The position numbers and the translations under genes were made by a program. This document shows positions 1-64,000 of a stretch of DNA of 64,000 bases, piece after piece; position 1 is the stretch's first letter; each line of letters begins with the position of its first letter. Below the pieces are notes generated by a model. It did not search any database. It was not told where the DNA came from and saw only the letters and a program-made list of their open reading frames with translations. This DNA is from Octopus vulgaris. Taxonomy: Eukaryota. The DNA lies in contig OX597831.1 of assembly GCA_951406725.2 (NCBI GenBank), positions 68,448,001-68,512,000 of the forward strand, in the 5' to 3' direction.

Positions 1-62
1 TTATCATCATAGTTTAACGTCAGTCTTCCATACTATTATGGGTATAAATACACACACATACA

Positions 63-112
<50 letters not shown>

Positions 113-115
<3 letters not shown>

Positions 116-520
116 AGGCAGAGGCATGGGGCGTGGATGTGTATTAAGAAGCTTGCTTCCCAACCACATGCTTCTGGGTTCAGTCCCACTGCATGGCACC
201 TTGGGCAAGTATCTTCCGCTATACCCACTGGCTGACCAAAGCCTTATGAGTGGATTTGATAGAGAGGAACTGAAAGAAGCCCGTTGTGTATATACATATG
301 TATATATTTAAGTGTGTGTTTTTGTGTCTATGTTTCCCCCCTCACCACTATCACTTGACAACTGATGTTGATGCATTTATGTCCCTGTAACTTAGCAGTT
401 CGGCAAAAGAGACCAATAGAATAAGTACTAGGCCGACAAAGATTTCTTCCACTAAAACCCTTTAAGGTGGTGCTCCAGCATGGCTGCAGTCAAATGACTG
501 AAAAAAGCAAAAGAATAAAA

Positions 521-523
<3 letters not shown>
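113..523 (+). mobile_element. tRNA-derived SINE, family A (head - internal TA/TG microsatellite - tail)
   Basis: B-box-like GGTTCAGTCCC, followed by GGCACCTTGGGCAAGT and a tail GCTCCAGCATGGCTGCAGTCAAATGACTGAAA; the same sequence recurs at 2797, 29009, 34502, 58478 and 59257. Confidence 0.8.

Positions 524-590
<67 letters not shown>
524..590. repeat. (TA)n microsatellite, left flank of Penelope-like element 1
   Basis: Pure TA run. Confidence 0.95.
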
Positions 591-595
<5 letters not shown>

Positions 596-634
596 TAAAA
601 AATGGAGTTAACGCAGGTTTAAACAAGTATTTTT

Positions 635-720
635 ACTTTCTACATATGTTTCGAAAATTCCACTGATACTATTCAAAAGAATAAAAGGTATAAACAATGC
701 AATCTTCTCTTCGGGAAAGT
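635..720 (-). ncRNA. Minimal type I hammerhead ribozyme, variant core CCGAAGA
   Basis: Minus strand reads ACUUUC-CCGAAGA-GAAGAUU...AAUUUUC-GAAA-CAUAUG-UA-GAAAGU: 6-bp stem I, 7-bp stem II base, palindromic stem III, GUA triplet. Confidence 0.7.
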
Positions 721-919
721 GAAAAAACGAAACTCGTCAATACGACATTTTAGCAAAAAATGATGGATTCGTATAGCGATAGACAGAACGCTATTAATAT
801 TGTTTAAAAAACGTTATATGATATAACGTCATAAGTAGCTAACAGAAAGAGTAGGGATATTAATAGTGAATGTTAAATATAAAGGAAATTAAAGTTTAAA
901 CTATATATAATGATAGAGA

Positions 920-2227
920 CTACTTATATGCACTAAAAGTATGTTTCTGCCAATGCTTACATCTGTATGCTCGTTCTATAACCGTGTTTACTAGAGTATT
1001 TTTAGAAAAAAATAATGAAAAATAGCTCAGAATTGCAGAGAAGACAGAATTTCTTGCCTTTGTCATATGGTATCGAAATTGAGAGGATCAACCATTCTAA
1101 ATGAAATTGTTCATTGTGGTCTTTTAAATCCCAAATCAGTTTGCTGAGACCGGTACTATTCCGTTTATGTCTATCCCTAAATGTTGAGTAATGGATAGAA
1201 ATTCTTTTAGATAACTCTAACGATGTGCTTCCAATGTAAAATCGTACTTTATTACGAGTACTGATTATACACTGGTATATAGAATTTTAAATCTTAGAGT
1301 TACTTGACATAAATTTAATTCTATTGGAATTGACTTCAGATACAATAACCTTGTTATTAATATTTCTAGAGGATTGGATGGTATTAGCTAAATTAATGTT
1401 AGTATTAGTAAATGTATTAATATTTAACAGTTTGTTATTATGAGAAGATATAATTTGCAAGAGATTTTTTGTGTTTGAAAACCTATCCTAACCTTATGTG
1501 AATTAATTATAGAGTAATATCTAGAATTGTTTGGAAAATTCCTAGCAATAGCTTGACGAAACAGCAGTGGGAGATTAGATTTAATTTGTCTCCCGTAAGG
1601 AATTATTAACCAAATATTTTTACTAGTATTCATAGCGTAATTACTTTTGAAGGTGTTATATTTACTTTTAGATCGGTAATAGGGAAATAAATAAGGGTTA
1701 TCTGCCTTCATTCGCTTTGTATCGGTGCGTAAGTTATGTTTGTTATCAATAATTCTTTTATGACTAGAAATCTTATCTACATTATTGAGTTTACAATTAG
1801 ACTGAGCAGAATCAATGTAGAAACTTTTTTCTGTATAACCTGCTTTGATTAAGGCAGAGTTATAGAATTCAGCGTTATTATTGAAAATATCAACATTAGC
1901 AGATAATTTAGATAATCTAAATGAAATATTCTTAACTAAATTCTTAGTGATTGCTCCAGGATGATTACTAAATTTGCTAATGTACTTAAGATTGGCCAAC
2001 GGTTTACGATATGGGAAGTAAGAGTCACTGTGTAAATTAAGCGTAATATCTAAAGAGTTGGCCTTCATCAGATCGTCATCAAAAACGATTTTTAAGCCCA
2101 TTCTACTGAAAAAATTAACTAAACTATTCTTAACTTTTTGTACCTTTTGGTTGGAAACATTTTGGAGGTAAAGTAAACAATCATCACGATATAGACCTCC
2201 ATAAATGTTAGGGAACTCTTCAGCCAT
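920..2227 (-). pseudogene. Penelope-like RT C-terminal half + linker + GIY-YIG endonuclease, frameshifted
   Basis: GGLYRDDCL...SLDITLNL...PYRKP...SNHP in the ORF; frameshift near 1478; manual translation downstream gives NSIYQCII..RFYIGSTS..HYSTF..STGLSKLIWDLK..EWLIL..PYDKGKKFCLLCNSE..RCKH, stop at 920-922. Confidence 0.85.
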
Positions 2228-2444
2228 TTAGTGCATATAAGTAGTCTCTATCATTATATATAGTTTAAACTTTAATTTCCTTTATATTTAACATTCACTA
2301 TTAATATCCCTACTCTTTCTGTTAGCTACTTATGACGTTATATCATATAACGTTTTTTTAAACAATATTAATAGCGTTCTGTCTATCGCTATACGAATCC
2401 ATCATTTTTTGCTAAAATGTCGTATTGACGAGTTTCGTTTTTTC

Positions 2445-2530
2445 ACTTTCCCGAAGTGAAGATTGCATTGTTTATACCTTTTATTCTTTTGAATAGTATC
2501 AGTGGAATTTTCGAAACATATGTAGAAAGT
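2445..2530 (+). ncRNA. Inverted copy of the same hammerhead motif, core mutated to CCGAAGU
   Basis: actttc-ccgaagt-gaagatt...aattttc-gaaa-catatg-ta-gaaagt. Confidence 0.6.
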
Positions 2531-2717
2531 AAAAATACTTGTTTAAACCTGCGTTAACTCCATTTTTTATTCATATTATTCAAAATATTCAACGTAAACA
2601 CGAAGTTTCAACCTTTATAAACAAGGAGTTACAACATCTTTACTTGTGAGATTTTTGCTGCCCTGGTAACTATTTATTTATTTTTCCGTGTTAATTGTTA
2701 ACAAGGTAAAATACACT

Positions 2718-2725
<8 letters not shown>

Positions 2726-2796
<71 letters not shown>
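2726..2796. repeat. (TA)n microsatellite, right flank of Penelope-like element 1
   Basis: Pure TA run. Confidence 0.95.
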
Positions 2797-2798
<2 letters not shown>

Positions 2799-3130
2799 TT
2801 TCTATCATATTTTTATTCTTTTACTTGTTTCTGTCGTCTGACTGTGGCTATGCTGGAGTACTACCTTTAGTCGATCAAATCAACCCCAGGACTTATTCTT
2901 TGTAAGCCTAGTACTTATTCTCTTGAGTCTATTTTGCTGAACCACTAAGTTACGTGGACGTAAACACACTAGCATTGGTTGTCAAGCAATGTTGGGGGGG
3001 GGACAAACACAGGGCTTTGATCAGCCTCAGGCTATAGTAGAAGACACTTGCCCAAAGTGCCATGCAGTGGTTGAACCTGGAACCATGTGGTTGGTAAGCA
3101 AGCTACTTACCACACAGCCACTCCTGTGGC
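2797..3130 (-). mobile_element. SINE family A, internally deleted
   Basis: Reverse-complement match to family A head and tail. Confidence 0.8.
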
Positions 3131-3149
3131 AATATATATATATAATTTA

Positions 3150-5500
3150 TTTGTTTTGAGAAACATTTTCTCTATATATAGAAGGCACACCGAAGCACTC
3201 AGGACATTTGAGCAATCGGAGAAATAGGACAAATAATGATGAGAAACAAAAGATGGGTTATTGATATGCATTATAAAAATATTATATGCACAAAATTGTA
3301 CAATAAAATATATAGTTATATAAATACATCAAAAATGCATTGAAAATATATAAATATATCAGTACAAATATATCAATAAAATATATTAATACAAATATAT
3401 TAAGATTATACAAATATATAGTCTCACTTGCAATAAAAATGATATTGAAATATTTATATAGAATAGGTGGAGTATAATATCAAAATATAATGTTATAAAG
3501 GAATATGGTAGGTTATAAGTCTTTAAGGTCTGATGGCCGTTTCTGGGGACATAGTGGTCCAAAGATATAAGAGATTCTTAAGTCCATTAATTCAAACCAC
3601 TGCCTCCTTCTTCAGGGAAGTTATCAATTGATAGGTTTACATTTGTTATGCAGATGTGGTGGAATTCAAAATTGACAGACTTTATAAAGAGCTACACTTA
3701 TCATTAAGGGATGTGGATGTTAGGTGCTTCTTTTTTTTTATTATAGGGTAGTAGGAAGGGAGAAAATACTATATTAGTATGAAGCTATCAATAATATTAG
3801 ACGTGGAGGGTGAGAGGAGAAGGTATAATCCAAGCTTTTACAATTCAGATTTAATTAAATAATAATTTATTGTGAAGTTATGAAGAGTTAGCCAAATGTC
3901 TAAGGGTCAAATAATACCTGAGTCTACAATAGAAGATAACATCTAAAAATCTATTTAACATTGAAGAATTATACTTACACAGAATGATTCTTTAATACAG
4001 AGTTTACATTTACATGTATATGAATTGTTAGGGGGTGGCTTCTGTTACAATTGACCAGGTTAGTTTGTACTGCATATTTTGTGCTTTGAGAGCATGGGTC
4101 TGCATAGCTAATGAAGCAGAAAATTTGGTTTTTGGGTTAATAAAAGAATATGTGCATGATATCTACACTTAAAGTCTACTGTGCACCCAATATATATCAT
4201 TGCCTTGTGGTTTCAGGATGTCATCACAGAGCATTTATATATTACATTTTTGGTGTAAGCAAAATCCTTCAAGAGGTATAAATTGGATACTCAATAGTTA
4301 CAGGATTTTTCATTTTTTTGATAGAATATCTCTCTCATGAAGCTAATCTAGGTTGACATGTCGTCAATAAGGGTGAGTCCAAGTCAAAGTTTATAACAGA
4401 ATTAGAATGAATGGTTATGTTGGAACTGGTATCCACTATTTGGTAATTGGGTTTGCAGGATAATGTCATCATTTTAGAATTACTTAGCCTAGGATAGTTG
4501 TTAATAACTATAGTACTGTTATTGTCTGGATCCACTTATGGTGCTATATAGGGATTTATATGTTCAGCCGACTGGCCTTGGGGTTTGCAACTATTGAGGG
4601 CAGCTATGATAGATTGGTGGTTAGGTGTGGTGGAGTATGAAATTTTTTATTGAAGATTTATTGAGAATGGAGTAAAACTTGTACTGTGGTAGAAAGTTTC
4701 ATTTTTCAGATATAAAAAAATAATTTTTTAATTAAGGGTGGTGTGAACCATAAAATTTCATGTTTTCTGGAGGCAAGTTTTTTTGACTGTGTTTATAGGG
4801 AGCTGATCAAGATGGGGAGATTTAAAGTTATCGCAGGACCAAGGGTACCAATGGTGTTGATGTACATAATTTGAAAACGGTTTTCTTGTTCTAGACCAAT
4901 TGGTTTTATTTACATTCATGGTTGTGGTTAGCCTATTATTATTTTTGGATGTATTTGTGCTTTTGTTTGAGTTGTTACAGCTGTCATGTGTTGGTTAGTT
5001 AGTGTAGTTGTTACAGTTGTGTTTTCTTGGTTGGTTCACATTATCATTCAAGTCATTGTTACTGTGATGTGTTATGTGGTTGGCATTTGCATTGTCTCCA
5101 GGGTTGTTATATATGTCACAGTTATTTTCAGTGCAGTCTGTGCACTGTCTGAGTTTTCAATTATTAATCCTACGAATGTGGTGCTCTGTATCTGATGTGT
5201 CTGCATATGACAGTTCTACAGTGTGCCGGTTGAATAGTTTGCTGTGTGTGCCATTTTCAGGGAAGTAATCATCAAGTGCAGCAAAGAACTGTTTTGCAAT
5301 CCTGAATGAGATGTTCTTGAACAGCACACTTCATTTCATATTGCTCCAATCTACTCAGCAGTAAATGGGTAAACCTGTGATGGACTAGTCTTCCAGTTGA
5401 GAGGAATGTGGGCCTGTTTGCCGAGCCAGCAGACTGGCATAATTTAAAGGCTAATACAATGCAAAACACATTGTAACCAGCAATGTATAACAACATCTCT
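3150..5500 (-). mobile_element. Penelope-like retroelement 2, decayed; RT core not recognisable
   Basis: Manual translation at about 3970-4300: PLEGFCL..KNVIYKCSV...MIYIGCTVDFKCRYHAH...TWSIVTEA..CKLCIKE (GIY-YIG); linker SYSTTPN near 4620-4650; hammerhead relic in the 3' region; boundaries approximate. Confidence 0.7.
3525..3620 (-). ncRNA. Degenerate hammerhead ribozyme motif
   Basis: Minus strand: CUGAAGA-aggaggcagugg...ccacuauguCCCCa-GAAA-cggcca-UC; stem I is poorly paired. Confidence 0.55.
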
Positions 5501-5635
5501 GATACTCTGAATGATCATGGGATCATGTGATGTGCATATATATATGTATGTGTGTGCGTCCGTGTGTGTGCGTATAAATATCTACTTGGTTCAGTCATTA
5601 GACTGCAGTCATACTGGGGCACTGTCTTGATATAG

Positions 5636-5687
5636 TATATGTATATATATATATATATTATATGTGTGTGTGTATATATATATATTA

Positions 5688-5748
<61 letters not shown>

Positions 5749-5790
5749 TATATTTATACACACACACACACACACGTGTGTGTATGCATG
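5636..5790. repeat. Compound (TA)n/(TG)n/(CA)n microsatellite
   Basis: Direct inspection. Confidence 0.9.
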
Positions 5791-8700
5791 TTTACATTTG
5801 CATTTCTCGAAAAAAATTGCTGTCACTGCTCCTGTCAACACATTATCCACTCTCTTTGTTGCTTTGGATGCATGTAGAGTAAGGTAAAATTTTCTTCCTT
5901 GAAATATAGGCAGGTGAAAACCAAGAACAGCATGTAGCTGTAAAACAATTTCTCAATAATACTCTCATAGGAGCATAAAAAAAACTGGTGTAAACACAAA
6001 TGGACAGGAAAAAGATAAATCCATTTACACATAAGCATGTGCATGCACACGCACACATACATACACACATGTGCACACACACACATGTGCACACACACAC
6101 AGAGTTTCACAAAATATATAATCATTATCTATAAAAAAAATAGATGTGTCATGCAATGATTCATCTTTTAGGTATGGTTCTTGAAACTTCAGATATATAT
6201 GATATGATAAGTTTCATCCTGCGATATCTACCCTTCCTTGTTTATTGAGTAGTAACAAAATGTAAATGAAAATTCAAGTAGCTGGAAAACCTTGTTTTCA
6301 ATGGAGGTTGAAATCATTTGTTATTTGCATTCACTCCAAGAACCTTCGTATAAATAAACGAATAAATCTAAATCTAAAGTAAAAAGCGATCAGAGAAAAT
6401 CTAAATAAAGTAAAAAGCTATCAAAGAGGGATTTAAGCATATTGATTCTTGGGTCTTTCTTTGAATGATATTATTTATCATGAGTATAGATAAGGCAAGC
6501 TGAGCGGTTATAACAGGGAATTAAGCCATCAAGAAATTGGTTCACAACACCACAGAATAAATTCTGTAAGCATTTATTTTGATTTGTTTTTGCATAAGGC
6601 TACTTTTCTTTCTACACCAAATTCCACTTTCTGGATATATAGGGTAAAATCAATCCTAGCAGGAAAAGTAGAACAATTTGAGTAACTGTTATCGTTGACT
6701 TTCTTGTTATATCTTGGAGTAGCACAGTCCCATCTTTAACATCAAATAGGTTGTGACATATTGGCCACTATATACAAGAGAAAACTAGAACCAAAACTTC
6801 AATAGTAAAGTAAAACAATTGAGGGCTCTATTCTGGAAATGAGAAGATTTGTATAACTTTCTCTTCATTCTACACTTTTAAAGCACTTTTGAATGATTTA
6901 GGTAGAGGAGGAATGGCAGTCATCTCTATGGTTGGTGGAAAGAAGTTATCTTTGGATCAGAGGTCTTGGCTTGAATGCTTCCAACAAAGCAGATTCTGCT
7001 AATTGCACCCTAAGACCAATGGTGAAGTTTGACTGGAGGACATATTAAATCTACTACCAAAGGGAAAAAACTGCTTTTTTAATTTCTTCCTAATTTTCCT
7101 CAACCAAATTTCATTTTTAAGATTTTGGTTAACTTGAAGCTATGGTAAAAGTCACTTTCCCTGTGATACCAAGCTTTGCATTTATCCATCTTCATCTGAT
7201 AATACAAGCACCACTAATAATGTTTTTTTTTTTGTTGCTATTTGCCCGACACTTTGTTGAATCAATCAACTATGACTCTACAGTATGACTGTACTGTTAA
7301 TACGATCATTAACAAACTCAAGAAAGAAATCTAAATAATATACAGGTTTTTAGATCAGATAACTAACTGAATTTCACTTCCAGGCTATGCCCAAGGATTT
7401 TTCAAACTTATATCCAAGAATTCCTTATGAAAGAAGCCACAAAGTAGGGTTAAGCAGTTAAGATTTCAAAATATGACAAATCCTTCTTGAGGAGATTCAA
7501 AGTTAGTATAAAAATAGCTCAAATATAATAAAAACTAGCAATTTTAAAAATATATTTTGATAAACAATAAACATTGCCACATGTTATTCCCAGCTGTATT
7601 CAAGTCCTATACCTAGAGATATAGACATGGATAATTGTGAAAAAAAAGTCTCGATTTTAGCACAATGACTAAATGATTATGCCATTATTCATTCAGCAGA
7701 AAGATCAGAAAAAAAGAAAGAAAGACAGAATGAAATAAAACCTCTTAAAATCTTTCAACTTAATAAAAATGATAAAATAAACTGTTAAAAAAGTCAAGCA
7801 ATTAGTAAATGTCATTGTCAGCATTAGTCTTCATAGAATAGTATTATTACTTTTGTAATCTGCTTCTAAAATACCGCTCAGATTTCCCCAGAGACAAAAT
7901 TATAAAAGTAATATAATGCATGAATATGGACAGTTGTAAGTGTTGGTTGATTTAAATGAGTCTTGTCTATGCAATTTTTTTTTGTTTGTTTTTAGTTTAC
8001 CTTTCTTTGATGCATTTTGATTTTTCCTGAAATTGATTTTTCTTTTACATTCGAGTAAAAGAGTTTTCTGTCTCTAAAATATAATGACAAATGACACACA
8101 ATTTAAGAAATTCTTCCACTTAAAAGTTAAGACAGTTCATTATGAATTTTTTTGTTAGTTATAATTTAGTCAGTTATTAATAAACAAATGAATAGGTACC
8201 CTGTTCTTCTTCAACAATATATTAGTAAATATATAAGGACATAGTAAATGTGTCAAGGCCGACAGGAAGCGTCGATGCTTCCTAGGGCTAAACAGCGGTG
8301 GTGTAATTCCCTTACAGGATTGTCATGTTAAGTTGACAGTATACAACCACTCTACCTCCCCACCACCGTACATATCTCTATGAGATATTTAGAAATTTAA
8401 TATATTACTGCCACCTTTTTAAATGTAATCACCCAATAACATTGAAAGTTTGGTCCAAATAAACCAACTAATTTTCAGGGACTCTTGTAAAGGATACTCT
8501 AAACTAGTTTATCATCACCTTCTCAAGTTCTTCAAATTATACCTATTTATGGCTTTACCTATTTATGGTAACCATTTAAAGCTAAATGAGTTGAGATGGA
8601 AAATTCTAAGTGTCCAGGTCATGAATAGATTTCAGTGTCAGTAATAGAAAAGGAACTTTCAACTTGAAGAAAGTTATTGGCTCTGCCAGCTATAACTCTC

Positions 8701-9209
8701 ATTAGACTTCTATGTTGCCAATTTCAAATTAAAAAGCTGCTCTTGTATGAACCTCCATATTTTTCTGGTTTCCTAATACTAGCTTCTGACGCCTTATATA
8801 GATATGACACAAACAGCAGCATAATTTGTTTCTCAGTCATACTATTCAACTACACTCAGTGCATTCTAGTGCAAGCTGGTATCCTTACTAAGCTCTTCCG
8901 TCTTTCTCTAAATGAATCTATATCAATATATAGAAACAGGATACAGCTAAAAAGAAGTGAAATCACTCTCTGAGAATGTAAAAAAAGGAGAAAGCAAAGT
9001 CTTCAGTGTGAGTATGTGGTTGGTGGGGTCATCCGCGTCCTCCGCTTCATTTTTTGTTAATCACACATTCTCATTTAATTGTATATATTTTAATTGTTTG
9101 TTTATTCATACGTTTCATCTCATTCGATACCCTGACCCCAACGTTTGTTTTGTCTGTCCCCGTATTGTCCCCTCTTTTTCTCAACCTTATGGTGAATAAA
9201 GAAATACTC

Positions 9210-9261
<52 letters not shown>

Positions 9262-9784
9262 TACCTTGAAAGTTATAAAAACAAAATGTAAATAGTCACC
9301 CTCTTTCATTAATTTTATTTTCCCTTCCTTCTTAGCGAGCAATATGATGATTTCTACAAAGCTAAATCTATTAGAGGCTTGCAAACCACATCACACACCA
9401 ATAGACTTTCACCCTTGAAAAGTTTTGTGAAATCAATACTTTTCTGCTTGAGATCTGCAAAGCCTTTGAGTATGTCTGGCATGAAAGCTATCTAGACAAA
9501 TTGTCTCATGTCTTGGGATCAGAAGTTTCCACTCATACTACTCTATTGCTCCATCCACTTAAAAGATTCTCACAGCAATCATTCAGCTCTGGTGTAGTTT
9601 AAAGTTCTCCCATTGTTTCTCCTTCTATACACAAATCACGAACCTGTTGTTCCTTCTGCACCTGTGCAGATGATACAACTCTTTATCACTTCATAATAAT
9701 CTCAACATTCAGCATAGTTTCCATATGCTAGAATGTACTATCAGCATAGATTTGCAAATAACCTTCAGTGAAGAAAAGATAACC

Positions 9785-10920
9785 CTTTTTTAATACAGTT
9801 CTATATTTAAGAGATAAAGAATTACGTACATTATTTACATTTGATGGATATTTGTCCTCATCTTGTTTGTTGCTAGCATAACATTTTGGCTGATATACCC
9901 TCCAGCCTTCTTCAGGTGTCCTGGGGAAATTTCGAACCAGGGTTCTCATTCCTAAGGTATTTTTTGTTGTTGTTGTCGTCGTCGTCATCATTATTATTAT
10001 TTTTGTTCAGGTCACTACTTGGAATCAAACTCAGAATCTTGGGGTTAGTAGCCTGTGCTCTTAACTACACCATATGCCCGTGGGCAATTATAAAGTGAAT
10101 TTTAGGGCTTATACATCTTATATTTTTCTATCCTTCTTTAGTACCGGTTCCCATATGCTATTCATATCTGCACTCAGTCTGCTTAGGAGGTTGTTGTGTC
10201 CTAGCATATGCGCTGCTTCTTTTTGTTTCCGTATTTTCCAGTGGTGTTCTCTGTCTATTATTTTAACTTCATCCCACAGGGGGAGGTGGTCTCCATTTTT
10301 CCGTACATGATCACCTATACCCGATTTATTTTGAAAGGGCAGCATGTTTCGGCTTTGTATAACCTACCACAGCTGCATGGGATGGAGTACACGCAGTATT
10401 TGGTTATATTCTCTTCTATTGGTGGTTTTACTCGAAGGAGATATTTGCGAAGTGTTGTATTACTCTTGAATACTGTCCTGATGTCATATGGGCCGCATAT
10501 CCTTTGTATCTTTTAGGAGAGGCCTTTCACATAGGGTAGACAGACTGTGGACAGTTTGTTGGCCTCATCCTCTCTCTTCTTCATAATTGGAGTGGATAGT
10601 ATACTTTTGGGGTAGTTGTTGCTTAACAGATCGTTATTGAGCTTGATCATTTCTTCGTGGTTTGTATTACGATCGCTACTTATATTCTTGCACGATGTTT
10701 TAGGCGCCTAAAACATCGTGCAAAGAATATAAGTAGCGATCGTGATACAAACCACGAAGAAATGATCAAGCTCAATAACGATCTGTTAAGCAACAACTAC
10801 CCCCAAAAGTATACTATCCACTCCAATTATGAAGAGAGAGGATGAAGCCAATAAATTCTCCACAGTCTGTCTACCCTATGTGAAAGGCATCTCCGAAAAG
10901 ATACAAAAGATATGCAACCC
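9785..10920 (-). mobile_element. Penelope-like retroelement 3 (3' part) with a fold-back 5' end
   Basis: VCLPYVKG..KIQRIC (thumb/linker), CVYSIPCSCGRLYKAET (GIY-YIG), and ORF 10118-10345 SGIGDHV..HLPLWDEVKIIDREHHWKIRKQKEA. Confidence 0.8.
9876..9920 (-). ncRNA. Degenerate minimal hammerhead motif
   Basis: Minus strand: acac-CUGAAGA-aGGCUG-gagggUAUAU-CAGCC-aAAA-uguu-augc; GAAAC has decayed, consistent with CpG loss. Confidence 0.5.
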
Positions 10921-11478
10921 CTCACTAAGACTAAGTTTTTTTCATCAGGTCCAAAAAATATTTTATCTCTTATCAGTCCCTGATTTTCTGCAAAACTAAA
11001 TAGTATCCAAATTGATACCATTCCAACACACATTTGCATCAACAATAAAACAATTTGAAGATTAAATCACCACTAATTGACATATGCAGTCTGTTCTCTA
11101 TACTTTTTTTACCAATTACAATGACTGAAACTAGCTAGCTGACTAGTTGTCCCCAATACACCTATCTTTACATCTTTCATTACATCTGCTGTGTCTCACA
11201 CTGAATTACCTAACCTTTCTTTTCCAGAATGCCAATATCCTTTCTCTTTAGCAGAAACATATAATAATAATAATGAAATTATTGTATACAGTGCTCAGGT
11301 GCACCACAACTTGTCATATATTTGATGGTAGTCAGCTTCTCCAACAATTAAGCAAGCTTATCTTTCAGCCATCTACTCCATAGCTAATACAATGAAATTT
11401 GTAGTAATGTGGCCTTATTTTTACTCTATCATCCATATATTTCTTGCAGTCTATTGTTTTCAAACTGAGCATCAACTA

Positions 11479-13012
11479 CCATAAAACCCGTGTAATTTAC
11501 ACACTTTTTTCACAAATGCAAAAACTTTAGTGGATGCATAAATTACATGAGTAGATTGTATTCAGAATCTTTTGAGAAATTTTTTGTTGAAAAATGACGT
11601 ACAGGAAGTTGACTCATTTAATGTCAGAATAGGTTCTTACAGAACGAATATAATGAAGTCGACTTTTATTTATGCTGAACGGTATAGTGCTTGCTTTTTC
11701 TGTATACATTTATTAAAACCATTAAATGGTTAACTACTTTTTCATGTTTGACGTTCATGCCTGTGATCAAGGTTCAGGTCATATTTTAAATTGCTTGGAG
11801 TTTCTACCACTCGCAATGGAGCCCAGCAATTTCCTTAAATAAATCAGTTTTTCTCTACTGAGGGAGTCTAGCTTGTGTTTGCACTAGGAAGCTATTTGCT
11901 CACTTTCTCCATGTTACAACACAATGAAATTCCTTAACACCGACATCACTGCTATCAGCTCTTACTGCACCTAATGCCAATGACATCATCATAATTCATC
12001 CTTGTGCATGTAAACTCACTAAGTGAATATGACTTAGCATTCCTACAGAAACCTTCATTTACCTTACACGATGTTTAATGTCGTTTCACATTCATGTTGA
12101 ATTATGCAGCAATATTATGCTCTCTTCATAGAACACTTGTAATGTATGTATTACCAGTTCTTTTGGCATAGAAGATTTTTGCTATTCTTGTTTATGTCTC
12201 CTCACAGACGTGTATATTCTAACAGGTCACTTCTTAAATTTCACACCTCTCTTGTTCAATAAACATTAAATTAAACTTGCAAAGCTGTTTATTTTCTCCT
12301 TTCGATTTTTAATGTTTATTTTAGCAGGTTACCAAACTATCAGTCTGGTCTCCCGGCTAAAACAGTAATGACAAATTTCTAAGTTTGCTTGAAATTTTAT
12401 AAGTGTGAAAGGGATTAAAATTTTGATATTCAATATCAAAGGATCCAACAAGAATAGACAGAAAATCAGAGCTTGAGACAAGAAAACACTTTTGACCAAT
12501 CAGAATTCTGTTTACATAATCAGTTTGATTATAATCCTTCTGTTGGTGTGTCATCCAAGCTGATGTTTATTGGAAATTAAACTTATTTTGCAACACTTGT
12601 GTATATTTATCAACTTTGTTTTTGTTGATAAGAATTATCAACAACTTTTCCTATGATCATGATTTGAGAAGACATACAGCTGTATGCTAAAGATCGGACA
12701 TAATCACTTGAGGGCAAGAAATGTAAAATAAGGTTTATCATAAACAACACAAACACTTTGTAATTTAATAGCTTTCAAAGTGATCCCTGTTAAACAGGAA
12801 TTATTTTTATTTCATGAAAATTTAATAAAATTTAATCATAAGTAAGTGAAATTATGCTAAATACAACTAAATTGTAAATCTCTTTCACCTGGCATTATCA
12901 GCAATTTTAGGTGCAAATTTTACATGAGTAGAAGCTTTTTTTTTAACATATTTTATCCTGAAAATCCCCTGCGTAAATTACACAGGTGCACAAATTACAT
13001 GGGTTTTTATGG
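11479..13012. mobile_element. Non-autonomous Tc1/mariner-superfamily (pogo/Tc2-like) DNA transposon
   Basis: TA-CCATAAAACCCGTGTAATTT at the left end and AAATTACATGGGTTTTTATGG-TA at the right end; subterminal AAATTACA repeats. Confidence 0.65.
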
Positions 13013-13129
13013 TAATCAGTTTTGTTGTGGTTACAAAGACCATCAACATTCCTCAATCTAACCAAACCCAATACTAAGCTAATTTTAATATGATTCTTTC
13101 TATAAGGCAACAAGCTGGCAAAACCATTA

Positions 13130-13550
13130 GGATGCTGGTCAAAATGCTTATCAACATTTCTTCTGTCTTTGTATTCTGTGTTCAAATTCTGCTGAGGTCG
13201 ACTTTGCCTTTTATCCCTTTGGGATCAATAAAATAAGTACCAGTTATTTCTTTATTACCCACAAGGGGCTAAACACAGAGAGGACAAACAAGGACATACA
13301 AACGGATTAAGTTGATTATATCGACCCCAGTGCGTAACTGGTCCTTAATTTATCGACCCCAAAAGGCTGAAATGCAAAGTCGACCTCGGCGGAATTTGAA
13401 CTCAGAATGTAGCGGCAGACGAAATACTGCTAAGCATTTTGCCCAGCATTCTAACGTTTCTGCCAGCTCACTGCCTTGAGGACTAAGGTTGATGTAATCA
13501 ACTTACCCTCTCCTCTGAACTTGCGGGCCTCGTGCCAAAATTTGAAACCC
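13130..13550. mobile_element. SINE family B (Nin/Deu-like core): young minus copy (13245-13475) nested in an older plus copy
   Basis: Core GTCGACTTTGCCTTT(C)ATCC...GATAAA..AGTACC on both strands; the older copy resumes at about 13478. Confidence 0.75.
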
Positions 13551-13923
13551 GCATGATTCCTTCTATATATCTTTCATAACTTAGATTAGCAACTTGCTGT
13601 GTCTATAACTTCAGTACTCATTTGTATCTTCTTGTGGCAGTTGTAAATGGCAGTGCAGTGAATAGGAATAGGATATATTGACATAATAAGATTTACCAAG
13701 GAAGCAGTTAAGAACACAGCATTCTGAATTTAGCATTTCAGCAATTCACTCACTGCTTTCTCATCCTTACTTCACACACCTTCACACTTTCGCATTCATA
13801 CAAGTGTCAATCTACAAGCAATATGGCTGGAAGATATGACTGCTTTCACATCCCTACCACTCAAATGCACACAAACTGTTCAATACGTACCCATATTCAC
13901 ACACACCATATACACACATTCTG

Positions 13924-14308
13924 TGGAGGTGCAATGGCCCAGTGGTGAGGGCAGCGGACTTGCGGTCATAGGATCGCGGTTTCGATTCCCAGACCGGGCG
14001 TTGTGAGTGTTTATTGAGTGAAAACACCTAAAAGCTCCACGAGACTCTGGCAGGGGATGGTGGTGATCCCTGCTGTACTCTTTCACCACAACTTTCTCTC
14101 ACTCTTACTTCCTGTTTCTGTTGTACCTGTATTTCAAAGGGCTAGCCTTGTCACTCTCTGTGTCAAGCTGAATATCCCCGAGAACTACGTTAAGGGTACA
14201 AGTGTCTGTGGAGTGCTCAGCCACTTACACGTTAATTTCATGAGCAGGCTGTTCCGTTGATCGGATCAACCGGAACCCTCGTCGTCGTAACCGACGGAGT
14301 GCTTCCAT
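13924..14308 (+). mobile_element. tRNA-derived SINE, family C
   Basis: A box TGGCCCAGTGG, B box GTTTCGATTCC, target-site duplication ATACACACATTC on both sides. Confidence 0.85.
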
Positions 14309-14437
14309 GTCCATACACACATTCATGCACTCAAATAATTTTTATAAAAGAATCTTCAAGTGTCTAACTTTGCTTTTGATACATAGCATATTGCTTGAGA
14401 TACTTAGCAGTGCCATTTACAATCTCTGACAGAACAA

Positions 14438-14602
14438 TTAAAAAGTTGTGACATAGATGAGATTTGGCTGATTAGCTAGGAAGTTTATTTCACGATCATC
14501 AAGTTCTATGTTTGATCTTGCTACGTAGTCATTGGGCTGATTCTTTTCTATAATTTCATGTTGATCAATGCCTTGTGAGATGGCTGTAGGATTCACTAGA
14601 CT
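14438..14602 (-). CDS. Candidate terminal coding exon of an unidentified host gene (54 aa, ends ...LIYVTTF*)
   Basis: Non-repetitive, protein-like ORF directly preceded by the acceptor TTTTACCATTGCCTTCTTTCAG; no homology recognised. Confidence 0.3.
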   Translation of the reverse strand, partial: SLVNPTAISQGIDQHEIIEKNQPNDYVARSNIELDDREINFLANQPNLIYVTTF

Positions 14603-16049
14603 CTGAAAGAAGGCAATGGTAAAATACTTTGCTTCATGTACTAAGAAAGGCTTGTGGATGTTGCACAAGGTGAAACAGAGTCAAATATAGCTTTCATGAT
14701 ATACTACACCATACAGAATTTTGGTTTCATTTATGATTGAAATATTTGACTGCTTTTTAATTGTTATTTTATTTTAGCTATTACTTTTTTTTTTATATTT
14801 TGTAGTCTGTAAATATCTCCATTTTGCTTAGTTTCAATAATGGAACAGAAATAGATTTCAAACTGAAATCTATTCAAACTGTATTTGTTTCAAAATGAAA
14901 AAGTAAATCAATTTCTTTTGCCAAAATATTTGCTTTCTACTAAAATATTTTGAACATTTCTCTAGTTAGATAACCAATCATTTTGTATTTAAGAACAAAT
15001 ATTTCTATATATTTGATGAAGCCATTTAAGGAACATTTTCACTGTAAAATCATGCATTATCAATACTTGAGATATATTTTATATTTATCATTTCTTTATT
15101 CTATTTTCCCATTGATGACATGAACTGTATGGCCTCCCATTAGCAATAATGTTCTTAGTATATAAAAGTAACATACAGTAAATTTTTAAAGTAAGGAAAA
15201 AATATATTCATAAAATTGAATAAAAGTTTTAAGTGTATGATTCAAATAATTATTAAAAAATTTCTTTGCTTAAAATATTTCAGTTAGTAAAAGTTGATAA
15301 ATTTGAAACAAATTCTTCCTTCTAAAAAAATGTCTCCTTTTCAATATAAAGTAAGGCTCATTAAAGTGATTTATTGGTTATTTGTTTGCATTTGTGTGTA
15401 TGTAATTTCTTTTCTTGTATAAAACTGCATTTCTGTTTAACTAGCAATTAAAACTAGTTCAACGTTGATGTAAAACTGACATCTATGTAAAATTTGTAAA
15501 TAAGACAAGTTTGAATGCTGAGGAAGGAATTGTGAGGAGTTGTAATATTTCATTCTTCTTCAAGAAACTGAGAACTATGTTGAAAACCTCTTACTCATTT
15601 CAGAAGGGCCCTGAACAAACTGTCAAAAATTTCTTTGCAACATGCAAACTTATTTTATAGATTTTATGAACTTTAAGAAGTGCTTTTTGATAATGCAGAC
15701 CATTTCTAGTTTAACTGGATTCTATTTGTTGTCGGCTTGTAGTCTTGCCTTTTGCTTTTTCATCTATCACAGAAGATTATATTAACTGTAGTGAACATTT
15801 TAGGATGATAGAGGATAATATATAAAAGATTTGACTGATTTCTAATTGTTTGAATAGCCATGCAAAGGTTCCTCATTGCTTATTGAGTACTAGTTATTTT
15901 CTTTCATATGAATGGATTTTAAATTGTAGATACGTCAGAGTTGAATAATGTTAAAATATGCTATTTGGGTGGCAGAGCTTCAGTAGTATGCCAGATATAA
16001 TTGCTTTACATTATTTAGTGGCATTCTTTCATGTTCTGGGGGTTCTTTT

Positions 16050-16592
16050 CATCCTCATCATCATTTAACGTCCATTTTCCGTGCTAGTACGGGTTGGACG
16101 GTTCAACCAGGGTCTGGGAAGCCAGGAGGCTGCACCAGGCTCCACTCTGATCTGGCAGTGTTTCTACAGCTGGATGCCCCTCCTGATGCCAACCACTCTG
16201 TGAGTGTAGTGGGTGCTTTTTACTTGCTACCGGCACAGGTGCTAGGGGAGGCTGGTAGCGGCCACGATCAGTTGGTGCTTTTTACGTGCCACTGGCACAG
16301 AAGCCAGTCAAGGCGGCGCTGGCATCGGCCACGTTCGGATGGTGCTTTTTACGTGCCACTGGCACAGGTACCGCAACAACTACTTCCATTTGATATTTAT
16401 TTTGATGTTGATGTACTTGACTCAATAGGTCTCCTCAAGTACAGCAGGTCATGTTCCACATTTGGACGGTGCTTTTTACACGCCACTAGCACAGGTATCG
16501 TAGCTACAATTTCCATTTGATATTTATTTCGATATTGATGTACTTGACTCAATAAGTCTCCTCAAGCACAGCAGGTCACCCTACGATCCAAG
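16050..16592 (-). mobile_element. Retroposon family D 3' region with (GAT)n tail and modular internal repeats
   Basis: CATCAT..TTTAACGTCC..CTACAGCTGGATGCCC shared with copies at 24151, 35546 and 45025. Confidence 0.75.
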
Positions 16593-16907
16593 TAAAAAAA
16601 AAATAGTATCAAGCAAGCCCTGATGTCATTATCTCAATTACGTCTATCACATACCTTCCACTAAATGTGTTGATTTATGTCAAAATTAGAAATCTATTAA
16701 AATTTTTTTCTGTGCTTTTATTCATTGATCTGCAGTCGTGATACAACACCAATTGTATACTTTTTGGTCTATCATAAAAACTCAATACTTATCTAAGACC
16801 AGTGCTATTTTTATTGATCTCTTTCTTTTTATTGGTTAAGTTGACATTTGATGCACAGAGACACAGCTCAATGCACTGTTTTCCACTGATATACACAAAT
16901 TTATACC

Positions 16908-17171
16908 TACACACACACACATACATACATACATACATACATACATACATACACACACACACATACATACATACATACATACACACATACACACACACAT
17001 ACATACATACATATATACACACACACACACACACACATACTCACTCACTCACTCACTCACTCACTCACTCACTCACTCACTCACTCACTCACTCACTCAC
17101 TCACTCACTCACTCACTCCCTCCCTCCCTCCCTCCTTCCCTCCCTCCCTCCCTCCCTCCCTCCCTCCCTCC
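16908..17171. repeat. Compound microsatellite (AC)n-(ACAT)n-(ACTC)n-(CCTC)n
   Basis: Direct inspection. Confidence 0.95.
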
Positions 17172-18112
17172 AATAATCAGAGATTGTCAAAATTCATCCT
17201 TGATTTTAGCTTTGGCTTCCATTTCTGATCCCCAATTCTAAAATATACTACTGAAGTCATCAGCAAAGCAATCCACCACCAAATGGAAACATTACTAAAT
17301 TACAAAATATTTCTTGACAGTATCAACACCAAAGCTCTGATGAGCTGAAGAATCCTTATTGTAACTTACTGCAATTAGCCTGTGGAGGCTATGGCTTTTT
17401 TTTAAGAACAAACATTGTATCTTAAGAATGGCACACACACACACACACACACACTGATTATTGCATATTTATGTATATATATTATACCTGTGTGTATATG
17501 TATGTACTTTATCTTTTACTTCAATTCATTTGCATTTCTCTTATAAAGGAGTTGGTTTATAACAAAGAAACAAAATATTTCACTAATAACAATGAAAAAA
17601 TGCTATATAATGAATTTTAGAAAAGTTTTGTATATTTGTACTCTTATACTTACTGATCATAATTGCTAAGAGTATATTAGCTGGTAACCTTTTATGCCCG
17701 CAAAAACCAGATTTCTAAGATTGCAATTTAGACATATAGTAACATAACCAAGTTCACTAATAATTATTGGAACAAATATTTATTTATAATCTTTACAGTT
17801 TGAAGCAGTTAACCACCAATATTTTCTTTCTTATTAAATTTTAAAGAATTGCTAACATATGCAGGACAGCTGAATTTTATAACACCATAAAGTTTCTTCT
17901 TTATCACCTACAACCATATCAAGCTTATTATTTTTAGATTAGGTAGATGTTTTAATTGGAATGGTCCACCAATAATCCTTGTATTAAGCCATTTGTATGT
18001 ACAGAACCTTAGAAATATTTCTGTATTTGTCCCACAAGAATCTTTCTTTTGTATGGCATTGTGTAGTTTTAACAACGTTGGCAGCATGCCACATTGGAAG
18101 GTAATGTCTTAA

Positions 18113-18413
18113 TTCCTTCCTTCTTGAGCCATGCCTGGCTCATAAGGGCCGGTTTCCTGGTTTCCTTGGCGTATAGGTTCCCCACCTAGACGGGTCACCG
18201 GTCCGTTGCAGGTGAGCTGCAAGATGCAGGAGGAAAGAGTGAGAGAAAGTTGTGGCGAAAGAGTCAGCAGAAGTTCGCCATTACCTTCTGCTGGAGCCAC
18301 GTGGAGCTTAGGTGTTTCGCTCTTCAACACACACATCGCCCGGTCTGAGATTCGAACCCACGATCCCTCGACCGCGAGTCCGCTGCTCTAACCACTAAGC
18401 CATGTGCCTCCAC
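18113..18413 (-). mobile_element. tRNA-derived SINE, family C variant
   Basis: Minus strand TGGCTTAGTGG...GGTTCGAATCTC; flanking TAATGT duplication. Confidence 0.85.
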
Positions 18414-18803
18414 TAATGTATAGAGAGACAAATATGAACAGCTGCTGATTACATTGTATATCGTCCTCAGACATGTGATGTAATCAGCATTTTCAGAAGC
18501 ATGTTGGATGTTCAAACACTTCCTGTTCTCTTTAGTTCATTTGATATTTTGTTCCTGTCTCCTGCTCTTGATCAGCAAAAGCATCACTGCAAACCAGTTA
18601 CATAATGCAGTGGTCATGAGTCAAAGAATGTTTACACCTCATGCTGATATTTTCATTGGAGATTAGCATTTGATGTGTGAGTGAGTGTGTGTGTGTGTTC
18701 TGTTTTCACCTTTTAAATTTTTAACGAGGGGGAAAAAGTTGGTTTTTAATCCAGAAACAATACACTTTCATTGGAATTTAGACAAAATGTGCTTCTATGT
18801 ATG

Positions 18804-19122
18804 TTGTTGTTGTTTGTTGTTTGTTCCTTATCGAGCCATGCCTGGCTCACAAGGGCCGGTTTCCTGGTTTATGGGCATATAGTTTCCCCACCTGGATGGG
18901 ACGCCGGTCTGTCGCAGGTGAGCAGCAAGATGCAGGAGGAAAGAGTGAGAGAAAGTTGTGGTGGAAGAGTCAGCAGAAGTTTTGCCATTACCTTCTGCTG
19001 GAGCCGCATAGAGCTTAGGTGTTTTCGCTCATAAATACACACATCACCCGGTCTGAGATTCGAACCTGTGATCCCCCGACTGCGAGTCTGCTGCTCTAAC
19101 CACTAGGCCATATGCCTCCACA
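18804..19122 (-). mobile_element. tRNA-derived SINE, family C variant (second copy)
   Basis: Highly similar to 18113-18413; TSD CTTCTATGTATG on both sides; (AAC)n tail. Confidence 0.85.
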
Positions 19123-22100
19123 CTTCTATGTATGCATGTATGTTTGCACAGATGTATGTGTACATGTATGCAATACATAATATGATTGTAGGTATGAATC
19201 TGCAATGTTTATGTGTGTGAATACTGACAAATATGTGTCCATATACAGCTACTTATTGGCTAAACGTCTGGAATATTTTACATATTCTCACAGTACCTTT
19301 AATGGCTAGTAGCTGTAATATCTTGATTAGTCATGTTCTTTCTGCTGTTGAGAAGACCATCTTCTGAAGATTGGGATTAATGGAATTATTTACTCATCCA
19401 ATTGTTACAATAATTAAAGTTAGAAATCGAAAGGTGATAGCTGTATGTGACATAACTGTAGATTTCTCATTAGTTCAACATAAATGTTTTTTATGCTAGA
19501 ACTTAACATTATTTTGCATAGTTTCTTTACTCTGTTCCAAATCATTACGTCTGATTATTAAGCTTGCATTTTACTGATGACAGCTTCACAGATCTGGGCC
19601 AATTGTGATGGTAAGGATTAAGCAGCTATCAGTCTAATCTTAAATTCATTATGCACAAACATCTATCAGTTTGAAATTTACTCATTAGTAAGAGATTCTC
19701 TTGTGTGAAAATTTAAAGCTGTTCTGTTTCAATGGAACCGGCCTCTGTTCTGTGCAGCATCAGCTCTTGTTGCCTAGGTAACCATTTCCAGGTAGCCTGT
19801 CTGCATGACAGGTGGATTTCTATTTGAAAAAAAGAAAAGGAATACGAATTTGATAAGATTAGGAAATTGAATGCAATAACGATAAGATAAATTCCTAGTA
19901 ACATATCCCATGGTAATATCATATAACTAAAATAGAATTCAATTTCAGTTCATTGAATAATTAAAAGCAAACATTCAGTTAATAATAACAATGCCGTTTC
20001 TTCTTATCTCTTCCATTTTTTTTGTATTTCTGATTTACATAATGTTGGATTAAGAGAACATTTTGAAAATTTCCTGTCTTGTCTTTGACAACTCAATTTA
20101 TCCATCACCATTCAAATAATAATTCTTAGAATAGACTCTTAAAATGGAAATATCGGTTTTCCTATTTGCTTTTACCAATTCAGTGTTATTGATGATAGAG
20201 AACTGCTCAGATTTAGATCTCAAGCTGACAAGTTTCCTTTAATATCTTACGAATGATATGCAGCATCACAATCTGTATTTACTTTCTGGAATCTTATATC
20301 TAAATTCGCATAATTATAAAAGAAACAAATGGGATGAGTAACAAGTTGTGTGTTGTTCCGTGTCCTTTCAAACTGATCCTGCAAAATAATTACCTTTCCT
20401 TTTGGACTGAAAAACATCTGCAGCAAATATTTTTACAAAAGTTACTGCGACTTCTATTTTATGGTAAGAAAATTTTCTTAATTATGTGCAGTGAAAATGT
20501 GTCAAATATCCTTTTTCTAAGAGTGATAAAATTCAGTCTACTGGATGGTAGGAACACCACTGAAGACTCTGTTTTAGAGTAATATACTTAGAAAGTGACA
20601 CACTAATGAAGACTATCTCTCTCAAAGCTATACTTGCAGAAGTTGAACTCTGATCTAAGTACCGATAAAATAACATTTGTCAATTTTAACATTACTACCA
20701 CTGCTTGAAATAGAAATTAATGCTTTCCATTCCCTGTCTGTTTATAGTTAAGAAAGGGATATTGTAAATTGAAGTGTCTTGGCCACAAACCCAAGGCAGA
20801 GTTGAGAAGACATGATGTTTCAGTCTCCTCACTAACTTTTAGACTCCTCCTAATGCCTTGTACACTAATCTTTGCCTGAATACCTTACCTCTAATAACCA
20901 AAAGGAATATTATTGGCTGAACATGCAGATACATCTTCCAAGATACATAATGCCTTCTTTTGTAACTTTGGAGTTTTGTTGTTTACTTTCTCGCTTCTGA
21001 ACTTAGAATGAAATTCTGCAGGCATACATATTAGTTCCTGATATTAACCTGAGAATAATCTGCAAATCTCAGAACTATAAACAATTGTGGCCACTTTTGA
21101 TTCTAACCATGACTCAAATTTAGCCTTGCAATTGTGCAAGATGCCAGTTCAGATATTAAGAACTCTGTAATGAGATACATTAATTAATTTTTTTATTGCA
21201 TAAGACTTCAAAGTTCCTATGTATTCTTTCCTGTCAGCTGGTGTTTGCCTTGAGAACAATCAGTTGAAATATTTAGGCTCATGCCTGTAACTATTTTCTA
21301 TTGGGCCCCATTTGGGACCCAGTTTTCCCAGTGACAGGAGGTAGGATTTAAACCCAGAGTGCAAAGAACTCTAACAGATATCATGAAGTATCTTATCCAA
21401 ACTGCTAAAATACTGCTGGTCCACCTACTTGTGCTATTTATCAATTGTGAAAAGAAGAAAGATAAAGCTGGTCAGGAGGCACAGATAGCCAAAACAAATA
21501 TCACAAAGAATATTACTCGATACTCTAATAACTTTGTCCAAGCTACATCCAGTCAGGAACTTTCAGGGTTATCTATTATAATGTTAAAAACTAGGTATTT
21601 AATTTTACAAAGGGACTAGTTTCTTTGTCAAAACGGGGAAAGGATTGTCAGTTAACAGATTAAGTTGAACAAACTAATGAAAAATTTAGTGCAAGAGACA
21701 GTATAGATATGATACAATATAGTTGAATGTAATATTTAGCATAGATAAAAGTAATACACACGTCAATGCTGAATGCTGTAGTCACTAGTGAGGAAGAGTC
21801 ACCAAAGGTTAACAATGATATAACAAAATGGCTGTGGGAAAATATCAACTAATATTTTTACAAAATATTAAAATGTTGATCTTTAACTTGATAATCTATT
21901 CTCCATCTCAAAAAAAAAAAAATATATCAAAACCCATAGTAAAATTAAAGACCTAATTTTCTAAAGTTTGTACTAAATAACTTTGAGGATCTTTACCGAA
22001 TGTATCTTTATTATGGACATTGTGTCTTGTCTTTATTAAAGCTTTTATAGGAATGTTTTGCATTAATGTTTGAAGATAACTACAGAAGTAATTGTCAAAC

Positions 22101-23000
22101 TGTAGATGCAATATTTCTTTTCACATAATTGGTAATTCTTGAGTATATTTTCATTCTCAGAACGTCAATACACAAAACATTTTTTTAAGAACTACATCGT
22201 CAAAACAATGAATTTCACACTTGGAATGAAAAACATGTCGGTATTAACTTGGAAGATAAAATAAGAGATAAAAAAATTTGTAAAGAACCAAATTTTCAGG
22301 TTTGGTTAGATCTCTTCTTACACACTTTGAGTTCAATTTCACTAAGATTAACTTTCTGCTGTTCATAAAAATATGAACCAGTCAAGTCGATTAAATCAAT
22401 TTCACTTTTATAGCGTTTTGCTGTGGGCTTAAACTAGGAATCAATATTAAGGAAAGTGATATTTCAAATTTCTTACTGTGAACATTGAAAGGAGACACTT
22501 AAGTGAATTACAAGTTCGTACCTATTTGTATACATGCATTTTATTTTAGCTTGTCTTTACAAGCTAAAGTATCTTTACAAATATGTCAATAAAATATATT
22601 TTACTTCACTTGATATTAATTTTTTTCTGCCCTTTTTTTATCTGTTTTTCTTCTTTTTTTTAATACTTGTTTGGGAAGGTTTTTTTTGTTGAAACATTAT
22701 TTTTACAGCTGGTCGGCTTTCAGTGGATTTTCAGACAACAAAACTGAAGCAACCAGCAAATTGTCTCACTTAGAGATGCATCAAGTTCAAGATATGAAAC
22801 GAAATGTGAACTTGTAGCCAAATAGACTTTAACATTACAGAGAATATGTAATTTTTATATTAAATTGTAATCTGGAATTTTTGACGTGTACATAATAGTT
22901 TCTTAGCATATTTTGAAAAGATATTTTCAATTGTAAAATTTTAAAAAATGAAATATTCTTCTTTTTCTTCTTCTACTACTACTACTACTACTACTACTAC

Positions 23001-23038
<38 letters not shown>

Positions 23039-23239
23039 GCTTCAAACTTTGGCACAAAGCCAGCAATTTTGGGGAGGGTGTAAGTTGATTACATCAACCC
23101 CATTACTTAACTCGTAGTTTATTTGGTCTGTACAGTCGATGGGAGACCATTGACTAGTCCAAATTACCAACTACCTGATTTATTGCCAAAGATGTGTGGG
23201 TTCGGGCATTGTCCAAGCTGCTATTTTATTGACCCTGTA

Positions 23240-24140
23240 AGTATGAGAGGCAAAGCTGACCTTCACAGAAAACAAGCTTTGAAGACAAACTTCAAACTAT
23301 TGCCAACAACCACTGACTCAAATCACCAGTGAATGGACAAATTAATTAGTGTGGTCAGATGAGTCACAGTACAAAAAAGATGTGCAAAGTAGGAACCTCA
23401 GCAGTTGACAATGATTTGAAGAAGAGAAGGGTGGAAATCTGCTGGTGGCACTGAACATCAGAAAGACATAAATGTTTAGGAAGTCTCCATCCACAGAATG
23501 ATGCCATATCTCTTCTCCGAGTTCTAAGAAGTTCAAGAGCCAATAATCAGCACAGAAATTCATAGTGATTGTCTTGGGGATGACAGAAGTGTCATTCTTC
23601 TTGATTTTCAGGAATAGGATTGTACTTTTGTACTTTGAACAGTGAGAAGTACATTAATATATTAAAAATTTTTTTTAAAACAATTAAGAGAAGCTATTAG
23701 GAAGAAGAGACTGAACAAGATTTTGAAAATGATCCATATTCAATTATCGGACAATACCTGAACCCACACACCTTTGGCAAAAAATCAGGTAGTTGGTAAT
23801 TTGGACTGGTCAATGGTCTCCCCCACCTATCTATTGTACAGACCAAATCTATCACATTCCAATTTTGGTCTGTTAATCCAATGCAGGAACAATGATTTGA
23901 CGATCCAAAAGAGGTGAAAGTTGATGTGAAGAAGCAAATGCCCTCCTTAACATCCTTAAAGAGAATTTGAGAGTTTGGTTCAACTATGGCACAAATGCAT
24001 TGCTTATGATGGAGACAATGTTGAGTAGCATCTTTGTATAGAAGCGTTACTCTACCGGCATGTGAAATTTGAATACCCTATATCAATTAATATAAAATGT
24101 TATGCCTATTTTTACATTACTTTTGGTTCAATCCTCAACT
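23240..24140 (+). mobile_element. Decayed mariner transposon, 3' portion
   Basis: Remnants KFIVIV..DDRSVILLDF, NSEKYINILK..LREAIRKKR, DN.*TH, DGD.VE*; TIR-like TTACTTTTTGGTTCAATCCTC at the right end. Confidence 0.55.
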
Positions 24141-24150
24141 GTATATATTT

Positions 24151-24336
24151 GTGCCGGTGGCACATAAAAAGCACCCACTACACTCACGGTGTGGTTGGCG
24201 TTAGGAAGGGCTTCCAGCTGTAGAAACACTGCCAGATCAGACTAGAGCCTGGTGTAGCCTCCTGGCTTCCCAGACCCCAGTCAAATCATCCAACCCATGC
24301 CAGCATGGTAAACGGACGTTAAACAATGATGATGAT
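24151..24336 (+). mobile_element. Retroposon family D 3' end
   Basis: TTAGGAAGGGC.TCCAGCTGTAGAAAC...AAACGGACGTTAAACAATGATGATGAT. Confidence 0.8.
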
Positions 24337-24383
24337 ATATATATACACACACACATACACACATACACACACATATATATATG

Positions 24384-24421
<38 letters not shown>

Positions 24422-24578
24422 TATACCGGAGTAAACACATAAATGTGAAACAAGGTGGAAAAAAGAGTACTCAAATACCAGCAGTAGAGTAATATGCTTT
24501 ATTTAAAAGCCAAAATTCAACAAAACCTTGTTACTCTATATATATATATGTATGTGTATATATATATATATGTGTGAC

Positions 24579-24617
<39 letters not shown>

Positions 24618-25390
24618 ATATATATATATATGTGTGTGTATATATATATATAAATATGTCAGTGTACATATATATATGTTCTCTTGTCTCCAAGCAATCA
24701 AACTGTTTTCTCTTTACTGACATGCCATGTCAAACATGTCAAATTCCTGATACTTGAGATTATATCCCCATCTCATTTTTCTCATTTGTTGTAAGTCAGC
24801 TGTTTACACATCTAACAAGAAGATAATTTCAATAAATAATGAATATGTCTTATGTAGTATTTGAAATACACTCATTCATCTTTATTACCCATATACATGC
24901 ACTGGTCATTCTGCACTATTTCTCTCTTAACTAGCCTTTTTTTAAATTATGCAACATAACCTAGACTATAAAGGCTTTTTAACATTTTTTGGGGCCTCGT
25001 CTGCTCGATCAAAGTTAAGACAACTACTGAGCTGATGATGCCAATTGAGGTAGAAGTGCATATTCACTGCATTCATCTTAACTCAAGATAATCAAACATT
25101 TATCTAAATGGTATGTAAATTTCAGAAAATTGTAGATTTTTGAGGTCGTTTCCTCATTTGGAGTTGGTCACAGTTGCCACAAAGCATTTGTTTATTCTAA
25201 TCTCAAAGAGAAGATAATTCCAATAAATTAAGAATTCAAAGAAATAATTCTGTTTGTGTGGAATAGCCATTTCATGTAAACATATCAAACATGTTCAGTC
25301 AATCTATGGGATCTGAATTTTTAACATTGAGTGAGGGAAAACTAAACGCACCACGACATTTCATTGGGCACTCTACCATTTCTGCTAATG

Positions 25391-26025
25391 ATTATACCAA
25401 AATATAATTATACCAAAATATAATATTATACCAAAATATAATTATACCAAAATATAATTATACCGAAATATAATTATACCGAAATATAATTATACCAAAA
25501 TATAATATTATACCAAAATATAATATTATACCAAAATATATTATTATACCAAAATATAATTATACCAAAATATAATTATACTAAATTATAATTATACCAA
25601 AATATAATATTATACCAAAATATAATATTATACCAAAATATAATTATACCAAAATATAATATTATACCAAAATATAATATTATACCAAAATATAATTATA
25701 CCAAATATAATTATACCAAAATATAATTATACCAAAATATAATTATACCAAAATATAATTATGCCAAAATATAATTATACCAAAATATAATATTATACCA
25801 AAATATAATATTATACCAAAATATAATTATACCAAAATATAATTATGCCAAAATATAATTATACCAAAAAATATAATTATGCCAAAATATAATTATACCA
25901 AAATATAATATTATACCAAAATATAATATTATACCAAAATATAATATTATACCAAAATATAATATTATGCCAAAATATAATTATACCAAAATATAATTAT
26001 ACCAAAATATAATATTATACCAAAA
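25391..26025. repeat. AT-rich minisatellite with mixed 16- and 18-bp units ATTATACCAAAATATA(AT)
   Basis: Roughly 35-40 tandem units with few variants. Confidence 0.95.
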
Positions 26026-26261
26026 GAGGGCATGTAACAGATACAGTTTTGGTCAGTCTGAGGAAAGCTAACAAACTATTTATAGTTGTATTTGCAGAAT
26101 AATAATAGTCACAACACTGAGACTAATTTCCCTAAAGATGTATAAATAACTCTGAGAGATACAATCACAAGTAATTTGTTGTTTTACCAATTCATTTCTT
26201 TTCTTTTCTTGTTTATGTTTCTTACATTCATTATAAAAAACATTCTTAATAAACATTTAAT

Positions 26262-26339
26262 AACACACACACATTTATATATATACATAAATATGTATGT
26301 ATGCATGTATGCATGCATTTATGTATGTATGTATGTATG

Positions 26340-26411
<72 letters not shown>

Positions 26412-26646
26412 TAGATGAATGTGCATGTATACATGTGTGTGTATGTATATATATGTATTTATATACATTTAATGTTGTGTATGTATATATATACATATAT
26501 ATATACGTAATCTATATATATATTTATATATATATACGTATAAATACATATATATATAATACGTACACACACACACATATATATACACATATATATGTAT
26601 ATATGTAATATATATACATATATATATACACACATACACACACACA

Positions 26647-26678
<32 letters not shown>

Positions 26679-26706
26679 CATACGTATATGCACACACACA
26701 CACATA
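26262..26706. repeat. Degenerate TA/TG/CA microsatellite field
   Basis: Direct inspection. Confidence 0.9.
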
Positions 26707-28969
26707 CAGAGTAAGAGAGAGAATTATTATTGTCTGCTTTATAATTTTTATTGATCATTGTAGAGACAGTTGTAAAGGAAATTACATTTATCATCGAGGT
26801 TCTATTCAGATTATATGATGCTGCAAAAAAAAATGTATTTATGAAGCATTGTATTATACATACAAATAAGTTTCGTTGATATTCATACGTAATTTTTTTT
26901 TATTTTCATTATGTTAATCTTTAGTAAAAATCTCAAAGACATGGCAGTGTAGACAGACGCAGGCTGTGTGTTTAAGAAGTTCATTTTGCAATTACTTAGT
27001 CTTTGGTTCTGTCTGACTGAATAGTATCTTGAGTTAGTGTCTTCCACGATGATAGTGTTTTGACTAATACCTGGTAAATGAAATTAGTAGTGGAGAGTGT
27101 GTGGAAGCCTGTCATTTACGTGTGTAAGAGGAAAGAGGTGCATGTGAATGTCTCTGTGTTTATGCCCTTAGCAGTGAAACAAATGGAGATTATTGAATAA
27201 AGCAACAGGTTTTAAAATAAGTATTGCGGTCAATATAATTGATTAAATCTCTTCAAAATACTGCCCTAGCATGATTGGAGTCACTGTAACAAGAAAAGCA
27301 AAAATGAATAAAAAATGGGAAAGCATTGCCTTCATTACATTAAAAATGCTGGGCTTCCTCTTTAAAGACAGAAAATACTGAGCCCTTAGAAAGCTTAAGT
27401 GCAATGCCACTTATGAGTCATGCTTTCATATCCATATTCCACATGTACAAACATCTAAGATCAAATATGAGACAAGGCCATTTCCAGAGCAGTCAGAAGA
27501 CAAGTATGGTACAGAACTTTAAAGCTTTAGAGAATATTTGTACTTAGAACCTTCTTATTTTCTAATAATGAAACAACCAAATTTTAAATGCACTTACTTA
27601 CCCCTAACAGTATCTCAGCTGCTGTTTTTAGCTTTTGGCAGAACTTTGCATAGTAGCAGGTTGAAGTAGGTTTTAAAGTTCTGTACTAGCCTTTTCCTCT
27701 GTCTGCTCTGAACTTTTGAGCAATTGCCAATGGATTGTAGCACACAGCTTCTTGGAACTGAGCAGCATGCACCCGTCACACTACAACCAGTAAAAAAGGG
27801 TTTCAAATGTTGATAGAAGGCCAGCAATTTCAGGGAACGGTGCTAGTCAATTACAACCCCCCCCCCCCCAGTGCTCCACTGTTACTTATTTTATCAACCT
27901 TGAAAAGAATGAAAAGCAAAGCTGACCTCAACAGCTTTTGATCTCAGAACATAGAGTCAAAAGAAATGTTGTTAAGCATAAGCATTTTTCTGGTGTGCTG
28001 ACAATTCTGCCAGCTTGCTGTATAGCTTATAATAATAAATGTTTCTAACATAGGCACAATGCTATAACCTTGGGAAATTATTTTTTTCTTGTTGAATCCA
28101 AATATTTCTTAAGCTTAGTTTAATATCTAATTAAAAGATTAATTTAAAAGCGCCAATCTCATTGAAATCAAAATTCTTCAACAAAAGCTTCTTTAGAATT
28201 GATAATTTAAAAAAAATAGTAATAGCTAGTTACTTTATTGTAATGATTAACTACTGTAATTTTTAATATTTTATTACTATTGAAGTCTCTTTAAGAAATT
28301 AACAAAGTATTTATGTTAAAATTGGTTTTCTTTAACTGACAGATAAGAACATAAAATGAAATGTATTTTGGTTTTATGATAGTGGTGTAAATGTTATTGA
28401 GATTTAGAAGTTCACTAAAGATATTGTTTGAGAATACACTATACACAATTATGCATTCAAAATACATCATTCAAAGTATAAACAAATAATAATTCTCAAG
28501 CACACATGCATACATATACAAACATATTTTCCCATACTCATATACATACCAGATTATTTAATTAGCTGAGAAATAATTATGGTACACTAACTACTTAATT
28601 GCTGAATATTTTATTATTATCAATTCAATGTAACCCAATAAAAGACAGCTTGCAAGATTTAGTAGCTATATGCTACTGCAGTTATGGAAAATACTTTTGT
28701 GATTTTTCTATGCAAAGCTTTTCGAATTACTTTATTGACTGTTAAAAGTACTGGCTAAATGCCCAATCTATTAGCATAGCCAAAATGATTGAGACAATTA
28801 GAAATGACTATTACATAATGCTTCTAAAGATTCTGTTACAAAGGAAATCAACTCCTCAGCCTTATTTGTCAGTTAGTCAGTGATCCAAAAATAAGCTTCT
28901 TTGATGTTGGCTCCCAAAATTCTGTTTACTCCGAGTACTATAATGACAACTTTTTACTGTTTGTCCTAA

Positions 28970-29008
<39 letters not shown>

Positions 29009-29009
<1 letters not shown>

Positions 29010-29172
29010 GCGCAGGAATGGCTGTGTGGTAAGTAGCTTGCTTACCAACCACCTGGTTCCAGGTTCAGTTCCACTGCATGGCACCTTGGGCAAGTGTCAT
29101 CTACTATAGCCTCGGGCCGACCAAAGCCTTGTGAGTGGATTCGGTAGACGGAAACTGAAAGAAGCCCGTCGT
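29009..29172 (+). mobile_element. SINE family A, 5' half ending at the internal (TA)n
   Basis: GGCGCAGGAATGGCTGTGTGGTAAG...GGTTCAGTTCC...GAAGCCCGTCG. Confidence 0.85.
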
Positions 29173-30689
29173 ATATATATATATATATATATATATGTGC
29201 ATTTGTGGGCACAGGATGTCATAAAACATGTACAACAAAAAAAATATGAAGTACAAATACATGGAATATGAACTATTTTTTTTAACAATGAAAGACACAA
29301 ATGAAAAACAAGACAAACAACATAAAGAACGACCCTTCATCAGTTGTTGGCTGTTTTTTTATATATATATGTAATTTCTATAAATTCCATCTACTAAGCC
29401 TTATTGAAACTAAATCTAACATCTATTAATTCCCCACTAAGCCTTTCTTTAATTACAGCTATGCTTTATGGTGTAAGCCAAATATTTGTTTGTCTTATTA
29501 ACAACACAGTGTTACGAGTAAGAGATATCAATCATATGTACTCAAAGTATTTTTTATTCTTTCTAAAAGTAAATATTGACTCTGTAGCTTCAGCTTATAA
29601 AATGGTTACCCTCAAAAGATTCACAGTTCATCTGCTTTTAGAAATCTCTTCAAGAACCACTCTAGCCTAACATAGTAAGAATTATATCAGTGAAGCCAGC
29701 TTTGATTCCAGAACTAATAAATATTTTGAACTTTCATCTAAATGATTAAAAATGTTTGTATCTCATCATTTCTGTTAGCTTCTGTTTTTATCTATGCTTT
29801 ACAAGTCTTGTGGAACTGCTGTCCTGGTAATAGTAGTTGTGGTTATAAATATTGATCCTAATTTGTTCAGCATGAGGAAATATGTCAGGAAGAAAGCTGT
29901 AGGATAAAGCTTTTGATTGCTACATGCAACCATAGCCATCACATCTTTATTAGTGTTTTTCTTGTCAACATATTTGGACTTAATACGTTGTCTCTATTTG
30001 AAATAATTGTATGGATTTTATTGAATGAAATATGGCAGGTAAATTTATTAGGTTCTTGATAAAATATTACTGTTGTTTTGCTCCAAGTCAACTCTAATCA
30101 AGTAGTTTATACGATTCATATCATTTTAACTATGAGTGTTTCATTCAGTTTAAAAAAATAGTTTTCTAAACTACTGTATCCTAAGAAGTCTTGTGGGGTT
30201 AGTGGAAGACTTGGCTATTATTTCTTGTTGACTCAATTGGTTTACTTGAAGTTTCTTTGTTGGCACACCTGGTTAATAAGTACTGAACCACATAACACTT
30301 TGCTTGAAGCATTTGACTCTTCAATTTCCACCAAAATATCAAAATGCATTCATTGTATCTACTCAACAAGCAAACAATCTCTCAGAAATTACCTTCCCTG
30401 ATTGGTCTACTATTGAGGGGGAAAATATATATTAGCTTCTAAGTGTTTAGTTATTGTTTACTGTGCAATGAATGCTAATTATTGTATGGTGACTCTGGTA
30501 AATATGATAGGCGTTACAAGGTGTTACACTTAGGCTTTGACTTCTATGAAATGGATTTGTTGGACACAACTAGAAAACTGCTCTCAGGGAGTTAGAATTT
30601 AAGTATGTTATGTGGTTTAAGCATGCTATGTTATATGGATATATTCATAGTTGATGATATAGATATATACTTGTGAGATATTTTAGAAA

Positions 30690-30919
30690 GCCACCGAGCG
30701 GGCAGAAACGTTAACGCGCCGGGCGAAATGCTTAGCAGTATTTCGTCTGTCATTACGTTCTGAGTTCAAATTCTGCCGAGGTCGACTTTGCCTTTTATCC
30801 TCTCGGAGTCGATAAATAAAGTACCAGTTTCACACTGGGTCGATGTAATCGACTTAATCCGTTCGTCTGTCCTTGTTTGTCCCCTCTATGTTTAGCCCCT
30901 TGTGGGTGGTAAAGAAATA
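30690..30919 (+). mobile_element. SINE family B (Nin/Deu-like core)
   Basis: GGCAGAAACGTTA...GAGTTCAAATTC..GAGGTCGACTTTGCC...TTTAGCCCCTTGTGGG..AAAGAAA. Confidence 0.85.
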
Positions 30920-33159
30920 TAATTATGTTTTTAAACATTTCTTCTCCCTTTCTTGTTTGGCCAGAGATAATGTTAGCTGCTAACTTCTTATGTTTCCTGA
31001 TTACCCTATTTAACAATATTGCCTTATGTTATTGAATATAATATTGGAAATAATAAAACCATCCTTTTTAATGTATGCTAGGTTTGTCAGTTCTACATAA
31101 TACGTAATTAGATTTTTCCACAACAAATTCCTAACTTTTAAATTGATAATTGCATATTTGAGCTAAAATGAAGACAGGATGGTCAAGATTTGAATGCAAT
31201 TAATTAAAAGCTAAACATTTTCACATACTGACATTTTGTACAGTTTGATTTTTTTTTTTACCAAGAAAAACAAAAACAAAAAAACAAAACAAAAAGATAT
31301 GCATTGTTGGTTTCATTGCTGTATTGTTGAAATTGTCTTGAATAGATACTTTGTACTACTATTGGAAACAATTTCAAGTAGAAATATAGGAGCATGAAAA
31401 GACAACAGTATAAACAGTGAGAAAGTGTAGTAAAATTCCTTGCCCACAGGATTAACTATTTGATTCAGTTATTTGTTCCTATGAAACTGGATTCATAGAC
31501 CTTCAGACAAACTGTTAACCACATATAGCTTATTTTGCCAAATCAGTGTTTTCCAAAATCATATTTTGAGTACTTTCTATATATTAACCCTGATATGTTG
31601 TGTATTAATTTATGGGAAATACTTTCTCCTATTTGCATTGTAAAAGACAAACACAAATCTATGAATTTGCAAAGCACAATGCCATTGTGTATAAGTTTCT
31701 GTAATAGTCGCTTTGTAATATAAGAGGTTCTTTTTCATTTATGTGTCTAAATCTACATATAATTGAATATATGCCTGTTGTTCTGTTTATGCTTTCCCTG
31801 TATCTAAGAAACATGAAGAAATATTACATTATTCCTACTGAACTGTCTCTGAAAATGTCCTTCAGCCATCGTACAATATAGTTTAGATACACATATATAA
31901 TCTTCCAGCTATTGTATATCCAATTTCTACATTTCATTTTCAGCAGCTTCAGTCATTTTCGCTTGTAAAATATTGTGATAAGTGAAAATGGATTTTATTT
32001 ATTTCTTTTTTTATAATTTCTCTTTTTCATTCTTTCCTGAAATTGTCACTGTCCATCTCATAACTCAGTTAAGGAAAACTAGCCAACTTCTCTATCATTG
32101 CAGTTCTCTATTTACATATCTGTCAGAATATCTTACTTCATTAGTCATTCTCAAACTAGTTCTGTGTTTGCTAACTTATATAGATATTCTCAGCAGTTTT
32201 ATATCACTGATTCTTGAAATTTGTATTTATATTTACTTTATTCTCATTAGCACAAACTTTAAAAATATTATTCTCCAATTTTCATCAGTTTTCCTCACTG
32301 GAGATATAAAAGCCAAGGGACGTTTTAGTAATGAATACTTTATTAAAGATGTATGTGCTATATGAGAAAATTTTCAGTGTAGCCATTAACTTACCAAATA
32401 GCATATTTCTTCCACAAGATTGTGTTTTACCATTAATTGAAAAAATATCAACAAATTCCACAAAAGAAAAATGCACTTCACAAAAACTACAAATAATAAG
32501 CTGTTACTTCTGATGAAAGGAAAACTTGTGAAAATCATTCAAACATACTTAAAAGTGTGCTCATTTAAAATACTTTTTTATTGCTCTTCTTTTCCTTGTT
32601 AAAAAGCTTCTAACTGTTCCACATTTCCAGGATTTCAATTCAGATTGCCTTCAACATAACACTAATATTTTCTTTTCCATTTTCATTTCATATATATGAA
32701 ACTTGTGCTTACAGTTAATCCTGAAGATAATGGAAATGTCATTTTGCTGTATGCTGCTTTTTCTGTTACCAATTCATTCCAAAAAATATAGAATTGGGGG
32801 TGAAATCCTATCTTTGTTTTGCAGGAATAATTTCTATTAAATTTCCATAACAAGCTCTTCTGTAATAATACTAATTCTGCTAACAAATTTCAGCAAGCTA
32901 TAACTGATTCCATATGGTGTCAAAACATGTACTGCATTTCTGTTAGTAATCTGGAGTATCCAGTTGCATGTATATTACAGAAATGCAAGAAATGCTTTGA
33001 TATGATAACGAGTAAATGATAGTTGAATATGATAATACGAGTAATTAGTGTGAACAGGAAATTCTTAACCACATAGTAATGCTTGCACCTATGTATGTAT
33101 ATACACACATGTTTGTATGCATATACATACATTAATATTCACACACACACACATTTAAT

Positions 33160-33720
33160 GTACACAGATTTTAAATAAGACTTACTAATAGTTTCATGCT
33201 ATAAAGATACAATAATCGGGCAGACTCATATAACATGCCATATGTCTCCAAGCAATCTTTCAAGCTCAGTGCATACTGATAGAGCTACTTGAAAATCAGG
33301 ATGCAGGTCTATAAGAAAATACAGAAAGAAAATGTGAAGAATATCGATGCAAAAAGTGAAATGAGAAGAAAGGAAGAAAAAGCAAAACCAAAATTTTCAT
33401 CTCCTTTGTCTGTAAAAATCATAATTAATTTAACTGATATGGAATAGTATAATGAAGAGAAGGCCAAAGTCTGTGAGACAGTCACTCAATCTGGTGAGGG
33501 TAGTGTCGTCCAGTTTCAGAAAAGAAATTTGTCCTTGTACTTGCATTTGCTAAAAATTCCAGATCTGGAATTAGTGTTGTGGAATTTTGAGAATCATAAA
33601 AGAATGTGTGGTCTTTTTCAGCTACATATAACTTGCATTTCTTTGATCCATTTTTATATGGAATATAGTTCTTCATGATTCTTCGCTTGACCAACTGCAC
33701 ACCTTATTCTGCATTATTGG
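33160..33720 (-). mobile_element. Penelope-like retroelement 4, 3' fragment (endonuclease C-terminus + pseudo-LTR)
   Basis: ORF 33482-33700 IPYKNGSKKCKLYVAEK parallels PYDKGKKFCLLCNSE of element 1; hammerhead relic UUGAAAGA-uugc...gcau-GAAA-cuauuag-UA at about 33179-33268. Confidence 0.6.
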
Positions 33721-34501
33721 TCATCTCCTCCCTCTACCTCCCATCAACCTCTGTATCATTGGTCACCTCAACTCTACACAATTTCTACAGTTGTCACCTA
33801 CCATCCCTATTCCTTACCTTCCCTATTTTCCATCCCTGATTACTTGTTCATAATGTTCACCTTCTTATCTATTCTTTAACCAACTCTCACTCTCCCTTAC
33901 ACTTTTGTAGTCTCTAACCCCTCACATCTCCTGTTCCTCCTCACTTCTACTCACCTTGTATCTTAAGGGTCCACTCTGATACCTCATCACTACTATTTTT
34001 ATCTCTCTTCAGTTCCACCCAATTACTTCTTTCTTCTCTATGATTATGTTAGAAGTTGTGTAGCTCTCTTACAGCCAAAAACCTGTTCTGGCCTCTTCTC
34101 TTTCACATAAACCCCTCATCCTTTAGCATAAAGCCACCTCCCTCTCTACTGTAGCCTGACAGTTGAAGGGGATCTTAGTCCTGCTGGCTGCATGGCAACC
34201 TCATTGATGCTGGTGCCATGAAAAAAAACACCCAATGCCCTATACCCAGGCATAATGAAAGGTATCCAGCTATAGAAATCATGTCAAAACAGACATTGGG
34301 GCACAATGTTTTCTTCAGAGCTGTTGGATCCTGTCAAAATATCCACCCCATTTCTGCATGGAACATAGACTTTAAATGATGATGAGGACAGAGGATGCAT
34401 GTAATTGGCAGAATCATTAGAGCATTGATATAAAATGCTCTAATGATTCTGCTTTCCATTTCTCCTGGGTTGATAAAATAAAATACCAGTCAAGTATTGG
34501 G

Positions 34502-34900
34502 TACTCTTTTACTCTCTTACTCTTTTACTTGTTTCAGTCATTTGACTGCGGCCATGCTGGAGCACCGCCTTTTAGTCGAACAAATCGAACCCAGGACTTA
34601 TTCTTTGTAAGCCTAGTACTTATTCTATTGGTCTCTTTTGCTGAACCACTAAGTTACGGGGACGTAAACACACCACCGTTGGTTGTAAAGCAATGGTGGG
34701 GGGACAAACATAGACACATACATATATATATACATATATACGATGGGCTTCTTTCAGTTTCCGTCTACCAAATCCACTCACAAGGCTTTGGTTGGCGTGA
34801 GGCTATAGTAGAAGACACTTACCCAAGGTGCTGCACAGTGGGAATGAACCCAGAACCATGTGGTTGGTAAGCAAGCTACTTACCGCACAGCCACTCCTGT
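34502..34900 (-). mobile_element. SINE family A, near full length, inserted in an old family B remnant
   Basis: Head, internal microsatellite and (GAGTAAAA)n-like tail all present. Confidence 0.85.
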
Positions 34901-35545
34901 GGGGTTAATGTAATCAACTAACCCCCTCCTATAAAAATTGCTTGTGCTTAATACGAAACAGTAATATTGATGGATTTACTCTTCATATTCCAATCAGCTA
35001 CAGATGGCTTTTGCTGTAATGTTGAACATGCTTTTGTTAAACATCAAGCGGATGTAAAATTCATTTGGCCATACAAAGTGGCTGTTACAGATACATTAAA
35101 CATTTTAGCACTTTCAAACTGCAACTGATAAAGTCAATTTTGATTTCAGTTTGTAAATATGAGGCATAAATCATTAATTACAAAAGAAACAGTGGAGAAA
35201 TAGGAAAAGACAAAGGGTTAAGTAAATTGTAAGGGTAATTCATAAGTTTGGTTGCCAAGAGAAATTTTGAACAGTTTGGCGTATTAGTAATGTAATGACT
35301 GATGTAAATAACAAAATAAGCAAATAGGCTGATAAATTGAGACAGGAAGTAGTTGATTAGTTTGTGATTGCAGTGAAAGAGCTATGTAGAGGGTAAGATG
35401 AGGAGAGAGAAAGAAAGAGGTGGTTGGGTAGATAAGTGTTAGAAGGACCAACTAGAAGTGTAGGGGGAGTTAACTAATATTTTCTGTTTGGACCTTTTCT
35501 ATATAGATATAACACACTAAATTTATACACATGCATATATACAAA

Positions 35546-35818
35546 CATCATCATCATCATCATCATCGTTTAGCGTCCGTTCTCCATGCTAGCATGGGTT
35601 GGACAGTTCAACCGGGATCTGGGAAGCCAGAAGGCTGCACCAGGCTTCAGTCTTATCTGGCAATGTTTCTACAGCTGGATGCCCTTCCTAACGCCAACCA
35701 CTCCGTGAGTGTAGTGGGTGCTTTTTACGTGCCACCTGCACAGGTGCCAGGCGAGGCTGGCATCGGCCACGGTCGGATTGGTGCATTTTACATGCCACTG
35801 GCACGGAAGCCAGTCGAG
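35546..35818 (-). mobile_element. Retroposon family D 3' region
   Basis: (CAT)n CGTTTAGCGTCCG...; matches the other copies. Confidence 0.8.
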
Positions 35819-35831
35819 ACATATATATATA

Positions 35832-36035
35832 TGACCGTGTGTGTACCATCGACGATTTTTTTTTACTCTGTCTTCCCTTCTATGGATCTTTCCTTCTCCT
35901 ATGTTTCCAACGAAGAGCTCCGCTCGAAATGTTAAACCCTCCTTCTTTCCTTCTTTCCTGTGCGTCCAATAATACTATATTTGTTCCACGTCCTCGCGTT
36001 GTTGTGTTTTTTTGTTCTTTCTTGTTTGGATTAAC

Positions 36036-36036
<1 letters not shown>
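35832..36036 (+). mobile_element. Isolated Penelope-type pseudo-LTR-like piece with a decayed minimal hammerhead (35903-35937)
   Basis: gttt-CCAACGA-aGAGC-tcc-GCTC-GAAA-tg-TT-aaac; embedded between (TA)n tracts. Confidence 0.55.
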
Positions 36037-36096
<60 letters not shown>

Positions 36097-36101
36097 ATAT
36101 G

Positions 36102-36161
<60 letters not shown>

Positions 36162-36198
36162 GTATATATGTATATATATATATATATATATGTATGTA

Positions 36199-36237
<39 letters not shown>

Positions 36238-36272
36238 ATATGTATATATATATATATATGTATGTATATATG

Positions 36273-36303
<31 letters not shown>

Positions 36304-36308
36304 ATATG

Positions 36309-36339
<31 letters not shown>

Positions 36340-36674
36340 ATATGTATATATATATGTATATATATATATATATATATGTATGTATATATGTATATATATA
36401 TATATGTATGTATGTATATGTATATATATGTATGTATATATATATATATGTATGTATATATATATATGTATGTATATATATATATGTATGTATGTGTATA
36501 TATATGTATGTATATATATATATGTATGTATATATATATGTATGTATATATATATATGTATGTATATATATATATATATGTATGTATATATATATATGTA
36601 TGTATGTATATATATATATATATATGTATGTATATATATATATATATGTATGTACATATATATATATATGTATG

Positions 36675-36707
<33 letters not shown>

Positions 36708-36762
36708 ATATATATATGTATGTATGTATATATATATATGTATGTATGTATATATATATATG

Positions 36763-36807
<45 letters not shown>
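36037..36807. repeat. ~770-bp (TA)n/(TATG)n microsatellite array
   Basis: Direct inspection; source of the 226-333 aa spurious ORFs. Confidence 0.97.
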
Positions 36808-36812
<5 letters not shown>

Positions 36813-36834
36813 GCTCACACACACACACGTTGTT

Positions 36835-37090
36835 GTATGAATACTGGTGCAGCAAACATGTTGAGGATTATTGATTTATTGTATGTGGAAAGTTCTGAGG
36901 ACCATATTTTCTTTATCTTGGCTGTACATTCCTTATTACAGGTTCCATCATGGGAAATATTTTCATCCATTTTTAAGTATCTGTAAGCAATTCTTATCTC
37001 ATAATGGAGAAATGGTGAGGTCACTGATAGTACTGACAGTAAATGGGCTTTCAGTTCTTCAGTTTACAAACATGCAAAAACATTTATTCT
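36835..37090 (-). mobile_element. R4/Dong-type LINE RT C-terminal fragment
   Basis: [45 protein letters not shown] resembles the post-RT region of R4/Dong elements. Confidence 0.6.
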
Positions 37091-37444
37091 GACCAAACTC
37101 CATCTCTATCTTTTTAGAATGTCATAAACTAAGCAAAGGTTTTTCTTCAGACCTTTAACATTGTTTGCAAAGTTTTCCATTTTCAAGACATCTACAAAAA
37201 AAAGCTATGAATATGGTTGGTGTTTCTGTCTTCCTTTGGTTCAGTCATGCATCCTTCATTTCTATAACAAAAAAGACATGCGGCTTACGGAAAATATAAA
37301 CAACACTGTAAAGAGAATGTGTGTGCGTGTGTGTGGAAGCATGTATGTACATGCATATGTATATACATATGTATGTGCATGTGTATGAATATATGTTGAT
37401 CCTTGTGTAAAATATACAGAAACTAACATATGTATTTGTCAGCC

Positions 37445-38165
37445 TTCTTTTATATGTTTCACTCGTTTGATTGCAGCAGTGTTGGGATTCTGCTTTGAAG
37501 GGTTTAGTTTAAACAAATAATCTCAAATACTTAGTTTTAAGCCTGATGTTAATTCTATAGGTTTCTTTATGTCAAACCACTAAATTATGGGGATGTAAAC
37601 AAGCCAAAACCTATTGTCAAGTAGTTGTTGGGGACAAACATAAAGACACACACACACACCATTTTATCATTTCATTTTATCTAGTTTCAGCTCACGAGCT
37701 GTGGCCATGCTGGGGCAGTTTCTTTTAGTTTCTCTCTGTCAAATCCACTCACAAGACTTTGTTTGACCCAGAGCTATAGTAGAAGACACTTGCCCATGGT
37801 GCCACACAATAGGACTGAACTTGAAGCATGCTTCTTACCAACATAGCCAAACCTGTGCCTATGGCTGTGCCAGCATTAAATTTTTGGGTTTTCCTCCCTT
37901 TCCTCATGTATTCACATATATTTCTCAGGCTTTCATTCTCCTCCCAATATTGGTTTCAAAATTTGGTACAAGGCCAGCAATTTGAGGGGAGGGAGTAAGT
38001 TGATTACATCGATCCCAGTGCTTAACTGGTACTTATTTTATCAGCCCTGAAAGGATTAAAGGCAGAGTTGACCCTGGTGGCATTTGAACTCAGAATGTAA
38101 AGACAGATGAAATGCCACTGAGCATTTTGTCTGATGTGCTAATGATTCTGTCTGCTTGCCACCTT
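37445..38165 (-). mobile_element. Decayed SINE family A (37445-37862) and family B variant (37950-38165)
   Basis: Recognisable similarity to other copies in the window. Confidence 0.65.
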
Positions 38166-38961
38166 ATTTCTTCTCCCAATGGACCTTTATGCTCCACTAC
38201 CTGATGCCGATCTCAATACACACCCTCCGATCTAATAATTAGCTCAAAAACTTTACAGTCTACTCCTCTACTCTGTTGCTGCTTCGGTTTCCTGAAAATT
38301 CTTCACTTAACCTGATTTCTATAAAAACAGATTTTGATGCACCATTAAGTCTTATTTTCAGATGTCATCTGAAAATACCACTTCTGTTATACCACTTCAC
38401 CAATTCACATATAACTCCACTGAACTATCAATTTAATTTATTTACATTTTCTCTGTTCACAAAAACAGCCTGAGTCGTTTTAATCCTATGTTGAAATTTC
38501 ATCAGCGGCCAAGTATTCGCAGAGGTATTGCCTATAAATTCATGATCACTAAAGAATTAAGTAAATCAAATAGACTGATTTGCTTAAACAGTATTCTGGT
38601 TCAGTGCTTTGCTATGTACTACAGAATATAGCAACAGATGTATATTTTTGTATGTATAAGTTGATGTAGATACTTTGCCTTATTTATGCACAATATCTTT
38701 GCAGTCAGAAAAAGACGGCTAAGTCCAACTAATTTCAATCCTGTTTTGGGATTTTATCAGCATCTGAGTACCCTTCATAACTAACAGTCCATGGGGCTGA
38801 CAGCTTATAAACCCACTATTATTAAAAGCTTAACAATTGGAACTAATTCAGTTGATCCATCTTTTTCAGTCCAGGAAAATATCATAGATACAGACATCTG
38901 TTTACATATAAGTGTTGGCTAAAATCGTTAGATATTTTCTGTAATAAACTTTAGCATGCAT

Positions 38962-39001
<40 letters not shown>

Positions 39002-40239
39002 GCAGACATATGCATGCATGTGTGTGCACACAAAATAGCTATTTGTTTTAGACAAGACAAGGACATTTAATTTCTGTGTGAGTCATATGTATTTGGAAAC
39101 AATATTTCAAAATATATTAATAAGCTACAGTAATCAAGTGTAATCATTATATAGCTTAATTGGCTTTTCATTGGATAATGGTTATAACATTTTATCTAAA
39201 TTAACTTTAGCTTTCAGCCAAAATAAATTAAATTTATTCAATAGAGAAGAAAGCAAGCTGTCTTTCGATGTTGTTCTTGTTGATGATTATGATGATGATG
39301 ATGATGACCATCATCATCATCATCCTCATCATCAACAATATCATCTTGTTGCTAGTAGTGTTGGTGGTGGGGTGGTTGCTGAGGTTAGTATCATTTTGAC
39401 ATTTTTGTCTGTTTCAACAACTTTTTGGGATTTACTGCTAGAAGGAAAAAATACTTTTTCTTCCGTGCTGAAGAAATTATTTTACTTCAAACATCAAACC
39501 AGACAAATTGTTTGATGGGAACATTTCATGTAAATATAATCTAGGTGGGGGGGGGGGGGGCATAACCAAACAAAAAAAAATGAAAAAAAAAAACAAGGGA
39601 AAAAGTGAAATGAAAAAAAAATTGTATTTAATGTCTTTGAGGAAAAGAAAGACGGAAGTTGATGCTTAAGACTGTTGTCTTTTATAAAGACAGGAAGAAC
39701 GAAGGAAAACAATGGAAAAAGAATAAAATTATGGTTTTTCAGAGGTGTGCCATATTGGAATGGTGAACAGAAGGTCATGAGTGAAGAAATTACTTGGGCA
39801 AAGAAAAGAGATAAGAAAAGGAAGTAAGCAAGTCAAATGGTAAAGGGTTGTGTGTGGAATGAAGAGGTTTGTATGCCTTGGAGAGTGATGGTGCAGGTAA
39901 GCTTCTGTAAGGTGGTGGGAGTAAAATAAATGAAGTAAATTATGTTTAAGTATGTGTGTGAGATAGAAAAGCGAGTTAAGTATGAACAATGTTGTAACCT
40001 GGGTATTGGTTGAGTAAGGCATGCCGTTAGTGGATAATGTGTGAAAGGTGTAGGCTAGGGTATAGGTATGTGGAAAATGAGTAGTACAGTGGATGTGAGT
40101 GTATAGGAGTAAGAAAGATAAGTGGTATGGAACAGTGGTGGGGAAGTGTAGTCTGTGTGGTTATCAGATGTGTGTGTGCTTTCTTAAAAGGAAAGCAAAT
40201 ATTTTCTTAAGAGAAGCAGGAAAAGCTGTGTGTAAGTAG

Positions 40240-41071
40240 AAAATAGATCACTTATTAACAATGTAGCAAAGAAAAGAAGGTACCGTGGTGTTGTGTAATC
40301 CTACAAATGGTGAGACACGTGGAGGAATATCCTAGAGAATTGATGAGATGCTCCACAGTGGTCTGGTGTTGTTGCATTGGATCTCCCAGAGCTTCATTTA
40401 AATGACCAGCAAAAAAAAAAAAAATCTGATAATGAACCATGCAGGGATGTGATTGAAGTCATTCATAACATGGATCATTTTCTTCATGCATCTGCAACAA
40501 ACAGCAGATAGAAATCTGTTGGGTGAGGTTAGCCTTATTTGACTCATGTGGGACCCAAACATCAAGCATGCTGATGTAACCAAGTTGATGCAAATGATTT
40601 TCAACAGTCAGTTTGAATATTTGAAGAATATCTGTGACTATTGTGATTGTATAACAGGAGCTGGTGTTGACTCACTCCTTTTGTTGCTGTTACTCTCAGT
40701 TGAGCAACCAGAGCAAGGTGCCTCTTGAACTGCAAAATTTCCTGATTGAACTCTTGAAAACTATTTCTGGTACATATGTCCCATAATAGCATCCACTCTG
40801 TACAGAGTACATATTTACAGACGTCTATCACTTTGCCTTTCTTAAAATAACAAAAGCATGATGTGATAATAATGTCTGCTTTGGCTCTCCATTTTTAGGG
40901 TGATCCCAAGCACACAAAAATACGACCTCTGTAAGTTCTTTTTGAACTATGTTGAAGAATCAAGGATCTAATGAGTGTTGGTGCAAGGAACACATTGAAG
41001 TTAGCTACTTATAAGAGGGCTTGAAGTTTAGTGTCAGCAAAAACTAAATAGTCTTTTTGACCAACCCAATA
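40240..41071 (-). mobile_element. Decayed mariner transposon, internally deleted
   Basis: TIR TATTGGGTTGGTCAAAAAG at 41071; translation YQK*FSRVQSGNFAVQEAPCSG resembles the mariner N-terminal W-F-RF-SG-F-V-D-PRSG and WVPH region. Confidence 0.55.
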
Positions 41072-41209
41072 TATCTATTTGTCTGCCTGTCTGTATGTTT
41101 GTATGTATGTTTGTATGTATGTATCTGTGAGTATGTGTATGTTTGTGTTTTCATGCCTTGACATTACAGGATTGTTGTGAATGAGTGTTATTGTCATACA
41201 GACAGTATA

Positions 41210-42477
41210 TGAGGTGGTATCAAGAACTTCCCAGACTAGTTATGTTTAATAAAAAGAAATAACTTATTTACCCAAGTTTTAACATCATCTCCTTAGAAAT
41301 AATTTCTTTGTGCAGCAATACACTGGTTCCAGTCTACCTGCCACTTTTGGAATCTGGCCTGGAAGTCATTTTCCATATGTGAGTCCATTGAACTGCATTT
41401 TAATTTTGAGGAAGAGATGGAAGTCTGCAGGTGCTAGATCTGGTGAGAAGGGTGGGTGCAGAAGGGATGCTATGTTGTTTTTGGGTGAGAAACTCATGAG
41501 TGAGGAGAAAGCGGTGACGGTGTATTGTCATGAAGAATCCAATTCTTCATGCCCTGCAGATCCAGTTGCTTTCACTGAATGTCCTCTCACAAATGCATCA
41601 AAACGTTGCAGTTGAACTCTTGCATGATGGTCTGGCCTCAGGGAACAAATTCTCGTTGCACAATACTGCAGATGTCAAAAAGAAATGATGAGCAGGTTTT
41701 TGATTGAGCTGCAGCTCTATTGTGCCTCCTTCAGTCATGGAGACGAAGGTATTTTCCATTGTGACAACTGCTAATTCATCTCAGGGTCGTATCTGTAGAC
41801 CCAACACTCATCACCAGTGATGATCCTTAACATGAAGGATGGGTCATCACAGGCATGCTGACAGAGATCTTGACAAAATTCAATGCAGTGTTCTTTCTAC
41901 TCAGTGGTCATCAGGCAGGGGACAAACTTGGCAGAGACATGTCACATATTCAATTCAGACGTCCGTGCTGGCTGTACGGACCCATAGGACAGACAAGCAA
42001 CGTCAGCAATGCCATTGGTTGTCCTCTGATGATCCTCATGCACACGCCGATGAATTTGCTCCACATCTCCAGTGGAGCTGCTCATGCCAGGTCTTCCATA
42101 TCATACACCGTCTTCCAAGGATGCTCTTCTGCTTTTGAAGTGCCTCTGCCACTCGAAATATTGTGTACGACACATTGCCTCATCACCATAAGCCTGCTTG
42201 TTGAAGCATGCTCAATGTCTCTATAGCAGATTCCCCAAGTTTAAAGCAAAGTTTTATGTTGGCTCTTTGTTCCAACTTCCTGTCTGTGACAAAAATCACA
42301 GACTACAGCATACATGTGATCACAAAAACACAAATTTCTCAACTTGCAAAGTAAACACAGTGATGTCACTCCGCACACTGCTTCATGAAGGTCACACTTT
42401 CATTGCCCACACAATCATGTGCTGCCATCTGTTGGCACACTACAGAACTAGTCCAGGAGCTTTTTGATTCCTTATCG
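41210..42477 (-). mobile_element. Full-length decayed mariner (DD34D-type) transposon
   Basis: TA-flanked ~31-bp imperfect TIRs; IITGDECWVYRYDPE, LHDN and HPPFSPDLAPADFHLF motifs with stops and frameshifts; splits an older retroposon that resumes at 42480. Confidence 0.9.
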
Positions 42478-43454
42478 TAATTCCTTTTCCAGTATTCTGC
42501 AATAACATGTCTAGCCATGGGTAAATATTACCTTGCTTGGAAACAGGTGAGGGTTGGTGACAGAAAGGTCATCTACTTGTAAAAAACTGACCTTAATGAA
42601 CTCCATCCAAACAATGCAAGCCTGAAAAACTGGATGTGAAAATGATGATATTGATGGTTGCTACAAATAGCAAGAAGAGTTAGTGCAATTATTTGAAAAT
42701 GGGTTCAGTGGGGCACCTGTAAGTGAAGCCAATGGAAAAACCAGGTGTGTTGGCTTTATGAATCTTTGGGAAGGAATAAATGGTGGACATAGGTTTTGTG
42801 CCAAATTAAAAAGAAAATTCATTTAGACAAACTGGAAAAGAACATTTTATACAAACTGGAATCAGATATCACAAAAGACTGCTGAAGTAATCTGTAGTTT
42901 ATTATATTCATCAAGTTCAAATCATGACATTAACTCTGCTCCCTAACAGTTTGTAATGTAGTAGTCAATGACTACTAAAAATAAATTCTATCAATTGAAT
43001 TATTATCAATTATAGTTAATAATTAACAAGTTATTATTTCTTTTCTTCTTAATAATCACTCATGTTAATGATGTATAGTTATTTGCTTCACTTTTAAATA
43101 TTCATCTGCCTAACATTTACCCTATTTCAGTTAAGCAATACAAAGCAATATATTACCAATTGTTGGCACTGAAATTGTAAAAATACATGAACAATGCGAA
43201 AATTTGCTTTTTATGTATATTGTCTCTGTGCATGTGTTTGCATCACTCTTCTTATGACTGAATCTATGTTGTTTGTAATATCAGTTAATTGACCATTAAA
43301 TAAGGCTAGTCATTCCATCTCCAAATTTAAACCTTGCTCTTCGCATACGAAGTAGGTGGAGGTCTTATTAATTTCTGTTTCTTCATGGATATTTTCAAAT
43401 ATAAGAAAGAATAAAAGAACAAATCTTTGACAGAAAAGTTTTAAAGATTTCTAA

Positions 43455-43645
43455 TAGGACATCATGCTCAGAATGGTCAGTGGCAAGAGAGGAAGAGGCT
43501 GACCAAGAACCTGCTGGCTTGACACCATCAAGAATGATACCAGAATGGACATAGCCAGTCTGAAAGAAGCGGCCCAGGATAGAACTGACTGGAGGACACT
43601 GATCCATGGAGTAACCGAGAGTCGACTGAGTGGATAGAGAGATAG
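43455..43645 (+). mobile_element. RTE-clade LINE 3' end
   Basis: DIMLRMVSGKRGRG*PRTCWLDTIKND..LKEAAQDRTDWRTLIHGVTESR. Confidence 0.8.
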
Positions 43646-45024
43646 AATAGTAGCTTCTTTTACTGATTTCCTTTGGTGGATTGTCACCATTGTAGACACA
43701 ATTTTCAAGGGTTTAGTTGATCATGTATGTTCAATTTTGTATAGTATTTATGTCTGAGTGGCATAAATCAAAGCAGACTTCAATGTAATGTAAAGGTATT
43801 GTTTTACAAAACGCTGATTATGCTATTCCCAACCAATATAAATGAATGCATATTTGATTGGCTTTTGCATAGTTTTTTCTCCAGCTGAATTCAATTCACA
43901 AGATTTTCATCAACTCAAGATTAGATGTGCAATGAGATTGAAACTGAAATTACTTGATTGTAATGTGGAAACATTAAATATACAGCTAAGCCCTATTTTA
44001 ATCATATGATCCACAAGAATGGCTATGGCTGGAATTTGTGATATGATTAATAGTTGTGGGTCGATTTCTACAGGAGGAAGGATGATTTTCTGGGAAGGCA
44101 TTATTGTGCATAGTGGTTAGTGTGGGGCCTAGTGGGTGGACACAATACCAATGACAAGAAAAGGATAGATGTAAAAGTAGGCTAGGCCTTATTTTTGTTG
44201 GGTATGGTGCCTAGTGTAAGGCCTTGATGAAAAAATTGGGTTTTTATACATGTGGGCTCCATTCCCACATGTGCTAATACCCATTTTTTTCATCAAGGGT
44301 TTATATGCCCCAATATTAGACTGTTTTCTTTAGACAATATTTGACGAACACTTATAAGCTTAAGCTTATAATTATTATTTACAGTACGTGCATGTGTATT
44401 TGTGTGTGAGTGTGTGTGTGTGTGCATTTTTGCATGTGTATGTGTGTGTAACCCATGAGTGTAGGTATACCAGTGGGGTTACGAAGTTTCCTTTCCAATC
44501 ATATGGTTCTGGGTTCAGTCACATTGATTGTTACTTTGAGCAAGTGTCTTCTAGCATAGCTTTGGGCGACCAAAGCCTTCTGAGTGGGTATATTCCATGG
44601 AGCCTTAAAAAAAGCTTGTTATCTATCTTCAGTGAAAATCGTGTCGAACCATGGAAAAACATTACCTTGTTTGAAAATAGATGAAGGTTTGCAGCTGAAA
44701 GAGCACCTAACCATAGAAAGTTGACCTAAACAAATTCCTACTCATGCAATCATGGAAAAGTGGATGTTAAAACGATGAAGGTAGTGATGAAACCTATAGT
44801 TAAATATATCTGTATGCATACATATATATATGTATAAAACACATGCATTCATAAATGCATATGTGTGTGTGTCTGTGTGTGTATGTTTATTTAAATAACT
44901 TAGTAGAACTATAGAGACAGGCTATATTACATACTAATTTTTATTTTGACACATATCAGTTTTCTTATATTCTTGCAGACTGTTTATCCCCTGAAATATG
45001 TGTATATATATATATATATATATA

Positions 45025-45524
45025 TCATCATCATCATCATCATCGTTTAACGTCCGCTTTCCATGCTAGCATGGGTTGGACGGTTCAACTGGGGTCTGGG
45101 AAGCCCGAAGGCTGCACCAGGCCAGTCAGATGTGGCAGTGTTTCTACAGCTGGATGCCCTTCCTAACGCCAACCACTCCGAGAGTGTAGTGGGTGATTTT
45201 ATGTGCCACCGACACAGGTGCCAGACGAGGCTGGCAGACGGCCACGCTCGGATGGTGTTTTTTATGTGCCACCGACACAGGTGCCAGACGAGGCTGGCAG
45301 ACGGCCACGCTCGGATGGTGTTTTTTATGTGCCACCGACACAGGTGCCAGACAAGGCTGGCAGACGGCCACGCTCGGATGGTGTTTTTTATGTGCCACCG
45401 ACACAGGTGCCAGACGAGGCTGGCAGACGGCCACGCTCGGATGGTGTTTTCTTATGTGTCACCGACACAGGTGCTAGACGAGGCTGGCGGACGGCCACGC
45501 TCGGATGGTGTTTGTTACGTGCCC
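45025..45524 (-). mobile_element. Retroposon family D with five tandem 63-bp units (45201-45516)
   Basis: Unit starts at 45201, 45264, 45327, 45390, 45454 and (45517). Confidence 0.85.
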
Positions 45525-46585
45525 TCATATATATATATATCTTCTAATGAAATTGCCACTTTAGCAGAAAGATATCTAGATGGATTCAAACTTGCAGCCT
45601 TATGCCTAATGGTGTGATTTTTCACATTGCTTAGGTTCTATTCCAAATATCTCTGCACAAAGAGGTATTTCTGGTTGAAATGTATTTAGAATTCAAAACA
45701 ACTAATGGCTACTTTTGTCTTAACATGCTAATATCCATTTATGCTAATCATGGTTCACATGTATCTGTTCTTTGTTAAACAATAGAAGGAATGTTTTCTA
45801 GGTGAAGTAGCATTCTCTTTTGTGGTTTTTTTTTTTGTAGTAGTAGTAGTAGTAGTAGTAGTAGTTTATTCAATTTTACTATGCATTTCCTTCTCATTAT
45901 TGGCCAATTTTATTCTTCCAGACATTGTTCTGTGAAGAATTGATGTAGAATTAATGATAATATTTCATGTTCACTGCATCTGATAAACTCTATAAGCAAT
46001 GCTAAACAGCAATATGACTGTTTATAACAACAACAATAATAATGATAATAATAATAACACCAACAACAAGAAATAAGATTATATTTCCCTTTTATTTTAC
46101 ATAAATGATTTCTTACTCAACTTATTGATATATTCAAAATTGCATTATGCATAAATCACTGACACATATGTATATATGTATGAATGCATATACACCCATC
46201 AACACCCACACACATAGATACACACTCACACATGCTCCCCACTACCATCGTTGACACACACAAAGTTTTATTATAAAATATCAAGTGACTGCTAAATGAT
46301 TAGATTCTAATTCAACATGATGTAGAATTTAGATTCATTCTTGTTTCTTTAGATTAAGGTTTTGCAGAAGCAGTTTTGCATAGTTACAATTTTTAATTTG
46401 ATTATTGTTTCAAAACTTTTTTCTCTAAAACTGTGAAATACAATCCTCATAAACTTATATGTAAGATTTGCTTTGCATTAATTTACAGAAATACACAACC
46501 ATTTTGCATCATAATTCTCTTCCTTACAGCAAATTCTTATGAGCCTCTTCTTTGACTACAATTTAAACTGCTGAACAAAAATTTC

Positions 46586-46995
46586 GGATCTTTTTGGTTT
46601 GAACAGCAGTTTTTTCTAGCGGTGTCATATGAAATTGTCACCCATAATTATGACCCCAGTATTGATCTATTGCATTTCAATCTCTTTTAAGGTTAGGGGT
46701 GGGGGAAGGGTATCTTTTTTTCTTCACAAATGTAAATAAACCCAATGTGTTTCTTAAACGAGGGACATATTCATATGGCACAGAATGCTTTTTAACTCAA
46801 TAGATGTCACTGATTGGTTGAAATTGCAGAAATTGAAGAAAAACAACAACAAATATCTTACAAACTATAGAATTTTCTCAATAAAGCCAAGAGAAAAAGA
46901 TGTTTTATAAACACATTCTACCAGTATACGAAGTTTAAAATTTTTTAGTTACCTGGAAATTATGTTAAAAACTGCCGTTCAAACCGAAAAGATCC
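46586..46995. mobile_element. MITE with ~30-bp TIRs and 8-bp TSD (GG-starting TIR; Merlin/MULE-like, uncertain)
   Basis: GGATCTTTTTGGTTTGAACAGCAGTTTTT / AAAAACTGCCGTTCAAACCGAAAAGATCC; AAAATTTC duplicated at 46578-46585 and 46996-47003. Confidence 0.85.
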
Positions 46996-47958
46996 AAAAT
47001 TTCTATTGTTTTAACCTTACTGCAAGAAGTTTGTCAATTGATTTTACTTATATATAATTATATTTTGATTAGTTTTAAGTTAATATAAATTTTGATGAAT
47101 TGTTAAACATTCATACAATTTTGGCAGTTTACTATATTGCTGAAATTGCATCTCATTGTGTCACTCATATATGAGGCCCTCACTTCAGTGCTGAAGGTGC
47201 TGTTATATTCCATCTCTGAATGCAGAAGTTGGTGCCTTATGAGGCAATGAAGCATTGATGGGTGGCTCAGTGAGCTGCCTCAAGCCACTCACCCATGTAG
47301 GTGACAGAATTCTTGCACAACAGCACAAAGTTTGTTGAATCAGATGTTGTGACTTGGAGTAAGATTTTTCTACCACCCTCCATGCTTGCTGCATCACCCA
47401 GTCATTCCCTTGAGCTAGATGTAACGGTTTGTTTTCTCAGTGGCTTCTGACAGTTTTCTGGTAACATTTTCTCTCTCTCCATAGCTAGTCCAAGGTTCCT
47501 GAGCAGTAAGTGACCCTGATTCCAACAAATCTTCAAACACCTATCTCTACAGAAAGACATATTGCCCCCCCCCCCCCCGCCATCCACTGATTTCACAGAG
47601 TTCAACCCATGCACTTTATGGTTTCTGTCTTTCCTATGTGTCATCATAGCATTATTTCTTTTATTGATTTCATTTGGAAGATGTTGGGCATGCAAGACCT
47701 CCGTGAGCCTCTGAGGCTGGTAATAGCAATGGTTAACATTCCTCTTGAACAACTGTATGACAGCAGATGCTGAAATATAAAAAAAAACATATACAAGGAA
47801 GGAATACTAAAAAGATTAAAATTCTGGGAAAGAATGAATGACTGGGTATAATGGTTAGTGCAGGCCTTTAAGGGTGATGTGATTAAGAAAATGAACAAGT
47901 CCAGGTTGCCTGATTGGAAGTGGCATGTGGCCAGCCAGCTCTGAGAGCTGAACTCCCT

Positions 47959-48001
<43 letters not shown>

Positions 48002-49197
48002 AATGGTTGGGTTGGAAGAACAAGATAGAATGTTTGAGGGCCTGTAGTTAAAGAGCGTTGTTAGCAACTTTGTGTCATCTTTTCTGTGGATGTAGGCTAA
48101 CTTATTTGGATGTATTTCTATCAACTACTGTCAAAATAATTTGTTTATAACTGGATTAAGTTTCCAAGCTTAAATTCTCACTCCAGAAGGATGATAAAAT
48201 GAGTACCAGTCATATACTGAGATCAATTCAATAGACTATACTTCTCATTTATTTGGTCTTCTGCTAAAATTAAGTATTGCAGCATTTAGTCAAGAATCAA
48301 CACTTTCTAAGTGACAGTACTTGACATCAAGGTCATGGCAATCTTTCTAATAAAATTTTCTGAAAGCAATGTCATTAAATATTAATGATTTATTTCTGTC
48401 CCTCATTTCCATTCTGAAATGTAATTTTGTCATTGAAGATTTCTTGTTATGTACAAATAAAGAATAGACATTCATGGCAAGAATGGAACTATTCCTAATG
48501 ATTTATAAAAATTGTTTAAAATATTTTATTCACTCACATACATCTAACTACTTTTTCTTTAAAATATGTTGGTCATACAGGTCTTTGAATATTTTAAGGC
48601 AAACTTGTATACTTGTAATAGTTTGATATCTACTACACAAGTACACAATAGATGTAATGATGGAATCCACAATCTGTAGCACCCGTGATATTCTAACATT
48701 TATAGTATAATATCATAATTTGCATTTGCTCTGTTATTCTTTATTCAGGACTAAATACAATAAAACATATTTTGTGAGCTTTGAAGTACAATACAAAAAT
48801 GTTTTCTTATTTATTTCTTAAAGATATTTTAAAATTTCATGATTCTAATTACAGTTAGTTATAAAAGAAATTATGAAAAGGAAAATGAAAATAAAGTTTT
48901 CTGATTAATTATGGCCATAAAATTCATAGCAATATGGGTCTTAAATGATAAACAACAAATTGGATGCAGCATGACTGAATGGTTAAGATATTCTCTTCAT
49001 AGTCTTAAGGTCCTGGGTTCAATCCCACTGCATAGCATCAGAGACAAAGGTAAAACCATAACCTCTGATTGATGCAATCCTTGTGAACAAAAATAGGTAA
49101 ACAGAAGCTGTGGAAACCCATTGGCTGGAATCTGCCTGAATATAGGTGTGTGTGTACATGTGTAGGTAGGTGGGTGTGTTTGTGGTCCTGTATCTTT

Positions 49198-49409
49198 ATT
49201 TCTTTATTGCCCACGAGGGACTAAACATAGATGGGACGGACAAGGGGATTAAGTTGATTACATCGACCCCAGTGATTAACTGGTACTTATTTAATCGACC
49301 CTGAAAGGATGAAAGGTAAAGTCGGAATTTGAACTCAGAATGTAACCGCAGACGAAATACTGCTAAGCATTTCGCCCGGCATGCTAACGTTTCTGCCAGC
49401 TCACCGCCT
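49198..49409 (-). mobile_element. SINE family B nested in an older tRNA-SINE (about 48960-49650)
   Basis: TSD TATCTTTAT at 49191-49199 and 49410-49418. Confidence 0.85.
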
Positions 49410-52400
49410 TATCTTTATGTCATGCGATAGTTGTTAGTGAGTGTCACCATCCTAGCAGTAGTGTTGTTTGTTTCTAATCTTTCATGAAAACACATTCAGT
49501 TATTTGAAAATATTACCTTGATTGGAATTAAGTTTGAAGTTGGGACAGGAATGGCATTCAGCTGCTAAAAATCTGCCTCAATGAATTCCATTTGCCTCTA
49601 CAATGTGTGGGAAAGTGGATGTTAAAATGTTGATGCTAAAATTGATGACGATGCTTTGCTAGATTGAGCCAACTCAATTAGCGGTGTAGAGCATGATACA
49701 CTTAATCTATTGCAAACATATTTCAAATCAACTAATTAAAGTTTAACTCCTCAATAAAAATTTGTCTTATGAAAGTTCTTGGAACTGTTGTGGAATAACA
49801 ATGAAAGGAGAAACAAACAAAGCAAAAACAAATACATAAGCAATGTAGAAAGAGACTGTTGTACCTTGTGACTGACTCTTTGATAAACTGTGCAGTGTGA
49901 ACTCAAACATGACTGATTTGCTTTTCATGAACAGGAAGAAGTGATTTGAACTAACAAAGAATGAATAAATAAATTAATAAAAGAGAACAAACACAGATTT
50001 GGAAAATATTTTGTTGGGGACTTCAGATGAATAAGATTTTCTTTGAATTTGATCAATATTTTCTCCACGCCATTTTGTGTTTCTTTTCCATTAAATATAT
50101 TCTTTACATTCTAGTTATCAAACATCTAAATTGTATTTTTCATAGATTAAACTTGTGTATTTTCATTTTCACACAAATCTCTCACAGATAGAAAAGAAAG
50201 CGTGGAGAAGTGTTGAAAGGAGTGTTGTTAGACATAAAATATTCTCTTCTTGTTTTATACCTGACTAAACAAATGTATTGTTTTTGTGTAGATTCTTCAT
50301 TTTTACAGAGTGAGATTTCTGCCTTTTTCTACGCAACTCTACTCTGGTGAACTCTTCAAAGTTATCTAACATACTTTATTTTATTGATAGAATGGCTTTA
50401 GGGAATTGTTTTCATTTCATTTTATTTATCTAACATTTGCTATCTAAATATATGTTTTTAGGTTTTTTGTTGAGAAGATGAGGAAGTGAGTGAGTGAGTG
50501 TGAGAGATAGATAGATAGATAAATAGATAGAGAGAGAGAGATTTCAAACAACTATTTCCCTTTAACTTATTTCTTAAGATGGTCACTGTTACAGAATGTT
50601 CTTTACTCAACTGTCTCATTAGAGACCATTGATTTTACTTTCAGCAGTAAAATGTATTTCTATTTTCTTCTTATCAACTCTGATATCCACGCATTCCTGC
50701 ACCTTTAGAAAATTACATAGGATTCTACTTTTTTTTTCCTTTTGATAAAAAGCTGAATATAATCTCTTTTTCTAACTTAGTTCTGTTGGACACTTTTGTA
50801 TGGATGTAAAAATCCTGTAGCATTTGAAGTGAAATGGCAATCAAGCCACAAGTAATTATTATTGTTATTATTATTATCATTATTGTTATTATTATTATCA
50901 TTATCATTTTTATGTCTGGAAAACTATTTTGTTTATAATGGAACAAAGCCAGTTGACTAAATACTTTATTATGTTCGTGTGCTTGCATTCTTTAACTTTA
51001 TCCTATTAAAGCATACACATTTTTCTGACATGCATTTTTAGATTTAAAAATATTTTTAAACCAGTTTTTGCCTGACACACACACTAAAAAAAAAAGAAAG
51101 AAACAAAATAAAAATACCAAGAAATTACCAATTGATGTCAAGTACACACACATGTAAGAAGTCATCATTTGTCTGAAGGCAATAAGATTTACCTTTGCTG
51201 AAGGGACAACTTAATAGCTCCGATAATAAACTGTCTAGCTCGAAGTTCAAATAATATTATTTGGCTTCTCTAATGTTTAGAAGAAATAAATTTTTATCTC
51301 ATTTACCTTGTTTTCATTTGCTTGCTTCTCTCTTTTCTCAAGCTAATTCTCTATTCTTATCTTCCCTTTTTCCATATCATACTTCTGTATATAAATGTTG
51401 AACCCAAAGAACTTATTTTTCTTTATTCCGTTTGTTATCTACTTTTTCTAACCTGATTTTTCTCTTCACAAAATAATATTATTTGGAGGTTTCCACCAAC
51501 CATACCAGCCTTTTCACTTATTTATCAAATCATCATAGAACATTTTTTTTACCATATTTTATTTAATCTTTCTAGCTCTAGACCTGTAAGCTATTTTTAA
51601 TATGATATTACCTTTACCTTTTAACATTGCACATCGATATATTTATGGCAAAAAGCATGCTACCAAAGTGATAATCTTTCTAATAATGTTATATCATTTT
51701 TACTCTTGTTCTTTCATATCAGCTTTGCTACAATGCTGTGAACATCCACAGTGTAAACTTCAAATAAATATACTGATCCTTTATTCTTGTATCTTGCTGA
51801 TCTTTTGACTGTCTATGATACTGTTGAAAGAATGTTTCATGAAAACTAAATAATATAATTATGTAGGTAATACTTTTACATTTATTTTTGTTTGTTGACA
51901 TCAAACAAAGGGAACAAATATATTGAATGATTTTTACTTTAACCAATGCAGGAAGCTCATTTTATCAGTTTGGTTTTGATGTAGAACAAAATACTACTGT
52001 AGTTGTGTAAGATCTATTCTCAATGAAAAATACCTCAATTTGAAGCAGTTATAGAGTACAATTTGATAATTCTTTTTTAAAAATTTACTTTTGATAACTT
52101 TTGAAACTGACACATCAGCTATGGCATTATTAAGAAAGATATTATATTTTTAATGCTTTTGGCTTCGGCAAGTCTGGATTTGATCAAACTTTAATTTGCA
52201 AATATTCAGTCATGAATATCAATTAGAAATGAAATCTCTACAACTATGCATTTTAAATAATGTAAGAAATAAAAGTTAAAGGTATGTTATAAACTTTCTC
52301 AGTAGAGATATCCTATTCATTTATAGAACGAATTTGATATACATATATATATATGTTAGCAATAGAATTATTTTCCTTGATATAACATAGGTTGTATGGT

Positions 52401-52699
52401 TTTATATATTAATCATTTTAATATTTTGAATAATATGATCAAGGGTGATTACATGTTACATTTTAAATCGAGTAACTGAAATGAAGCTCCCTTATAATCA
52501 TATGGTATAAACGCTTGACTTAACATCTTGAAAACTCTCATCAAGCAAACACATTGATGATGTATTTTCAAAATATTTCTTTTAGACACTAATTCTAGGA
52601 TATAACAACACTTTAGACTAATTAAATTTTGTATATCAACACAAATAGCAAAAATACAAAACAGTTCAAATCCTTGAACTGATTTTCTTGTAAAGATAT

Positions 52700-53600
52700 A
52701 CGATCCTTTATCCCCCAAACCGGACATTTTTGTGGAGGTTGGAGCATGTCACAACAGGGGTTGTTTGGTGCACAAACATCTGACCACCATGATCAGACTC
52801 ACTCAGATATGACGTGGCAACACTTGGCAGGTCGGCTACCACTTACCACCAAGCATCAGATGTGGCTCAGGACTTATAGAGAAGACATTTGCTGTTTGCT
52901 GTCTTCGTGTTGTTCTTATGACTGTATATAAGTTACCCTGTAAATGTCAAAAAGAACTGCAGATACTCCAAAGGATAATAGTGACAATGACACACCTGTT
53001 GCGTGCATGAGTGATTAGGAAATTGCTGAAATGGTGTTAAATATGGATAAAAATGAAGACAGTAGTGATGATGACATAGAGAACACTGGTGAAAAACTTC
53101 CTGTAGACCAGTGGTTCCCAAACTATGAGTCGCGACCCATCTGTGGGTCGCGAACGGATTCTTAGTGGGTCGCAAAAAGTTATAAAATCATGCATTAGTA
53201 TTTTTACTCAGTAGAGTTAATGTTTTTACTCAGTAGAGTTAAGTGGGTCATCATAAACTGGTGTGATAAATAGTGGGTCGCGACTCTAAAAAGTTTGGGA
53301 ACCACTGCTGTAAACAATATGGTGAAAATATGTGATCAGTTCATAGCTGGTCTTGATCAACGTGCATTTATCATTGAGCAACAGATTACGGGAGTTTACT
53401 CAATTAAAGAGATATTGCTTAGACAGAAACCTATACTAATGAGACAGCTTACACTTGAAGAAGTCTTCAAAAATACCCTGTCTCTTTGTTGCTACTTTAT
53501 CACTTGAGGATCTCGTTCCTGGCTTATCATAAGTTTGTCTGCAACCTGATGACAATGTTGACGACACTGATGGACCCTGTTCTACAAATTATCTACAACT
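52700..53600 (+). mobile_element. pogo/Tigger deletion derivative (Tigger4/Zombi-like)
   Basis: ATG at 52944 MSKRTADTPKDNSD, followed closely by the C-terminal EIAEMVLN..NTGEKLPVDNMVKICDQFIAGLDQRAFIIEQQITGVYSIKEILLRQKPILMRQLTLEEVF; boundaries approximate; family assignment from memory. Confidence 0.65.
53109..53307. mobile_element. hAT (Charlie-like) MITE
   Basis: Perfect 16-bp TIR CAGTGGTTCCCAAACT; 8-bp TSD CTGTAGAC/CTGTAAAC; internal GTGGGTCGC repeats. Confidence 0.92.
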
Positions 53601-54029
53601 ACATATTTAGCCTAGTTTGAACCAATTTCTGGCTCTAGTAAATAAATAAACTGTAATACCATTTGTAGTCTTTCTTTATTCAAATTAGTGTGAATATTTA
53701 TGCACTTCTCTACAGAAATATTATAGAGTAATATACTGGTAAATGAAATAGTGAAATAATTAAGATCACAAATAACAAAATACATATAGTAGGATAATTT
53801 AAAACAAAAATACACCTGTATATGTGGATCGTGTATTTTTGTTTTAAATTATCCTACTATATGTATTTTGTTATTTGTGATTTTAATTTTAATCATTCAC
53901 TTAAGGATAAAGAAAGCAGAGAAAATCACTGATCTTGTATATCCTTGCAATTTGGGGTGTTCATTAACGATTTACCTTCACCCACTCCCTAAATAATTGG
54001 ATAAATGAAACTTGGCATAATTATTAGTC

Positions 54030-54140
54030 CTTCTCTACATAACCACCACCAAAAGTGACTCACTTCTCCCATTGCTTTATGCAGCTGCGAAGACGAAGTC
54101 AGATGGTGTGAGGTTAGGACAGTAAGGGGGATGAAGAAGG
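54030..54140 (-). mobile_element. Mariner relic
   Basis: HPPYCPNLTPSDF (YSPDLAPSD-like). Confidence 0.45.
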
Positions 54141-57100
54141 ATTTCATAGCTTCAGGAGTGTGCTTTCATATGGGTGGGTTTGCAAATCTTTTTGGTTGCT
54201 GTCAGAGATTGGAAAATTTTCAAATTTGGTATATTGATGTAATTTTGCACACTGGGATTCATTTATTCCAGAAATAAAATTTAGGAAATTTTGCTGAGGT
54301 TCAAAGTTTGATAATCAGGAAATCATAACTGGAAGCTGGCATTTTCTGTGTGATAGCTATCTGTCACAAAATGCTCCTGGTCAAAATTTATGGTGGTGGT
54401 TGCAGTGGGGAAAGTGTCATTGACTTGCATGAATAGAGTTGTTGTTACAATGAAGATGGCTGACAACAGCTTTGCTTGTTACTATGGAAACAGACACAAA
54501 TATGAGATTTATGGGCATGTTGCATAATGGTGGCTTTTGATTGGCTAATATTGCCCAAAATTTATGAACTTTAAAAGCTATTAACTTTTTGTTTATTGAT
54601 TTATGACAAAAATGAATTTCCTTTCCAATACAAAAATAAATCAGTAAACCAATAATTGTAAACAACTGGAATAAAATTGAAAAAAAAAATCAAATCTGTG
54701 ACAGCAACCAAAAAGATCCTAGATGGGTTTATGTTTTGTTGGAACAATTTCTGGAAGTAGATACTTTTCTTACTTCTGCTAACCATCTATCAAGTAGGTG
54801 TGAAACTTGATTTGAGCAGTCAGGGAAGCTGATTAGAGTCAGGACAACTATGTTACTTTCTTACTTATAAAGTGACTATAAAGTCACTAGCCATTATACC
54901 CTGGGGTTATAATGACTGTGAAGTGAAGGTACTGGGCTTAGATATGTTTCAAACATCTGCATTCACCTGAGAACATCTATAAATTCACTGGGCAACATGA
55001 AGCTCAAACTGTAATAAATAGCAAATATATTTCAAATTCATATATTAAAATTACCATTTTGTTTCTTGTTAACAAAATATTCTTTTCATTCTAACTGTAT
55101 AATTTATCATTCTCTCATGAGGTTTGAATTGCTCTGAACAACTACTAGAAATTAATTATTAAGTGCTCATACTTGGCCCTATAAGTTGCACCATTTTCAT
55201 TTTTCTGTTTTTCTCCTTATCACAGAAGCATCCATTCTCTATATTGTTTTATACTTTATATTTTGGATTTGCTTTTACTTATTATAGACTGGTCAGAGGA
55301 GAATGGCAATACTCATGACCATTCTTTAAGGCCTTCATAAACTGATGAAATTGATGTTTAGTTTAAAAACCTGCAGGCTGACTTCTGCATGAAAGCATTG
55401 ATGGGAAGTGATTTCCAGATGGATAAAGGCTTGATGAAAATTATTGTGATAAAAGTATTTAATACAGAATCTGATAGAGAAACAGTAGAATGAAGAGTAA
55501 AAATAATTATTTCTGCTGGGCCTACGTGACATATTGGTGTATGAATCTCTTTGTCAATCATTAAATTGACTTTATTTTAAATACAGTCTAGATTGTTTGA
55601 ATGTGTATCAGCATTACCATCTCAGATGCATGAATAGTACTCCAAGTTGGGTTCATAATACATTAACAAGACCAACTAATTATAGTATAAAGGTGTAATA
55701 AAATTAAAAGCAAAATACCAACTTTTACCTGAGAAACCTCTTTTATTTTAAATGCTCCTAACAGTAAAATTCCTTAAAGGCCATCTATGAAAAAGGAAGA
55801 AAAACTTTAGAATTTTAAGCCACTGCAAACTGAAGGAAAGATATAAAGGTTTACCCACTGGTCATATATTTGTTGCTTGAAATATAAATAACACACTGTA
55901 TACATGAAGAATTTTCAGAAAATCTAAGAGATTTTGCTTTGAGCAGTATTGGTACAGGATATGTAATAAGTGTTCTTCCACACTATAACTAATTGAATAC
56001 AATCGAAGCTTTCCCTATCAAAACAACAACTGACATTGCCAAAAGAAAAGAAAAAATATGTATGTTCTGAAAATAGGTACATTTTGAATCTAAAATAACT
56101 AGAGAATAGTAAATGTGCTGTGTCCATCAGTTTTGAGACTCAAGATATATTAAAAGGAACTGTAAAGAATAAAATTACTTTTAGACCAATTTATTTTATA
56201 CTGAATACAAAAACTCAGAGTAATTGATATAAAGATCTAACATCATAAACAGAATAAGATTTGACATGTTATGTTCTGCACTCAGTTCCTTTGCAAACTG
56301 AGACATTAATTCTTCAATAAAGGAAAAATTTCTGATAATGAAGAAATATGTAACTGTAATAAAGTGTGTTAAGTAACCAATTAAAACCTCATGATCTAGA
56401 ATTATCCACTAGAAAAGATGTAAAAAAGAAATATTACCTCATCAGTGTTGCTATTTTCCATGGGCAACTGTATACAACAGAGCTTCTAAAGGAATTGGAA
56501 TTTTATTCCAAATTCCTTCATACAAACAAAATGGTTTTAGCTATGCTGTCAAGGGAAATCTATGGAACACTTCTGTACTCACCATGTTTACTTTGCAATG
56601 GAAAAATAAGACTTGTCTTTGGATATTCTGATGTTTTTATATATTTTATGTTATACTTTATTAAGTTGGTATCTTGCAAAGGGCCAGTCATGCACTACTA
56701 TAAACAGATATTCCTCAAACTTCTAAAACACTATTGTAAACAGATATGCCCCTAAAACTTCAAAAAGTACACAAAATTTCAGGCACATACACATGCACTG
56801 TAGCGAAGCATACAAAAATAAGAGCATTGGTACAGGTGCAGTAGAAAATAATTCAAATCCAGTAGTTTTACCTCTGATCAGTAATGCAAGGAAACTGTTT
56901 GCTTTACAAAAGAGAAAAGAAAAAAGTGAAATGTATATTGCAATGACCAGTGTCTCATTGCCTGCTGTATAAATAGTGGTACTGGCAAAGAGGGGACTTA
57001 TACACTGAAAGTTGAGAATGCTTCTAAATACTCACAAAAGAACAACTGAACAAAGTCTCAGTCAATGTTTGGAGTGATGCTGTTTCTATCATACAGGCAT

Positions 57101-57681
57101 GAGTATATTGAAGCATGTGCCTGGGTCTCAAACTAAAGATGAGACATGCCATACACTTGCTTACAAGACTGTGCTGCAATATAAGGTGTAGTGGAACATT
57201 CGGTCACAAAGGACAATGAATCAGACATTGACTTTTGGGTCATCATTTCATTTGTCAAATAAGACTAGCAGGTTGTGAGCACTGACGTTAACAAAATAAC
57301 ATGCTATCTGATAAGGTTTACATAGACATACAGACCATGGTGACCACTGGAGACCACTTCAGGGTTGTGCTTCATGATAAGTGCAGAAAGAAGGACCATG
57401 AAACTAAGAGTGTGGAGCAAAATGCCCATCTGTATAACATGTGTTACAGTAAAAGTAACTTGATGGCTTTCTGCCCTTGGAATATGAAAAGACAAAGTAA
57501 AAGGAAAGCAGTAAAAAAACCAACAGAGGTGCACCAACAACAGTAATACAACTCAGTACCACCAGTCAGCTCTAAAGGATTGCAAAATCAATTACCTTGG
57601 ATTCACTGCCTGGACTTGAAAACCAGGGTATGCATCGTAGCTGAACCATCTCAGCATATGCAATGGCGAGAAGTACATGGA

Positions 57682-58142
57682 TGAGCTGGCAGAACCGTTA
57701 GCACACCGGGCGAAATGCTTAGCAGTATTTCGTCTACCGTTACGTTCTGAGTTCAAATTCTGCCGAGGTCGACTTTGCCTTTGTTCCTTTCGGGGTCGAT
57801 AAATTAAGTACCAGTTACACATTGGGGTCGATATAATTGACTTAATCCATTTGTCTGTCCTTGTTTCTCCCCTGTATGTTTAGCCCCTTGTGGGTAATAA
57901 AGAAACAGAATGGCGGCGAGCTGGCAGAACCGTTAGCACGCCAGGCGAAATGCTTAGCTGTATTTCGTCAACTGTTACATTCTGAGTTCAAATTCCGCCA
58001 TGGTTGACTTTGCCTTTCATCCTTTCGGGGTCGATAAATTAAGTACCAGTTACGCACTGGGGTCGATGTAATCAGCTTAATCCGTTTGTCTGTCCTTGTT
58101 TGTCTCCTCTGTGTTTAGCCCCTTGTGGGTAGTAAAGAAATA
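57682..58142 (+). mobile_element. Head-to-tail pair of SINE family B copies (57682-57907, 57912-58142)
   Basis: Two near-complete copies a few bases apart. Confidence 0.9.
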
Positions 58143-58477
58143 GGATATTAGAGAAGGGTGACATGCAGACAAGAAATGAATAAAAAATAGAAACCAGCCC
58201 AAACTGAAGGCACCTGACATATATGGAAAGAAACCCCACCCTTCCTCAAAAGTTCCAGATGTATCTGCTGAATAGTTTGGAGGTGGGGGTTATGTGGTTG
58301 TCAGTTTAAATGAAGATCGGAAATTTTCCTCTGAATGTAAAACTCAGAAATGGAAAATGGTTGAAGTCGAGAAGTACTCTAATTCGACCCAAGTGGGGGA
58401 TTTTCATCTGCCTATGGGTCAGTTGATTGTATTTGAGTTTTAATTGTATTTATCTACTTCTAATTCTACATATATTC

Positions 58478-58866
58478 ATTTACTTGTTTCAGTTATTTGA
58501 CTGCGGCCATGCTGGAGCACTGCCTTTTAGTCGAGCAAATCAACCCCAGTACTTATTCTTTGTAAGCCCAGTACTTATTCTATCGGTCTCTTTTTGCCGA
58601 ACCGCTAGGTGACGGGGACGTAAACACACCAGCATCGGTTGTCAAGCAATGCTAGGGGGACAAACACAGACACACAAACATATACACACACACACATATA
58701 TACATATATACGACGGGCTTCTTTCAGTTTCCGTCTACCAAATCCACTCACAAGGCTTTGGTCGGCCCGAGGCTATAGCAGAAGACACTTGCCCAAGATG
58801 CCTCGCAGGAACCCGGAACCATGTGGTTGGTAAGCAAGTTACTTACCACACAGCCACTCCTGCGCC
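58478..58866 (-). mobile_element. SINE family A, full length
   Basis: Complete head, microsatellite and tail. Confidence 0.9.
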
Positions 58867-59400
58867 TATATTTATTTTTTTTTTTTATTTATTTTGTATG
58901 AAATATTTAGTATGTATTTAAGTGTTGTATAATGCTCTTGCCCCATCTTTTGTTTTTATATAACTTTACTTGTATATTTTCACATATTCTGTAAGCCATA
59001 GTTTTATTGTGGAGCTACCAACAACCCTCGGAATCTGGTTGGTTTCTATATTTCTCATGACATTGGGGCTAAAGTTGTTTACAAGCATATTTTTTTAAAA
59101 TCCAAAGCATAAAACAAAGAGGCATTTCCCCCAGTCAGTAAGTAAGAGGGTGATGAAGGGGAATTATCTTCAAAAGCTTCCTCTTCTGTGAAAATGTCTT
59201 CCCTTCCTTGAAGAGGTGAGAGGCAACAGTAGTTGCAGCAGCAACAATTACAACAACGCAGGAGTGGCTGTGTGGTAAGTAGCTTGCTAACCAACCACAT
59301 GGTTACGGGTTCAGTCCCACTGCGTGGCACCTTGGGCAAGTGTCTTCTGCTATATGCCTTGTGAGTGGATTTGGTAGACGGAAACTGAAAGAAGCCTGTC

Positions 59401-59460
<60 letters not shown>

Positions 59461-59463
<3 letters not shown>

Positions 59464-59921
59464 GAATAAATATACTATTAAATTAGTATCTAATTCTCTC
59501 ACCCTTATTAATTAATTATAATTATGCTGCATTTATTTCTAAATGCTGTATTTGTTTTCCGTGAGAGTTTGGCGCGCTGTTGGTTGGGGCATTTGAATTA
59601 TAACGTCCGATGTAATCAATTGAACCGCACGCGTATTTATCGTTATGGTAAAATCTGGCGTGTGATTGAGTGGATTTCATCCAGATAGTCTTGGCTGAAG
59701 AGCTACAAATGGATTATTGTAAGTAATATTACATTTAATTCATTAATAGCGAAACAATTGTCCCAAAATAATCTGTATTTTTGTTATTTTTTATTTGCCC
59801 TGTCCGTGTGAGCTAGCAGTCGTACCGGCTTTCATGGGAAACATGTATTTTTCGTGGTTGAAACCTTTTGGATTAACTGGTGCTAGAGTGATCAATATAG
59901 TGACCACTCTCTTATATTTAT
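59461..59921 (+). mobile_element. ~460-bp non-coding hammerhead-bearing element (solo Penelope pseudo-LTR or retrozyme-like)
   Basis: Unique sequence that retains CpGs, bounded on both sides by (TA)n, contains a canonical hammerhead. Confidence 0.75.
59691..59766 (+). ncRNA. Canonical minimal type I hammerhead ribozyme
   Basis: UUGG-CUGAAGA-GCUA..AUGGAUUA.UGUAA/UUACA..UAAUUCAU..UAGC-GAAA-CAAUUG-UC-CCAA; all core nucleotides present; GUC triplet, predicted cut after 59762. Confidence 0.85.
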
Positions 59922-60059
59922 TATATATATATATGTATATATATATATGTATATGTATATATATATATGTATATATATGTATATGTATATATATATATGT
60001 ATATATATATATGTATATATATATATATGTATATATATATATGTATATATATATATATG

Positions 60060-60132
<73 letters not shown>

Positions 60133-62642
60133 GTATGTGTGTGTATGTGTTTGTGTGTCTGTGTTTGTCCCCCTAGCATTGCTTGACAACCGATGCTGGT
60201 GTGTTTACGTCCCTGTAACTTAGCAGTTCGGCAAAAGAGACCGATAGAATAAGTACTGGGCTTACAAAGAATAAGTCCCTGGGTCGATTTGCTCGACTAA
60301 AGGCGGTGCTCCAGCATGGCCGTAGTCAAATGACTGAAACAAGTAAAAGTAAAGTAAAGTAAAGTAAGTAACATCGATAACTACAAGAATAATAGCTTCC
60401 ACTACAAATATTGCACATAGCCCTGCCCCCAATATTATCCCCACCAATGTCCCATCCAGTACTACTCTCACTGTAGCAGCTAACATCTATAATACCAGTA
60501 CTTTAATACAACCTCTATTAAAATGAAGATTAACAAACTGATAATAGCAGCTGAGGCATGGTTTGACGAAAGTGGTTGCATGTGGAGTAAATTCTTATAA
60601 ACGTCATGTGTATATGTCAGATTTGTTTGGCAGCAAAACAGGAGAATTTGGTCTTTGTGCAATGAGGAATGGCATTAATGCAGTGAAAGAACAAGCAAGT
60701 GAGATGTTAACGATAATTTTCTATTTAATGCAGAATTTAGGATCTTGGTAAAGGTACCAGCCAAAAAAGTTGGTTTGGAAAAGAAAACACAAGCTCATGC
60801 TATCCAAAACACCTGAATAAATATAGCCCCAAAGCCTCCACATTATGTATTACATCAAAGAAAGGTGGGTAGCAAACATAGTTTTGCTGGAGCATTGATC
60901 AATTTGAAACAAATCAAAAAATTTGATAAAGTTGACAATTGTTCCCAAGCAGCTGTCCTCAAAGCAGTCAATTTTGGCTAATTTAATGTAAAGTGATATC
61001 TGTTCCATAGTCAGTCAAAATGGTCACCTGTTAAAATCATCTCAGTCTGTCTAGAGTATCTTCTTTCATCCCCCCAGCATATACTAACTTTTGGGTCAAC
61101 ACTGCAAAAATATTAAACTTGAAGGACATCCCATTGCAAAGTAGGACACATGAGGCCTGTGCCCACAACATATGTGGACCACAGTAGTGTAATGGTGTTT
61201 GACACTACAGAAGTTAACGTGGTTGATACCATTCTAAAACATTACAAAGCTTTGGATGGAAAAAAGATCAACTAAGAGCAAATCAATGGAGTTGCCATTG
61301 GCACCTGGTGAGACAAGTCCATGCCTCCAGACTTGAGATCTGCTTCATACCAAATTTCAAGTGAATAGGAACTGGGATGAAGGTACAAGTAGATTAACCA
61401 ATCTCACTCAGAAATGGACAGAACAAATGGTATCTCTCAAATGATCAGGAATTGCTGAGTTAAGCAATACATCATGTAAAATTTTATCGTTTCATGAATG
61501 AGATATTGGTAGAGCAATTCTATCAAATTGAAAATCTCTGAAACTCCAACAAACACAATGTACTTGTGACGATTTGTACTGAATAAAATATAAACAGTAG
61601 TCATTGGTTTAGTATTTCTCTCGAAATTGCAGAGAAAGTTCCTGTCATTGTTGGACAATCTAAAATCTGCTCTCAATACCCGATCTTAATTTCTTTGTTG
61701 ATCATCATTTTTTTAACTTACGTAAACTCTGAGACATCAATCTGACTTCAATCTCTGAGAGAAGATGAAATGAATTCAAAGTCTATTCAAGTGATGAATT
61801 GCCAGTTTTGCAAAGCACTTCTGGCAATTTGTGCAGCTGAAATGCCTTCTGTATCATACCAGCACTTAGACACTGGCATCAGCTGCTTCAATGAGTGTAA
61901 GAGTCCCTGGGGCTAATAAATTCCTTGTTACATGACTCAGGTCTTTTGATGAACTGTAGATATCTTGTTTATATTATTTTCAAAAATTCAACATCTAACT
62001 GGCATAAAGGCCATCAGAATAATAAATAATATTCCAGTCTGTTGGCTCTCTCAATGTTGGAAATTTATTGAGTTTAAACTTTGACGATGCTTATTTGCTT
62101 CAAATCAACTGAAATGAGTAACAAAATATTGGGGTATTTTACAGTATTGCTCATTCTATTAACATCAAGTGATATGTCTGGATAAGTTTATGTAGATACC
62201 CACATCACCTGACATGTGAGTCTTTTAATTCAGATTTCTCATCTTTACTTAAATCATTGTTTTCCCTTAGTGACTTTACTTTCTTTATCTCTCTTGGAGA
62301 TATGGTTATGTGTAAATCATGATTATCAGTAATTCCACTCTTTGATTGACTGACATTTCATTCAAAATATTTGAATGATTTCCTTCTTTAAATACCTTTG
62401 CAGTATTGTAATCACATCCTTTTATCCTTTTCAAAATAATTCATTTCCACAAAATATAAAATCCTTCACATGAATAACAAGAATACCCATTTATTTTCTA
62501 CTTGCATTGTGCCCGAGAAATAAAACATTGTCATAAACTCTCACTAACCCTTCCAGTTTGATCAATACTTGAGGGACGTTCTTAAATTATGACCAAGGGG
62601 CACCATTCAGTACATAGAAACATCTCTTCGATTTCCATACCT

Positions 62643-62870
62643 ATTTCTTTATTACCCACAAGGGGCTAAACACAGAGGGGACAAACAATGACAGACATAG
62701 GTATTAAGTCGATTACATCGACCCCAGTGCGTAACTGGTACTTAATTTATCAACCCCGAAAGGATGAAAGGCAAGTCGACCTCGGCGGAATTTGAACTCA
62801 CAACGTAATGCAGACGAAATACCGCTAAGCATTTCGCCCGGCATGCTAACGTTTCTGCCAGCTTGCCGCC
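62643..62870 (-). mobile_element. SINE family B, young copy
   Basis: TSD ATTTCCATACCT at 62631-62642 and 62872-62883. Confidence 0.9.
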
Positions 62871-63491
62871 AATTTCCATACCTGTGACTTTAGCATTCAG
62901 ATTACTCTGTCAAATGTAATGCTTACTTATTCATGTTGTTTTGTATTAATTATGCATTATCTTGTAGCTTTAACATTTTGATGAAATGATTGTTTATTTT
63001 TTTGGATGATATTGTAGGGTAGGTGTAAGAGACCAGATCTGGACAGTTTAAAGATAAAACATGTAGAATTGCCTTATAAAAATGCTGAGTTGAAATCAAA
63101 AGTCTGTACTCACCTATTCATAACTGATGCAGCTAAAATTATTAACCAAATAGCTTCATGCCTAGATGTCGGAAAGTCTGTTTTAAGATCATTTGAGTCT
63201 TTCTTATTATCACATGCAACAAAATTGACTTTCATTATGTTTTAATTATCTTTGTGTTTTGCAATCATTAGCCATCTTGATTATATAGTTTTCTAATCTA
63301 AGACAATGAGCTGGCAGAATCATTAGCATGCTGGGCAAAATGTTTAGTTGTCTTTCATCCAACTTTATGTTCTGGGTTCAAATTCTATCGTTGTGGACTT
63401 TGCCCCTCATCCTTATAGGGGTCAATAAAATAAATATCAGTCAAACATTGGGGGTTGATGTAATCAACCTGCCCCTTCTCCCGAGATTCCC

Positions 63492-63750
63492 GGCCTAATT
63501 TGAGCACCATTTTCATCTAACGAGCTGCTCAAGTAGTAACACTCCATGACAAAAGCATTAATTTGCTTGCTCCATCTACGCCGTGTGTGGTGGTCCCTTT
63601 CTGAATATGGAGAGGCTGGAGCCGGACCAAAATCTCTGAGCCTACCGGGTGTAACACTGTCACCATCATTGACTTCAGTTCCATTACCACCGTTATTCAC
63701 AATATTTTGTCTTTCCATTGTCACTCATATGAGGTAGCGATTATCAGGTT
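63492..63750 (-). mobile_element. R4/Dong-type LINE N-terminal fragment
   Basis: RRRWSKQINAFVMECYYLS resembles the R.KW...N..VM.CYY.S N-terminal motif of R4/Dong ORFs. Confidence 0.6.
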
Positions 63751-63861
63751 GCGCAATTACCAGTGTTTTTATTGTGACACCATGCAGTGGGACCAAACCC
63801 GGAACCATGTGGCTGGTAAGCAAGCTACTTACCACACAGCCACTCCAGTGCCTATAAAAGG

Positions 63862-63913
63862 AAATGCTTACAGCACCTGGGTTTCCCAAGCAGTCACCCA
63901 TCTAAGTACTAAC
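63862..63913 (-). pseudogene. 5S rRNA 3'-half fragment
   Basis: GTTAGTACTTAGATGGGTGACTGCTTGGGAAACCCAGGTGCTGTAAGCATTT matches the 3' ~50 nt of animal 5S rRNA with a few substitutions. Confidence 0.8.
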
Positions 63914-64000
63914 TACTTAGCTGAGGAGAAGGAGGAGGCTCCACCCATTTCCTTTCATTATTATTATTATCATTATTATTATCATCATCATCATCATCAT

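What the first reader, a model, noticed from the sequence alone, without database searches (positions are those of the whole stretch)
635..59766. Hidden set of minimal hammerhead ribozymes, with a different palindromic stem III in each element
Seen: hammerhead core motifs at 635-720(-), 2445-2530(+), 3525-3620(-), 9876-9920(-), 33179-33268(-), 35903-35937(+) and 59691-59766(+), in otherwise unrelated elements. Stem III is a short self-complementary or near-self-complementary sequence that differs between elements: ACAUAUGU, ACGGCC(A)U, ACAAUUGU, A(C>U)GU, ACUAUUAGU. Known: Penelope-like element pseudo-LTRs carry minimal type I hammerheads that are thought to cleave as dimers via palindromic stem III. 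Inference: about one motif per 9 kb would imply a very large genome-wide ribozyme load, and the palindromes could act as family-specific dimerisation codes. Intronic copies could cut host pre-mRNA only when a partner of the same family is co-transcribed.
Basis: partly seen in the sequence, partly recalled or inferred. Interest (0 to 1): 0.85.

Follow-up and report, generated by a model that had tools for sequence, protein, structure and literature searches.

The report
Dimer-type hammerheads of many Penelope retroelements
These are copies, mostly decayed, of a small RNA motif carried at the ends of Penelope-type jumping genes and predicted to cut itself; the kind is known, but this genome holds an estimated 50,000-110,000 intact-looking copies, and their sequence variation suggests that they work by pairing two copies together.

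Summary
Partly confirmed; a known kind with stronger evidence than I found in print. All seven sites descend from type I hammerheads of Penelope-like elements (PLEs), but only 635-720(-) and 59691-59766(+) are intact. Sites 635 and 2445 are the two arms of one young Hydra-type PLE insertion, and sites 9876 and 35903 share one palindrome (ACGU), so 'unrelated elements, different palindrome in each' is overstated. A 1 Mb genome sample holds 29 intact-looking motifs against 1.75 in shuffles (about 76,000 genome-wide). Stem III looks selected for pairing between two copies: 42 of 43 pairs that a lone hairpin cannot form are complementary in unpicked lineages, and a G-U-tolerant variant outnumbers its mirror mismatch 1,624 to 47. 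Palindromes are not unique family codes (9 of 43 recur in unrelated lineages); stem I plus stem III together are predicted to keep families apart (4 of 630 cross-pairs fold a core), probably as a by-product of divergence. Cleavage, expression and a host gene were not shown. Family-variable palindromic stems, an octopus one included, already stand in a 2021 supplement, and this scan noted such motifs in other genomes.

The parts
589..2717 (-). One young Hydra-type PLE insertion between (TA)n tracts: 5'-truncated body on the minus strand (589-2226) plus an inverted terminal copy (2227-2576) with a ~140-bp tail (2577-2717)
   Evidence: 1,851 candidate places, the 40 scored at 99-100% identity
635..720 (-). 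Intact type I hammerhead: stem I ACUUUC/GAAAGU, core CCGAAGA (U4C), 55-nt extended stem II, GAA, stem III ACAUAUGU, predicted cut after A at 641
   Evidence: unconstrained cofolding of two copies gives the double hammerhead
923..1286 (-). GIY-YIG endonuclease remnant of the PLE (frameshifted)
   Evidence: Pfam PF01541 E 3e-4, 21.4 bits, below the 22.6 cut-off; tblastn 88-97% to family copies
1424..2227 (-). Reverse transcriptase C-terminal remnant (YRDD motif), 5'-truncated
   Evidence: no Pfam match
2445..2530 (+). Second copy of the site-635 hammerhead in the inverted arm, with A9 changed to U
3525..3620 (-). Decayed hammerhead of an old PLE family (family stem III ACGGCCGU, stem I UCC/GGA); this copy has lost stem I and G16.2
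   Evidence: GIY-YIG-like remnants in two relatives, L143 and L145
9796..10085 (-). Short non-coding element: tRNA-like head (~10005-10079; A- and B-box-like motifs by recalled consensus), (AAT)n, decayed minimal hammerhead at 9876-9920 (family stem III ACGU), AT-rich tail; family makes PLE-type inverted duplications
   Evidence: 1,006 exact B-box plus hammerhead-flank matches, control 0; ARAGORN finds no tRNA in 7 of 7 family loci
33179..33268 (-). Decayed hammerhead of an old family (stem I GAGC/GCUC, U-U at the base of a long stem II, stem III ACUAUUAGU); extra A in the core, C3U, broken stem I
35840..36035 (+). Short PLE end-piece beside a (TA)n array with a decayed minimal hammerhead at 35903-35937 (family GUUU CCGACGA A GAGC-UCC-GCUC GAA ACGU U AAAC)
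59460..59905 (+). Single, 5'-truncated unit of a non-coding ~534-bp element that forms head-to-tail arrays elsewhere, between (TA)n tracts
59691..59766 (+). Intact type I hammerhead: stem I UUGG/CCAA, CUGAAGA, 49-nt extended stem II, GAA, stem III ACAAUUGU, predicted cut after C at 59762

Best explanation
The motifs are terminal hammerheads of many Penelope-like retroelement families, mostly left in dead insertions, that likely cut as double hammerheads when two copies of one family pair through the self-complementary stem III and swap stem I strands. Shown: the motif sits about 200 nt behind the endonuclease stop of a young Hydra-type element and in its non-coding derivatives; families keep stem III self-complementary at positions a single hairpin cannot pair; G-U-tolerant variants were amplified and the mirror mismatch was not. 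Inferred: pairing happens mostly within one tandem or multimeric element transcript (two terminal repeats, or neighbouring ~534-nt units), cuts it to unit length, and helps retrotransposition enough to be selected; element protein may assist, as published for an anole PLE. Specificity would come from stem III plus stem I (about 12-20 nt), so unrelated families would rarely cross-react; this is most simply a by-product of drift by compensatory steps through G-U pairs. Dispersed single copies, including the two intact ones here, are most likely idle passengers.
For: PLE context. Load: 29 motifs in 1 Mb against 1.75 in shuffles; pattern counts 14,128 vs 88, 35,037 vs 2,436, 46,987 vs 13,227. Dimer-only pairs: 36 Watson-Crick and 42 with G-U of 43, in 23 unpicked lineages; permuted mean 12.4, maximum 24 in 20,000; held-out 400 kb 14 of 14, shuffled hits 2 of 11. 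Mirror test: ACAUGUGU 1,624, ACACAUGU 47, while singleton A>G and T>C changes in the element body are 12 and 12. Folding: site 635 dimer -61.4 against 2 x -25.2 kcal/mol, and its free minimum is the double hammerhead; imposed double-hammerhead folds beat two monomer folds by 11-12 kcal/mol at both intact sites. Direct arrays of the site-59691 family, 3-5 units. Literature: low but detectable cleavage of PLE hammerhead dimers and none for the monomer (PMC4209133); dimers of axolotl motifs cut much better than monomers (PMC7229834).
Against: No cleavage or RNA ends were observed here. The 1,624 copies come from a handful of subfamilies (about five by eye), not independent events. For site 59691 the free minimum fold, alone or as a dimer, is not the hammerhead. 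12 of 36 homodimers, among them all four 4-nt stems, fail to form a core even with core bases held unpaired. The young site-635 family carries U4C, which lowers activity in vitro (PMC3088659). In vitro the anole PLE hammerhead needs protein and is dispensable for insertion, and no RNA-seq reads ended at its cut site (PMC11167929). No direct tandem of the site-635 family was among the 4 long loci fetched. 5' ends of 3 arrays and one long element do not line up at the cut site (2 downstream, 2 upstream).
Confidence: 0.72

Rival explanations
1. Stem III self-complementarity is selected for RNA dimerisation as such (two genomic RNAs brought together for a dimeric RT-endonuclease, template jumping or the inverted-end structure), with cleavage secondary or absent.
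For: All the covariation evidence shows pairing, not chemistry. The anole PLE protein is predicted to be a dimer and cleavage is dispensable in vitro. Inverted pairs are common: 12 pairs among the first 100 rows (hand count). U4C is the majority state in two abundant families.
Against: The catalytic core, GAAA, the UH site and stem I pairing next to the cut are kept in 65 clusters from 40 lineages, more than a kissing palindrome needs; the descriptor asked for them, but random sequence rarely meets it.
Confidence: 0.12
2. The palindromes are a selected family code that keeps competing families from cutting or capturing each other's RNA in trans.
For: 43 distinct stems in 65 clusters; related clusters often differ in stem III or stem I, and only 10 of 46 within-lineage pairs and 4 of 630 between-lineage pairs fold a core.
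Against: 9 stems recur in 2-5 unrelated lineages, and 59 of 1,399 unrelated pairs have compatible stem III; the two most abundant families share ACGU. Unrelated short helices seldom pair by chance, so orthogonality needs no selection. No rate test was possible.
Confidence: 0.08
3. The motifs act as monomers with a 2-4 bp stem III hairpin, helped by the long stem II and an extended stem I; the palindrome is incidental.
For: Stems of 8-12 nt can close a 3-4 nt loop; Hydra-clade motifs were drawn this way as 'canonical' (PMC8557442 File S2); a weak axolotl motif cuts 6-22% as a monomer.
Against: Loop bases free in a monomer are complementary 42 of 43 times; mirror test 35:1; 8-nt monomer hairpins cost +2 to +5 kcal/mol while the duplexes give about -6 to -11.
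Confidence: 0.05
4. Dispersed copies serve the host by cutting pre-mRNA when a partner is co-transcribed.
For: Tens of thousands of intact-looking copies exist, so some must lie in introns in sense.
Against: Five of seven window copies are decayed; in 1 Mb, 7 of 9 and 5 of 12 copies of two families are decayed; many copies carry their own antisense arm; retrozymes are depleted in Xenopus introns (bioRxiv 10.64898/2026.07.22.740005).
Confidence: 0.03

Closest known systems
Minimal and variant type I hammerheads of metazoan PLE pseudo-LTRs (Cervera and De la Pena 2014, PMC4209133; main text parts 1-2 of 4 and supplement part 1 of 3 read)
   Same: PLE terminal position, short stem I, extra base before stem II, palindromic 15.2-16.2 and loop 3, many variable families per genome, opposite-strand pairs, proposed dimer action. 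The ACGU families here are this form exactly.
   Different: Published counts are about 2,000-9,000 per genome against an estimated 76,000 here (descriptors differ). Many families here have 8-12 nt stems and a 40-78 nt stem II region; the main text describes 7-8 bp helix II and small palindromic helix III.
Hydra-clade PLE hammerheads (Craig et al. 2021, PMC8557442; passages, section 11, supplement part 2 with File S2 read)
   Same: Family-variable, near self-complementary stem III of 9-10 nt, including ACUAUUAGU (the site-33179 stem, in Penelope-1_HM) and an octopus family (Hydra-1_oBim); U-U at the base of stem II; (TA)n insertion.
   Different: There they are drawn as monomer hairpins, the main text has no 'palindrom' word, loop 2 is 3-10 nt, and no dimer or selection test is made.
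Repeat-type dimeric hammerheads of Aedes (Perreault et al. 2011, PMC3088659, Fig. S8 legend only)
   Same: Palindromic stem III plus loop III across several ribozymes, 10-bp dimer helix proposed; U4C named as a natural weaker variant.
   Different: No family census or mirror-variant test in the passages read; the supplement itself was not read.
Non-LTR retrozymes (Cervera and De la Pena 2020, PMC7229834, passages; Li et al. 2026 bioRxiv 10.64898/2026.07.22.740005, parts 1-2 of 5)
   Same: The site-59691 family is a non-coding tandem unit with one type I hammerhead per unit, a likely non-autonomous PLE.
   Different: Circular RNA and self-cleavage are untested here; the axolotl total (126,247) is larger but comes from two families in a roughly ten times larger genome.
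Schistosome Sm-alpha repeat (tRNA-like promoter plus hammerhead; recalled, no call)
   Same: Site-9876 family joins a tRNA-like head to a type I hammerhead.
   Different: Here the hammerhead is the PLE minimal form, copies are dispersed with PLE-type inverted ends.

Membership tests
Type I hammerhead ribozyme | Core C3-U4-G5-A6-N7-G8-A9, G12-A13-A14, A15.1-U16.1, H17 | tested here: met
   Met at 59691 and, with U4C, at 635; not met at the other five copies
Type I hammerhead ribozyme | Stems I and II paired, with covariation between families | tested here: met
   65 clusters with different stem I and II sequences that keep pairing
Type I hammerhead ribozyme | Self-cleavage at H17 | not testable with these tools
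   Only assembled contigs of guessed RNA runs were available
Rfam hammerhead families | Covariance-model match | tested here: not met
   No hammerhead family in the 150 rows shown of 163 at E up to 10
PLE pseudo-LTR hammerhead | Lies 3' of an RT plus GIY-YIG ORF in the same sense | tested here: met
   Site-635 family: core 209 nt behind the endonuclease end; sense endonuclease remnants upstream in only 7 of 65 clusters, one of them a chance neighbour, as most loci are short end-pieces
PLE pseudo-LTR hammerhead | Inverted 5'-truncated copy and optional tail | tested here: met
   Window 589-2717 and most of 30 family loci
Hydra clade of PLEs (site-635 family) | C-terminal GIY-YIG without CCHH, with CxxC and CxH around the conserved E and N | tested here: met
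   YIGST...CLLCNSE...RCKHW in family ORFs against the description
Hydra clade of PLEs (site-635 family) | DKT motif, RWK motif, (TA)n insertion, length under about 3 kb | tested here: met
   SDKTGN present; RW followed by L rather than K; (TA)n flanks; coding region about 2.3 kb in L191
Hydra clade of PLEs (site-635 family) | CxCX5C linker before the endonuclease | tested here: not met
   No such cysteines in the L192 ORF
Hydra clade of PLEs (site-635 family) | Placement in an RT tree with reference PLEs | not tested
   No reference set was built; hence 'Hydra-type'
Non-LTR retrozyme (site-59691 family) | Non-coding tandem units, each with a type I hammerhead | tested here: met
   Arrays of 3-5 units of about 534 bp, no ORF of 200 aa, in 3 of 3 loci fetched for this
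Non-LTR retrozyme (site-59691 family) | Unit-length linear and circular RNA | not testable with these tools
tRNA-derived SINE (site-9876 family) | tRNA-like head with A and B boxes | tested here: inconclusive
   Box-like motifs (recalled consensus) conserved and linked to the hammerhead; ARAGORN negative in 7 of 7 loci; Pol III transcription untested

The most novel reading that the evidence does not exclude
Dozens of co-resident Penelope families run a self/non-self system made of RNA: each family's hammerhead fires only on meeting an RNA with the same stem I plus stem III, families change these stems under selection to escape cutting or parasitism by relatives and by non-coding derivatives (the 534-nt arrays, the tRNA-headed element), and tens of thousands of intact dispersed copies let an active family cut host transcripts in trans.
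Probability: 0.1. Interest if true: 0.8.

Novelty: new variant of a known kind. Interest (0 to 1): 0.42.

Why it matters
What PLE hammerheads do, and whether they work as dimers in cells, is open: one in vitro study found them weak, another found cleavage dispensable. This genome supplies a population-scale natural experiment that favours selection for copy-to-copy pairing during amplification, two young families with strong predicted double-hammerhead folds to assay, and a panel of about 40 lineages predicted to be nearly orthogonal. It also shows a ribozyme load that Rfam misses in this window and that an octopus repeat-annotation paper does not mention in its main text. The window copies themselves are ordinary transposon debris.

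Tried and rejected
1) Rfam scan: no hammerhead row; long stem II and minimal forms evidently fall outside the models. 2) I first read site 33179 as a false positive from the majority of 20 close copies; the pattern search showed canonical cores in many copies, and I withdrew that. 3) RNA evidence: no holder on record as RNA; contigs of guessed RNA runs cover the site-59691 unit and some span the predicted cut, strand unknown, with no joints or piled ends. No evidence either way. Whether the copies are intronic is unknown. 5) A splice-donor-like GTAAG/GTGAGT in loop II as a general feature: 4 of 30 lineages against 2.4 in shuffles, 106 of 500 reach it; rejected as general. 6) A-to-I editing or strand-biased mutation as the cause of the G-U excess: singleton A>G 12, T>C 12 in 42 copies; not supported, small sample. 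7) A PLE ORF right behind the L105 hammerhead proved to be another element type. 8) Odd against even stem lengths as a control: 1-3 inner bases 1,054 vs 563, 5-8 bases 3,350 vs 669; many rows are re-reads of 4-base families and odd stems exist, so not decisive. 9) One cluster of 66 (L199, AT-rich duplication) was dropped as a chance hit before the counts. 10) No paper on family-specific hammerhead dimer codes or a genome-wide cephalopod census was found; subscription journals and the bioRxiv supplements were not visible, nor figures.
Full report
Setting. The window is 34% G+C and rich in (TA)n and dispersed repeats. It lies in a 2.8-Gb genome of 227 contigs. From recalled repeat motifs it looks like an octopus; no call establishes that.

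The seven sites. The quoted strings are present. A strict type I hammerhead descriptor finds 635-720(-) and 59691-59766(+) only, against 0.05 per shuffled window; allowing one core mismatch adds 2445-2530 (A9U) and 35903-35937 (G5A, CpG decay), against 0.02. Sites 635 and 2445 are the inverted arms of one insertion, 589-2717, between (TA)n tracts: a 5'-truncated minus-strand body with RT (YRDD) and GIY-YIG remnants, an inverted 350-bp terminal copy and a 140-bp tail. The family is young: 1,851 candidate places, the 40 scored 99-100% alike. Longer copies show DKT, RW, a C-terminal GIY-YIG without CCHH but with CxxC and CxH, as described for the Hydra clade; the CxCX5C linker is missing and no tree was built. 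Site 3525 belongs to an old family whose majority reads CUGAAGA...GAAACGGCCGUC with a 3-bp stem I. Sites 9876 and 35903 belong to the two families that dominate the minimal class; both have ACGU. Site 33179 belongs to an old family in which many copies have a canonical core; the window copy has an extra A, C3U and a broken stem I. Site 59691 lies in one unit of a non-coding ~534-bp element that forms 3-5-unit arrays elsewhere. So: six insertions, five palindromes, two intact motifs.

Load. Whole-genome pattern counts against reversed-pattern controls: 14,128 vs 88 (long stem II, four free bases in stem III), 35,037 vs 2,436 (ACGU class), 46,987 vs 13,227 (short stem II, four free bases). The excess sums to about 80,000; the first and third overlap slightly and patterns do not check stems. 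Independently, 100 stretches of 10 kb taken at fixed positions on 30 contigs hold 29 motifs with paired stems against 1.75 in 8 shuffles (range 0-6), about 76,000 genome-wide (Poisson range roughly 50,000-110,000); the stricter descriptor gave 11 in the first 600 kb, where the looser gave 19. Two intact motifs in 64 kb is thus typical. Decayed copies are about as common or commoner: 7 of 9 and 5 of 12 in two families.

Diversity. 163 distinct motifs from 292 loci fell into 66 clusters; one was dropped as chance, leaving 65 clusters in 40 lineages with 43 distinct stem III sequences of 4-12 nt and stem II regions of 12-78 nt. The descriptor did not ask for a palindrome. By hand, 96 of the first 100 rows are self-complementary (79 Watson-Crick, 17 with G-U) and use 11 of the 16 possible four-base palindromes.

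Evidence for pairing between copies. Bases that close a loop of under three nucleotides cannot pair in one molecule. I had hand-picked some loci, so I restricted the test to random stretches and bystander motifs and left out the two outer pairs: 23 lineages, 43 such pairs, 36 Watson-Crick and 42 with G-U; permuting partners gives 12.4 on average and at most 24 in 20,000. A later 400-kb sample gave 14 of 14; chance hits in shuffles 2 of 11. Mirror test in the site-635 lineage: ACAUGUGU and ACACAUGU are the same DNA change on opposite strands of the palindrome and both are loop changes in a monomer, but only the first keeps a dimer helix. Counts are 1,624 and 47. Singleton changes in the element body are strand-symmetric, A>G 12 and T>C 12. 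The 1,624 come from about five subfamilies by eye, so they show which variant was amplified, not 1,624 events. Related clusters show double changes with G-U intermediates in the genome (ACAUAUGU/ACAUGUGU/ACACGUGU; ACAAUUGU/ACGAUUGU/ACGAUCGU). Unconstrained cofolding of two site-635 copies gives the double hammerhead (-61.4 against 2 x -25.2 kcal/mol); for site 59691 the free minimum is another fold, though the imposed double hammerhead beats two imposed monomers by 11 kcal/mol.

Family code. In a double hammerhead both stem III and stem I form between copies (established geometry). Nine of 43 stems recur in 2-5 unrelated lineages; 59 of 1,399 unrelated pairs have compatible stem III, but only 8 also have 4 bp of stem I on one core and none on both. 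With core bases held unpaired, 24 of 36 homodimers fold both cores (all four 4-nt stems fail), 4 of 630 unrelated pairs fold any, and 10 of 46 related pairs do. Predicted specificity is real, but it rests on both stems and is what divergence alone would give.

Host effects. No host gene was established. RNA data were contigs of guessed RNA runs and decide nothing. A transcript through 589-2717 would carry the sense motif and its 99% antisense arm, which would likely mask it (inference); 12 such inverted pairs stand among the first 100 rows (hand count). Xenopus retrozymes are depleted in introns.

What is known. Cervera and De la Pena 2014 describe these motifs in PLE ends, palindromic 15.2-16.2 and loop 3, many families, 2,000-9,000 per genome, weak dimer cleavage. 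Perreault 2011 notes palindromic stem III and a 10-bp dimer helix in Aedes, and U4C as a weaker natural variant (passages). Craig 2021 File S2 lists about 30 Hydra-clade motifs with family-variable 9-10 nt near-palindromes, among them ACUAUUAGU and an octopus family, drawn as monomers with short loop 2. Retrozymes as non-autonomous PLEs. The anole PLE hammerhead is protein-assisted and dispensable in vitro (passages). A giant squid genome paper counts 235 Rfam hammerheads (passage); an octopus repeat annotation lists 31 recently active PLE families and has no 'hammerhead' or 'ribozyme' in its main text (passages). Earlier notes of this scan report like motifs in other genomes, none in this one. 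New in my searches: the scale, the long stem II with 8-12 nt stems, the selection tests, and a tRNA-headed hammerhead element.

Verdict. Real, mostly fossil, known kind; a variant architecture and good indirect evidence for dimer function. Interest 0.42.

Noticed in passing
window 9796-10085(-); family loci L167-L190: The family joins a tRNA-like head to a minimal PLE hammerhead and makes PLE-type inverted duplications: a candidate SINE-like element moved by PLE machinery. 9 copies covering the hammerhead in 1 Mb; 1,006 exact linked matches, control 0. No paper found.
   Followed up: partly
window 59702-59750 and clusters 4, 19, 26, 50, 53, 55: A splice-donor-like GTAAGT/GTGAGT is kept in loop II in 6 of 6 diverged clusters of the site-59691 lineage; an intron starting there would remove half the ribozyme. 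Not enriched across lineages, no spliced reads seen.
   Followed up: partly
window 33179-33268(-) family: A sizeable subfamily has an extra A in the core (CUGAAAGA) beside canonical copies; unknown whether it was active when amplified.
   Followed up: partly
L201:4269-4931 (G000:C1, 6.247 Mb): Intronless ORF of 221 aa that reads like dCMP deaminase (recalled motifs, no search) between two copies of a 3-kb duplication that carries a hammerhead; probably a host retrogene, not PLE cargo.
   Followed up: no
window 10582-10831: Near-perfect 250-nt inverted repeat (scored by miRNA models below their cut-offs); likely a fold-back transposon or inverted PLE-type end.
   Followed up: no
window 25391-26025: Minisatellite of 16-18 bp units, about 38 copies.
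   Followed up: no
window 45197-45523 and 57683-58140: Tandem copies of 63 bp (5.2 units) and 235 bp (1.9 units) inside abundant dispersed repeats.
   Followed up: no
G000:C1:50432525-50435552 (L289), L202: A second non-coding tandem family with ~589-bp units, ACGUACGU stem and U4C core.
   Followed up: partly
window 59471-59612, run X13: Contig depths of 2,000-4,000 on the 534-bp element in one guessed RNA run against under 100 in two others; may mean strong expression in one sample, but contig depth is a poor measure.
   Followed up: no
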